A stretch of DNA of 64,000 nt. It comes from Lytechinus pictus. Lineage: Eukaryota. Positions 1 through 64,000 of this stretch are shown here, piece by piece. The stretch covers positions 33,604,001 through 33,668,000 of the forward strand of contig NC_087246.1 of the NCBI RefSeq assembly GCF_037042905.1, read 5' to 3'. The notes beneath the pieces were generated by a model that made no database searches, was not told the origin of the DNA, and saw nothing but the letters and a program-made list of their open reading frames with translations. Made by a program: the position numbers and the translations under genes. Positions within the stretch are counted from its first letter, which is position 1. The number at the start of each line of letters is the position of its first letter.

Positions 1-3000
1 CAAAAATGAAAACTATAGCAAAGTGAGGAACTAATCCTGACCCTTCGGCAATCCATGCTAACTCTGGGAACGACGCATCTATCTGTTTGGAATAAACAAA
101 AAATTAAAATGGGTGTGGTAATCTTGGTACTGAATGCTTTAATGCCAATTGAAGAATACATTTTACCTGTAACATGGATCAAAGAATACATTTGGCAGGT
201 ATCAAGCGGATTATTTGCAATCAATTACCTCCCTGTGACAGTAAACAAATTGATTCAATTTAAACAGGGTATCACAGTGAAAGGCAGTGAAGAGAATATA
301 TTTTGAGAAGGATGAAGGTGTGCTTGATTGACATAGAAACGGATGCGGAAAAAAAAACCTGTCTCCAACAATGTTCGCCTGAAACGAAGAGACACTCTTT
401 TTAAGGAGGTAATTTTATCCAGCTTTTGAAAGTAATAATCAGGTATGAAGCGAAAACAGTATATAGATCATGAAGAATGTATCACATTAGGTTTACAATG
501 AACATATCAGTTTTTTATTCTTCTAACAAGATAGAGGAATTTGTATATTTCGAAACATATATAGGGCTTCAACAATCTCCTTATGTTATTCTTCAAAGTT
601 TAAAATTTAAAAACGAAGGGGACACAACAAGAATAGACCTTTAAAGTGAATTCACGTATACATTAGTTTGTAAATTCATTTTTAAAAAAATGACCGATTG
701 GAACACGTAAGTCCTCAGAGGTAAATGAGTAGATGGGCGAAGTATGGATTCGTCGACGAGGGGTTTAGGTTATAAAGATATATAGATTTAAATTTAATTT
801 GGCAGCATTAACTTACATTGAGTGACATTATCATGATAATACTGTTTGCTAATAAAAACACATTTGGCAATGCGGATAGCCTTTAGAACAAACAAAAAAA
901 AACAGGGAGGAAAACATTTTTTATTGATTGAACATACGTTTCGCTTTTCTTTTTTCAAACGAACCCACAACTTTCAACCACCAACTCACCTACCCACACA
1001 CACAATAATGCGGCCGGCCATGCACCCATAAACGATGCAATCGGTTGTTCTTGATGCGACCCGAATATCAAGTTTCCTGTTCCAGAGGTATATTTAACTT
1101 GGGAGATTGAACATGAGATGAGATGACACCAATGTATTATATTCAAAACAGTCAGCAATTCATGTGAAATTTTTATGTCCTATAATTGATGAATCACACT
1201 CGTCGGGCTGACGAGGCTGAAGATCAACGCGTCATGGATTGAGCCGAGTACACCCCCCCCCCCCATATTCTGGCTCTCAAGCTTATATAAATCACTCAAA
1301 TCTATTTTGGTGAAAACTACAAAGAAATGTCAAATATAAAATGACCAACTAAAAACTGAAGAGATTTATTTAATTTTTTTTCTCTAAAAATCCCAATCCA
1401 ACACAATTCGGAAAATTGCAGAAGAGTGTCAATACCTAGTTGCCTATAAGCATTATCAGGTTTGGGTAGACTTTTTCTATTTTGATGACATTATTTTACT
1501 TGAAAAGTAAATAGATGTCGCTCCAGGTACCTATCTATTTTCAACATATGAAGAAAATCATTCATAAAAAAGAGGCTACCCTGTTGCAATAAAACAGAAA
1601 AAAATCCCAAATATATACACACTGACACACCCTCACCCACAAACATCTTAACACAAAGTCACACACATAAACGCGCGTCCGGCAAATATCACGTAGTCCC
1701 ATTGCAAACTCACATTATATGACCCACACATATTATTTTATGAGCACGCTCATCCACCCCAAGATGTGTTTGCATAATAGGCTACACTATTAGAAATCAG
1801 TCTTGATTGGAGCCATGCCCTTCAGATGTGAGATTCCTATCATTGAGGAGCTATCAGTTCCAATGCTTCCATTTTTCATTTGAATAACTTGAAATAAAAG
1901 TTTAAAGCAAGACTATTAGAAGTGGATTGACTCAAGGATAATCACCTTCTTCTTTTCGGCTATGTTCTACTTCTTCCCCCTCCCTCCTTTTTATACTCCG
2001 TACTTCGCAGTGGCGTACATCTACATTCAATCCCTAATAATACAATGTTAATAGACACTAAGAACCACGGATAATAGTTTGAGGAACGTATACAGGAAAA
2101 TATACCAATAACGATGTCATTTTTTTTGCTTTGACATTTGCAACCTATTTCCTCACGATAACTGACATAGCACCAACAAAAATGTCAAAGTCATCTTCAC
2201 CATAATGACTTTGCACATACACAACTAAAACTCGAAAAATATCTTCCGTAGGAAAATCGGAAAAGTAAAAATACAAAATCTTTTATATAATATGGAAGAA
2301 TACCTTTAATTTTAACTTTGAATGCTTGGCCCTTTCCTTTTTTAAAGCCTGTTATATTGGACGGAAAAGGCATATGATTCAGGCCACACTCAAAACGTGA
2401 CGATTCCCTCGACAAACGGCACAAGACCTCACCCTCCTGTCGTTGACAATGTGAATAATCCAGCAAAAGTCATGCAATGGAATGGTTGGTTACATGCAGA
2501 TGGAAATTAAATTAAGCTACTGGATCTGTGCCTTTAATTCCCTCAGACGAATGGCACAAAAGCATGTGATCTCATAGAGACTTGAAATTGATCGTCAACT
2601 TCAGCTTTTCCGCAAAAACAGGTAAATGAAAAAATGCAAACGGTCATGCCCGTCGGTCGTCGTATTGAATTGAACAAATGGCAGTAGAGTAATGACATTA
2701 TAAACATGAATGAAATTTGATTTCGACACCCAGGCAAGTGTAATATCGTTGTAACTCATATCTGCATAAATATTGAATGACAGTTAAGGTCACAATAAAC
2801 GTCATTCAAAACTCTTAACTCAAATGAAATGGAAAGAAAAGACAGAACACATTTTGTTTATCCTGTTACTGATGGTTTTTAATGGTCCTTTCAAATATTC
2901 ATGATTACCACGAATAAAATTACGTTTGATTTCTTTATCAAAATTATCTGTCAATAATCCATCAAAACTTATACGAATGGCTAGTTTGTTTGTGTTAAGA

Positions 3001-4594
3001 GTACTATTTGCACGACATGCTACTCAATGATAATTATCATCCAAATGTTAATTAATTTGATGGAACAGGATGGATAGCAAAGATATCAATTGAGTTCACA
3101 ATGTACTTTTCCATGACGATCAACTTTTTGGAGCATTACAGGATACCATTATGGTTACTACATCCGATGGCATAAATCGCCATCATGGCCAGCTGCATGA
3201 TCTTGCACACTGTTGTTCAGTTAGAATCTTAACTTTTGTCTAATTGGTATCGTAGCAAGTCGATTATATAGTAAAACATGTTATATTCAGACATTTAGAA
3301 TTACACAACAAATGGCAAATTCTTTACGATATAGCAATTCGTTTAAGAAATACCAATTCTATCATTAATACTTAGTAAACAGATCCTATGATGAAAACGT
3401 CTTGGGCGAAAACCAAATCCCGCTCAAAACGTGAACGTTTCCACCCAGGTGATCACCCAATCCCGTTGTTTTTTTCCTTTCGTCATGCAAGAATTATTAA
3501 AAGAACCATATTCCTCTATATTTCACTTATCTATGATCAGTTCACGATCCCTTGGTAAGCTACTTTAAATCAGTATTCATCTTACACCTCGGGGGGAATC
3601 CACTTGACGTTATATCCTTTCCTCTCTTCTCTTGGGGGTTTGGTGTTCATTTAAGAAACCGGCCTAGTGACCTTCCCTTTCCAGACTTGTTTAATCTAGA
3701 CAGCGGGTTTCTTTCACCTTGCATCTCAAATTACCGAACAACTATCCCTTATCTAAGACAGGATTAATGATCTGAGTGGGAAAATGCAAATCACAGCTTC
3801 AGTATTCGTAGCAATGCAGTGCATTTAGTAAACTATATACATGGGAGTTGTAAGGAGAAGCACTTAACTTATCCCTTTTCCCTTATCATTGTCTATGCCT
3901 GCTTGGGAGTACCGTTTGGATAACAACAATGTGCGACACTTCCTGTATTTTGTTTGCATGTGTAAACCGTAGCCTTGATAGTTTAAACCATTAAACATAA
4001 TCAGAGAAACCAGCCAACGAATCTTTCTAATGAACATGTGATTCCTCTCATGACCCGTGCCTATGTGTTGAGAGTTTGCGCTTGATCGCCACGCTTCATC
4101 GCATGGCCCCTCCCTATTTTCGTAGAAAGGGTATTTTCTTCTGGATGTAATCCCGTCAAGTCATCATGCTGTCCTCTGTAACCTTGTGCTGAACTCCCAA
4201 AGGATAAGAGTGGCGATCTTATACCGACAAGAGAAAAACAGACCAAAGCTCACATTGCCCGATGGCCTTGTGCCATTTTTAGCTCCCCTTGATGTTTTGA
4301 AAATGTTGTTGCAGCAACGGGTACACATTCGCATGCTCAATGGAATACCTCGTTATGGCAAGTTTTAAAACTTGTGTGTGGGTGTGTGTGCGAAGAGAGG
4401 AATAGCGAGTTGTAGGAATGGAGACTGTGTGTGAGCGATGTTTTGTATATCATTGCAGAAACCGCGGAGGAAAACGGGATAGGAGAAACAATTTTACCAT
4501 AAAGTGTTTTATCAATTAAATATTGTATTTAATGCGAAAATTAAGTATATAAATATTAAGTTTAGATACAGATAGAACATATGGATATATATTT

Positions 4595-4700
4595 TATACA
4601 TACTCACATACACACATACATACACCCTCCCGGACATACATACAAACATACATGCATACATACATATACATATAATGTAGATAGATAAGTAAAGACAGAT
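4595..4700. repeat. Degenerate (ATAC)n/(ATAG)n microsatellite
   Basis: Seen directly. Confidence 0.75.
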
Positions 4701-4962
4701 AATCGATGAAAGGAACGAAGGAAGGGGATGGAATGAAGGTAAGAAACATTGAGACTGCCTGGTTTTTAACCGCAACGGTGTGTTCATGGAACACCCACCT
4801 CCCTACTGCAGATAGCTCAGTGTAGCTTGTGACCATAACCTGAACCTTTTGCTTCTGGGACCATTACTGAGGAAGTAGGTATTGGCCAAGTTTCACGCTA
4901 CTAAAATATTTTCCATACTGAATTGTGCACAGGTGAATGCTTCAAAGTGGTATTAGGTTGAA

Positions 4963-4976
4963 CATGGGCCTCCATG
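4963..4976. mobile_element. 14-bp degenerate remnant, probably the same family
   Basis: CATGGGCCTCCATG flanked by GGTTGAA (4956-4962) and GGTTGAT (4977-4983). Confidence 0.55.
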
Positions 4977-7900
4977 GGTTGATCAAAATCATCTATATTT
5001 AGCGCAATAGTAACGTAATCGGGAATTCACTTTCCTTTCCCCTTTCAGCAACCTGTTTAGTCAAGTGGATTGTTAAATCTCATTCTCTCATCATGATAAT
5101 AAAATATTCCTGACAATGAAATAAAAGTCATGTATTTTCCAAGTCAAGCAAAAGTTGATTGCAGGCTACACAAGTAAAATATTCTTCTCGTCTTCACTAG
5201 ATTAAGAATATTTGTAAATGACGGATGAATGTGTTCCCTGATAATGATCCATGTATTATTTCCGAATGGAGTATAATCGCAAGTATTACATTTTGATAAA
5301 CAAAAATATATCATAATTACAGTTTCAAAGATTATATTTTTAATTTTATTCTTATACTGAATTTTACTGTTTACATATAATGTATATAAAAAAGAATTGT
5401 AAATATCAAGACTAATTTTACTATATTATTGGCTTTTAAAACTTTTATTTGATAATAATAGTAACACATGTGACTTATAAAGCGTCAAATTCACTTTGTG
5501 TTCAAGCTGCATCGGCTGGGCTAGCAATTTCAGTGACAAAAACATCTATATTATTGTAATTTTGCCTCGTATTCGATTGGCATGTTGGCCGGGAATACTG
5601 AATATCGAATCGTATTATCTGCTTGCAATTCTCCGCTTCCAAATATTATTTTAGGTAACCTCGAGGGGTGCAGAATCTAATCAGTTGGAACATAACTAAA
5701 TTTCCGACTTGGTCCAAAAGAAGTATGTCTTTTACGTTAATAACAACCTTGCACACGGGGAGTTGACATATTTGGGCCTGCCATATATATGTCAAAACGA
5801 CCTTTTAGAAGTCTTTTAAGATCTCGTGTTGCTACGTATCTCCCATCAAAATGACAAAAGATCCAACCAGTTCTAGACCAAGACAGCAGGCTAACGGAGA
5901 CAATTTTCCATTTTGTACAGTCCATGACCAACATGGAGATGTTTTTCTAGTGGAACTAGATTCATATTCTTCATATTTTTACAGAAATATTAAAGAAGAA
6001 TAACGAATGACGATAATGACGAGTGATGCATTCATTAATTATATTCAGTCTTTTTCCTATGATCTTTCGGGTTGATAAGTTGATGTATCTGATATTACAC
6101 AAAATTCGAGTCAACTTGATTTAGCAAGCCTCAAGTTAAGTGTGAGGATGAATGTGGGAGTAGGGTTTGGTGTTCATCACTAATTAATAAACACAATTTG
6201 ACATGATATACATGTATCACATGCTTCTTTCAATAAAAAAATATTATTTGTGACAAAGTAGCCATTTACAATGAAAACCTTCGGATCCACATAACACACT
6301 CATACATATTATACTGTAAATTAAAAAAAATATTGATAGGGATCTGGAAATGGTTCTGAAAATATGTAAGTGTAGTGAAGAATTCACTAGATAATAAATG
6401 AAATTAATCTAGTAATGTTTATGAAAATATCAAAGTGTAATAAACATGAAGTATATTACTTATTAGCATGGCAAACTAGATCCTGTTTTATTTTCGTTAT
6501 ATTTCTTGGCTGTATCGCAGTTAAACAAATTGCATAAATGTGCTTAATCTGGTACTTGGATACCCGCCATTTTGGCACCAAATGCATGCGTAGCAACCAG
6601 AAGTTATCTATTGCATTCAAATTTAGCCATCACAACATTGAATGAAATAATTACTAACGCTAAGTTGTAGTAGTTTTACGTAAACTTTCTTTCCGTTCCC
6701 CCTTTACCTGTTTCCTAATTCGGAACTGAAAATGGGTCCTTGCCAGCGATGGATATGAAACAACCGATCGTATCTTAGCAGTTTGAAAGAGCCCCACAAC
6801 ATGACTGTTAAATATCTGGTCGATTGTGTTCATATGACACAAGATAATCTTTGGGACCACACGGGAATATTAATAGAATAATAAAAAAACAGACTGAAAA
6901 AGTTATATTCGTGAGCTTCGCTGAAGAAAGGGTTTTAAATAACTCCATGGACTATCAAAAAAGTAGTCTTTTATCCCCTAATTTTCTGCGGTGGGTGAAT
7001 CAGTAATGACGAATATTTTAGATCCTGTTATGCAGTAAGGGACCTGGAGAAAAGGTCTTTTATAACAGCAGGTGCAGAGAAACCTGTAACACTGTAACGA
7101 AGGGTGTGGTACACGGTGTGGGGCACGTGTTTGTGCGTGAGTGTTTTGTGCCTGTTTGTTTGTTATGAGTGTGTGTTTTGTGCCTGTCTGTGTGTTGTGA
7201 TTGTGTTTCATGTACCCGAATGTATGCACAATAATTGGGTTTATTGTAATCATTTCTACACTTTTTTTTTCAGTGATCCGTGACCTGCCTACAGATCAGA
7301 GACCCACATTAAAATAGTAAGGATTATCATGATCATAGAAGACTGAAACAAAACCGATGTTAATTCATGCTTTATGATAAATTAATTACAATTGTAATTG
7401 ACGAACGAGGCATAATTCTACAGCTGAAATCCTCGACTTTGATAATATAACATATATAATATATTCAATGTAAACGATTAATTGAAATGTAATTTATACT
7501 ACACGTAATTGACAAAATGGATATGCATGAATAATCATAGCAAAAACCACTGATCAGAAAACTGTAAATGGTTTCACTGTTGTCTGCGGGAGTCTTTATG
7601 TTCATCCTGTAATGATTATTCCCAACCTACGAGAGATTGTTTTGAAACGTAATCCAGCCTGTCTGAAAATGAAAAGCTCTTCCGTTTTCCTTCCAATTTT
7701 GGCTTTCTGAAAGGATTTAGGTTGAGAAGGGTGACTCTAAGAGATATGGTATTTTGTCAAATGAAAATGTTTTGATGAGTCACACTGTCATGCTGAATGG
7801 CGAACATGATAATTCCTTACACAGACCATGGACCTACTAGAAATAACCATCATTCAAGATTGTAAAGTAAGTAAATAAGTAAATTACACAACTTAATGTA

Positions 7901-7984
7901 GGTAGAAACAGCTGGACATTAAAGAATGCATTAAGACAAAGAGTGAAACAGTATAGGCTTTCAATACAAGAATACGACCTTCTG

Positions 7985-8128
7985 GGGCCCGTTGCAGAAA
8001 GAGTTGCGATCAATGCAACTCAAAAAATCTTGCACAACTTAATTTTCAGCCAATGAAACACCCTTATTCGGGACTTGCGCTTGATATTTTGACTTGCGTT
8101 TAAAAGCAACTCTGTCTGCAACGGCCCC
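7985..8128. mobile_element. MITE (GGGCCCGTTGCAGA termini, CTG TSD; PIF/Harbinger-like)
   Basis: Terminal inverted repeats, ctg on both flanks, second copy at 23782. Confidence 0.8.
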
Positions 8129-8140
8129 CTGATCAAGTAA

Positions 8141-8413
8141 TAGGGAGTTTTCGCAATATTACGCAGACGCTTTCTGGAACGTTGAGAACATATTGTCAAA
8201 AGACCTTCGTGACAAAGCAGTCTTTGTTGAAAATTGAATAATCCAAACAGCGGAGTCGTTCTGGACAATGGATTAACAATATATTTGCAATTTTTGGTCA
8301 GCTCCGAAACTTGGGACGAAACTGCTGATCTGTTCATTGAGATTTCACAGGCATTGTCAATGTTTTCTAAACGTTCCAGAAATTGTCTGCGTAGTGGCTG
8401 TGAAAACTTGCTA
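8141..8413 (+). mobile_element. ~300-bp MITE family (tagggagttttcgc...gcgaaaactcgcta), copy 1
   Basis: Imperfect TIRs; shares core gtcagctccgaaact with four other copies. Confidence 0.7.
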
Positions 8414-11400
8414 ATGTGAAAGAAGCCTTGATAACATCACTTTTTACAAATGGCTGTGGATGTATAAATATGTTAAATGATCAATAAGAGTGCATTTTTC
8501 GTTTCCTTTTGGATCTACAAAAACGAAAAACGACAATTTATGTGCTTGAGTCCAAAATTTGCTACATTCGTGAGCATTGGCCGTTTAGGGATTTACCCCC
8601 TTCCATAAAATGTGGAGAAATAATGCAGTTTCTGAAGCATGTAGAATATTCACTTAAAGTACTTTTTGATTAACATCATTTTGAAAAAGCGAGATGATAT
8701 CACACAATAATTAATGGTTTTCACTTCAGTCTGAATAGGCGTTAAATACAACATTTATTTTATGTCATGAAATGCAGTGAACCTCTGCATGAGCACCCAG
8801 ACGAGGTATAGACCTGCCAATGACAAACACACCCACTATGTTTTGCAAATATTCTACAGTTTGTAGCAAGTCAATCCCAATTATTATTATGTTTTGATGT
8901 TAAAGGTTCATTTATGCATGTCAAATTATGAAAGAATGACTGAAATAGAAAAAAACTCGATGCATTTATTGTAATCTTTCATGCCATCTGACGATGACTT
9001 CAAACTTAAAAAAAAATCACATTTTTTACTTTGTTTTCCATTACTATGAATTATCAAATACGCTTGATTTTTTTTTCTGATTTAGTTCCAGACTGTAGAG
9101 GATATTGGTGACAGAACAAGAGATTCGGTGACTGGGATAAAAAGTATTTTTGTGCGAATCATGAATGGACTATGTGAAATTGTATCCCATTCTATTTGTG
9201 TGATATTGCCGAAACCCTGTCTCAACGGAGAGAAGGATACGGAGGAAACGCATTCGAGTAGTAAAAAGAAATTCTGTTTCCGAAGAATACACTGAAATTT
9301 GTTGGATTGATATTGAAAAGGAAGTGTTTTACAGTAAATCTCACAATGAGTAAATGATCTATTTTGCCTGTTAATGGATGCAAATGTTGATTGAAAGGAC
9401 TTATTCTGTTTTAGGATGGGATATTGGTATTCATTCTGTTTTAAAGGCATAGTCTTGTTCGAAACTGAACATGAAAACCAATTGATTTACACATAAGGCA
9501 TTTAAGGGTCTACACATACACACAAACACTCTCTCACACACACACTAACCCACTCCCTTCTCCCTCACACACATCCTACACACACACACCCTTACGCACA
9601 CACCCTCACACACACCCATTCACACATCCATCCTTACAAATATTTACAGGGACTCGTTAACATATGGACCTTCATTTGGTAGTGTCCAATAAATTAAGAA
9701 GTGAAAATAGACAGCAATAAACAGAGGGAAAGTCACAAATAATTGATCTCCTTAACTTTTTGAAGATTTAGTTTCGTACTTCCTATCATCGATAGCTTGG
9801 AAATAACCCCCACAGGGTATGTTCGTATGATAGCAGACTCATTGTCAAGGTAACAGTCATTGTCACGCGGCAGAGAATATGTTTGCTCTTTTTTCATTAG
9901 AAAGCCTGATGAAAATAGACTGATTCATGAAACGGTTCAAACAGAAATCTCGTAACCTCGAGCACGACCACATGTTTTTCATCTCATCCTCACTTTGTGT
10001 AGCAGGGTATTTATACATTCCATAAGGTAAGGGGAAATAACACAGAGTTTGTATATTTCGGCTCACTGAAGAGAGTATGGCAATAAAATATAAAAATAAA
10101 AACCTAAAAATGAAAAGCTTATCCATATTAAATGTAAAATACATTTAAAATCAATAAAATCCTAATCTAGGGTATGGAACATCTATTCCTATCTCTCTCT
10201 CTACCTTTCTTCCTACCGTCTTTTAATCTCTATCACTTATCCTTGATTCATTAACTACATTTCATGATTTTTAAGGGAATGTGGCACAACTTTTTTGTTA
10301 CTTTTTTTCTGAAAATATCTGACATTGACATTATTTCTTTTGGGGATTAAATCTAAACGTTTACCTTAAATCATTACTATCAAGCTCGGTGCACTTTTTA
10401 AGAATTCCTTTATGTGTTACATTTTTCGTTTGGTTTAAATTTAGTCTAATGTTATAGTCTTTGAAAACTTTTAAGTTTCACTAAAATCGTAATTAAAATT
10501 CCACTTGTTCTACATCATTCTGGATCTAAACGTGATCTTTAGACTCAGTTTTTGCGCGTGCATGAGTTCATATGGGGAAACTTTCAGTGAAATAAATTCT
10601 TTAATATCGTTTGCTTGTCAACCAGTTTGTTTAAATCGGATGTAGACTGTTTGAGTCACTATATACCACCATAACGAAATCCATGTGTCAGAAGAAGCAA
10701 CTTCATCTGTACTTTGTTTTACAGACTAGAAAATCATGTTTGATTATTAATACACATACGTCAGCTTGTATACACGCATTCATATCAAATCCCTAAGAGA
10801 GGGAGGCTTTGCTGGAAAAAAAATGAATGCTCATTTTAAAAAATCATGAAGGAGCCACCATGATGAAAGTAGAAGTGATTAATTATAATAAAAATACAAG
10901 ATTGTGATAGTTAAACGGATATAGGAATTAGTATTTTGTATAATCATAGTAGAAAAAATATAGACATGCTTGATTAATATGTTGTTTTTATATTAAAATT
11001 TCGAACTCCAACATGTCAATATACAATGAAAAAGTACATGGACTATATGAACATATAGAAATATAAACAATTGCACGGTATTTAAAAAAAAATACATAGT
11101 ACATGCACACTCGTTCGCATCGGAATTAAAAGTGATTGGCTTCAGCAAGCACGGCAAGTGCACATACATGTATACTGCACACCAATCACACCCGCATGTA
11201 CAACCTTACACATGATCGCACACGATCTAACTAACCACACGCACACACACCCCACACACACAAACCCATACATACTACTTTATATATTGATCATTCATTA
11301 ATATACCTACAACTGACAGCCTCTCGAAAATAACATATTCATACTATTTTCCTTTTTTCTCTCTCTCCCTCCCCTTTCTCTCCTGCACACACACACACAC

Positions 11401-13589
11401 ACACATACGCACACCGATCCCTCTCTTTATATTTCCTTGATATTAATTTGTTGTATATTCTCTGATGAGTTGAAGGTGATTTGAATAAAAAAGGCCGGTG
11501 GGTTCCCGCGATCAATCCGGAGGAAGCGACCTGAAATTAGATCTGTCATCAATGGTTATCTCTCCACTGTGTCTGCGTTTCGATCTGATCGTTGAAAACT
11601 GATCACCATCCTCAAAATATTTCTTCGACTGCATTATCAGAACGATGACAGTTGGGTTAGTTTCAGGAACAACGTTGTATTTGCAAGAATAAGCTGTTTG
11701 GTTATGAAGTTTTACGAAGAGTTTATTTTTATTATTTAATAATAATAATGATGATAATAATAATGATGATAATAATGTCTTGTATTCAAAGCTGCCATTT
11801 CCTCTACAGATCGGGAATTAAACATAAAACGTGAGACGAAAGGGCTCTTTTTCATTTTATTTTTCGTTATTTATGTTTCTTTCTTGCCAGTGTGTGTTTA
11901 GGGGTGATTGCCTGGTATAATGTACATTCAGGCTTTAATGTGTGTCTTTGGGGGTATTTTTGTTTAAGGAGGATTTTGTTTTACGTTTTAATGTAGATGG
12001 AAAGTTGTAATATCTCTAGAGTATATATGTTCACGATCAGTGGTATTTTCTTCTCTTTAATACTGCCAAGAACTTGTTAACATAGAATGACTGTAAGGGT
12101 GTACATGAGTTCCTATTTTTATGCCCATTTTTATCTTTTCACTACAATATGTCCCATGTGTCAGGGCAAATCAAAAGAGTTTTGAATCATGTTTATTTCT
12201 TTTTGATGGGGGCACTTGAAGAACGTTCTTGTATCTGTATTTAAACTTTTATGGTTCTATGATTTGACCTTTGTAATTTGATGGAGCCGTTTTGTAGTAT
12301 TCGTTATTTGTAAACATGCTACTACAATTACTACTACTACTACATAATTTATCAAATTTGTTGAAATTCATAATAGAAATACGAAAATCATTCCTAAAAC
12401 CAGAATTGGATAAATTATGCATATTTTAAAGTGAAGTTAATCAGTTAACTCTTAAGAATAACACAACTGTTGAATTTAAAACGAGTGAGACAGTAAATAT
12501 TCATTAGACTAACTAACGAATAACAAAACAAGAAGAATTTAATTATGTTACCTGATTATACAGTCTGACCTAATAATCCCTACAAAGAACGTGACCCTGA
12601 TGACGAGACAATTAAATTATTATTTCAATTTTTTTACTCTAATTTAAAAGTAATTACATTTGTTCACCAATAATGATTTCCCGCTTAGTCAAAATGTGAT
12701 AATTGATAAGTGAAATTAAAGATTTAATGGAAAATCATAACATATGACAATATGACAATAATCCATTTCAGTTTAGTAAACGTAGATCAAGTAAAGTAGA
12801 TTGTACACATAAAATATTTTAAGAGGAAGATTAAAGTATCGACCATATGACGAACTGAGTAAAAACCTCGCATTTTATTCCTTTTATATGCAAATCAAAT
12901 TTTGGGAACCCCTTTAACATTGGTCTTTCCCGTCGGGAAATATATTCGCAGGAAACAGAAATCCAAGCGCGACGTTTAATGTCGACTTTTCTCAGTCTAA
13001 AAGGGTCATGTTAAGGTGAGACAAATTAGGAGACCCAGGCCAGTTTGATAAAATGTATAAATATAGTGATAACCTGCTTAAATAAATGACATATCTGAGC
13101 TATAAAAAGACAAAATTGCAATTTTCACCTGGAGGCATAGTTATAAGAAGCCTTCTATTTAGCCAGATGACAAACTTCAGAAAGCTATAAAAAGCACACA
13201 ATATTTTCCCCAGCTTGATAAAGTCTTTCCACTAACAGGATTGATAGTCCAAAAAATGTCTATCCGATATTTCTATATGTGAGGTATCAATCTATTAAAT
13301 CCATTGAAATACTATATGAACGGTTATGAATTTTGTCACCGAAATTTATGGGTTTGGTTGAAAGAATATACAAATCTATAGACAAGTTTCCATCGTCCAT
13401 GAGAAATATAGATTTTCTTAATCTTTGCTCATAAAAGAGCCCAAACATTCTAACACATAGAGTTTGGACGAAAGGCTTAATAGGAAAGACGGATGTATCA
13501 TAGAGATGGTAAATGAACTATACCTTTTCAGTTCTTCATGCATTGTCTGTCATGCTAACATTCCACAAAAAAGCTCCGCTAAATACCAG

Positions 13590-13770
13590 GGGCCGTTTCA
13601 TAAAGCTGTTCGTAAGTTAAGAGAGACTTTAAGAACGACTGATGAACCTCTTTTTACGCGCCAAACCATTGCCAATGACCATTTTGGTGCATACCCTTTA
13701 CCAAGAGAAATGATCACCAGTTGCTCTTAAAGTAATTCTCAACTAACTAACTGCTTTATGAAACGGCCTC
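13590..13770. mobile_element. MITE (gtttcataaagctgttcgtaa TIR family, CWG-flanked)
   Basis: TIRs ggccgtttcataaagc / gctttatgaaacggcc. Confidence 0.75.
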
Positions 13771-14494
13771 CTGAATTCAAGGAAACCATATGGTATATCA
13801 AAATCCAATTTCATTAGATCACAAAATTGGATTGATATCACTTTTTAAATGATTCATGATGAGGAAGAAGCTATTAGTTTGATGAATATTGTATTATATT
13901 TTGTTATGGCGTTGTCCAAAATAGGGCAAACTAACAATAATCTGTGGTTTTGTTGGAGAAACAATGATATCATAGGAACCATTGTGATTAACGGGTCGGA
14001 AGTCTATTAATGAGACTAAAAATATAATACAAATACAAATAAGATCAAGTTGCACTATGAAACAGTTCTAGACTATGAATTAGTTAAAAGCACTTAACAA
14101 TAGATTTTCTGTCGGACAAATTTTTATTGTTTATGAGATTAGAAATGAGTTGTTTATTAGCGTGCTAAAGACAGGACTCAGTGCAAGTGTTTTGATATCT
14201 TATATTGAAAAAAAAAATTCAGTTTAAAGTTTTGACAATCATCGAATACGAACACTTTAACAAGTTTTGACATTTTATGAATACGAATAATCTTCACACA
14301 ATTTTCAAAAAAAAAAATGCAATTTAAATTAATAATTTGATACCTGTATAACTGAATTCAAAGAGCTAATGGAAAATAAGTAATTTTTTTGAAATTCCCA
14401 GGCAAAACCTTTCAATGTGTTTATCACATAAAATAAATAATTAAAAAAATATTTCCAGTTTAAGGAATATCCAGGATATTATGAGCATTTTTTT

Positions 14495-14730
14495 CATTAC
14501 TATTATTATCATCATCATCATCATCATTACTGATATTATTTTCATCAAAAATATTATTCTCATTCTTATCATTTTTATTATCATTATTATTGTATTTATC
14601 ATTTTCACTATTAACCATCACTAATTGTTATTATTGATATCATTATTATTATAACCACTGTTATCATTATTTTTTCAATCCTTATGGTTATTGTTCTTTT
14701 CATCATTATCATTTTTATTAGTATTTTTTC
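14495..14730. repeat. Degenerate (ATT/ATC)n microsatellite
   Basis: Seen directly. Confidence 0.8.
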
Positions 14731-16731
14731 ATATTTCTAAAGTAGTTTTTTTATTCATTCAACTTATTAAAGCTAACCCATAATTAGATATGTCGTCCTG
14801 ATATGCATCAAATTGGCAACACATATTACGTACTTAAAGCAGGTTAGACAGTTAAAGCTTACATGTATGTAGAAATCCTCCGTATTATCCCATGACTAAT
14901 GTACACAAGAGACCCAAGAGATTAGGTTTCTGAAAGTCTACGGGTCAAACAAATATTGGCCAAAAGGTTGAATAGGTTCATTATCACATTAGTCTGGTTT
15001 AAAATCAAATGGTGACCTTGAAAAAGCAGTACGACGTCCCTGGTTAACCCAGTAGAGAATTTTAACAGACAGAGAAGTCCAACTTTTCATCGTATCGCAA
15101 CTGTCCCAATTATTCGAATGACGTTTTCTTACTCATTCGATTTGGAAGTCTGGGAAGTATCGACATGAAACCCCTTTTTTACTCATTTTAAGTTAATTGG
15201 TCATCCAGTCTGGGTCAGTGAAGAATGATGATGTGATTTCCGCTTTACCCGAATAAAGCAACAAATGACGCGCTTGACAACAAGGAGGTAATATACACAT
15301 TATATAGGGGGCCTGTTGATTTTTCTGTTGCAGACCAACGATAATCACAATCATGATCGAACAATTCCTTCCAACACTATTGTATTTTGACATGTATTTT
15401 GTATTTTCAACATATTCACGATTACAGGTGTCTTCTAATTCCATCTCCTAGTGTTCCTCTTGATTTTTATTTCAAAGACAAGTGGCGGCACCACATGGGG
15501 CGGGGCCTCGTATGATGTTTGAAAGTGCCAAAGACCATCCCCAAATAATAGTGTAAACTACAATGTATTTTTATTCTGTAAGCTATATTTTCTTCACTCT
15601 ATTCAAAAGATAAACATTACACTTAACACCTTTAGCAATGCCACTCGGCGTCTACCTTTTACAGCTGCATTTTCGTACCTTTCTGGTGTGAAAGATACAA
15701 CCTTGCACTTAGAAGGTTTTTTTCCATAGTAGAAAGGTGCAAAGGTGCTCGTCCTGTGACATCATGTTGTTCTTTCTAAATCTAAAGGTGCAAAGTTATA
15801 CGTTTTCCCTTACAGTTTTCGTGTTCAGAACTCAGAAGAACTCAATCAATAAATGTAATACCATCTGTTGTCATACAACAATGTGACCTGTCTACGGTCA
15901 GCAAAGCTTTACACTGAAGTTATAGATAGATTCATGACAAGGGCTCTAACGATATACACGAATGCCTAGGCTGAGCATGTTAACGGGCTAAACAGATGAT
16001 AACACATAAGCACATAGCTATTTCATGTTACGACAGGTGGGTTTTCCCCGAGGCTCTACTAACATGTCTAGGTAACTGTTTAGTATATGACGCATTCACT
16101 AAACCACAAGGGGCCATTCTGTGTATGACCTGATTCATGTCTACGGGTCATCTTACTTTGATATTAACACATCATGAAGACTTTGGTTGCATCGTGAAGA
16201 AAGATCCTTTGAAGATGAACTGATGGGGAGGTTTACCGCACATGCAATCGAACAGTACTTTCGTAGTGAACTTCGAAATCCTAAAGGCAATTGCAAATGA
16301 AATTAGAATATCCCATGGCGAATCATTTGTGACTCTATTTTCTAAAGTTATACAAGTGTAGGTTAAAAGATATCGAGGGGAATAGATTTGATACTATCTT
16401 GTTCTCTTCTTATTCTGGAAGATTCAATGACTTGGAGGATTCCCTGCCAATGCATGTCCTATATAGAGTAGCCTTAAAGATAAAATATAAAAAACCCGTG
16501 TCTTTGCAAAGAATAAAACCATGGAACAATATGTGACAAATTCTTTAACGGTAAAATGTAAATAGTTCGTAAATACCATTATATTGTTCTTAGAGGGGAA
16601 CATATCTAACAAGACACCTACGCAGATCTAACAAAATTCTCTAGTCGGGAAGAACTAGGTCCCTTTGAAGGATTTTAGTAGCTTTTAGCTGCTATTGTTT
16701 TCTTATTATAACAGGTTTTATGAAACGGCCC

Positions 16732-17645
16732 CCATATAAATTATTTTTTGAAAATAAAATCCTTAAAGTTAATGATATATATTTGTTCCAACTCGGCCAA
16801 TTTATGTACAAACTAAATAAAAATGATCTCCCCGCAATTTTTTCAATTATGTTCTGCAAAAACTCCTCTGTACACGATTATCCTACAAGACAACGAAACT
16901 CCTATCACCTACCTCCAACCCGAACTTTACTTGCAAAAAATTCTTTTGTCTTTTCTGGTCCCGTATATTGGAATTCCTTGCCCAACGCCTTTAAGGAATC
17001 CCCAAACATCACAGTTTTTAAACATAACCTTAAAAAGATGCTTATTAGCCAATACTTTACACAAACAAGTCAATCTACCATATAACCAAAACTATATACA
17101 ACAAAAACTTTTTTTTTAAACCTCCCAGGATACAACTTGCCTGCCGACCTTTTCCCGCACCTGCCATGCTCCTCTTTGCACCTCCAATTGTACCTGCACC
17201 CCCCCTCTCTCCCTACATTTGCTTCTCAGTTCCTCCCTCATTATCACAATTATTGTAACCATACTGTTATTATTTTTTTATTATTATTATTACTATTATC
17301 ACTTATTCTAATTTGTGTTACTCTTTCGTTGTTACCTTTGATATTTTGTATATAGCCTCCTTTTCCCTCCTTTTAAACTGTCTCCCGTCTCTCCTTTATA
17401 TTATAATTTTGTAATATACGTACTGAAACTAAGTTACGGGGGCTTGCCTCTCATACAAGCTTTGCTTTTGTTGGCAAGCCCCTCCGTTCTGTTTTATATA
17501 GTCATTATAGTCAAAGTTACTTTAGTTCGCATTAGTTCTCATTGTTTATACCTTACTCCGATTGATGTTGTACTTCAAATTTGACTATGTATTGTTTGAT
17601 TTTGTTGTGCTTTGTGAACGGAAAATGAATAAATCTAAAAAAAAA
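16732..17645 (+). mobile_element. 5'-truncated L2/CR1-group LINE (ORF2 C-terminus, 3' UTR, A tail)
   Basis: ORF ...HDYPTRQ...SFVFSGPVYWNSLP...FKHNLKK is typical of CR1/L2-group ORF2 ends; 3' hairpin 17439-17482; aataaa and A-run near 17628-17645. Confidence 0.85.
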
Positions 17646-19651
17646 TATATAAGTTGCAATAATGTTGGCACAGATTCATTGTGAAAGCTGGGCCCACTGG
17701 AATCATGTTGTGATATAATGCGTCATTCAGGAGGCCCTACCTGCGTTAGACGAGGCCAATTCTCGTTGAGTCGATCTTAATCATCAAGATCGTGATCACT
17801 CCAATATGGAACTTTCTACCTCCTCCATCCTTTCAAAGATCTGACGTCAATAGTCCCATTGTGTCAATGTAATAAGCCTGTTCACGGTTGTAAACTGCAC
17901 ACGAGCAGAAAAAGGTCATTGGAGACAACCATGAAGGTGGCTTTCAAATTCACTGACATAGGCATTTGTGATTTGATGATTATTCATGTATTCCTTTCAA
18001 AATATTTATCACATCCAAGCTGAAGAGTAATAAATAGAGCCTTCATAATCACTGGTATTTGACAGTAGCCTAAACAATAGTCAAATGTGCCAAAGGCGAA
18101 CAAAACAGATTTTCAAATTTTATCCCTGATGTACTATTCTAGTCACCTGGTCTATACAATGCCTTTTGTTCTTAGAATTTGAATACTCTACCGGTAAAGC
18201 TTACGCAACATCTACATTTGAAATGATAGTGCTTATCCTAATGAAAAATCACAAAGGTCATTGGAGAAAAGTTGATCATGAGCTAACCGTGAACTGGCTT
18301 ATTGAATATGAATGCACCGAGATTAAATCATTCGACGAGGTGGTTCGAAGAGTAAAAGTAATTGTTATATGTTTTAAATGCTGGTGCGCAACATCTTTTA
18401 CTGAGATGGAGAGATAAAGACGTGAGAGATCAAAGATAATGTCAGGAATTCAGAGATGACGCACAGTGGAACTGGTGAATGGTTTGAATGGTTTGGCGTG
18501 CACCTTATTGGTTATCATTTTTCTTCATTGTACATGATATTTTTTTTTATTAATGGGTTAGTTCTCGCTGAATCGTCGTTTTGAAAAACACGTTTTTCAC
18601 TACTACTATATTTGCTAGATTTATCGCTGTGTTCCTTCATGATAATACTTTTTAGTTAGGTTTTCTTTTTCGAATTTTGTTTTGATTCTACCGTTTAATA
18701 TGGTGTACTGTTCAAAATCTCTGTAATTATATGTGTGGCATTATTTTGTAAAAATGACTTTATTGAATTCGATTACGTGCATGCTTTTACGGAAGCATGG
18801 AATGATATAATTGATTGTTTACATTTTTCAAATTAAATATCAAATGATTAGTGACAGCTTCTCTTTGTTCATTGTGATGAACAATATTACATTAATGGTA
18901 AATTATTTTCATTTTGACGCACTTTGTCTACAGTAACACCTGTGTATGTATATCCCATGTCATTTAAATTTGGTCAAGTCTTGTAATTTAGTTCAAGTCC
19001 AAGAGACAGCAAAAGTACAACTGTTGGGAAAAACATGACACTTAACATAAAGTACTCTAAATGAACGCTTTAAAATTGACGCTTACAATCTTATCACTTT
19101 CTGCCAGTTATTTTTGGAGATGTGTTCAACAGCCGCTGTTGCGAATGTCTAGGTGTTCACGTGATGTTAGCCGATTTGAGACAAGTTTGAAATAATTTCG
19201 TGTGATAATGTCACGAACTGTCCACGTGGGCTGACTCACAGAAGACTGTCTACAGAGAGTACCTGGGGAACTGTACATCCCATTTAGGTCTCCAAAATCA
19301 CCTTGCCAAAGTACCCGAGTTCATCTCCTTTTAAGGAACACGACATAAGTGGGGCAAAATGCAATTCCGAAATAACTACTACCCCAAATCCATATGAGGT
19401 GCACCTACATGTTTTGTTTCGATAGGGCTATCAAAATTCAGAGTCATGAAAAGGAGATTTTTTTAATATAAATTTTCAGAAAATACTCATCATGGGCATG
19501 TTATCAGGTCACGTTTTGGGACGTATTGAAACTACACCTCACTGTGTGACAACAGTTATGCCTTAGCTACACCAAATACCCGACCACCCTGACAGCACTG
19601 CATTAACTTTATATAACACAATCATTTGGTTCGGTCTACGACTGGATTCAA

Positions 19652-19957
19652 TAGGGAGTTTCCGCTTCCACGACTCGCGACAGATTCAGGAACGTAGAAA
19701 ACCTATTGTCAAATGCCCTTCATGACAAAGCACCATCAAGAAGTCTTGGTCTAAAATTGGTGAATCAAAACAGCAGTTTCGTCCTGGACTCCAGACAAAC
19801 GGCTTAATTGAATTGCTTTCGTCAACTCCGAAACTTAATAAGGACGAAACTGCCTTTCGGTTCGCCCTCCCAGCTGTTCATTGTCATTTGGCGGGCATGT
19901 ACAATACATACACCGTATTCTTCAATCAGTCCCCGTTGCAGTTGCGAAAACTCGTTA
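19652..19957 (+). mobile_element. ~300-bp MITE family, copy 2
   Basis: Same termini and core (ttgtcaaatgcccttc...gtcaactccgaaact). Confidence 0.7.
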
Positions 19958-20529
19958 TTTTCATTTGGTTATACCGAAGGCCCTATCACACTGACATACA
20001 CCACATCATCCTAAATAATGCAATCGTTTCGTTTAATCTGGAATAAATTTCATTGGTATGACTGTATATCGTCGTTGGAAGGGAAATAATCTAAAACGTC
20101 ATGAAGAACCCGAGGAAAAGTCTGTTGTGAAAATCACAGTCGGAATTAAAAATGCCTCTGGAAACGTGAGTCTCCTTTATTTCAAGGACAAATTATATCG
20201 TTCTTGAGAATATAAAGTGATGTCATGAAAATAATGAAGACATCTCCACATCACACCAAGAACATTGTATATTTTGCCAGTCTCTCTGGGAGATATGAGT
20301 CATTCAAAGAGAAAGGTTTCGAAAAATACGTTGAATCATACATGTACAGGAGAAAGAACTCAAATTCCAAAAGGAACACGACACAACGTAGTTCGGTAAT
20401 ACGTAGATTTTGCTAAGTTGTGATAGATTCGACAACCGCGTTTCTCAAGCATAAGATCTGACTTGAAAGACCTTGTCCTCGACCGAAAAGTTTCAAGTAT
20501 GACAAAATAAAAAAGGCAAGGGCAGTATG

Positions 20530-21715
20530 AATTAGGGTGCGATCCGTGATGGTCATCATATCTAACGAAAGCTGGTCAAGAGGGGAAATACTATTAATTT
20601 ATATAAATACTGGATTACTTCTTCCTGTTCTCCATGCACTGCCATATGTAAGAACAATCGATCTGTCTTGCAAAGAACAAGGGGCTTCATCTGTACAGAC
20701 GATATTGGTATTGCTGCTCGAGACAACAACAAATAGAACGAAGCCACCTTAACATTCGCCACAGGCAGCCTGACACTATACTACATGCTAACCATGTCAA
20801 GACCAAAGTTAGGATATTCCACCTACGTAATCATGAGGTTGGGAACAAGATGTCACAATCATGTGATGGTTCCCCAATTGTCCACTTCGTCCATCATATG
20901 TAACCAGGCATTATGCAACCTAGACCGGTCACTTTTATAAGCAGCACATTGAGAAGGTACAGGGAGAAGTGAGGACCAGGAACAGGCGCGTATCCAGCAT
21001 CAGATCCTACAAAGCATTTCATGGGCCCAATTCTCTTGGGACAATACATTGCTTTGTCATAGTTGATGCTGGATACGCAAATGCGGAACAATCTCCTGCA
21101 GGAGAATTCCAGTTGAGGCCAAACAATCTACACTTTGCTCAACGGTTCCGTCGGCCTTTGCACTTTTGTGCCAAAGTATGCATATCCACAAATATCGACA
21201 GTCTGTACATTCTGCTCCACCGGTCAGCAGTCAGTAGTATAAGGCATTTCTAACAAAGCCAGGATAGTCGCCAAACAACCAAAACAACCAATCGTGGAGC
21301 GGCTAAAATCTCAGACGTCTTACTCTCTGTCCAGCCCTGAGTCGAATCCCCATGTAAACCTCATGAGGAATATTTTTAAAGTGACGACCATCATCTTGAA
21401 AAGCTCTCGCATCTACCACAGATATAATATCACAAGAACAACAAGTCTGGAAGATATAGAAGTCCCTCAACTGATTTCGCACAGGGATGGCCCAGGTTAT
21501 TAAAGTGCAAACGGGGATACACCAGCGACTACAGCACAAGCAATGAATGTGGAGTGTCTGAGACCACGCAGCATCTTCTTAATTGTCCAAACATTGTAGT
21601 TCAGTGAAGCCAGGAAGAACTGATAGCTACAAATGAGAAAGCTCTGTGATGTGTCTGGTGAAAACCTAGTATCTGACTGATGTGTTTAGATGTCGGACAC
21701 GAACGAAAAAGATCA
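20530..21715 (+). mobile_element. Decayed non-LTR retrotransposon 3' portion (I/Ingi/Nimb-like)
   Basis: Broken reading frames give KTKVRIFHLRNHE, LDRSL, YKQHIEKVQGEVRTRN, FRTGMA and a zinc-knuckle remnant ECGVSETTQHLLNCP; ends ggacacgaacgaaaaa; boundaries approximate. Confidence 0.65.
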
Positions 21716-22157
21716 GGCAAATGTAGAGTGTGCTGAAGCCTTTAAATTGTCATAAGCTTCCACATGATTTCGTTCAACCCTTAACACACTTAAGGTGGCA
21801 TACGCTGTACCTCAGAAAGTACCCCTGGTGCCAACATCCAATATATACATATATAAAGGTAGAAATAATAACCTTTTGACTTTACTGCATGTTAAGAAAA
21901 GCAACAAAATTAAATATGTTTACAAACATTAACATTCCAACTGTTATAACAAAATATCACATCGTTTGGATGCTTCCCAGATGTAGTAAGTCAGGATAAA
22001 GTAAATCTGATTCCCATAAAGAATGGTGGGTTGAGGGGTGAGCTCATCGGAAAATCCGTGAAAGTAATGGTTGAGGGGGTGAGGTCACTGGAAAATCCGT
22101 AAAAGTACCAGAAAATGGGCTCGATGGGCTCTTTCCCCAACAACTCTTGATAAATAC

Positions 22158-22350
22158 CAATTCAATTCAATTCAATTCAATTCTTTATTTCATCTCCATT
22201 CAAAACATAATACAAAGTAATATAAAGTAATACAAATCAAGTACAATTTTACAGAAGGGCATTCTTACTTATACAGTATAATATAGAGCATAAATGGAAA
22301 TGAGGGGGATCCACTAAAAAGCAAAGCTTGTAAATTGTGGATCCCCCTTG
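22158..22350 (-). mobile_element. LINE 3' end (L2/CR1 group) with (GAATT)n tail
   Basis: On the minus strand: hairpin gggggatccac...gtggatccccc, then aataaa and (gaatt)x5. Confidence 0.7.
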
Positions 22351-23264
22351 GAAAGGAAGTATAGTATACCCATTCCTCGCCCTCGATGAAAAACTGGATC
22401 TACGTCTACACTTAGAGGCCATTCACCTTATATGGCAAATAACAAACCTTGTTCTTCGTGTTGGATCATAGGTCATCTTGGTGTTTGATATGACTAGTAG
22501 CCATGGAGCGGTTGGGCTGTCCAACCCCTTCCACAAAAGTTATACAGTAAAAAGTGCAAGAGAAGTGAAAAGAACCATAGTAATAATTATATCAATTAAG
22601 ATGATAGGTTAAAGGTACATGTATGGATGGGCACAGAGGAGAGATCTTCTTGACCTCACAAATAGGTTATAATATCCCACGCCACCCGCACTTCACGTAC
22701 CCAATTACACCCTCTATATCTTATACACATGTTTGATTTACGAGAGTGCTTTGTGATTCCAAAGGTTAGCGTTACATTTGACCATTGTTAAATGAGGCCA
22801 GCAGCATTGGAAGTAAATTATATCCACGTTGATTTGGTTGAGGTGGCCTTCCAATTTTGTTGAAATCAGGATTCTCTGCACTTTTTCATCAACATTGAGA
22901 GAAGGTAATTCAAGTAACAAGTGTCGAGTAATTTTTAAACATAGGCCCCGAAAATAAATATAATTAGCAACTGATTGTTTGGATGATTACTGATCACACA
23001 CATTCGATCGTAGGAATCAGCTCACGATCAATCACACACTGTACTTTTATGCTATGGGGGCATGTCTTTGTTTATCTTCTTTGGATGAGTAGCGAGTCTT
23101 TTAGTATATGCCAGTGTTTTTGCTATCATCACCACCCTTGACTGGTATATAAACTCGAAGAATTTACCTCTGACTTTGCTTACCCTACGGACCCATGTTT
23201 TCTTCGCCCAATGGTCTCACAAACGATTGTGTGTCTTGTGTGTGTGTGGGGGGGGGGGGTGAGG

Positions 23265-23295
<31 letters not shown>

Positions 23296-23441
23296 TCAGT
23301 AATGCTAAATTGCATAATCTTAGAATCGTCTTCCTGTCAACGTTGTTGGTTCGAAGGCCTGGTTCCATGACATACCGAACATGATTTTGAACCCTTTGAA
23401 TTTATAAAATCTTTCCATTTTTCGTATAATTTATTTCGAAG

Positions 23442-23706
23442 ATGTCTACTCAGGTCGTTCTGATGACCGGCTGTTCAGCAGGAATTGGTCTTGTTACAGC
23501 TAAACGTCTCGCTCTTGAACCAAATCAGCGATACGTCGTCATCGCTACCGTCATAGCGATGTCGGAGAAGACCGACTTGGTAGCTGCCGTAGGGGACGCT
23601 CTCAATAAGACAATTTTCATTGAGGAATTGGATGTCACAAAGGATTGTGACATCACAACCGTAGTGGATAAAATTCTCAAATCACATGGGCGTATTGACA
23701 TCCTCT
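23442..23706 (+). CDS. SDR gene 1 (RDH8/17beta-HSD1-like), coding exon 1
   Basis: ATG at 23442; MSTQVVLMTGCSAGIG carries the SDR TGxxxGxG motif, followed by LDVT and GRIDIL; phase-1 donor t|gtaagt at 23707; 265 nt. Confidence 0.93.
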
Positions 23707-23781
23707 GTAAGTGTTTTTGCTCTTTATATGAAACATCGTTAAGACAAGCAAGTTTATTTATGAGGTGTCAATTTGAACCAG

Positions 23782-23926
23782 TGGCCCGTTGCAGAAAGAG
23801 TTGCAATCAAACGCAACTCTAAAAATCATGCGTAACTTGATTTTCAACCAATCAACAGCGCGCATTTGGGACTTGCTATTGATTTTTTTACTTGTGTTTA
23901 AACGCAACTCTTTCTGCAACGGACCC
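23782..23926. mobile_element. MITE, same family as 7985 (CAG TSD), in intron 1 of SDR gene 1
   Basis: TIRs tggcccgttgcagaaagagttgc / gcaactctttctgcaacggaccc; cag on both flanks. Confidence 0.8.
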
Positions 23927-23943
23927 CAGACATCATATTAACT

Positions 23944-24125
23944 TTTATAACCAACCTGGTTATAAACCCAAGTTTTCAAGTGGACCATCATTCCTGATGA
24001 CGACCAGAACACGCTGGTCGGAACGTCGTTAACAGTTCTTTTCAGAGCTAACATACATTCAAGAAAGAATAAAAAACAGTCCTTTTCAGGACTACATACA
24101 TGGTGTTTACCGTAAAAAAAACCTC
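23944..24125 (+). mobile_element. Penelope-like terminal-repeat fragment with degenerate hammerhead motif
   Basis: Flanked by 13-bp direct repeat catcatattaact (23931-23943 and 24126-24138); contains CTGATGA-stem(cgaccag/ctggtcg)-GAAC-GTC and a downstream aataaa. Confidence 0.6.
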
Positions 24126-24811
24126 CATCATATTAACTATTGCAGTGTAGTAAGTAAATTCATTGTTAAGGTGTGAATGACTATTCTTTGATTTTATCAA
24201 TGTTTCGACTGAATTAGTAATTTATCACTTCACTTTCTGTACTATCAAAAAACTCAAATAATAACCTTTTTAAAGGATAGTTAGCTGCTAACATGCATAT
24301 CTGTCCAAAAAGGAAGGGCGACAAACCGTAACCCTGAGGTTTCTCACCAAAGAAAACAATTCAAAGGATGCCAACTCTTACGATTTCGTCGTTAGGCTAC
24401 CAAAAATGGCCCTAACACTTACCCTTATTTACTATCAGCACCGTAATCCTCCCTTTTTAAAGAATTAATAAAGATTTACATAATTTTTATGTTAAAACAT
24501 TGAATTTTTATTTCTAAACTTGTCAACTACTGCAAAATAAGGCTCAGATTGCACAGAGCATTTCGCAACTCAGAGCTCAGAGCCAGGCTATATGAACCCT
24601 GATAGCAAGGGCCGAGATATGCGCTATGTGTAGTTCATTTGATGTCATTTGCAAATGCCCCGAAAGCCTAATTTACAAAAACGGGCATTTCTGCATCATT
24701 TTTGTGACAAAAGACGTCATTGTCGGGTCTGTAAATCTGAAATGGTTTGAATGTTACTCTCATTTGGCATTCATCTGATTTTTTTTTCTTCTCTCTCTCA
24801 TATTCCTTCAG

Positions 24812-24991
24812 TGAATATTGCTGGTATCGCTCTTGGTGACATTGCCGAGCTTGTCACGCGTGACATGATCGAGAAGATCTTTAACGTTAATGTTTTTGGA
24901 CCAATGAGACTCACACAGGCAGTGCTACCTCAGATGAAGCAGAGAAAATCAGGGAAGATAATCTCCATGTCAAGTACAGCAGGAAGAAATG
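24812..24991 (+). CDS. SDR gene 1, coding exon 2
   Basis: Polypyrimidine tract and cag| acceptor; encodes (L)NIAG...FNVNVFG...GKIISMSSTAGRN; donor g|gtaagg; 180 nt. Confidence 0.93.
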
Positions 24992-25256
24992 GTAAGGATA
25001 AGCAGAGAATCGTCTTTCAAAGACTTGCGATTCAAATCAATCTCAAGTTGTGATTGATCTAAATTTGTGTAGTTTAGATGTATGAATGTTTAGATCGATT
25101 GCGATTTTATTTCTATATTTAAATGGTCTCCTTCGTTCGTATCAATTGAACTGATTAAAAATGAAATTAAAAAAAGCCAAAAGCATTTTGAAATGCATTT
25201 AATATAACAATAAATTGTCAGTGGCTTCGTGGGGTAATAGTTATTTTACAGTACAC

Positions 25257-25572
25257 TAGCGAACGTTCCCGAGAACACTTTATATAGAGTTTTCACCCCC
25301 ACGACGCACAACGGGTTCGGGAACATTATTGACAAATGCCCTTCGTGACAGTGAGGTCGAATCAAAACAGCGGATTTGTCCTGGACTCTGATGGACAAAC
25401 GACATATTAGCAATTTTTCGTCAGCTCCGAAACTGAATAAGGACAATCTGCTGTTCCGTTTCACCCATTTTCGGCTATGGCCTCGGGGTTGTTTATTGTG
25501 ATTTGACGGGCATTGTCAATACATTTACTGTGTTTTAGATTTCGTTCTGCGTAGAGTTGCGAAAGCTCGCTA
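25257..25572 (+). mobile_element. ~300-bp MITE family, copy 3 (intron 2 of SDR gene 1)
   Basis: Same core; right end gcgaaagctcgcta. Confidence 0.65.
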
Positions 25573-25627
25573 TTATCAATAGAGAACTGAATTCAGTCGA
25601 GTAGGCAAGTGCATGATAATGTTTTAA

Positions 25628-25785
25628 AAGGGGTACTCCGTGTTGAACAAGATCATATCTAAATATTTTTTTAGATATAATCTATTTAATAGAGTATTTT
25701 TCACTGAGCAAAATGCAGAAAATTTCCTCAAAATCAAATAACGAAGTAATTGAATTTTAAAATCAAGCAATATTGTCAAAACAGT

Positions 25786-25859
<74 letters not shown>

Positions 25860-26271
25860 ACGTCGTCTTGAACGCGTGGGTTGATGATGTCACATCCCCA
25901 CTTTCTTTTTCTTATGGTATTACATTAAATCATAGTTTTCAGTTATGCAAGAATGATATGTCTCTCTATTGATTAATTAAGTTGTAGTAATAAATTAAAT
26001 CAGTTTGTCAATCCAATATCGTCGTTCTTGGATTAAGGAATTTGAATAAACATAATTTCATGTAATAAAATGTAAAAGAACTAGTGGTGATATGGCATCA
26101 TCAGTGCTTATTGAATATTCATGAAGACATGTAAAGAATTGTTTCACCGAAAGTCAGATGTCATAACTCTGCTACTCAATGTCCGATTTTCGATCAAGTT
26201 TTTAGTGTTTTGTTTTGTCCGAGTTTTTTTTATCTGTTCAAATCATACTATTTTTGGCCTGGAGTACCCCA
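25628..26271. mobile_element. TTAA-flanked non-autonomous DNA transposon (Kolobok/piggyBac-like), intron 2 of SDR gene 1
   Basis: Termini ggggtactcc / ggagtacccc with TTAA flanks; homologous to 44574-45501; internal (TA)n(TG)n tract. Confidence 0.7.
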
Positions 26272-26469
26272 TTAAAGTACAAAGTCTTCTCATAGACACG
26301 GATTGCATTGGGGGTAACAACAATGGGGGACAGGCGGATTACGCGCCCCCATAAAAAGGGGAGGAGAGAAATAGTGTTGGAAAAGGAAACAGTATGAAGG
26401 AGCATAATTTAAGATTTACTTCCGGCCTATTAAATGGAAGTTTACATTGACCGTTTTCTTTTATATTAG

Positions 26470-26563
26470 GAGTACCCTACATGGACATGTATAGTTCAAC
26501 TAAATTCGCCTTGGAAGGTTTCTTCGAAGCTTTGGCTGTTAGTCTACGTGCGTTTAATATTAG
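26470..26563 (+). CDS. SDR gene 1, coding exon 3 (catalytic YxxxK)
   Basis: Too short for the ORF track; tag| acceptor; encodes (G)VPYMDMYSSTKFALEGFFEALAVSLRAFNI(R); donor ag|gtgag; 94 nt. Confidence 0.93.
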
Positions 26564-27421
26564 GTGAGATAACAGAATATTCAGCAGGGTAGTATGTTTG
26601 TGTATCCTCGACCGGTGAGTGGGTGGCGACATCATGCAACGCCTTTTTATCACAACACTATAGGGATTATCAAGCGATCGTTTGGGTCGATAACCAACTT
26701 CAAGTACATGACGTAGAACTCAGTTGCATAATATACTCCCCTAAGTACATACGCACTTTTACGTACTGGAAAATTGCATGTTGACCTTGGGTAACATAGG
26801 AGTACAATTTACCTATTAGAGCTACAAGCCTTGCTAACATAACATAAACAGCACCATCGTTCAGTTTCTATGCTAGTTTCTATGCTGAACAAAAAACATC
26901 AAAACGTCAATTTATTACATCGGAAGAAGCTGAATGGTTGATGAGCAGATATACGTGTGCATTGGATGTGCATGCATGCGCACTATGCCTGATGCAGAAA
27001 CTTGTACACGTTATGACGTCATCTAATTCAGGCCCACTATTCAACCTCTCGAATTCGAATATTTTGAAAACGATAAAAATACAACAACTTTACTTCAAAG
27101 AGGCAATGAGAGATGGATTAGGTCATCTTTCATTCTTTGTCTAATAGACATTCAATATATTATAGGCACTCCAATAAAGATCCAAGTTAACACAAATACC
27201 TGGCAATCCTAACTATAACCAGGGTAATTATCTTGAAAAGGAAAAGGTGTTCATCGTAACGCCATCACCTTATGCAGTTATGTGGTGGTATTGAAAGTCG
27301 AACAGTCTGTGTATTGTCATCCTGTGAATAGCACAGAGATATACTCTCAATGTAACTATAGTCCGGTTACACATCTTAATTGCACAAGCCATATAAGTTA
27401 TACTATCATCCTATTTTTCAG

Positions 27422-27767
27422 AATTTGTCTGGTCGAGCCTGGTCCAGTACGCACCGCTTTAAGGGATGGGGTTGTGGAGAATTTCCGCACCAGACACCAG
27501 GACAAGTCCATCGATGAAATAGACACCAAACAGCTCCAAAGACTACTAGATAATATATTAACAGAAAAGGGCTCCTACGATGCCTTGATGCCAGAGGATG
27601 TCGCCAAGGTCATTGTGACAAGGTGCGTGGAACCTGACGAGCCAGTGCTGAGACACCTACTTATTCCAGAGGATCTCAATGAGGTGGTCCGAATCGGGAT
27701 GGCCGACCTTACGGGAGAGAAGACCATCGAAAATGCACAGCAATCAATGATTAAAGTTCCTTCATGA
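27422..27767 (+). CDS. SDR gene 1, coding exon 4 (terminal)
   Basis: ttttcag| acceptor; encodes ICLVEPGPVRT... to TGA; the four exons total 885 nt (294 aa plus stop) with consistent phases. Confidence 0.92.
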
Positions 27768-28814
27768 ATAAGATTTGGTCAAATAGTGCCTGTGGCAATG
27801 TTTGTATAGGGGTTAGTTGTGGGATGTTCACATTGGATACCCCTATACCAGACAGGTTGACCGGTCTAACAGAAAGGAAATCGTTTAAATTTCACGGATG
27901 AATGTTAATTTCTTCATGAATTCGGGTAGATCGAATGTAAGCAATTTTTTATTCCGTTGTTCGATTACAGGGGAAGTCGGTATATTGGTTGTTACTATTG
28001 TTGAATTCAAAACAAACCTAACGCACCAGAAGACATGATGAACTTATACTTTTGAGTTCTTGGTGTCCTGGGATAAAGGACGTAAGCCGTAAGACACACT
28101 AACGATAATGTTAATGTGCACATGTGTATTTTAAGCACTTTTAAATTATCAAAATCTAGAAACTAAGGAGCAGCCCATGTAAACCATATTTTAAACAATG
28201 CTAGAATTATATAACAAATGAGCTTCGAATATTCAGAATTTCTAATGCTAGTATGTTACAAGAAGATGTAACTTGTTAATAATGATGATGATCTTAATAT
28301 AAGGCATCTATATACCTTTCTTGCAGTCCCTCTCATAATGTAATCCAATGCTCATTTTTTTGTGTGAATTGTGTATATATTGTGTGTATATGATACTTTT
28401 ATGGATTTAATGACTAAATAAGTTGCAATTGTATAAAAAAAGATGAATGGAAAATAATAATAATAATAGTAATATTAATTTGTTACAGTTTTTTGTCAAT
28501 GGTAAAAACGATTTCCTGAATATGTATAATAGTGAACCTGCTCCTTAATTTCTCTCACAATAATTATATATGACATGATATTTGGCTATTTCATGGTTAC
28601 TTGTATTACGTTATTAAAATCTACTATAGATTAAATTCACTTGACTGGAATCGAATGCTTTATTGTTGTTCCCATTTATTGTAATTATTTTTTAAATTAA
28701 TTTTTGGACTGCGAGAATACATATTTTTTCAATCATATCCTGCGATCAATGATTAACTTTAAAAGAGCTTATAATATTATTAATAATCCTACAATAGATG
28801 ATATTGGTATCTTT

Positions 28815-28980
28815 AATATCATTATTATTATCATTGTTATTATTATTATTATTAATATCACTATTACTATCGTCGTCATTATCATCATTATCATAACTAT
28901 TATTATCATTTCCATTATCAACATCATTATCGTATTGTCTGTAGAAGCAGTAGTTGTGGTGGTGTAGTAATAGTCGAAAT

Positions 28981-29012
<32 letters not shown>

Positions 29013-29056
29013 TAATTGCAGTAGTAAAAGTAATAGTAGTAGCAGCTGTAGTAGTA
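28815..29056. repeat. Compound (ATT/ATC)n then (AGC/AGT)n microsatellite
   Basis: Seen directly; explains the spurious poly-I, poly-Y and poly-S ORFs. Confidence 0.85.
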
Positions 29057-29640
29057 ACGAAAAACTAGATAGAAACTCTCAGCCTCTTCTGCATCAGAGT
29101 ATCGAGTCCATTGGACCTTCCTTCTCTGTCTCACATCTGGAGGAAAGAACTTCAACCAAATTACTTTTATTTATCAAATTACTAAAAAAAAAAATATATA
29201 TATGTGTGTGTGTGGGGGGAGGTTGGGTGAGTTTGGTGTGTGCGTGAGGGTGGGAGTGGGTGTGGGTTTACATGTATGTACTCACACAAAAACATCCTTA
29301 TATCCTTGTATATGAATTATATACACTCACTAGCTTTATATAAATCCCAATTACACAATTCATGACAAGCAGAGAGGTGCATTGTTATTGGCCTTATGGT
29401 ACATGATTTGAGGAAAGTAAGAGGGAAGTATTCACTTCCCTTATGTACCGAAATTCCAGTCACCTTTGACTTCATGGACTTTATGATACATGATATGAGA
29501 AGGTAAGTGGGAAGTATTCACTTCCCATTTACTACAGTCACGTTACGGTCACATTTGAGTAATTCAGAACAAAACGCCACAATAACAAAGACAGTTAATT
29601 TGCCTAAAATCAACGATTTGTGTTATATATACATGTATAA

Positions 29641-29643
<3 letters not shown>

Positions 29644-29689
<46 letters not shown>
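29644..29689. repeat. (TA)n microsatellite
   Basis: Seen directly. Confidence 0.9.
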
Positions 29690-29767
29690 GATTATGCATG
29701 TTTACGGAGACCTTGCTGTTAAGAACGTCTCTGCTGTGATATATATTGGAAATATATATACTGTATA

Positions 29768-30237
29768 TGTGACCTACCACCCCAAATCCACATATAGGTT
29801 TCCTGGTAAGGTTCTCTGTTAATACCCAAATTAGTAATTTAGTCTCCAAAATCCAAAATTGAAAAATAGCTTATCTGAAAAACAATCCTTCTTCATACTG
29901 TGAAAATTTGAAGTCGTGAAGTTGATTAAAAGAAAAGGTACAAGAGTTTCTTGGACACTACTTTTTCAGACTGCTTGGAAGTTTCACTGAGATTATACAG
30001 TATGCACATCTCATGCTTGAGTGAACCCTAAACTTCAAACCTTGTTTTCTCCTTGTTTTTTAAGCCCTTGCTGAATTTCCTCTGCATTCAATCAAGCACT
30101 TGTAATGGTTATTGTTGGTCAATTTGAACATATTTATATATCATTTTAAAGCTTAGGAAATGAATTTTCAAGCTCAATAAAAATCTCAATATTCATTTTT
30201 GTCGACTTATTTGTTGGTTTTGGGGTGGCAGGTCACA
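29768..30237. mobile_element. Non-autonomous DNA transposon with TGT...ACA ends and TATA TSD (Ginger-like, tentative)
   Basis: TIRs tgtgacctaccaccccaaa / tttggggtggcaggtcaca; TATA on both flanks. Confidence 0.7.
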
Positions 30238-31088
30238 TATACAAAGAAAAGCAGATGTATATGATATACTAAAATATGCCAAAATAAATATGCGAGATCT
30301 TTCCATCGAAAGAACGGGGACTGTAAATGTACATGCTTCATGTTTGTCAAAATGACAATAGATGCATTTAAATTTGTTTTAATTCACTTATCAACCTTTA
30401 AGTTAACGAGTCGCGGTGATCATGGTGGTGTTCAGCTTGGGGGTATAATGACAACATACATCTTTTATATTGGTGCCTAGTATCAATGGCATTGATGGTA
30501 ATACTGTACGTGATTATTCAATTTGTGACTGAAATATCTGTACCTTGTATCTTTTAATGCTGACCTTACAAAAACCAGGCTACAGGATAGACGACTAAAG
30601 ACAGGGGCAATGGGGCAGTCCCACCCTTTCTACCAAACAAAGAGGACATAGAAAAAACGGCAGAGTGAAACGTCTGATCCCCGCTCCCTTGAAAGTGCGC
30701 TTCGCGTGTGCACAATCAGCCCCTTTTTGTCATGTTTATTGAAAACCTGGCTTGCTTAGAGCGTTTTTTGGAGACTGAATTTCATTCAAGATTGCGTTAT
30801 ATTCGTCAGTGGTTAAATTCCATATTCAACAACGCATGTCTCATTCTAATTCCCGTTATTATCGAGCAAGATCATTACAGAGCTTCATACATTACAGAGG
30901 AAGGAGATCCCTGCAAACGGTGCCAATAAGCATGGAAACACGGTATATATTCTTGGTAAGTTCAACTATATTCATTGATACTCTGTGGTAGTATTTATAC
31001 CAGGCATATCCAGAAATGACGTTTTTGTTTTATTTTGCAGGAATAAAGGGATTTGTTCGTAGTTGTCCGTATTACTTTTGTTGTTATT

Positions 31089-31400
31089 AAGGAGTTATCA
31101 CACTGGCACGCAGAACGCTTTCAAGAACATAGAAAATGTATTGTCAAATGCCCTTCATAACAATAAGCAACCAAGAAGTCTTTGTCGAAAATTGATGAAT
31201 CAAAGCAGCAACTTCGTCCTGGACTCTGGACATACGACATATTTGTATTTTTTCGTCAGCTCCGAAACCTAGGAAGAACTGCTGTTCCGATTCACAAATT
31301 TTCGAGAAAGACCTCCCAGCTGTTCATTGTCATTTGACGGGCATTTTCAATACATTAACTGTATTCTTGAATTCGTTCTGAGTCGCAGTGCGGAAGCATG
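31089..31400 (+). mobile_element. ~300-bp MITE family, copy 4
   Basis: Same core; ends eroded, boundaries approximate. Confidence 0.65.
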
Positions 31401-31417
31401 ATATCTTCGTAAATCAG

Positions 31418-31578
31418 GAAAACGTTTCATGAAAGGACATTTCGGAAGTTTTATCAGACAAGTCCTGTTTTATCCGACAGTTACCATAGTAACAGTACTT
31501 CTCAGCCAATCAAAATGAAGGAAAGTTGTCAGATCTGACAACTTGTCGGACAAAAATATTGATGAGACGTTCCTCTGG
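31418..31578. mobile_element. Degenerate MITE (cgtttcatgaaa...tgatgagacg)
   Basis: Imperfect TIRs with internal gtcgga/tccgac repeats; boundaries approximate. Confidence 0.5.
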
Positions 31579-31751
31579 ACGGGTTGAAGGAATTTAAAGT
31601 CAACTTTGATGACCTTTGCTGTTCTCAGTGCTCATGCTATACAGCACGCCCTTAAACATATTTTATCCAGGCAATCCATTGGTCGATTAAAAAAAAAATG
31701 AACATACAAACAGTTCGCTTACATTAAAATCGGTTCTATCCAGCAGTTGGT

Positions 31752-31870
31752 AGATTCATATTTTCATGAACTTATAGGTGGGTTTAATATTTTGCAGAGT
31801 GAATAGATCCATATTTTCACGAACTTATAGGTTGGTTTAATATTTTGCAGAGTGAATAGATCCATATTTT
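31752..31870. repeat. ~53-bp tandem duplication upstream of SDR gene 2
   Basis: agat(t/c)catattttca(t/c)gaacttataggt(g/t)ggtttaatattttgcagagtgaat occurs twice. Confidence 0.8.
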
Positions 31871-32169
31871 TTTCTCCAAAGTGTTTCTGTAATAAGTGGC
31901 AAAATTGTGAAAAAAGTGTGAACCCCGATGGATTGACACTTTAGATCAATAGAACTTCTAAGTAAAAATACCACTCAGGATTAAGTTTGTTACTGTTTTG
32001 ATATTAAAAATCACAAAACATTTAGTATCAAAAGTACTACCTATGAATTAACCATCAATCAATGTGATAAGGGTAAATACACAAGAAGTGCAGAATCATT
32101 TGCTATTCGTTTTATGGACTGTATGGATTTTTTTTCATACATATTTTCATGTCATTCGTTTGCAGAGAA

Positions 32170-32464
32170 ATGTCTTCTCAAATTGTTCTGATGACCGGCT
32201 GTTCATCGGGTATCGGTCTTGCGACAGCTAAACGTCTCGCTCTGGTACCGAATCAGCGATACATCGTCATCGCTACCGTCATCGCGATATCCGAGAAGAC
32301 TGACTTGGTATCTGCCGTAGGGGACGCTCTCAATAAGACAATTTTTATTGAGGAATTGGACGTCACAAAGGATAATGACATCACGTCCGTAGTGGATAAA
32401 ACTCTTAAAGAGTACGGGAGAATCGATATACTCATGGACCTATAATAGGTCCATGATATACTTA
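32170..32464 (+). CDS. SDR gene 2, coding exon 1 (interrupted)
   Basis: MSSQIVLMTGCSSGIG...GRIDIL; acceptor tttgcag| ending at 32165 implies an upstream non-coding exon; donor a|gtaagt at 32465. Confidence 0.8.
32433..32455. mobile_element. 23-bp palindromic transposon remnant, putative P-superfamily excision footprint
   Basis: CATGGACCTATAATAGGTCCATG flanked by direct repeat ATATACT (32426-32432 and 32456-32462). Confidence 0.85.
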
Positions 32465-33385
32465 GTAAGTCATTGATGATGTATTCAAAGTGGTCTCAGG
32501 TGTCACGCGCGTAAAACATTCCCCATAGACTTGTGTATTAAAATGGCACTTAAGAAAAATTCATAAAAAATAAATGTGAAATTAGAGGGTCAAATGTTTA
32601 CTACCTTTGGATAGGATATATATCTGACATTCCATATCTGACCAGAGAAGGGTATCGTAGCCAGCTCATTTTAAAAATAAATCGCCATTTATGAAGATAA
32701 CTATGATGGGATCAAATTCATCAACTGAAACAGTAAAATAGCCCCAATTCTTCCACCAGTCAAAAAATAGTTCCAAATCATCGATATATCTTCCCAATTT
32801 GGGCAAAGGAAGTTCAGTAGTTACCATTTCTAGAATCAGTGTTAGATTTTGAATCATAATCACACACTTTTGCCAATCAGCAATATCAAATTGAAAAAAT
32901 TCGAATGGGTTGGGTCGAACGAGTATCTTTAGCCCTCCTGATGTAATTAGGCTCGTGGCATCCTCAGATGTCCGGTCCAGTATCAGTCATGACTGTCAGT
33001 GACGATTAAGAAACCGCCTTAACCGTTGTTGACCGCAATCATGCAGTAATACAGCCACAATAGACCTTAATACAACCACTGAAGACCGAAGCATACCGAA
33101 TAAGAACCGTTCTCAGTATTTCTGTCCAGAACGCTAAAGACGCCTAGATGGCTCACCGAATCGTCATCTTTCGACTCCGATCATTAATATAGACTAAAGC
33201 ATCCCTTATGCTCGTGAAAATTAATGAAAATTGGAATAACGATCCAACTGGTGTTACGACAATTTGTCCTCTGACGTCCATGTAAATGTTTCCAATTTCA
33301 TTTTGCTACTTTGATTTATGTTTCGGTGTAGAAAATATTGAAAGCGTATAGTCAGTATTAACTCTCACTTTGTTTCCCGACCTAG

Positions 33386-33565
33386 TAAATGTCGCTGGCA
33401 TCTGCTTCGTTGAGATTCCCGAGCGAGTCCCGCGTGACATGATAGAGAAGATCTTCAACGTCAACGTGTTTGGAGCGATGAGACTCACCCAGGCAGTTCT
33501 GTCTCAGATGAAAAAAAGAAAAGATGGAAAGATTGTAACCATAACAAGTTTGTCAGGAAGAATAG
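33386..33565 (+). CDS. SDR gene 2, coding exon 2
   Basis: ctag| acceptor; encodes NVAG...FNVNVFG...GKIVTITSLSGRI; donor g|gtaag; 180 nt. Confidence 0.85.
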
Positions 33566-34209
33566 GTAAGAGGGGCTTAGCAATAATGTCGTTCAGAATA
33601 ATCATTAAATTTTCCTAGTTTCTCTTGAAGCGAGCAAAACAACAAAATAGGTACTATCGAACTGAAATACATGTACTCGAAGAAGTTACCCCATGCAGTA
33701 ATAGCTTTGAAAACAGGCTACATAATATCATTACAAAAGCATGATGAAAACCTCTCTCCCCCCCCTCTCTCTCTCTCTCTCTCTCTATCGAATGCATATT
33801 TACCAGAGGTGCTATAAATCGCATGAATTATGATTATATTCAATTTGTTTATAGCGCATATTGTTGTGTACAACGTCTACTCTTAGCTTAATAGCAAATA
33901 TTCTTTGCACAATGGTACGACATTTCGCATTCGGTGAAAGAAAGAAGGAAACTCGTCAAATAGACGACTGTACCAGCTCTATGAAACACTCTTGTTCTAA
34001 GAGCCACAATTGGTAAAAAGTTAGTCCGACCAAGGTCCGACAGCCTAAATACGTACTGGCTTATACCCAGCAAGGTACCGACTATTACGCCAAATATGGA
34101 CCTGATGGCATTTGACTAAATATCATGCTAAACGCCATTTCTGCTTGCTCATTAATCAAAATATCCCAACAACCTACAATCACTAATCACGTCTTTTTTG
34201 TTACCATAG

Positions 34210-34303
34210 CAATGCCATACGCCGAGATGTACAGTTCGACTAAATTTGCCTTGGAAGGTTTCTTCGAGGTCCTGGCTGTTGGATTACGTGCGTTCAATAT
34301 TAG
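34210..34303 (+). CDS. SDR gene 2, coding exon 3
   Basis: catag| acceptor; encodes MPYAEMYSSTKFALEGFFEVLAVGLRAFNI; donor ag|gtgag; 94 nt. Confidence 0.85.
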
Positions 34304-34609
34304 GTGAGCTGACATTCAGTCATAAGGCATTCGTGGTTGTTAATGTTCTTTTAGGGTGTGACGTCTGGCAAGGGTTATTTCATATTAATCTTTCATCTCC
34401 AGAAATATCCAGAAACAATTAGCTCTCATATGATCATTCGATTATTCAGAGAAGTACCAGTGGACATTCATTTACAATTACATTTAGCTCATAGTAAAGG
34501 AGACGACTTTTCAAGGCACCTATGGTGTCTCAAACTATTTTAAAATTCATCGTGGAGAACCAATGTTTCTTAATATGCACGCAAAATTAAAGTTGTTTAA
34601 TATTTTCAG

Positions 34610-34937
34610 AATTTGTGTAGTGGAGCCTGGGCCAGTAGCAACCAGTTTATTGCACGGGCTCGTAAAGAATTTTGACGCCATACTCGATGACGAATCCCTC
34701 AACATCATCGACCGTCGACATGTTCAAGGATTCGTTGATAAATCGGCTATTGGAGAAGGACAATACAATGTCATGATGGCAGACGATGTCGCCAACTCCA
34801 TTGTGACAAGATGTATCGAGGCCGAGAAACCAGATCTCAGACACTTCCTTCCAGAACATCTCGGCGAGATGGTCCAGACAGGAATAGCCGACCTCACAGG
34901 AGAAAAGATTGTCGAAAATGGACAGTCTTTGATCTGA
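34610..34937 (+). CDS. SDR gene 2, coding exon 4
   Basis: ttttcag| acceptor; encodes ICVVEPGPVAT...ADLTGEKIVENGQSLI*, colinear with gene 1 exon 4. Confidence 0.85.
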
Positions 34938-35064
34938 ACTCTAAGGACATTATTGTCGTCTATGGGAGTGGCAGGGGAAGAGATTATGTTTAAGAGGACT
35001 CTAATCTTAGTGTTCTTCCAAGATCTGTAAGGCATCTTGTCACGTGGAATCACAATAAGCCTTG

Positions 35065-35845
35065 CCACTGTAGTAGGAATGTTAAGCACTTACTGTCCTT
35101 TGATATTATGAAGAAGCTGTACTTTTCAATGATTTTACCTTACATTGATTACTGTATTACATCTTGGGGAAGCAGTGCAAAAATACATTTAGATAAGATA
35201 CAAAAACTTCAAATTAAATATGCCAGAATGCTTTTGAAAAAAGATTATAATACATCACAAATTTCTTTGTTGCAGTCACTGAAGTGGCAATCAGTAGATC
35301 AGCGTATAAAATATCAGTATTGTGTTCTTGTATATAAAATAATGAATGATTTAGTTCCAAATTATTTAAAACCTTTAGTATGTAAACGGCCCGTGAAATA
35401 CAGGACACGGTATTCTTTACGATGCCCCCTTCAGCTTCCCAAAGCTAGAATTGAACATAAACGAAAATCTTTCGCATATGTCGGACCCAAATTATTTAAT
35501 GCACTTCCTTCAAATTTACAAGTTTGTACCTCCTTGTTAGTTTTTAAAAAATTATGCAAAGCCTTTCATACGAATTGATAAAGAGCGAAATGATATTCCA
35601 TTGATTTACAATGCTATGTATGTTTAAATTGTCACTTCCCACTCTATATTTTGGTGTTAATTGTTTCTGATGTTAGATATTTTGTATTTTGTATTTTTGA
35701 TGTTGTTTGTTGTTGTTGTTCATAGTTATCTTGATATGTATTTTAAACTGCAGGGCGCCTTTGTAAAGCAGTTTTAAGAACTGAACAGGCCTACCCTGCA
35801 GTATAAAATAAATAAAACAAAATAAATAAATAAATAAATAAATAT
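35065..35845 (+). mobile_element. 5'-truncated L2/CR1-group LINE just downstream of SDR gene 2
   Basis: ORF 35108-35578 (LYFSMILPYIDYCITSWG...SFAYVGPKLFNALP); 3' hairpin gcagggcg...ccctgc; (aaat)n tail. Confidence 0.88.
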
Positions 35846-36994
35846 AAATGTACTAACTGAAGATGACTCGTTGGGAGAATATACAAGAATGCAAATTAAG
35901 ATGTTAGGTTTCTTTTTTTTTCGACTCTTACAATTTGGTCTTCCAGCAGAACTTTTCATAATCTTATTTGTTATAAATTTCTTAATTTCAATTTCTTGAG
36001 CAATAGTATTATAGTAATGTTTTGGGTTTTTTTTCATTGTGACACGACTCTGCAGGATTAAGTTAAAGCATTTAGTTAAAGCAACGGTCACAAATGCCTC
36101 TACGAACACATACGATTTTATACCATTTATTGCTATATATAAAAATTGTTCGTACGGTCACTATGTTAGTAAAAGAATTTGTGACGTATATAGCATAAGG
36201 CGTGATTCTAGATCAAAAAGGGGACAAAGAGTCTTGGGCCATAGAAAAAAAATTGAAAAGACCATTCATTGGGAAAAAGATGGGTTGATGCGATTATTGC
36301 TAAATATGAATTTATGCACTTCTACAGTCTATTCCGAAATCATTTTGAGGTTTATATTACGATCGAGCAAAGTGAGCGAGGAAAGATACCTTTTTGTGGT
36401 ATGAATGCAATATCTTAATCAAAAATATGCCATGTGCCTATATATATAATATTTTGAAATGTCAGTCTCTAAAATCCCGAAACCATACTCTCGTCGTTAC
36501 TCTAAAGGACAAGCTATGTTTCCCTGCTGTACAACTCTCTGTCGATAAAATTGTTTTGATGATTTCGGTTTATTGTTACACTTTCTTGTTCTTATTTCCC
36601 TTTTTTTAGAATAATGTTGACATAGTATAAAGTGAGGAAAAACAGCTCCCGTTTTACAGTTGAAGTAATAATTTGCCTTTAAAACACATCCATGCCTGCT
36701 GGATTTTGTTTCATTTTATGCGGTTTGTCGGATCCTTGTCGCAATGGAGTCACTTTGCAATGAATAACAACAATATTCTTTTTATTTTCATGCAACTTGT
36801 CAGTAATTACACCGAAGAACTTATCTCTGCCAGTAAGATACAAGATTCTCAGGTGGTTTTTATTTAAATTCACTGACAAATCCTTTCATGATACTCTCCC
36901 CAGATCAAAAGGAATAACAGATGATATCTTTACCCTTACAAGTAACAATAACAAGCTAACCCGTAGTCCAAACGGTGATGTAGTCGTAGCAGTA

Positions 36995-37317
36995 NNNNNN
37001 NNNNNNNNNNNNNNNNNNNNNNNNNNNNNNNNNNNNNNNNNNNNNNNNNNNNNNNNNNNNNNNNNNNNNNNNNNNNNNNNNNNNNNNNNNNNNNNNNNNN
37101 NNNNNNNNNNNNNNNNNNNNNNNNNNNNNNNNNNNNNNNNNNNNNNNNNNNNNNNNNNNNNNNNNNNNNNNNNNNNNNNNNNNNNNNNNNNNNNNNNNNN
37201 NNNNNNNNNNNNNNNNNNNNNNNNNNNNNNNNNNNNNNNNNNNNNNNNNNNNNNNNNNNNNNNNNNNNNNNNNNNNNNNNNNNNNNNNNNNNNNNNNNNN
37301 NNNNNNNNNNNNNNNNN
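36995..37317. other. N run (gap or masked simple repeat)
   Basis: 323 N flanked by gta/gtg triplet sequence. Confidence 0.95.
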
Positions 37318-37362
37318 TGATGGTAGTGGGAGTGGCCGTCATTGTCATCAAGGTGGTAATAG

Positions 37363-37690
37363 TTCACCTCACCTGGGTAGAGTACAACACAAAGTGGATC
37401 TTTTTCTGGCTAAAGGAAATTGCGCCGTTGCTGGGAGTCGAACTCGCGACGCTCTGTTTTCATTATATATAATGACGAAACAAATTGTGAATATCATATA
37501 ATATTTGGTAGTTAATCATTTTTGTCTGGATTTTTTTTTTTTTTTTAGTACACTTTATTTATGATTCATGCCAAAAATGCTAACATATTGTGTTTATTAT
37601 GTTATGGAAAATGTATTATACGAATGTTCCATAGATGCAGAAGAAAACAATAAATCAAATCAAATCAGATCCACCATACCACAACGCTCC
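37363..37690 (-). mobile_element. tRNA-derived SINE, interrupted by a ~200-bp insertion with a + strand aataaa(tcaaa)n tail
   Basis: Minus strand shows an A-box-like ggagcgttgtgg head at 37690 and B box gagttcgactccc near 37445, separated by the AT-rich insert ~37465-37667. Confidence 0.6.
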
Positions 37691-39943
37691 ACTGATAACT
37701 TATTCCGATATTTCTCCCCTCTCTCTCTTGTATGTCTATTACTTTCAAATTCAAATTGAAATCGTACGAAATAGTAGGCTGTGTTTGTAATTTGAAAGTA
37801 TGACATTTACATCCAAATAATCAGTTGTAGTCTGATATGAGATACAGAATTATACAAATTAAGACGCTAGCATGTTTGTTTTCAATATATTCCATCAGAA
37901 AAATATATATATATGACGACGAAACAATGGTTGCAATGAATGCAAATCAAGCTGATATCATGATTATTTGGGGGTATTTTTAGAATGTTTTCTGTACGTA
38001 TACGTCATATTTCACGCTTGGGGATCATGTGGATAAAAGAAGCTTACGAATCGAGCATGTTTACGTCCAATGTATTTGTCACGGAATAAAACTCTTAACA
38101 CCAGCTGTTTTCAGTAAATCTATCCATTTAGTCATATAAGTCCCGAAAATGTCACAGTTCGTAGGCCTAATAATATTATTGAAAACACCGTTTCTTTCAA
38201 AGCAGACACTGTCGCAAATAGACTTAATTTTTTTAAAGTGTGAGTGTAATGAGATTCATGGACAAGTATAATTTGATTAATTTCGAAAGAAAAGACATGA
38301 ATAACATTTACTTGATTCATATACATATACCTTTTAAGGAAGGTATATAGTCAGACGAAAAAAGAGCGTAGATTAAAATAATGCACACAATGTTTTTATC
38401 CATTATCTGCCATCAACTATGTAGAATATCAATTGTGGAACATACGGTTATCAATAAACAGTATGACATTACTTAAACGTTTCAGACTTAATTTATAACA
38501 CACATAAAGTGTTTTAGACAAACATGAAGTGATGCACGAGACCAAAAATGTAGAGCAAGTGTACATCATCATAATTATAGAAAAACTGATATTTTGGCAT
38601 TGGCGGTGAATTTTAACCGGCTCTTTCAGTACACGTAGATATTGCGCCCTCTGTATCTATCTTGGTGGATAATCTTTTGAATGAATTATTTTTCTTGCGA
38701 ATGATCCCGATCTATCAGTCATTAATTTGGCCTATACAAGATACATGATAGCTTGAATTTCCCTATTAATACCCTTTTAACTCAAAAATAAAAGTTGTGA
38801 TTTTAAAGGGAACACGAATGGCTTCCCGAAATTAGATTGTGTCAGAGATTATGAAAAATCAAAATGCTAGGAAATGCGACCGAACCTTAACCATCACAGT
38901 CACATGATAAAATTGCAATGAAATCCTAAGGATTAGTTTAAAATAGTATTTCGGTATTTTCCCATCTGTAAATCTATTCCGCACGGCACTGAATATAATG
39001 CAATACATTATTCTCCGGGTAATAAAAAACAATGCGAGCATGATTATACTTGACTTATTTCAGGGCCTGAGGAAACAAAGTTTAGAAGTGAGATTATCAA
39101 GAGTTCGCCTATTGTGTAATTAAACCAGAGAGATGATCTGGTCGTCCGCCGGATAGGTATCACTGATAGTAAGTCCCTTTCGATGCGCCTTCTCGAAAAT
39201 TACAAAGCAACATAACAATTCGAAGACTTTCACAATTTCAACATTTTTGGCAATACATTAATAAAGGCAAAGCAAATGAGTAACAAAGGGTAAATAGAAC
39301 CATGAGCAACTAAAGAAAAACGGGTTAAAACCAAAATGAGTGGGATATCATCATGGAGTAAGGAAGGAATAAACTTTTTTTAAGATAAGCGCACAGATGA
39401 TTCAATTGATTGAGACAACTGCTGAATGGGCTATTTCTGAAAAAAGTAGGATTTTCATAAATTTCCAAAGGACATACTCAGCTCTAGAAAGAGATCGAGT
39501 GTATTGAAAAAGGGGGAGTGACACAGCCAGTTCGTAGTTCCATTCTGCGCATAATCAGAAGATTCTGCGCATTATCAGAAGAAGGTCATTTGTACTAACG
39601 TGACGAGGTGGTTTAATATTTAATGAGATAAGCACCATTCTAGATGTCTTGATTATTCATATATTCTTTTGAAATGTGTTTTTCAGTACATCCACAAAAA
39701 AATGCATCCACTAACACTGGTTTTTAACAGTTGGCCAAGTACATTGCACTCAAAGAAGAAATGCAACAAAAACCTTCAAAGAGTGTTCATTGGTGTGCTA
39801 TTCTGGTCACCTGGTCTATGCAATTTCTGCATCCTGCTATGTGAGGCATGCTTACATAAGATCTTTCTTTGAAATCTGCCTATCATAATGAAAGAAATGA
39901 AAGGTCATTTTACCGAAATTGCCCATTTGGTAACTATGAACTG

Positions 39944-40122
39944 GTGGGTGTTTCATAAAGCTGTTCGTAAATTTACGCACAACTTTTCGAACGATTGGAA
40001 CATGTTCTTAGGTCATAAATCAATTAAATACGGATATCACATAGCACAAGAAAGGATTACCAGTTGTGCGTAAAGTCATTCGTATCTTACGAACATGACG
40101 AACTGCTTTATGAAACACCCAC
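39944..40122. mobile_element. MITE, same TIR family
   Basis: TIRs gtgggtgtttcataaagc / gctttatgaaacacccac. Confidence 0.8.
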
Positions 40123-40771
40123 CAGAACTTGTCTGTTTCCGAGGGTTTTTATTTCACACGTGTTTGATATTTTCGCGAAGCATAGACTTAGCGGTCAGAA
40201 CCCAGAACCCAAGTTTGGTCGACCATTCTATGATATTAGATACGGGTAGGCCTAATTATGACTCATGTGACTGGGGACTCATGTGATTAATATACCGCAT
40301 CATTTCATATTTTCCCAATTGCCTGTCCCCACGCTTTCCATCGCTTCAGTTCAGTTTTCAAACTTTTCCTCATTGTAAACAAAAGACTTACAATATTCAT
40401 CATCCACATAAGTATTACGAAACAAACATCTAAAGCAGAGTAGCTGCAATCAAGAGCATCAAATGACATAGATTTAGAAATAAGAAGGATCAATAATTAT
40501 TCGAAAACGAGGATTTTCAAACTTTCATCGATTATTCATCCGATTTTCATAAACGTTTTGATTACCTCTCTCCATCAGGGGCCTGGGCCGATTTATGAAG
40601 AGGGGTGTAACTAGTTTGGGGGAAATAACATGCCAAAAGAAAAAAAAATAGATTTACACTCCAAAGTAGAAGGTATTTTGGTCAAATGTCTACATTTCAG
40701 TTGGTCAACCTGATTTCCAGGGGGTGCTGCCTATTATGGTGTATAACATACGCAACACCCCCAGACAAATC

Positions 40772-41170
40772 GGTTTACTTCCAATTCGTCTAATGCCAAT
40801 TCGTCCAATTGCCAACTCATCTACTACCATTTGGTCTATCATCCGTTCCTCTTCTCACCAAATGGTCTACTTTCATCTAGTCTTATGCTATTCCGTCTAA
40901 TAACCAGTTGGTCCAATAGCCATTTATTCCATATACCATTTGGTCTAATTACACTTAAGTGTTAATTGTGCAAAATGAATGAAAAGAAAATGGGTATTAG
41001 ACCAACTGGTTATTAGATGAAATGGTGATTAGACGAAGTGATGATTGGACCAAATGGTTATTGGACCAAATGGTTGTTAGACGAAATGTTGATGGACGGA
41101 ATGGCATTAGACTGAAGGTAGACCATGTGGTGAGTGGACGAGTTGGCAGTGGACGAATTGGCAATTTACC
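40772..41170. mobile_element. Foldback MITE built from ttggtc/gaccaa sub-repeats
   Basis: Left half has ttcgtc/ttggtc repeats and right half their complements; TIRs ggtttacttccaattcgtc / gacgaattggcaatttacc; imperfect flanking repeat caaatc. Confidence 0.75.
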
Positions 41171-41929
41171 TGCAAATCTTGGGATGTGCTATAGACCCCC
41201 AGCACCCTGGCTTCCCAGGGCCATGCTCTACATACTCCTTAAAAGTTTAAAAATATTTTGAGGGTGGGGTTGGAGACAACCAGCAGCGGAAATCAGAAAA
41301 TATGGAATAATAGAATACTCGTGATGTGCGTTGACGAGTAATTGGTATCTATTTTTAGTATGTTGAAAAAATAATTAGATGATACTTCGACAGTGTCACT
41401 GCCACGGAGCTTTCACTGCTGATTCATGATTTAAATCTCATGATTGTAATTCCATCAAAAAGATATGAAATTAAGTCTTTGTTAAAAGAAATCATGTAGA
41501 AATTATATTTTTGAATATTTATCGATATGTGCCCTTATAACTTAAAAATATATTCATTTTCATAGCTCATGAATAATTCTGAACCAAAGGTCCAGGTCTT
41601 TTACAATCTATTTCGACAGAAATCGATTACTGATTGATAAATTTCGTTTTCCTGAAGAATATATAAATTAGTGACTACTTGTTTGTTATTTTTCCTGAAA
41701 TTAGATGTAAGTCATGCTCTACGAAAATAAAGGTTAAAAAATCAACCACAAAGTTTATCAAAATATTTGATGCTAATGACCATAAAAATACCCTCACTTG
41801 TCATATGTATTCTCCCATTTACACGAATTATTTATCTTTTATTTCTTAATCATTCAATTGTGGCCGTTATTTAGGTATGAAAAATATGAATATGATCCTG
41901 TTTTAAAGATCCAAAATCATGTACCATTA

Positions 41930-42115
41930 CACTCTAAAAACACTGAGTAAAATTTTACCCAATATTGGGTAGGAAGGGAACATGCATGCTTTGCTGGGTA
42001 TCCCCCCCCCCCCATATTGGGCTATTTCAACGCAACATTGCGTAAAAAATCTTTTTACCCAACCAACATGCATGTTCCCATTTTACCCAATATTGGGTAA
42101 ACCTTTTTTAGGGTG
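41930..42115. mobile_element. CACT...-ended palindromic MITE (EnSpm/CMC-like)
   Basis: ta-cactctaaaaa ... tttttagggtg-ta; internal ttacccaatattgggta palindromes. Confidence 0.65.
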
Positions 42116-42940
42116 TAAGTCAATAAAAAACTCACTTCTTTACTCATGTCATTAATTGTATAATGTGTTATTCATTGCTGAAATGTGATAATATACGTTG
42201 GGAGAAATCCAATCCTTACCAATATTTTAGATGGGACATAAAAGTATATTCACCGGCACATTGGTAATTTCGATCAATACGTTTTTTTTTACTTAAAAGG
42301 TACAATGCCATTTCTTCAGTGAGCATTTGTATGATTTTAAATTCTTTTGTAGATGACCTGTCTTATAGTAATAATATTCTTTTAAACAATACTCTGGTTT
42401 TTGGTCGGTTACCGCAATTCGCAATATAAAACAATTCATACGACGTTTTAAACATGATCTTTGCACTTTTAATGCCTTTCAAGCCATTGATGGTATTGAA
42501 TGTTTTTGATAATTATTGAGGGTAGAAGGCAAATTGGTTAAACCCGAAATGTGACCCGTCTTTAATCCGGGAAACAAAATATCTTTCCAAAATTAGCAAG
42601 AGCAGTGCGGGAGCAGTGAAATCATAGAAGCTGCACAGTTCGACAGGATATTTACCTATAAGTCCACAGTATCAAATATTATTTTTATAATTTCCCCGAT
42701 GATCACGGTGAGGCATTGCCCGGGCCTAGATTTTGTTAAGCTGTTGACACCACATATTATCGATTGGAGTTTGTGAGGGTTCGTGGAAGGGTGTGGCTAT
42801 AGGGGGTCAATATGTAGCCCCCTTTTTTTTGCTGGCGGAACAGAACACTTCATCGCCCTTTTCCCCGTATGACTACAATGACTGGTTCCGTGCCTCCACA
42901 TACATACTCCATGGAAGCAAGGGTAATCAGAATTCTGTTA

Positions 42941-43139
42941 CACCATAAAAACGCTGTTTAAAATTTTAAGCACGTTGTTTAAGCCCGTCACTTTAACTGC
43001 TACTGTTTAAACTTTTCAAACAACTGTTTAATCTTTTTTTAACAAGTTGTTTGAAAAGTTTTGATAATTACAAAAAAGTTTAAACAACTTTTTGTTAGAG
43101 TGACATACTTAAACAACGTGCTATTTTTCTTTTACTGTG
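42941..43139. mobile_element. CAC...GTG palindromic MITE
   Basis: ta-caccataaaaa ... tttactgtg-ta; internal inverted gcacgttgtttaag / cttaaacaacgtgc. Confidence 0.55.
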
Positions 43140-44573
43140 TAGATATAAAATGACATATTCTATCAAAGTATCAATAAAGAGTATTTTCAATTTAAAAAAA
43201 ATGTTATGAAAAAGTACAATGAAAGATCTCGAAAGATGATGGTTTAATTAAGCATAATAAAAATGCACACAAGGCTGTTCATCCCTGGCAAAGTTTCCTG
43301 TACAAGTTTCAATGTCCCCATGACCTTTGGAGTCATATCCTGCTTCTCATGACAAAATTTCGCCTCTAGTTCACATGGATTCATTCCTTTAAAGAGCATT
43401 TTATTGTACATGTATATACCAATAACAAATAACTATATATAGAAGCACCATCTTTAAAATAAATCAATATGAATTGTAGCCATCATTTGTTAATAATGCC
43501 TTTCTAAATCTTGGAATACTGTCAACAAGGTGTGGGGGAAGCCATCCAGAGGACAGTTAGAAATTCTATCTCTGATTTCCCAATGGTGTATCCATAGGGC
43601 AAACTGAATTGGAAATATGTGGCAGAACGAACAATTTATGCGATTCGTGAGACATTATACATCATCTATAAGTCATCAGTGATTTTCAGTGCTGCATGAA
43701 TTCCGTTTCCTTGTCTAATACACACAAAAAGAGTCGTCACACATGACATCACTGGCAAAACCCAAAGTTTTTCCACAAGACCAATAAAAAAAAAACAATG
43801 AAAATTTTTCCTTCTGATCAAAACCATGTCTAAAGGTGATCCGATTCGTAATTTGTTCAATAAAATAGAGAAAAATATCCGAATGATGCTGATTTATATG
43901 TTTTGCTGTGGGAGGAAAGAGTTCCTAAAATCAAACGGGCCTTAAATCATTGTTTTTGTTCCATCAATCAAGTTATCTTTTTATTTTATTTTTCGTAAGG
44001 AAAAACGTCAGGACAAAACTAGCGTAGACCTAAGCTTATTTTGTTACCCTTTACAAACGATGATTTAATGTTGAAATTGTGGAATGGCAGCGAGAATGAC
44101 ATAAAGAGTCACCGGAGACTTGTGTTCAGGAAGCACAGGGTGTTATCACCATCGATTTGTCGAGTATTCTTCATGGACTATATGATATGTGAGCAGACGA
44201 CAGAAATGTGGTGTCATAGAAGAGAGACGCCGACAGCTTAGTAAAAAAAAAGTCGTATGCTCAGCAAAATGGCGCGAACTATTTTTTAATTCAATTAGAA
44301 CTTGCAAAGTTTGACATCAGTCATAGCGTTGCAATAGGCACTTGGTATGGAACGCTACCGGGTCGTTTCTGAAAATGGTTCAGGTGTCCATGGCGGAAGT
44401 AATTGCGCTTAAACGCTGAAAAATACATAGCCAAATCTTAAACGCGCTCATCTAATTGATTGGACATCAAGTTGCGTTTGATTAATAGCGCATGCCCCCA
44501 TCAAAGTACTCGTAATGCCTATGCACTTGGTTGTTCACAGAACAATGGCAGAACGGATGAGAGTATGTCTTAA

Positions 44574-45501
44574 AGGGATACTCCGGGCTGAAAATATTAA
44601 TATCTCAATTTTAATAAATACAGTAGAATTCACAGAGCAAAGTGCTGAAAATTTTATCAAATCGAATAACAAATAACGAAGTCATTGAATTTTAAAGTTC
44701 AGCACTATTTTTTTTAAGTAGTTATATGCACGTCATCATGAATATTCATTAGGTGGGCTGATGATGTCACATCCCACTTTCCCTTTTCTTATGTTATTAC
44801 ATGAAATCATAACTGTTTCATTTGTTCATACATGTGTGAACAATATCTCCTCTATAATGAAATAAGTTGCAGCAATTGATATCAAATACACTAATTAGTT
44901 GTCAATCCAATTTTTTCAGTTCTTGGTCTATCAAATACACCACCAGCTTGTGAATCTCCAGCTTCCACACTTCATAACCCAGGCTCCATACATAAGTAAA
45001 GCAGTTACTGCCCCATCAGTTGCTGTCTTCCGGGGGCTGCTCTTCCTGTCATCAGAGGGCTACAGCCTCCTGTAGGTTCCAGGATGCTGTAAGCACTAGG
45101 AGCATGATTTTTACTTGCACTTCACTAATTTTATTGTAAATGAATTCCAACAAAATTGTCTGCACCACCACCTTCTGTCACAGCACATCCCATCCCAATT
45201 TAGCTTGGAAGAGCTGCTTAAGGGATTATTCCTTCAAGGTTCAAGGTTGGTAGCAAAAATTTGAATAAACCTAATTTCATATAATAAAATACAAAAGAAC
45301 AAGTGGGGACATGACATCATCAATTTGTTCATTGAATATTCATGAGACATGCCTAGAACTGTTTCACCGGAATAATGCAAACCTTTAAAATGCCACAACT
45401 TTGTTATTCGTTGTCCGATTTTGATCAAAATTTCAGTGTTCTGTTTGTCTGATTTTACTTTATCTATTTAAATCATATTATTTTCAGCCCGGAGCATCTC
45501 T
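44574..45501. mobile_element. TTAA-flanked non-autonomous DNA transposon, same family
   Basis: TIRs agggatactccgggctgaaaa / ttttcagcccggagcatctct; TTAA on both sides. Confidence 0.8.
44928..45247 (+). mobile_element. CR1-like LINE 3' fragment nested in the TTAA element
   Basis: Absent from the sister copy at 25628; reads KAVTAPSVAVFRGLL; ends in (ttcaagg)x2. Confidence 0.55.
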
Positions 45502-47471
45502 TTAATAATGTGATGAAAACCAGACCAGGGCCCCGTAACACAAAAATTAGCGATCAATCGCTAAATGGTGATGGTCAATCCAGATCAATGTTACATTTGC
45601 GGATTGTTTAAAACACTGCCCAGAAACCGATCAGAATGGTTCTTTCATGCTTGGATCCAATCGCAAACTATGAAATTAGAAATAAATTATAAATGAATGA
45701 TATTAGCGATTTTAGCAAGAAAATCCCGAGGACTGTCTTCGATTCTATTGTTCTTGAGAAGTTGGTAAATCATCATCATGATATAAATGACGTTTTTCTA
45801 AGTAATCAGCCAATTCTTAAGCTCGTAATTTTTAAATGGGAGAAGGGAAGGTTATTTGGAATAACAGGTTATCAATTAAAAAAAATGGCCATACCCCCCA
45901 CCCCTCCCCGACAAACAAAATAAGAAACAAATGTTATTACAAACCAGAAATTGTCACTAATTTCCTTCTAAATAGTCAGGAATGTATATTTACATTTGTC
46001 GGTGTGGTACACTACCTGTTATACTGGTATCTGGTGTATATGGTATTATTAGAAAAAAGCCGGATATCATTCTCACTATAAATGTATTTACATGTTGATA
46101 TATTTGTTTGTACAACATGAAAAGTATGTTGATTATCACAACATTCATTATTGTAGAGTAATTTCTCAGCAACAGATACCACATCCTTCTCCCCCTCCAA
46201 TCGCCCGTCTGTTTTTTTTTTGCATGGTCCAAGCCCCCCCCCCCCTCCACCCTCCGTTATTCGTTTTCGGGGGGGGGGTGCAGAACCGCACATGGTACCA
46301 TTTCATGAAAAAAAGAATTTCTAACAAATTTTGATATAAATACAACTATTTGTTTTAAAATGTATGGCTGTCAACATCAAAACACGTATACAAGAATGAA
46401 AATCGTTCAATTGATAAAAAGACAAACACTGACAAAAAGAATAACTTTCCAAAAAGGATGTCGGTCTAGGCCCAATAGCACATGAGATTTGTCACTCGTA
46501 AACAGTGTCGAAAGAGAAGTCATACACATTATTATCCTTCGCCTTTTCCCAAAATAGCATTTTGGTGCAATTTTCCCTAACTTCTCCAATAAATTTCCCT
46601 CCTAAGTACTTGGCTTCCCGCCATGTTACTCACTCTTTGCGGTCTCCATTTTTACAATCGAGTTTGTGTTCTGTCTCCCATATTAATTTTTTTATTGCTT
46701 AGAGTTTAAACGTTCCCGACCCTTATACTGTACATAATTTCAAAAATTACCTCAACATCTATAATTCCACTCAGACTCGAGTTATAATATCCTGATTTCC
46801 TGCGATAAAACCAATTTTTTTAAGTATCAAAGCAAGTATTTTGTTATATTTTTTTTAACAAGGGAAGAGTTTCTTTTAACTGGGAGAATTTAAAGAATCG
46901 TATCATGCACTAACAGTAAATGAACCTCACGCACGATCACTCATTGATGTGCATTTTCCACAGAAATAGGTGTAACCAAATTACCTGCTGGTTTAACACA
47001 GAACACATGACAGAATATAAATATTATATTTCTTTGGAAATGTGACCATGTTTTTAGTAATATACAGGGCGTTACAAATTTAGAAAAGTTGTAAAAATAT
47101 CTCTTTTAAATGTTTTTTTAATGAGGTAGACGCACTTAAAGCAAGGTTTCCACTTTGGCGAGTTGGAGTTGCGAGTCATACGCGAGCTGCGCGAGCTCTA
47201 ACTCGCCTTAGCTCGCACAAGCTCGCGTGAAATTTACATTTTTCCGTGGAATTTGCTTGAGAGACAAACGACTCAACATCGAGTTCACTACGCTCGTTGT
47301 ACGAGTGAACCGAGCGCGAAACGAGTCAGGCCGAGCTTAGTATGAGTTGCGGTGACCTTTATACGACTTAAAACGAGCTATGAACGAGTTATAAAGATTT
47401 TGTTACGAGTGATAAGAGTTTCATACGACCAAGGGGCGGGAAATGCAGATTTTTGGCACTCAAAGATGGAT

Positions 47472-48923
47472 GCCGGCGGAAGCGGCGTCAACACCAAATC
47501 TTAACCGAAGGTTAAGTTTTTGAAATGGCATCATAACTTAGAAAGTATATGGACCTAGTTCATGAAACTTGACCATAAGGTTTATCAAGCATTACAAAAA
47601 ATCGTTCACGAGTTTCAGGTCACAAGACCAAGGTCAGAGATCATTTATGGTCAATGAACGTAGACCAAGTTTAGGGAATCAACATCAAAATCTTAACCTA
47701 CGGTTAAGTTTTTGAAATGTCATCATAACTTAGAAAATATATGAACCTAGTTCATGAAACGTGGACATAAGGTTATTAAAGTATATAAACATCCTGCTTG
47801 AGTTTCAAGTCACATGACTAAGGTCAAAGGTCAATTAGGGTCAATGGACTTTGGCCAATTGGGGTATTTGTTAAATTAACATTATAACTTTGAAAGTTTA
47901 TGAATCTGATTCATGAAACTTGAACATAAGAGTAATCAGGTATCACTAAACATCCTTTGCGGATATCAGGTCACATGTCCAAGGTCAAAGGTCAATGAAC
48001 TTAAGTGATGTTCGGGTGATCTGTTGAATTACCATCATAACTTTAAAAGTTTATAGATCTGATTCATGAATCTTGGATATAAGAGTAATCAAGTATTCCT
48101 GAACATCCTGTGCGAGTTTCAGGTCACATGACGAAGGTCAAAGGTCATTTAAGGTCAATAAACTTTGGCCATGTTGGGGGTATTTGTTGAATTACCATCA
48201 TAACTTTGAAAGCTTATGTATATGATTCATCAACTTGGATATTAGAGTAGTCAAGTATCACCGAACATTTCATGCCAGTTTCAGGTCACATGACCAAAGT
48301 CAAAGGTCATTTAAGGTTATTGAACTTTGGTCATTTTGGAGATTAATACTATATTGCTGTCATAACTTTCAAAGTTTATAGATATGATTCATGAATCTTG
48401 GATATAAGAGTAATCAAGTATTCCTGAACATCCTGTGCGAGTTTCAGGTCACATGACGAAGGTCAAAGGTCATTTAAGGTCAATAAACTTTGGCCATGTT
48501 GGGGGTATTTGTTGAATTACCATCATAACTTTGAAAGCTTATATGATTCATCAACTTGGATATTAGAGTAGTCAAGTATCACCGAACATTTCATGCCAGT
48601 TTCAGGTCACATGACCAAAATCAAAGGTCATTTAAGGTTATTGAACTTTGGTCATTTTGGAGATTAATACTATATTGCTGTCATAACTTTCAAAGTTTAG
48701 ATACAGTTTATAAAATGTGGATATAGGGGTAATCTAGTATCACTGACAAGTCTTAGGTCACATGATAAAGGTCAAATGTCATTTATTGTCAATGAACGCA
48801 GTATTGTATCAATGTATGAATGGTGTTTTTGTGAATAATTATTTTATAATAGTTTTCAGAGTCAGCACTACTTCTATATTGGGTAGCGTGATGCAGGTGA
48901 GACTGCCAGAGGCGCTCCACTTG
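47472..48923 (+). repeat. HINE/Helentron-like element with ~160-bp tandem units, inside copy A
   Basis: Starts with ggc repeats; repeated cataactt...aggtcaaaggtca units; ends gcaggtgagactgccagaggcgctccacttg. Confidence 0.7.
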
Positions 48924-49208
48924 GACCTTAATTGTCTATAGTTTGGTGTCTTGTTCTTTTACCTTGGCTCTGCTCGTCATTGACCTCCTATTCCGTTTCA
49001 ATTGTCTCTTCCTGCACTTCTTCTACCCTTGTTTGAATGTCATCTTCTTTCGCTGTTTCCTATCTGAATGGCCACAACTCTTGGATCTTTTGGATCGAGG
49101 CATATTCTCTCCTTATTTGTTGAAAGTTGTTATAATGCAGTGGAAACAGCCTTTTTAAAAGTACGTGTACATTGCGTGGGTCAGTTAAAATGTGCTCTCA
49201 CTTTAAAA

Positions 49209-50317
49209 TAAACTCCTCAAAAAAAGTTTGGAAATCCGACTTTAATCAAAACTCCCTCCTCAGTTTTAGTAAATATCAATTGTTATTAATATCAATGAAT
49301 ATATCATTTAAGTGTCTTTAAAATGATACCCTACATGATATGATTATGGTTCACATGGAGGTGCAGTGCCTTGAAATGTAGGGCAAGGTCAAAATTCAAA
49401 CTTAAGTTGCAAAGAGACACAATATTGAAAGTCACTGTTCCTTTTTCCGTGGTGATGAGTGATAATTTTAAGCGGTTTCTTTTGAGTTAGATCGGTAATC
49501 CCGCCTCGGTTTTAGTAAATATCAATGTTGAATTAATATCAATGAATAGATCATTTAATTTTCTTTAAAGAGATACTTTCCATGATATGATTTTTGCTCA
49601 CATGGAGGTGCAGTGCCTTGAAATGCGGGGCACGTTCAAAATTCAAAATTTGCAAAATGACACAATATTGAAAGTCACTGTTCTTTTCTTTCATGATGAT
49701 GAGTGAGATTATCAGCAATTGTTTTCATGCACCTTAACATCAACATTCAAATGGAATCAAACACACCTCTGCACAAGCAAACACACAACAAACAAACATA
49801 AACCACAACAAAACATTATGAAATGAAAAAGCAGGGGTTTGATTTGAATGGATTTTCATCTTTATTGACACAGACAAAAAAATCATGTTCTGTATTGACC
49901 CTTCATGATTACTCCTGCTCGTTTTGCAGCTTTTACTTCAGACCTCATCCAACACTTATTAATTTCGCTCTTTTTTGATGGCATGATCATAACAAGCATG
50001 GGATCATTTTAAAGAGAATCAAATGATCTTTTGAAAGATATCAAATATGCATTGTGTAAAATTTGGAGTCGGGATAAATTAATGGCCAAACTTAGATTTC
50101 CAAACTTTTTTGCTCGTTTTGCATCTTTTCAATTCAGACTTTATCCAACACTTTTGAATCCTGCTCTTTTCGTGATGGCATGATCATAACAAGCATGGTA
50201 CCATTGTAAAGAAAATTGAATGACCTTTTAAATGATGTCAAATATGCAATGTGTAAATTTTGGAGTTGGGAGAAATTAATGGCCAAATTCAGATTTCCAA
50301 ACTTTTTGAGGGGTTTA
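49209..50317. mobile_element. TA-flanked (Tc1/mariner-like) non-autonomous element inside copy A
   Basis: TIRs taaactcctcaaaaaaagtttggaaatc / gatttccaaactttttgaggggttta; duplicated 200-250-bp subterminal units. Confidence 0.7.
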
Positions 50318-51151
50318 TATGTGGGGAAAATATAGATCACTGGACATTTATCATTCAGCTGGCATGCCTCTGAGCTATTGCAACGCACTCGGAATAAACT
50401 CATACGAAACTCGCTGTAACTCGGGGTGCTCGATCTAAAGTCGCGCTAATCTCGTGGGCACCTCGTAAAACGATCGCAATGCTCGTATATCGCTCTTGAA
50501 AACTCGGAACGCACTCGCGTATACTCAGATGTGGCGAGTTATTACGAGTTATTGTGAGTTTATTTCGAGCTTCTTACGAGTTATTGCGAGTACTGCGAGT
50601 ATATAACGAGTTTAGGTGAGTTCAGCACGAGTTACAGCGAGTTAGCAAAATTTTTGAACATGTTCAAAAATTTTGAAACAGCTCACGACTTCAAGGAGAG
50701 TTGTCCCGAGCTTGAACGAGCTCCGCCGAGCCATGCCGAGTTGTCGCGAGTTATCCCGAGTTTCATGGTGAGCTTTATGCGAGTTATCGCGAGTACCTCA
50801 TTTTGGCAACTCGCTATAAAGCAAGGTTTCCACTTTGGCGAGTTGGAGTTGCGAGTCATACGCGAGCTGCGCGAGCTCTAACTCGCCTTAGCTCGCACAA
50901 GCTCGCGTGAAATTTACATTTTTTCCTGGAATTTGCTTGAGTGACAAACGACTCAACATCGAGTTCACTACGCTCGCTGTACGAGTGAACCGAGCGCGAA
51001 ACGAGTCAGGCCGAGCTTAGTATGAGTTGCGGTGACCTTTATACGACTTAAAGCGAGCTCTGAACGAGTTATAAAGATTTTGTTACGAGTGATAAGAGTT
51101 TCATACGACCAAGGGGCGGGATATGCACATTTTTGGCACTCAAAGATGGAT

Positions 51152-52270
51152 GCCGGCGGCGGCGGCGTCAACACCAAATCTTAACCGAAGGTTAAGTTTT
51201 TGAAATGGCATCATAACTTAGAAAGTATATGGACCTAGTTCATGAAACTTGACCATAAGGTTTATCAAGCATTACTAAACATCCTTCTCGAGTTTCAGGT
51301 CACAAGACCAAGGTCAGAGGTCATTTATGGTCAATGAACTTAGACCATGTTTAGGGAATCAACATCAAAATCTTAACCTACGGTTAAGTTTTTGAAATGT
51401 CATCATATGAACCTAGTTCATGAAACGTGGACATAAGGTTATTAAAGTATATAAACATCCTGCTTGAGTTTCTAGTCACATGACTAAGGTCAAAGGTCAA
51501 TTAGGGTCAATGGACTTTGGCCAATTGGGGGTATTTGTTAAATTAATTAACATTATAACTTTGAAAGTTTATGAATCTGATTCATGAAACTTGAACATAA
51601 GAGTAATCAGGAATCACTAAATATCCTGTGCGGATATCAGGTCACATGTCCAAGGTCAAAGGTCAATGACCTTTAGTGATGTTCGGGTGATCTGCTGAAT
51701 TACCATCATAACTTGGAAAGTTTATAGATCTGATTCATGAATCTTGGATATAAGAGTAATCAAGTATTCCTGAACATCCTGTGCAAGTTTCAGGTCACAT
51801 GACGAAGGTCAAAGGTCATTTAAGGTCAATGAACTTTGGCCATGTTGGGGGTATTTGTTGAATTGCCATTACTTTGAAAACTTATGGATATGATTCATCA
51901 ACTTGGATATTAGAGTAGTCAAGTATCACCGAACATCTCATACCAGTTTCAGGTCACATGACTAGAGTCAAAGGTCATTTAAGGTTATTGAACTTTGGCC
52001 ATTTTGGAGATTAATACTATATTGCTGACATAACTTTCAAAGTTTAGATACAGTTTATAAAATGTCGATATAGGGGTAATCAAGTATCACTGACAAGTCT
52101 TAGGTCACATGATCAAGGTCAAATGTCATTTATTGTCAATGAACGTAGTATTGTATCATTGTATGAATGGTGTTTTTGTGAATAATTATTTTATAGTAGT
52201 TTTCAAAGTCAGCACTGCTACTATATTGGATAGTGTGATGCAGGTGAGACTGCAGGAGGCGCTCCACTTG
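51152..52270 (+). repeat. Same tandem-unit element inside copy B (about two units shorter)
   Basis: Colinear with 47472-48923 but lacking the ~325-bp internal duplication. Confidence 0.7.
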
Positions 52271-52539
52271 GACCTTGTCTAGTTTGATGTCTTGTTCTTT
52301 TACCTTGGCTCTGCTCGTCATTGACTTCCTCTTCAGTTTCAATTGTCTCTTCCTGCACTTCTTCTACCCTTGTTGAGTGTCATCTTCTTTCGCTGTTTCC
52401 CTACCTGAATGGCCACAACTTGGATCGAGGCATATTTCTCTCCTTATTTGTTGAAAGTTGTAATAATGCAGTGGCAACAGCCTTTTTAAAAGTACGTGTA
52501 CATTGCGTGGGTCAGTTAAAATGTGCTCTCACTTTAAAA

Positions 52540-53649
52540 TAAACTCCTAAAAAAAGTTTGGAAATCCGACTTTAATCAAAACTCCCTCCTCGGTTTAGTA
52601 AATATTAATTGTTATTAATATCAATGAATATATAATTTAATTTTCTTTAAAATGATACCCTACCTGATATGATTATGGTTCACATGGAAGTGCAGTGCCT
52701 TGAAATGTGGGGCAAGGTCAAAATTCAAAATTAAGTTGCAAAGTGACACAATATTGAAAGTCACAGTTCCCTTTTCCGTAGTGATGAGTGAATTTTTTAA
52801 GCGGTTTCTTTTGAGTTTGATCGGTAATCCCGCCTCGGTTTTAGTAAATACCAATTTTGAATTAATATCAATGAATAGATCATTTAATTTTCCTTAAAAT
52901 GATACTTTTCATGATATGATTTTGGCTCACATGGAGGTGCAGTGCCTTGAAATGTGGGGCAAGGTCAAAATTCAAAATTTGCAAAATGACACAATATTGA
53001 AAGTCACTGTTCTTTTCTTCCATGATGATGAGTGAGATTCTCAGCAATTGTTTTCATGCGCCTTAACATCAACATTCAAATGGAATCAAACACACCTCTG
53101 CACAGACAAAAACACAACAAACAAACATAAACCACAACAAAACATTATGAAATGAAAAAGCAGGGGTGTGATTTGAATGGATTTTCATCTTTATTGACGC
53201 AGACAAAAGAATCATGTTCTGTATTGACCCTTCATGATTATTTCTGCTCGTTTTGCAGCTTTTTACTTCAGACCTCATCCAACACTTTTCAATTTTGCTC
53301 TTTTTTTATGTCATGATCATAACAAGCATGGGACCATTTTAAAGAGAATCAAATTATCTTTTGAAAGATATCAAATATGCATTGTGTAAAATTTGGTGTC
53401 GGGAGAAATTAATGGCCAAACTCAGATGTCCAAACTTTTTTGCTCGTTTTGCAGCTTTTCAATTCAGACTTCATCCAACACTTTTGAATCCTGCTCTTTT
53501 TGTGATGGCATGATCATAACAAGCATGGTATCATTGTAAAGAGAATTGAATTACCTTTTAAATGATGTCAAATATGCAATGTGAAAATTTTGGAGTTGGG
53601 AGAAATTAATGGCCAAACTCAGATTTCCAAACTTTTTTTGAGGGGTTTA
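52540..53649. mobile_element. Same Tc1/mariner-like element inside copy B
   Basis: Colinear with 49209-50317. Confidence 0.7.
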
Positions 53650-54534
53650 TATGTGGGGAAAATGTAGAACGCTGGACATTTATTATTCAGCTGGCATGCC
53701 TCTGAGCACTTGCCACGCACTCGGAATAAACTCATACGAAACTCGCTGTAATTCGGGGTGCTCGATCTAAAGTCGCGCTAATCTCGTGGGCACCTCCACT
53801 TGACTCGTAAAACGATCGCAATGCTCGTATCTCGCTCTTGAAAACTCGGAACGCACTCGCGTATACTCAGATGTGGCGAGTTATTACGAGTTATTGTGAG
53901 TTTATCTCGAGCTTCTTACGAGTTATTGCGAGTACTGCGAGTATATAACGAGTTTAGGTGAGTTCAGCACGAGTTACAGCGAGTTAGCAAAATTTTTGAA
54001 CATGTTCAAAAATTTTGAAACTGCTCACGACTTCAAGGAGAGTTGTCCCGAGCTTGAACGAGCTCCGCCGAGCCATGCCGAGTTGTCGCGAGTTATCCCG
54101 AGTTTCATGGTGAGCTTTATGCGAGTTATCGCGAGTGCCTCATTTTGGCAACTCGCTATAACTCGCCATAACTCGCGATGTTAACTCGCCAAAGTGGAAA
54201 CCTTGCTTAACTCGCCATAACTCGCGATGTTAACTCGCCAAAGTGGAAACCTTGCTTGCCTTCTCTATCTGACTACGATAAAAGCACAATTTCCAGGGTC
54301 TCAAAATGACTTGCGCCAAAATACAGGACATGACTGGTCACTGAGTGTAACACGTACGTGCAACAAAGGCATTAGTCAAACATGTCTGAAGTACTGGTAA
54401 TCAAATGATTTGTTCGATTTAATTACGATAGGGGTTGGGCCTTTACTTTCGCGCTTGTTTTTGTTGCAACTTGCAACTGCGAAATGTTCATGTAGGTTAA
54501 CTTATATAACCGACAACTATATAGTGTATTTATA

Positions 54535-55913
54535 GGGTGTCTGGAAAACGAAGACCGAAGACCGGGGACTCATATCACACTCGTGTGAAAGCGTTTGTAG
54601 TTCACGCCCAGTGTGTACAAAGCAGTGCAAAGTGTGTACAAAACACGCGCGCGGGTTAGAATGGACTTTGGACCTTGCCCCGACACATGTTCTCCCATTG
54701 ACAATGCACGGGTCCCCGGTCTTCGATCTTCGTTTTCCAAACCCGTTGTTGGGTGTCTGGAAAACGAAGACCGAAGACCGGGGATCGCATTCGTTTAGCT
54801 AAGATACCACTTATAAATGTCATTATGAAGGCCTCTATTATTCAGCTCAAATTCAAGAATATTCTGATCTAGAATACATTAATGTCACTAATTGGCTAAT
54901 AATGAAGTCATGTTAATTGCTTGTGTCAATAAATAGTATAGTTAGACCAGTTGAAGCGGGATAGGTCTCCCATTTTACACCACTATTCCACTGAGACAAG
55001 TAACAAACTCCAGTAATCAATCAGACCAGTTTCAAATTTCCAGTTAGAGGTTAACTCTAGACCAGTAATTTCAGACCAGTTTAATTCTTAACTGGTCCAG
55101 TAAAGTGAACTCGACCAGTTAGACCAGTATGCCGTTTTTCCATTTTCCAGAATTACATTCTGTGAACTGGTTTTTCCTTCTTAATTGGCTGACATTAATT
55201 TGCAATTTTACTACCATTGACATAACGCATGTCTCCGGTCTTCGGTCTTCGTTTTCCAAACCTGTTGTTGGGTGTCTGGAAAACGAAGACCGAAGACCGG
55301 GGATCGCGTCAATTCGTCTAGCTAAGATAGGCCTATAATATTCAGCACCAGTTTAAGAATATTCTGATCTTGGATACGTCATCAGCTATGATTGGCTGCG
55401 GATAAGTTATGGTTATTTGTGTGAATTTCGTTATCAGCTAGGGCATGATATTAAGGATAACGTACATATTTCACCCACGGAATTCAGCCATTGCAATTCT
55501 GAAAACTGTCATAAAACTGAAAACTTGCATACAATACACCTCATACTGCGCAATCACGTACAAGCAGACTCAACTCAACTGGCGTTTGCAACCGATTTAC
55601 TACCATTGACATTACGCATGTCCCCGGTCTTCGGTCTTCGTTTTCCAAACCTGTTGTTGGGTGTCTGGAAAACGAAGATCGAAGACCGGGGACCCGTGCA
55701 TTGTCAATGGGAGAACATGTGTCGGGGCAAGGTCCAAAGTCCATTCTAACCCGCGCACGTGTTTTGTACACACTTTGCACTGCTTTGTACCATGGACCTA
55801 TTACGAATAGGTCCATGTTTGTACACACTTCGGGCGTGAACTACAAACGCTTTCACACGAGTGTGATATGAGTCCCCGGTCTTCGGTCTTCGGTCTTCGT
55901 TTTCCAGACACCC
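54535..55913. mobile_element. MULE/foldback-type non-autonomous element
   Basis: ~250-bp near-perfect inverted arms starting GGGTGTCTGGAAAACGAAGACC; perfect 9-bp TSD GTATTTATA (54526-54534 and 55914-55922). Confidence 0.9.
55791..55817. mobile_element. 27-bp palindromic transposon remnant, same family
   Basis: CATGGACCTATT-ACG-AATAGGTCCATG flanked by TTTGTAC (55784-55790 and 55818-55824); empty site present in the opposite foldback arm near 54611-54625. Confidence 0.9.
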
Positions 55914-56351
55914 GTATTTATATTATATCCAGCTAACTTTACAGTTTGGGGATTTTAAGTAAACTTATTGCTGCAACCATCTCGATCGTAGATGGCAGTA
56001 TAATTAAAAATACTTCGTATTCTTAACAAATATACCAACGACTAAATCGAGTTAAATTGTTACTAAACCGAATAAATCTTGCTAAGATTAAAAGGTGTTT
56101 GCGTCTGTGTGAGGGACTTGCTGTGATAAAACCTTGGATTATTGAACAGTTTTAGGAGCTGAAGGGAAAGAGAAGACTTCCTGATGAATCATCATTAGAA
56201 AGGAGGGCATCTGGATTTTTTCATAAACGCACCTCTTTTTACCCCAAAACGTAGGCCTATACTCGTGTTCAAAATGATTTTCGCGAAGAAGCTCTTTTCC
56301 AAATTATCATGACTGGTTTTAATGTTTATCATGTCAACTGTATATTATGTT

Positions 56352-56527
56352 CCACGCGGAACGGTTTTCAAGGTGGGGGCTGAGCCAAAAGTGGGGGGGC
56401 TGACCATGCAAAAAATCACAATCGTATGGTCATTTTTACGTTTTTGTACATGAATTTGGAAAAAAGTGGGGGGGGGGGCTGAAGCCCCCCGCAGCCAACC
56501 CCCCCCCCCCCCGCTTCCGCGGCCCTA
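56352..56527. mobile_element. G/C-run MITE (hAT-like, cgcggaa...ttccgcggccct)
   Basis: Imperfect TIRs with repeated gggggctga motifs. Confidence 0.5.
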
Positions 56528-58442
56528 GTAATGGAAATCAGTCTTTGAAACTGTTTTGGCTTTTTTACCGTGTATATCTTACCAATATTAGAGGCGCCAT
56601 CAACATTTTAGTGAGCTCCAGGTTTTTTGGTATAGAGAAACTACAGATAAATGCTCTTTGAAGAGGATAAGATATGTTTCAATACAAAGCATCTGATTTT
56701 TTACAAGCATGATCTCAAAATTATATCAAGGAAAGGATAAATTGTTGATATCCATAAATGTTCTATCAACAATGAAAAGGATCAATTAATTGGGATCTTA
56801 ATACAGATTTAGGCCTATGTATATATGATATACGACCATGATATTTCTTAAATTAAAGAGTAAAATCAACCTTCGATAATTTTGTAATAGACATACATGC
56901 AACCATAGTGAGCAAAATCTAACGCGACAAGATATACCTACCATATTCCAAATCAAATGTTTCCTCCTTTACAAGATCTGAAGGCGGCACATCACGAAGG
57001 CTTGAAAGACACCCTCCAACAGCTCCCGAAGTGTTGAGTATTCCTAGTCTATTACCCCCAATCGGGACTGATCCTCATACCTCTTTCACACCTATATAGG
57101 GAACATAATGCTCCGACTTCAACCAAAGAGCACAAAATATGGTAATAGATTTGATTTGTGTGGATTATGGAGTTGGCAATTAATTAGTTAGGAAGAGGGT
57201 GAAGGAAATTAGCTAATGAAGAAAAAATGTCACCTGTAAGGTTTACATAGGGCGATGATACATGAGCATGTGCAGAATATACGGAGCACGAATGTTTCAT
57301 CATTCATCTCAACATTCGTCGTTATTATTATCATCGACAGTAAACGTGTTCATCTGTGTGTGTAAACTTCAAGTCAGATGACTGATAGGAGCACTGTGTT
57401 TGAAGTTGAGACAAGCTAATTTCCGAAGGGGATGTGGATGTTGTGCAGGGATAAATATAGATTCATGTTTCGTGAATTTGCCAATTCTCACTACGCTGTA
57501 TAAGGGACTCTTAGGTATCATTATCAATGTTTTACCTCTCGATCCCTTTTGCTTTGAAATATTGGAAAGTGCAAAGCAAAAATGTTTTCGCACTGTCTAC
57601 AGCAGTAGCAGTTTTCGTGATATTATACGAATGCTTTTGGAGTAATGATATGACGTTAGATAATGTTTTTTAATCGAAAGGCATTTTTTAAAACCATCAT
57701 CATTAAAAATCCATGAAATAATATGAAACATTATTTTTGTAAGTGTGTGTGTGTGAGGGTGATGGAGATTTTGCGTGACCGTGAGGGGCTGTGTGAGCGT
57801 GTGTGTGTGTGTGTTTGTCGATGCATACATGTATATTCGACAGGAAGGTCGCGATTAGACTAGCTACATCAAGTGGTCATTTGGAATCAACTTAAGTACT
57901 AAGGCGTCGAACGATGGCGTAACTCAAGATCATAAAATTTGCAGCGGGATTTCCTACAGGCCTTCAACAACTGAATGGTCCTTCTAATTGCCCCTGTCTT
58001 GTTAAATCTCTTTTAAGATTAGACCATCCAATCCATCAAGTTAGCGTTTCCGATTAGAGATTCGATTCACGTCAACACAAGGTTTAACTGTCTTCAAATT
58101 ACTTACATTAATAAGGAAATTGAAACATCTTCCTTATCTTAACGGTCAATCGGTATTTGGTGTTTGTCAACTCTGCCGACTTACTCTTAGTTTGATTCAA
58201 GATATTTTACACTTAGGGAGACTGATCACTTAGGGGATTATTATTAGCAATAAGTAATTATAAGCAAATATGCATTACGCGTTAAAATTTTTGACAAGAA
58301 TGAAAACATGGAATCGGACATCGGTCATGAACTTCATTTTGTATCGTTGGTCAAACTTTCAAGGATTAATTTGTTCCTCACAATTTGGTGGGATGCACCA
58401 TGTGAAAATATACATGTATAACGAATCGCTGTTAAATACCTG

Positions 58443-58804
58443 GTGGGTGTTTCATAAAGCTGTTTGTAAGATACGAGCGACTTTACAAACGAACGATGAG
58501 TGAATTTTTTTCTTGTGGGAAATGATTTTCACCATATTTTGATAGGTGTTGATTTCATTCCCAAGAAAGAATTAGTCTGCAGGCACAGACCCTGATTGAA
58601 ACTTTGATCAACAAGTGTGTCTATACGCAAAGACTAGCACATACAAAAAATTGCCGTCAGTACACAATTTGGCATGAGTAGGCTGCACATTCAGACCCTT
58701 AACTCGAGTGAAGGGTTTGCACAGCAGACTAAGAAAGAATCGCCAGTCGTTCTATTAAGTCGCTCGAAACTGATTATTTTTGAACAGCTTTATGAAACAA
58801 CCAC
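58443..58804. mobile_element. MITE, same TIR family, with extra internal sequence
   Basis: TIRs gtgggtgtttcataaagctgtt / aacagctttatgaaacaaccac. Confidence 0.7.
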
Positions 58805-59372
58805 CAGGTGTGTTCGAGGAGAGCTATTTGGGGAGATAATCAGTCGAACAGGTTTTACGTAGAACAAGTTTGAAGAAGACAAAATTAAGAACCGTGTTCG
58901 TTACCTTGATACATCAATTTAAGGGTGCCCCTACCACACCCGTCCTTTTCCTCATAGCCTTGACCGTCAGATTATATACCAACTGCTTTCATCCTCTTAG
59001 CGATCGAATGAAGTTTAAGTTTGAAAACGAAATTGGTAGAACTGATGAGTAATCGCTCCTCTTAATGAGTCCATAAATAGAACTATCACTGGCAATTGCC
59101 TGTGGCTTCTTGATTTATACATTGATAGCATGAAATACAACCACATCTAGATATCATAATGAATGATATTATTAAGATGATTCGTATTGATTTGTTCATT
59201 TAATTCGATTTATTTTCACGTTTGTTCCTTCGTTTATCTGAGTTTATTTCTGCGTATGGTGATTTGATATAGAGTAATATAATATTACAGAGAAATGCAT
59301 AAATACGTGGAGACTTTACTCTAACAACAATATATATTTTCATGTGGGAATTCAGTTTTAATAACAAGATAA

Positions 59373-59685
59373 TGGGCAGTTTCGCTCCAGGACGCACGAC
59401 AAATTCAAGAACATAGAAAATATACTGTCAATTGCCCTTCATGCAATGAACAACCAAGAAGTCTTTGTCGAATAATGGTGAATCAAAAGAGTTTTGTCCC
59501 GGGCTCTGGACAAACGACATATTTGTAGTTTTCGTCAGCTCCGAAACTTAGGACGAAACTGCTATTCCGTTTCACCAATTTTCGACAAAGACCTCCCATG
59601 CAGCTGTTCATTGTTATTTGACGGGCATTATCAATACATTTATTGTATTCTTGAATCTGTCGTGCGTCACGGAGCGAAAACTCTT
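59373..59685 (+). mobile_element. ~300-bp MITE family, copy 5
   Basis: Same core; right end gcgaaaactc. Confidence 0.7.
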
Positions 59686-59769
59686 CAATTTGTGACGTCA
59701 GGAGACCGTTATCATGAACATGTTTCTTGTTGTCGATGGCGGCGTCATGTCGACGTGGTTTATGCATGT

Positions 59770-60044
59770 GTACTGTACAAAAATATTGGGTAAAAGTTTA
59801 ACCAGCACGAGGTAACTATATGTGTCCAACCAATTTAGGTATTTTAGTATTTTAGTATTTTACCCAATGCGGGAAGCATATTGTCCAGTATGGTTAAAAA
59901 AATAAGCAAGCAGAAATTACTTTAGAATGGGCGAAATTTTCATTACTCTGGATAAATAAAAATGCCCGAAAAAAATGCCCAATGTTGGTTGGACACATAA
60001 TTACCCTCATGGAGCATTTTTACCCAATATATTTCTAGAGCGTA
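59770..60044 (+). mobile_element. CACT-type MITE, left member of an inverted pair
   Basis: Reverse complement of 60162-60410. Confidence 0.7.
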
Positions 60045-60161
60045 TAGGTTTAGGGTTTATGGAATGTCTTTTATGGCTGAAGGCTATTGTGTTCTGGTAA
60101 ACGCAATTCCCTTGCATTTGTTGTCAATAAGAACAGTGAAAAGTGAATGACGTGCAAACCC

Positions 60162-60410
60162 ACACTCTCCAAAAAATATTGGTTAAAAGTGCTCCATGGG
60201 GGTAATTATGTTTCCAACCAACAGTGGGCATTTTTATTCATCCAGTGTAATAGAAATTTCGCCCATTCTAAAGTAATTGCTGCTTGCTAATTTTTTTTAA
60301 CCATACTGGACAATATGCTTCCCGCATTGGGTAAAATACTGCCCCAAAATTGGTTGGACACATTATTACCCTCTTGCTGGTTAAAATTTTACCCAATATC
60401 TTTACAGTAC
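60162..60410 (-). mobile_element. CACT-type MITE, right member of an inverted pair
   Basis: Reverse complement of 59770-60044. Confidence 0.7.
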
Positions 60411-62905
60411 ATGCATAATTATGTTTAAATCGAAATCAATAGGATAATTTTGAGAAGACTCTGGAACCAGTGCACGTGATGACGAGACACAACTTATCAA
60501 GATTGTTTCCCCAGACAGATTGCCTGCCTGTACCCTTGGGTGTGTGAGCAGACGACATCGACGCATCATTGTTTTTAATCCCACCATAGCTTATGGCTAA
60601 CATTGGTGGGACCTTTTTAAACATTATCGTGATCGAGGTGTGAGAGAAAATGCTCCTAGTATGTGCTTTCTGAAATTCATACGATTCAATAAACAGGCTT
60701 CCCCAATGAGCCAATACTTTCATCATAAATGTGTAAAACATTGTGACCAAAGCGTTGGAAGAAAGAGTTTTCTGAGATTTAAACATGCAGGCCTTTGAAG
60801 TTCATGAATATGAATCCCTGACACCTGAGTCTTTCAGGGAGATCACAACAAAGAATTACTTTCTAATTTCAATGCAGAAATATGATCCAAATCAACTTGA
60901 TTAATTCTTCTCCAAGAAATACAGGGCATTTGAAGTGGAAGGACAGAAAAATTAATTTTGTTGTTGTTGTCTTAAGAGTAATAATTACCATCAAGCGGCC
61001 TTGTTGCGTTATGACGAATCTACAATCAGGAATTTAAGACTTATCTTGTTTGTTGTTCAACATTATTTTGTTAAAAGCACGCGCCTTTCTAAATTTTACA
61101 CTTTCTTGAAGATTCTACTTTCATATTCTATAGTTTTATGAAATTATGATAGGTCAGTAAGGAAAAGATAGATGTTCAAATGAAAAGGGAAATGAATGGC
61201 TGATATTCGGTTGCATTGTAGGTTGATATTGGAGGATCTGCATGATGATGTACATTGTACATTGATCCTTTTTAATCTTGCAGTAAAAAGTAGATTTAGA
61301 AAATGTATGAAGGACCCCCCCCCCCCCCCCACCTTCTCCGAATGTGTACTTTTATGCAGTGGGAGAGGAGAAAGGGAAAAAATATAGAAAACAAAATCAA
61401 TAACTGGAACTGGATTAAAAAAAAAAACCATAGGACAAGAGGCGCGGGAACACAAAGACAAGACAAATTGAAATGAATTGACGTGAAAAAAACCCCGACA
61501 TTATGAAGAAAAGAAGCGTTACAAAGGGGGGATGAAAATGAAAATAAATAAAGGAAAGAAAGAAAAGAGGAGAAATATAAACAAAACAAAGGCAATAATA
61601 AGAAACAACTACGACAGAATGACTTACAACGTCACCCTCTAAAAATGAAAGATATCGACATAATATGAAGTAGATGAAGCAAAAGACAAAACTAAAACAC
61701 ATGGATAGAAGAGCTTCTTGCAGTGCCACTATTCATAAATAATATCATTTCAAAAATATACTGATTAACGGTCATAAGACCGTTCTGGGGGTGAAAATCA
61801 CGGTCATATGAAAGACCCTAAAACACGCATGATGTTTTCCGCTGAAAGCTACAAAATTAGAATTCACGAGTTCTGTCCCCAGTTCTATAACCTTTGGCGG
61901 AAATTTTCCCTAATAAAAATGCAGGAAATGATTGCTTATCTTTCATAAATCGTAGGATTCTTCTGATCCTAATCACCTCGTGATGATTTTGATAAAAATA
62001 AGGGGAAAAGAGAGCAGGGGGTGGAGACAGGTTTTTATAAAAGAGGGGGCACAGAAAATACTCCAATTTCTTTCAGAATTCACACAAATTTGTCTTCAAC
62101 CACAAAAGGGGCGCAACAGGCTCCAAAGAAAATCTTTATCTGATAAAACTGTTCTCACTGTAGAAAAAAGGCGCTTCTTGAAAGGCGGGGGTGGGTTAAG
62201 AAAAATAGATCACTTGAAGGTGTATCATAAAGACGTTCGTAAGCTAAAAGTGATTTGACGCACTCATGGTGGCACGTAAATGTTTGGCAAATAAGGTTCG
62301 CTGTTATTTTGAAGTTCACCAGCGAAAGTCGATATCCGATCTTTGTATATATTTTTAACTAGCTTTTAAATGCCAGTTTATCATCGTTAAATCTAATTGT
62401 GTTTGTAAGAAATCAATTCACATGCACCATGTCGAAAAATATGGGAAAAGTGGGGTATTTCATATAACATAAGAATGTGTGAACGTAGTCAAAGTAGTGA
62501 GTACTTTTCAGCGAAGTCATATATAGAGTAATTAATTGAGATTATTTCATTCAAGTATCGTTTATATAATTCTATTTGCACTTCAGTTAAAACTCACTTC
62601 ATAACTTGAGCTTTGCCGGTAATATGTCGGAAATCTTACTTAAACTAGAGGTGATTAACCATATTATGTTAATTCTAGATTGGCTGTAATTGGCATACGG
62701 TTTTCCTAGTGTGGAAAATATACGCTTTTCTTTAAAGAGCTGAAAGGTGTTTCCTCCGAGCCTTCAAAAACATGACCCTTTTAAAGTAAAGTGTGCCTAC
62801 TTTATGTATAACTATACTTTATATTTTTTTATCATTACCATTATCATGATTATGGTTATCATTGCCTTTTTTCATTTCTTTTCATTCTTTTTCAAAATTA
62901 TCATC

Positions 62906-63047
62906 NNNNNNNNNNNNNNNNNNNNNNNNNNNNNNNNNNNNNNNNNNNNNNNNNNNNNNNNNNNNNNNNNNNNNNNNNNNNNNNNNNNNNNNNNNNNNNN
63001 NNNNNNNNNNNNNNNNNNNNNNNNNNNNNNNNNNNNNNNNNNNNNNN
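62906..63047. other. N run (gap or masked simple repeat)
   Basis: 142 N flanked by atc/gtc triplets. Confidence 0.95.
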
Positions 63048-64000
63048 ATCGTCGTCGTCGTCTTAGTGCCATTCCATTCTCCTTTTTCTTCCCCCTCTGC
63101 TTCAAACTCGTCATTTTTTTCTCTCTCAATCATTCGAAAATCTACAATCTTCCTCCTATCCGTGCATCCCGTTCTTATTCTTCATATTTTTTCTTCAATT
63201 TATTATTTCCGCTCAGGGATTCAATGGTTCCGACCCCTGTCATCATTCCCGGTGAGGAGCAGAAAGATACATCCTCTTTATGTAATATCACACCGGCTGG
63301 ACAGGTCACTTAACAGCGCGTCCGTCCTTAATATAAATTTTCTTGTTTTTCAAAGTCCGCGCCTATTTTAAGGTCGTCTGCTTGAAATTTCAAACGGATT
63401 ATCTTACGCGCGGGTCACTGATCGATATTTGAACCAATTTGCAACCACCCCAATTCCACCAAGTTTTTTGTCCTCTTCATAAATCAATTCAGGATCTTCA
63501 TCTTGGAACTATAACGATTGCATGAAAACTTAACTCGACCCCGCTCCACCTTAAGTTGGAAGTAAACCCTATAAAAATTTAAAAAGTTATCAATTTTTTT
63601 TTATTTGTGACATCATAATTATGCGAGTAGCTTTTTCATATCGTGTAATTATAAAAATCAATAATTTTTTCTCGAAAAGAAAAAAAGATAAATTCATCAT
63701 CATAAACCATTAAAAATATAAAATTTATGCATTTTATATTACATAACATGTGGGGCAGATTATAACGTCATAAATAACAATTTGAAAAAAAAAACTATCA
63801 AATTCTAATAACTTTCTTAATCTTTGATGGATTTTCCTCGAACTTTCACCAATACTTTTATCATTTTCTGGTATTATTTCAACAAACTTTTATCAGGATG
63901 AATTTCCCCTTTAGATTTTTTGAAGCTTCATTCTGAAGATGGGGTAAATAAGACCTACAACTTGTAAGCTGGAGACAATAATACTTGAATTTCCAGAACA

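What the first reader, a model, noticed from the sequence alone, without database searches (positions are those of the whole stretch)
4956..55824. Family of 14-27 bp palindromes with 7-bp TSDs: candidate excision footprints of an unseen P-superfamily transposon
Seen: three unrelated sites carry CATGG(A)CCT...(GGT)CCATG joined end to end, each between a different 7-bp direct repeat: 4963-4976 (GGTTGAA/GGTTGAT), 32433-32455 (ATATACT) and 55791-55817 (TTTGTAC). The junctions differ in length, and a lone CATGGACCTA sits at 7827. Established: P-superfamily elements have CA...TG termini and 7-8 bp TSDs, and Drosophila P transposase makes a 17-nt staggered cut, so donor-site repair leaves short pieces of both TIRs. 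Inference: these are scars of a P-like family with TIR CATGGACCTATT. They are too short for repeat annotation, and three in 64 kb would imply a large hidden mutational load. An ultra-minimal mobile MITE is the alternative explanation.
Basis: partly seen in the sequence, partly recalled or inferred. Interest (0 to 1): 0.85.

Follow-up and report, generated by a model that had tools for sequence, protein, structure and literature searches.

The report
Transposon excision scars in sea urchin
Three tiny palindromes in this painted-sea-urchin (Lytechinus pictus) window are most likely repair scars left where a cut-and-paste transposon, probably a relative of the fruit-fly P element, inserted and later jumped out; one sits in a gene's coding exon and puts stop codons in its reading frame.

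Summary
All three sites and the lone half-site are at the stated coordinates. Sites 2 and 3 are shown to be insertions by empty sites: a paralogue of each lacks exactly palindrome plus 7 bp, and so does the Lytechinus variegatus orthologue of site 2.

The "unseen" parent family exists. A 2,293-bp non-coding element in the same genome has the same tip, an imperfect ~33-bp TIR and a 7-bp TSD. Its orthologue is present in L. variegatus.

The same 11-nt tip, joined tip to tip, occurs at 24 independent sites in another animal's DNA in JGI metagenomes. There the TSDs are 8 bp and the junctions 20-32 bp. The two commonest junctions, 24 and 20 bp, are the two products predicted if two 17-nt 3' overhangs self-anneal.

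A CATG tip, 7/8-bp TSDs, a G...C palindromic target and retention of 10-17 nt of each end all match the P superfamily. No transposase was found, so membership is inferred, not shown.

Variable junctions argue against a mobile mini-MITE. The site 2 scar puts TAA TAG into exon 1 of an RDH8-like gene.

Verdict: a new member of a known kind, of moderate interest.

The parts
4956..4962 (.). Site 1, left copy of the 7-bp target-site duplication (GGTTGAA)
   Evidence: 6/7 identical to the right copy
4963..4976 (.). Site 1 scar, 14 bp: about 8-9 nt of one tip (one mismatch) joined to 5-6 nt of the other
   Evidence: weakest of the three
4977..4983 (.). Site 1, right TSD copy (GGTTGAT)
7827..7845 (+). 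Solo, decayed element end: aligns to the family TIR over 19 nt (16 identities, 1 gap); no partner end found
32426..32432 (.). Site 2, left TSD copy (ATATACT), inside codons of RDH8-like gene B exon 1
32433..32455 (.). Site 2 scar, 23-bp perfect palindrome: 11 + 12 (or 10 + 13) nt of the two TIR tips
   Evidence: absent from paralogue A and from the L. variegatus orthologue
32456..32462 (.). Site 2, right TSD copy (ATATACT), 2 nt before the GTAAGT splice donor
32170..32464 (+). Exon 1 of RDH8-like gene B (RefSeq model XP_063951679.1), interrupted by the 30-bp insertion, which reads MDL then TAA TAG in frame
23698..23704 (+). Paralogous empty site for site 2, at the end of exon 1 of gene A
55784..55790 (.). 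Site 3, left TSD copy (TTTGTAC)
55791..55817 (.). Site 3 scar, 27 bp: 13 nt of one tip + CG filler + 12 nt of the other
55818..55824 (.). Site 3, right TSD copy (TTTGTAC)
54615..54621 (-). Paralogous empty site for site 3: a single TTTGTAC in another copy of the host MITE-like repeat

Best explanation
These are donor-site repair scars.

Proposed sequence of events:
1. A cut-and-paste DNA transposon family of Lytechinus inserted at each place and made a 7-bp target-site duplication. Its TIR starts CATGGACCTATTAAGAGATGG.
2. The element was later excised by a transposase that cuts the two strands far apart, leaving a stretch of each TIR tip as a 3' overhang on the flanking DNA.
3. End joining then trimmed, annealed or filled the two overhangs. 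What remains is TSD, then 5-13 nt of the left tip, then 0-4 nt of overlap or filler, then 5-13 nt of the right tip, then TSD.

Shown: the insertions, the TSDs, the parent family, the variable junctions and the gene disruption.

Inferred: that excision happened, rather than direct insertion of the short unit; the long stagger; and that the enzyme is a P/THAP9-type transposase.
For: (1) The sites are insertions.
- Paralogue A lacks exactly 30 bp (23 + 7) at site 2.
- A second copy of the host repeat lacks exactly 34 bp (27 + 7) at site 3.
- The L. variegatus orthologue of gene B exon 1 has the exact empty site, with one ATATACT.

(2) The parent family exists.
- L064:31745-34037 in the same assembly is a 2,293-bp ORF-less element with the same tip, an imperfect ~33-bp TIR and the TSD GTCACAT/GTCGCAT.
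- The orthologous copy in L. variegatus has GTCACAT on both sides.

(3) Junctions vary and break down into TIR prefixes: 13+CG+12, 11+12, 8+4+8 and 10+10 with a 2-nt overlap.

(4) The same 11-nt tip occurs in another animal (JGI series Ga0126325-35 and Ga0136654).
- There are 24 independent sites; 23 have 8-bp TSDs, 19 of them perfect. Junctions are 20-32 bp.
- Ten sites carry one 24-mer and three carry one 20-mer.
- For a 17-nt overhang, the only flap-free self-annealing register gives that 24-mer. The only internal palindromic microhomology of at least 4 nt other than the terminal CATG, which gives only the 4-bp junction CATG, gives that 20-mer.
- The longer arm is exactly 17 nt at 12 of the 24 sites.

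(5) P-like traits.
- The tip starts CATG. Zebrafish Pdre2 starts CATAC; that Drosophila P starts CATGATG is from my own knowledge.
- TSDs of 7 or 8 bp are the P-superfamily range.
- The symmetrised target in the 8-bp species is CA|G(T/C)(C/T)GC(G/A)(A/G)C|TG. Drosophila P targets ATRGTCCGGACWAT.
- A 17-nt staggered cut is described as the distinctive feature of P transposase.
- Echinoderms carry THAP9-like genes with the Tnp_P_element domain.
Against: - No transposase ORF was found in the window (Pfam on 100 ORFs found only SDR domains), in the 2.3-kb element or in the metagenome contigs. No seed sequence was available to search for one.
- No orthologous or allelic pair was found with a full element at one site and a scar at the other.
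- Sea-urchin arms are at most 13 nt, so they do not fix the length of the stagger.
- In the other animal some arms are 18-22 nt, longer than a strict 17-nt cut would leave. That needs short repair synthesis or a longer stagger. The TIR beyond nt 17 in that animal is inferred only from a nested series of scars (A, AA, AAC, AACGC).
- Ten identical 24-mers could also be read as a fixed-length mini-element.
- Only about 190 kb of L. pictus was examined.
Confidence: 0.77

Rival explanations
1. Abortive gap repair, with no long stagger. After excision by any cut-and-paste transposase, the broken ends copy a few nucleotides of each element end from the sister chromatid or homologue (SDSA) and are then joined. 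This would give extreme internal-deletion derivatives. The family need not belong to the P superfamily.
For: Arms of 18-22 nt in the other animal exceed 17 nt. Galileo and P literature describes gap repair producing deleted copies. No transposase was identified.
Against: Every sea-urchin junction found with a search allowing up to 70 bp is 27 bp or shorter. In the other animal the longer arm is exactly 17 nt at 12 of 24 sites, and the two modal products are the two self-annealing registers of a 17-nt overhang. Processive copying would give a broad length range.
Confidence: 0.13
2. Ultra-minimal mobile MITE. The 20-27-bp palindrome is itself mobilised in trans and inserts with a new TSD, so the sites never held a long element.
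For: Ten independent sites in the other animal carry the identical 24-mer with clean 8-bp TSDs.
Against: Six sea-urchin junctions have six different lengths or sequences: 14, 18, 20, 23 and 27 bp. The other animal has 13 junction types, whose differences follow nested TIR prefixes rather than random mutation. The modal forms are predicted by repair. From established knowledge: P-type transposases bind internal sites outside the tips, and two ends 0-5 bp apart cannot be synapsed on one duplex.
Confidence: 0.07
3. Chance palindromes, functional hairpins or assembly artefacts.
For: Bacterial contigs in the metagenome scan carry the same 10-mers in hairpins without TSDs.
Against: Shuffles. Exact empty sites in paralogues and in a sister species. 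The same family appears in independent assemblies of two urchin species and in Illumina metagenomes. There is one TSD-less match in 596 Gb of prokaryotic DNA.
Confidence: 0.02

Closest known systems
Drosophila P-element donor-site footprints (17-nt staggered cleavage followed by end joining)
   Same: The TSD is retained. Pieces of both TIR tips are joined head to head, with 0-4-nt microhomology or short filler. The tip starts CATG. In the 8-bp-TSD animal the modal arm is 17 nt, and the target is a G...C palindrome resembling ATRGTCCGGACWAT.
   Different: The TIR sequence differs beyond CATG. The TSD is 7 bp in Lytechinus. These are natural, fixed or segregating genomic scars rather than laboratory excision products. 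No transposase has been linked. Some arms exceed 17 nt.
Galileo / 1360 (P superfamily, Drosophila)
   Same: The TSD is 7 bp, occasionally 8 bp, within one family, and the target motif is palindromic.
   Different: Galileo has very long foldback-like TIRs and the target GTANTAC. The few Lytechinus TSDs show no clear match to that consensus.
Zebrafish Pdre2 / THAP9 elements
   Same: A deuterostome P-like family with a short TIR starting CAT (CATACCTGTCAAC), many internally deleted non-autonomous copies, and excision products that carry deletions.
   Different: The TSD is 8 bp and the TIR is unrelated after CAT. Genomic tip-to-tip scars have not been described for it in the papers read.
MITEs
   Same: TIR plus TSD, non-coding and multi-copy. 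The 0.6-2.3-kb element in L064/L066 is a non-autonomous member of this kind.
   Different: The 14-27-bp units are far below any known mobilisable element and vary in length from site to site.
Tc1/mariner, hAT and piggyBac excision footprints
   Same: These are also donor-site repair products of cut-and-paste elements.
   Different: From established knowledge, those leave 0-3 nt of the element end, or palindromic copies of flanking DNA, and have TA, 8-bp or TTAA TSDs. Here 5-17 nt of each element tip is kept.

Membership tests
P superfamily (P / THAP9-like) DNA transposons | Transposase with an N-terminal THAP domain and an RNase-H-like catalytic domain interrupted by a GTP-binding domain (Pfam Tnp_P_element) | not testable with these tools
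   No such ORF was found in the window, in the 2.3-kb element or in the metagenome contigs. No tool-given seed sequence was available, and the sea-urchin genome cannot be searched by DNA here. The literature says echinoderms have such genes.
P superfamily (P / THAP9-like) DNA transposons | Target-site duplication of 7 or 8 bp | tested here: met
   7 bp at window sites 2 and 3 (perfect) and site 1 (6/7), at L063, at L064/L066 and at the L066 scar. 8 bp at 23 of 24 sites in the other animal.
P superfamily (P / THAP9-like) DNA transposons | TIR beginning 5'-CAT(G/A) | tested here: met
   The tip is CATGGACC.... Pdre2 is CATACC.... Drosophila P is CATGATG... (own knowledge).
P superfamily (P / THAP9-like) DNA transposons | Donor flanks keep many nucleotides of both TIR tips after excision | tested here: met
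   Arms are 5-13 nt in Lytechinus and 10-22 nt in the other animal.
P superfamily (P / THAP9-like) DNA transposons | Cleavage stagger of exactly 17 nt | tested here: inconclusive
   The modal 24-mer and 20-mer match the self-annealing registers of a 17-nt overhang, and the longer arm is exactly 17 nt at 12 of 24 sites. But arms of 18-22 nt exist, shorter overhangs with fill-in would give the same 24-mer, and the sea-urchin arms are uninformative.
P superfamily (P / THAP9-like) DNA transposons | GC-rich palindromic target motif centred on the TSD | tested here: met
   In the 8-bp species, G is at TSD position 1 and C at position 8 in 28 of 46 half-sites, and the motif is CA|GYYGCRRC|TG, compared with ATRGTCCGGACWAT for P. 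There are too few Lytechinus sites to judge.
MITE (the short palindrome itself as a mobile unit) | Homogeneous copies of fixed length | tested here: not met
   Lengths are 14, 18, 20, 23 and 27 bp in sea urchins. There are 13 junction types in the other animal, although 10 of 24 sites share one 24-mer.
hAT superfamily | 8-bp TSD, TIR tip YARNG, and excision footprints made from flanking DNA rather than from the element | tested here: not met
   The TSD is 7 bp in Lytechinus, the tip is CATGG (third base T), and the scars are made of element tips. The definition is from established knowledge.
Dada superfamily | 6-7-bp TSD with insertion into tRNA or snRNA genes | tested here: not met
   No Rfam family was found anywhere in the window. 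The sites lie in a coding exon, a MITE-like repeat and unique DNA. The family description is in PMC3706591 (listed).

The most novel reading that the evidence does not exclude
The 20-27-bp tip-to-tip palindromes are not passive scars. They would be the smallest transposable units known, still recognised and moved by the family's transposase. That would explain why one 24-mer recurs at ten independent sites with clean TSDs.

A milder novel reading is more likely (about 0.5). Such scars number in the thousands to tens of thousands per genome, form an unannotated fossil record of excision, and show that the ~17-nt stagger of P transposase is ancestral and conserved across animal phyla.
Probability: 0.07. 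Interest if true: 0.9.

Novelty: new member of a known kind. Interest (0 to 1): 0.55.

Why it matters
- Excision scars are normally invisible to repeat annotation. Here they can be recognised by sequence, dated against a sister species, and read as a record of how the transposase cut and how the host repaired the break.
- If the P assignment holds, natural scars in two distant animals would be in vivo evidence that the unusual long staggered cut of Drosophila P transposase is a conserved property of the superfamily.
- The scars also have consequences. One lineage-specific scar places two stop codons in exon 1 of an otherwise intact RDH8-like gene, yet the RefSeq protein model reads as if the scar were absent. 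Such scars may therefore create null alleles and mislead gene models.

Tried and rejected
- Partner end for the lone tip at 7827, and any long element with CATG...CATG ends plus a 7-bp TSD within 20 kb in the window: none found.
- Pfam on all 100 window ORFs of at least 75 aa and on 131 ORFs of the metagenome contigs: no transposase or THAP domain.
- Rfam on the window: nothing.
- Literature search for the tip sequence: only primers.
- Search for the JGI sample identifiers: nothing, so the second animal stays unidentified beyond being a metazoan with PSMC2, LUC7, SRCR and C2H2-ZNF exons.
- Viral contigs: no match.
- Attempts to find the L. pictus orthologue of the L. variegatus scar and the L. 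variegatus orthologue of the L063 scar: the flanks do not align.
- Search for other alleles of gene B exon 1 among short ORFs in public assemblies: only other species or paralogues at 86% identity or less, all without the insert.
- 62830 (a 20-bp near-palindrome between TATCATT repeats) was rejected as a further scar. That generic class is expected 0.6 times per shuffled window.
Full report
**Where the window comes from.** A locus fetched through the annotated protein of gene A is letter-for-letter identical to window 18442-32767. It lies on Lytechinus pictus chromosome record CM073227.1 of assembly GCA_037042905.1, so the window is about 33,604,001-33,668,000 of that record. The window is 36% G+C and has two assembly gaps. 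The only Pfam-recognisable genes are two tandem RDH8-like short-chain dehydrogenase genes, A (23442-27767) and B (32170-34937).

**The gap.** The gap at 36995-37317 sits in a GTA/GCA-type simple repeat. The finding's coordinates are an envelope around three separate sites of 28-41 bp, and the nearest is 4.5 kb from the gap. No conclusion depends on continuity or reading frame across it. I did not fill it or look it up. The sister-species locus I used stops at window-equivalent 36,044.

**Observation.** All four places are exactly as described.
- Site 2 is a perfect 23-bp palindrome between two ATATACT copies.
- Site 3 is a 27-bp palindrome with a 3-nt centre, between two TTTGTAC copies.
- Site 1 is a 14-bp near-palindrome between GGTTGAA and GGTTGAT.

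In 300 dinucleotide shuffles the specific structure with a perfect TSD never arose. With one TSD mismatch allowed it arose 0.017 times per shuffle. A motif-blind scan for any 10-80-bp insert with arms of at least 8 bp between perfect 7-bp repeats expects 0.01 per window. It finds two, both of this family. A scan of 596 Gb of prokaryotic genomes found one match, without a TSD.

**They are insertions.**
- Gene A is a paralogous empty site for site 2. Removing 23 + 7 bp from B restores an ungapped alignment that runs ...GAT ATA CTT A|GTAAGT.
- A second copy of the MITE-like repeat that hosts site 3 has a single TTTGTAC and lacks exactly 27 + 7 bp.
- The L. variegatus orthologue of gene B exon 1, reached through the orthologue of gene A, is an exact empty site.

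Site 2 therefore arose in the L. pictus lineage after the two species split.

**The parent family is real.** Sampling about 125 kb more of L. pictus through paralogous SDR genes gave two further finds.
- One more scar: L063:2351-2370, 20 bp, TSD TTTAGAT/GTTAGAT.
- One long element: L064:31745-34037, 2,293 bp, with no ORF over 94 aa. It has the same tip continuing AAGAGATGG, an imperfect TIR of about 33 bp, and the TSD GTCACAT/GTCGCAT.

The long element's orthologue is present in L. variegatus with GTCACAT on both sides. That copy has a 6-bp deletion at the left tip and lacks a 1.7-kb nested insert. It carries a different nested 0.2-kb inverted-repeat element of its own. The insertion is therefore older than the species split, and the basic element is a non-autonomous unit of roughly 0.6 kb.

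L. variegatus also has its own 18-bp scar, with TSD TTGTACG/TTGTACC. The lone tip at window 7827 aligns with the TIR over 19 nt and is best read as a decayed solo end. Against the TIR, the window scars decompose as 13 + CG + 12 (site 3), 11 + 12 (site 2) and about 8 + 6 with one mismatch (site 1).

**A second animal.** About 40 come from one sample series and are animal DNA, with C2H2 zinc-finger, SRCR, LUC7 and PSMC2 exons.

After merging the same locus seen in different samples, there are 24 independent sites. 23 have 8-bp TSDs, 19 of them perfect. Two contigs of another sample (L020, L045) show 7-bp TSDs.

Junctions run from 20 to 32 bp, the upper limit being the cap of my pattern. Ten sites share one 24-mer and three share one 20-mer. 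I enumerated how two identical 17-nt 3' overhangs of that tip could pair.
- The only register whose 3' ends are paired gives exactly the 24-mer. It has 8 of 10 pairs, 4 at each tip, and needs only gap filling and ligation.
- Apart from the terminal CATG, which gives only the 4-bp junction CATG, the only internal palindromic microhomology of at least 4 nt (TATA) gives exactly the 20-mer.

The longer arm is exactly 17 nt at 12 of the 24 sites. The other junctions show 0-4-nt overlaps or 1-3-nt filler. Arms of 18-22 nt also occur, and they form a nested series (A, AA, AAC, AACGC). This suggests that the TIR continues that way and that some repair synthesis, or a longer cut, occurs.

The symmetrised target is CA|G(T/C)(C/T)GC(G/A)(A/G)C|TG.

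**Mechanism.** The published hallmark of P transposase is a 17-nt staggered cut that leaves TIR tips on the donor, which is then repaired by NHEJ or homologous repair. P-superfamily TSDs are 8 bp for P and Pdre2, and 7 or sometimes 8 bp for Galileo. P targets the palindrome ATRGTCCGGACWAT, and Pdre2's TIR starts CATACC.

Four features fit that picture and no other superfamily I know of: the CATG tip, the 7/8-bp TSDs, the G...C palindromic target, and tip retention with a mode at 17 nt. Echinoderms are reported to carry THAP9-like genes with the P-transposase domain. No such ORF was found in anything I could read, and I had no legitimate seed for a protein search. The claim 'works like P' is therefore well supported, while 'is a P-superfamily member' remains an inference.

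**Rivals.**
- A mobile mini-MITE is disfavoured. Six sea-urchin junctions are all different, the other animal's variants follow TIR prefixes, and repair predicts the modal forms.
- Stagger-independent abortive gap repair is harder to exclude.
- Chance or artefact is excluded for sites 2 and 3.

**Consequence for gene B.** The 30-bp insertion lies 2 nt before the exon 1 donor and reads GRIDIL-MDL-stop-stop. Exons 2-4 match the RefSeq product XP_063951679.1 perfectly. That product reads GRIDIL|INVAG. No GT, GC or AT donor in the genome letters can produce this, so the model behaves as if the 30 bp were absent. I could not resolve the cause. It may be a scar-free allele in the transcript evidence, or a 30-bp pseudo-intron.

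**Density.** The window was chosen because it has three scars. The unbiased sample has 1 scar in about 125 kb of L. pictus, 1 in about 74 kb of L. variegatus, and none in 23 kb of S. purpuratus. This suggests thousands to perhaps ten thousand or so scars per genome, with wide error.

**Verdict.** It is a new member of a known kind: natural P-type excision footprints in a previously undescribed family. The interest is moderate. It comes from the cross-phylum tip conservation, the 17-nt signature read from natural scars, and a lineage-specific scar that disrupts a coding exon.

Noticed in passing
window 32170-32464 (gene B exon 1) and protein P0006: RefSeq model XP_063951679.1 reads GRIDIL|INVAG, as if the 30-bp scar plus TSD were absent. 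The genome letters give MDL, TAA, TAG before the GTAAGT donor, and no canonical donor can yield the model. The other three exons are intact.
   Followed up: partly
window 54535-54800 (-), 55207-55303, 55596-55913: A MITE-like repeat family of about 250-290 bp with terminal inverted repeats TCCCCGGTCTTCGGTCTTCGTTTTCCAGACACCC. Site 3 lies inside the last copy.
   Followed up: partly
window about 47384-51060 and 51064-54300: A tandem segmental duplication of about 3.5 kb containing 150-325-bp tandem arrays. Matching TRF rows are 47384/51064, 49916/53241 and 50535/53877.
   Followed up: no
window 16720-17085 and 35108-35578: ORFs that look like the C-terminal tails of non-LTR retrotransposon ORF2 proteins. 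There was no Pfam hit.
   Followed up: no
window 62830-62863: A 20-bp near-palindrome between perfect TATCATT repeats, next to the second assembly gap. This generic class is expected 0.6 times per shuffled window, so it is compatible with chance.
   Followed up: yes
window 40820-40872, within the tandem array 40781-41163: A 39-bp unit with 9-bp inverted ends (CCATTTGGT...ACCAAATGG) between TCTACTA and TCTACTT, embedded in a 15/16/48-bp tandem array. It may be a different small element, or part of the array.
   Followed up: no
L064:31822-33535: The L. pictus copy of the parent element carries a 1.7-kb nested insert with long inverted arms that the L. variegatus orthologue lacks. The L. variegatus copy carries its own 0.2-kb inverted-repeat insert (L066:8510-8708).
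   Followed up: partly
L051:914-965 (unidentified animal, JGI metagenome): An element end (...CATTTATAGGTCCATG followed by TGGCGGAC) lies 17 bp from a 20-bp scar with the TSD GCAGAGTT. These are two independent events of the family within 50 bp, reminiscent of local hopping.
   Followed up: no
L020 and L045 (JGI sample Ga0126339): Tip-to-tip scars of 21 and 25 bp with 7-bp TSDs in 38-39% G+C contigs. The TSD length matches Lytechinus rather than the 8-bp animal. The host was not identified.
   Followed up: no

What the first reader, a model, noticed from the sequence alone, without database searches (positions are those of the whole stretch)
32426..32470. SDR paralogue 2 is knocked out by one 30-bp transposon scar just before a splice donor
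Seen: gene 1 exon 1 ends R-I-D-I-L-t|gtaagt. Gene 2 reads aga atc gat ata ct[c atg gac cta TAA TAG gtc cat gat ata ct]t a|gtaagt. The insert keeps the frame but contains tandem stops after residue 91. All other exons, splice sites and catalytic motifs are undamaged. Inference: a very recent, possibly polymorphic null allele whose transcript should be a nonsense-mediated decay target. Gene predictors would probably mis-model it.
Basis: partly seen in the sequence, partly recalled or inferred. Interest (0 to 1): 0.75.

Follow-up and report, generated by a model that had tools for sequence, protein, structure and literature searches.

The report
Transposon excision scar breaks SDR gene
One of two neighbouring retinol-dehydrogenase-8-like genes of the painted sea urchin carries a 30-letter scar left by a departed P-type jumping gene, which puts two stop signals into its first exon. 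This is an ordinary, probably young null allele, but the public protein model for the gene reads as if the scar were not there.

Summary
Exon 1 of SDR gene 2 holds a 30-bp insert. It is a 7-bp target duplication (ATATACT, twice) around a 23-bp palindrome, with TAA TAG in frame after residue 91. The intact GTAAGT donor lies 19 nt further on.

The palindrome is the two ends of a ~842-bp non-autonomous transposon with 31-bp inverted repeats and 7-bp duplications. The genome holds at least 447 such scars (control 0) and about 160 elements with perfect ends.

The scars keep at most 18 nt of each end and join at 1-3 nt microhomologies. Their targets follow nTnnnAn. These traits match the P superfamily, but I found no transposase linked to the family.

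Gene 2 is otherwise intact (288 codons, all splice sites, catalytic motifs; dN/dS 0.28 against gene 1). Nine paralogues lack the insert. No in-phase cryptic donor could rescue it.

The genome is Lytechinus pictus. RefSeq XP_063951679.1 equals gene 2 translated with the 30 bp removed, so the annotation hides the lesion.

Polymorphism and nonsense-mediated decay stay untested, because public reads did not cover the site.

The scan had already found this scar family on other DNA of this genome (s1-294497). This is a new member of a known kind.

The parts
32170..32464 (+). Gene 2 (RDH8-like SDR, RefSeq XP_063951679.1 locus), exon 1 including the 30-bp scar
   Evidence: The ATG is at 32170. Pfam adh_short scores 8.3e-12 on the 91-aa open part. 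The exon model comes from paralogue alignment.
32426..32432 (+). Target-site duplication, copy 1 (ATATACT)
   Evidence: It is identical to 32456-32462.
32433..32455 (.). Excision scar: the first 10-11 nt and last 12-13 nt of the transposon's 31-bp inverted repeats, joined head to head (23-bp palindrome)
   Evidence: It matches the TIR consensus CATGGACCTATTA... on both arms. The same 23-mer occurs at 46 sites in the genome.
32443..32448 (+). In-frame TAA TAG (codons 92-93)
   Evidence: Translation.
32456..32462 (+). Target-site duplication, copy 2 (ATATACT)
32465..32470 (+). Intact exon-1 splice donor GTAAGT (phase 1)
   Evidence: All nine paralogues have it at the same place.
33386..33565 (+). 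Gene 2 exon 2 (NVAG, NVNVFG, catalytic Ser region)
   Evidence: adh_short 6.2e-12.
34210..34303 (+). Gene 2 exon 3 (YSSTK catalytic Tyr/Lys)
34610..34937 (+). Gene 2 exon 4 with stop TGA
23442..27767 (+). Gene 1 (XP_054765685.2, 294 aa), the intact paralogue that serves as the empty-site reference. Exons are 23442-23706, 24812-24991, 26470-26563 and 27422-27767.
   Evidence: 100% to P0025.
55784..55824 (.). Second scar of the same family: TSD TTTGTAC (55784-55790 and 55818-55824) around the 27-bp scar at 55791-55817
   Evidence: The other arm of the local foldback (54590-54680, minus strand) carries the empty site with a single TTTGTAC.

Best explanation
A non-autonomous cut-and-paste transposon inserted into codon 87-89 of exon 1 of the second RDH8-like SDR gene and duplicated ATATACT. 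The element is about 842 bp long, has 31-bp terminal inverted repeats beginning CATGGACCTATTACGAATGG, and makes 7-bp target duplications. It has the hallmarks of the P superfamily. It was later cut out again. The transposase cut the two strands about 17-18 nt apart inside each inverted repeat, so each flank kept a long single-stranded tail of transposon end. End-joining trimmed the tails and joined them at a 1-nt overlap. This left 23 nt of transposon ends plus the 7-bp duplication, 30 bp in all. The insert keeps the frame, but its centre (CTA TAA TAG) reads as two stops after residue 91. On this haplotype the gene can therefore make only the first third of the Rossmann fold, which makes it a null allele. 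Shown here: the scar's anatomy, its family, the stops, the intactness of the rest of the gene, and the absence of the insert in nine paralogues. Inferred: the P-type chemistry, the youth of the lesion, and loss of function.
For: The genome has 447 sites against 0 in the control. Of 26 sampled scars, 24 have exact 7-bp duplications. The parent element has a perfect 31-bp TIR and 7-bp TSD, and copies are about 95% alike. The perfect TIR occurs 319 times, mostly in pairs about 812 bp apart.

No scar arm exceeds 18 nt, junction overlaps are 1-3 nt, and one-sided breaks pile up right after TIR base 18. The target motif is nTnnnAn (92% T at position 2 and A at position 6), and C precedes 53% of perfect TIRs.

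The literature fits. The P element has 31-bp TIRs and an unusual 17-nt staggered cut (PMC7776569). 1360 and Galileo make 7-bp TSDs (PMC3698922), with consensus GTANTAC (PMC4168063). P-type transposase domains are present in the genome (41 PF21787 matches, open frames up to 959 aa).

Empty sites are seen in nine paralogues, and for the sister scar an empty site lies in the other foldback arm. On gene state, gene 2 has 288 intact codons and dN/dS 0.28 with dS 0.74 against gene 1. In-phase cryptic donors exist only within codons 9-21, and the next in-frame Met is at position 117.
Against: No autonomous copy was found. None of the PF21787 hits on C1-C5 lies near a perfect TIR listed, so the superfamily call rests on structure alone. 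No read covers the site, so heterozygosity or absence in other animals is unknown. The RefSeq model for this locus omits the 30 nt. That could mean the annotators had transcript or protein evidence lacking it. No expression was seen in the one RNA run laid, so nothing is known about the transcript.
Confidence: 0.82

Rival explanations
1. The 23-bp palindrome is not a repair scar but a minimal mobile unit, a 'micro-MITE' that itself transposed into the exon.
For: The identical 23-mer is found at 46 sites, and a few junction types recur many times.
Against: The recurrent types are the ones expected from annealing at the few self-complementary spots of one overhang (AAT/ATT, CG, TA). Arm lengths vary continuously from 7 to 18 nt and stop there. 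Some scars carry unrelated filler. In Drosophila, P elements need internal transposase-binding sites beyond the 31-bp repeats (PMC7776569), and 23 bp cannot hold them.
Confidence: 0.05
2. The 30 bp are an assembly or polishing artefact, and the real gene is intact.
For: RefSeq's protein lacks the ten codons. No independent read covers the site.
Against: The insert has the full anatomy of a biological event (exact 7-bp duplication plus both transposon ends), shared with 446 other sites. Assemblers do not invent such structures.
Confidence: 0.03
3. The gene still works because the 30 nt are removed from the RNA (a tiny intron), as the RefSeq model implies.
For: XP_063951679.1 equals the scar-free translation.
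Against: None of the 8 equivalent 30-nt gaps starts and ends with GT-AG, GC-AG or AT-AC. Thirty nt is at or below the size of spliceable animal introns (background knowledge). A 7-nt direct repeat around a perfect hairpin is the classic substrate for reverse-transcriptase skipping, and a 30-nt gap is the kind aligners call an intron (background knowledge). An annotation artefact is therefore more likely.
Confidence: 0.04
4. Gene 2 was already a dispensable, decaying copy, and the scar is incidental rather than the inactivating event.
For: The family has at least 10 paralogues in the genome. No Lytechinus variegatus orthologue of gene 2 appears among the best 120 family hits, although gene 1's orthologue does. 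No RNA reads fall on its exons in one run.
Against: dN/dS is 0.28 over 288 codons, and there is no other stop, frameshift or splice-site loss. Under substitutions alone, such intactness has a probability below 5% beyond about 0.08 substitutions per site of neutral drift.
Confidence: 0.08

Closest known systems
Imprecise-excision footprints of the Drosophila melanogaster P element
   Same: [quoted passage not shown] Both leave scars that keep both target-duplication copies plus up to about 17 nt of each inverted repeat, explained by a 17-nt staggered donor cut (PMC7776569). Such scars are a classic source of null alleles.
   Different: The duplication here is 7 bp, not 8. The arm ceiling looks like 18 nt rather than 17. 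The host is an echinoderm. The scars are natural and genome-wide (at least 447), not induced. No transposase is linked yet.
1360/Hoppel and Galileo (P superfamily, Drosophila)
   Same: Both make a 7-bp target duplication and prefer a palindromic target, GTANTAC in Galileo (PMC3698922; PMC4168063). Here positions 2 and 6 are T and A in 92% of cases, and G/C are favoured at positions 1 and 7.
   Different: There is no sequence similarity, and membership was not tested through a transposase. Galileo has very long foldback repeats, whereas this element has plain 31-bp repeats.
BuT5, a P-element-driven MITE of the Drosophila repleta group (PMC3698922)
   Same: It is a non-coding element of about 1 kb that depends on a P-type transposase encoded elsewhere.
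   Different: BuT5 has 3-bp TIRs and 8-9-bp duplications, and its master element is known. Here the master is unknown.
Retinol dehydrogenase 8 / 17-beta-hydroxysteroid dehydrogenase 1 clade of classical SDRs
   Same: Pfam adh_short matches, and TGxxxGxG, NxAG and S-YxxxK are present. Sea-urchin relatives are named RDH8-like, and a close full-length relative matches human 17-beta-HSD1 structures at 1e-34.
   Different: Gene 2 on this haplotype is interrupted after residue 91. The substrate is unknown. The family is expanded in sea urchins, with at least 10 copies here.

Membership tests
P superfamily of cut-and-paste DNA transposons (parent of the scar) | Terminal inverted repeats (31 bp in the P element) | tested here: met
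   A perfect 31-bp TIR on 842-bp copies, with 319 exact occurrences.
P superfamily of cut-and-paste DNA transposons (parent of the scar) | 7- or 8-bp target-site duplication | tested here: met
   Exact 7-bp duplications at 24 of 26 scars and at full copies.
P superfamily of cut-and-paste DNA transposons (parent of the scar) | Palindromic target preference of the GTANTAC kind | tested here: met
   The symmetrised profile is nTnnnAn at 92%. C precedes 169 of 319 perfect TIRs and A only 17. The scar studied here (ATATACT) fits at position 2 only.
P superfamily of cut-and-paste DNA transposons (parent of the scar) | Long (17-nt) staggered donor cut inside the TIR | tested here: met
   This is indirect. 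No scar arm exceeds 18 nt, breaks pile up after TIR base 18, and the longest scar is 18+18. The chemistry itself cannot be tested here.
P superfamily of cut-and-paste DNA transposons (parent of the scar) | Mobilised by a THAP/RNase-H-like P transposase | tested here: inconclusive
   PF21787 gives 41 matches with open frames up to 959 aa. None on C1-C5 lies near a listed perfect TIR.
Transposon excision footprint | Both duplication copies kept, with remnants of both element ends in inverted orientation between them | tested here: met
Transposon excision footprint | Homologous sequence with the unoccupied site | tested here: met
   Nine paralogues end exon 1 as GAT ATx xTx x|GT with no insert. 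For the sister scar, the empty site is in the other foldback arm.
Transposon excision footprint | Scar-free allele at the same locus in the species | tested here: inconclusive
   Reads do not cover the site. The older L. pictus model XP_054765676.1 (91% identical) reads RIDIIINVAG straight through, but it may be a divergent allele, another copy, or a model that skips a scar.
Classical SDR, RDH8/17-beta-HSD1-like | adh_short domain with TGxxxGxG, NxAG and Ser-Tyr-x-x-x-Lys | tested here: met
   The motifs are TGCSSGIG, NVAG and TS...YSSTK.
Classical SDR, RDH8/17-beta-HSD1-like | Uninterrupted reading frame | tested here: not met
   Gene 2 has TAA TAG after residue 91. Gene 1 meets this feature (294 aa).
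Nonsense-mediated-decay substrate | Stop more than about 50 nt upstream of a downstream exon junction, and reduced transcript level | not testable with these tools
   The geometry is met: the stops lie about 200 nt upstream of the exon 2-3 junction (from the sequence). There are no RNA reads on the gene in run X21, so decay cannot be judged.

The most novel reading that the evidence does not exclude
The P-type family that scarred this gene may still be jumping in the germ line of Lytechinus pictus, a sea urchin now bred as a genetic model. It would then be creating null alleles in coding exons, hopping locally, and being hidden by annotation. Supporting observations: three scars lie within 82 kb around this gene, three neighbour pairs lie within 10 kb against 0.24 expected, about 160 copies have perfect 31-bp ends, and the scars have perfect duplications. 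The scars would also give the first natural read-out of the strand-cut offset (about 18 nt) of a deuterostome P-type transposase. The element and its unknown transposase could become an endogenous tool, or a hazard, for urchin genetics.
Probability: 0.25. Interest if true: 0.55.

Novelty: new member of a known kind. Interest (0 to 1): 0.35.

Why it matters
The lesion itself is an ordinary loss-of-function allele in one member of a large, probably redundant enzyme family. Three things give it some value. First, it is a clean natural example of a coding gene knocked out by the departure of a transposon rather than its presence, in an animal where such events are rarely documented. Second, the public protein model for the locus reads as intact. 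Anyone using the annotation would miss that the reference haplotype is null, and the same may hold for other scars in exons. Third, the scar family (at least 447 sites) records how this transposase cuts and how the germ line repairs the break. The scan had already noted this on other DNA of the same genome.

Tried and rejected
1. Reads. The only holders found share at most 13% of sampled words. Three DNA runs from three studies hold contigs about 6-7% divergent from the window that stop short of 32362-32497. The RNA run X21 has reads only on intronic repeats. This gives no verdict on polymorphism, assembly correctness or splicing, and no calls were left to repeat it.

2. I checked whether the divergent exon-1 contig is really gene 1 or a C17 paralogue. 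Only 2 of 5 listed variants match gene 1, so it is a gene-2-like sequence, not a mis-laid paralogue.

3. Autonomous element. The three TIR ends without a partner within 1.5 kb turned out to be ordinary 842-bp copies with a mutated second TIR, one of them with an 866-bp insertion. Listing TIR places by their 5' neighbour base showed no co-location and was abandoned, because the C class exceeds the 100-row list.

4. Representatives search with gene 2 exon 4 gave only distant hits or fragments (at most 44% identity).

5. The look-up of encoding contigs for P0032 found nothing on record, so the exon structure of the RefSeq model could not be seen.

6. Cryptic-donor rescue is rejected. The in-phase GT/GC sites lie only at codons 9-21.

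7. A tiny-intron reading is rejected for lack of canonical ends.

8. A hAT, Mutator or Tc1 origin was considered and set aside. Those superfamilies leave a few bases or flank-derived palindromes, not 10-18 nt of each element end (background knowledge), and their duplications are 8, 9-10 or 2 bp.

9. I did not type the spliced proteins into any search. Full-length searches used an alignment of stored proteins plus exon references.

Full report
**What is there.** The window is AT-rich animal DNA (GC about 36%). Two paralogous four-exon genes for classical short-chain dehydrogenases lie 8.7 kb apart on the plus strand.
- Gene 1 has exons 23442-23706, 24812-24991, 26470-26563 and 27422-27767, and encodes 294 aa.
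- Gene 2 has exons 32170-32464, 33386-33565, 34210-34303 and 34610-34937.

All boundaries are AG|...|GT with conserved phases. Pfam adh_short matches exons 1 and 2 of both genes. The motifs TGCSSGIG, NVAG and S...YSSTK are present in gene 2.

**The lesion.** Exon 1 of gene 2 reads GAT ATA CT[C ATG GAC CTA TAA TAG GTC CAT GAT ATA CT]T A|GTAAGT. The 30 extra bases are ATATACT, then the 23-bp palindrome CATGGACCTAT-A-ATAGGTCCATG (32433-32455), then ATATACT again. The frame is kept, but codons 92 and 93 are TAA and TAG.

**Evidence that it is a transposon scar.**
- The pattern CATGGACCTAT-N(0-30)-ATAGGTCCATG occurs 447 times in the 812-Mb assembly and never in the reversed control.
- Of 15 fetched sites, 14 have an exact 7-bp duplication on either side and the fifteenth has 6 of 7. 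In a wider sample of 26 scars, 24 are exact.
- Extending the end sequence shows the parent, an element of about 842 bp with perfect 31-bp terminal inverted repeats (CATGGACCTATTACGAATGGACATTCAACGA) and 7-bp duplications. It has no long open frame, and copies are about 95% alike.
- The perfect 31-mer occurs 319 times, mostly as pairs about 812 bp apart, which is about 160 copies.
- The exact 23-mer of this finding occurs at 46 sites.
- A second scar of the family lies in the same window at 55791-55817 with duplication TTTGTAC. The other arm of the local foldback carries the empty site with a single TTTGTAC.
- For the gene itself, the empty state is shown by nine paralogues, all of which end exon 1 as GAT ATx xTx x|GTAAGT without any insert.

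**How the scar was made (inference).**
Arms range from 7 to 18 nt, and the two arms overlap by 1-3 nt at most junctions.
- The commonest 27-bp scar is what results if the 3' terminal AA(T) of one 17-18-nt tail pairs with the TT(A) at positions 10-12 of the other. The 28-bp and 24-bp types use the self-complementary CG and TA. The 23-bp type here joins arms of 10-11 and 12-13 nt at one shared base.
- One-sided breaks fall right after TIR base 18 in five of six cases.
- This is the signature of a long staggered donor cut. The only well-studied transposase known to make one is the P element's, which cuts 17 nt inside its 31-bp repeats (PMC7776569).
- Other family traits also fit the P superfamily. 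1360 and Galileo make 7-bp duplications (PMC3698922). Galileo's target consensus is GTANTAC (PMC4168063). Here positions 2 and 6 are T and A in 92% of cases, and C precedes 169 of 319 perfect repeats against 17 for A.
- P-type transposase domains exist in the genome, with 41 PF21787 matches and open frames up to 959 aa.
- The link is not closed. No transposase hit on C1-C5 lies near a listed perfect repeat. Membership in the P superfamily therefore rests on structure, not on the enzyme.

**Consequence for the gene.**
- With the 30 bp in place, translation stops after 91 residues, inside the cofactor-binding fold.
- The only in-phase GT/GC sites upstream of the stops are at codons 9-21. The next in-frame Met in the spliced message is at position 117. 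Neither cryptic splicing nor re-initiation could give an enzyme.
- None of the eight equivalent ways of removing 30 nt has GT-AG, GC-AG or AT-AC ends.
- The rest of the gene is clean. Set against gene 1, with the 30 bp left out for analysis only, it is 67% identical in protein, with dS 0.74, dN 0.21 and dN/dS 0.28.
- A simulation on its own coding sequence shows that, with substitutions alone, the chance of staying free of stops and splice-site hits falls below 5% at about 0.08 substitutions per site. The knock-out is therefore young relative to the duplication. 'Very recent' is not proven: the 37 scar and duplication bases being perfect gives a similar, weak bound.
- By geometry the stops lie about 200 nt upstream of the exon 2-3 junction, so the transcript would qualify for nonsense-mediated decay. 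Nothing here tests that.

**Species and annotation.** A profile of sea-urchin relatives plus the exon translations found two RefSeq proteins of Lytechinus pictus on a contig of 70,580,802 bp, which is exactly the length of this window's contig.
- XP_054765685.2 is 100% identical to gene 1.
- XP_063951679.1 (288 aa) is 100% identical to gene 2 translated with the 30 bp removed. How it does so could not be seen.
- An older L. pictus model, XP_054765676.1 (283 aa), is 91% identical to gene 2 and reads straight through the site (RIDIIINVAG). It suggests a scar-free version exists. However, its divergence equals that between L. pictus and L. variegatus for gene 1 (93%; old against new gene 1 is 99.7%). 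It may therefore be a deep allele or a copy absent from this assembly.

The family is named retinol dehydrogenase 8-like. A full-length Diadema relative matches human 17-beta-HSD1 structures at 1e-34.

**Reads.** The single run search found only weak holders. Three DNA runs from three studies and one RNA run were laid on 31900-35100.
- The DNA contigs over unique parts of the locus differ from the window by about 6-7%. None spans 32362-32497.
- The listed exon-1 variants are not those of gene 1.
- The RNA run shows reads only on intronic repeats.

Polymorphism, assembly correctness and transcript fate therefore remain open.

**Context from the scan.** Several first-reader notes say the same. 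My tests agree with it and add the parent element, the counts, the target motif and the arm-length ceiling. Those notes are not independent support.

**Verdict.** The event is a new instance of a well-known kind of mutation, in a redundant gene family, from a scar family the scan already knows. It is of moderate to low interest in itself. It is of some practical use as a warning about the annotation and as one more data point on an apparently recently active P-type transposon in a model sea urchin.

Noticed in passing
window 55784-55824 and 54590-54680: A second scar of the same family (27 bp, duplication TTTGTAC) sits in one arm of a local foldback. The other arm has the empty site.
   Followed up: yes
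G000 C2:33577865, 33636433, 33659791; C1:25580461/25584124; C1:39740931/39747815; C2:57951133/57954515: Scars are clustered. Three lie within 82 kb around this gene. Among the first 50 listed sites (about 102 Mb), three neighbour pairs lie within 10 kb against about 0.24 expected. This would fit the local hopping known for P elements, or a regional target preference.
   Followed up: partly
window 32498-32960 (intron 1 of gene 2) and 33826-34039: These are very high-copy repeats. Summed contig depth is 10^4-10^5 in all three DNA runs, and RNA reads fall on both strands in run X21. They were not classified.
   Followed up: no
and one search lists: About a fifth of the 27-bp scars read TTACAAAT or TTTGTAAT instead of TTACGAAT or TTCGTAAT, which is loss of the CpG in the retained arm. 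This could be used to date scars in methylated DNA.
   Followed up: no
G000 C4:4509025-4515442: Two perfect 31-bp repeats in inverted orientation lie 6.4 kb apart. This could be a longer, perhaps autonomous, copy or two half-degraded short ones.
   Followed up: no
window 31900-35100 against public runs X2, X4, X6: In three samples from three studies, every contig on unique parts of the locus is about 6-7% different from the assembly, and none is of the reference type. The older L. pictus protein model for a gene-2-like gene is only 91% identical. This could be a deep haplotype split, copy-number variation or a species-label problem.
   Followed up: partly
window 32298 -> 33547: DNA contigs in runs X4 and X6 join exon 1 to exon 2 at non-splice positions, skipping 1248 nt, with only 25 nt on the shorter side. 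This is probably chance or a paralogue.
   Followed up: no
L057:8286-9996: One copy of the 842-bp element carries an insertion of about 866 bp between its positions 755 and 758.
   Followed up: no
protein hits: Gene 1 has a 93%-identical orthologue annotated in Lytechinus variegatus (XP_041457397.1). No comparably close orthologue of gene 2 appears among the best 120 hits.
   Followed up: partly
   Followed up: no
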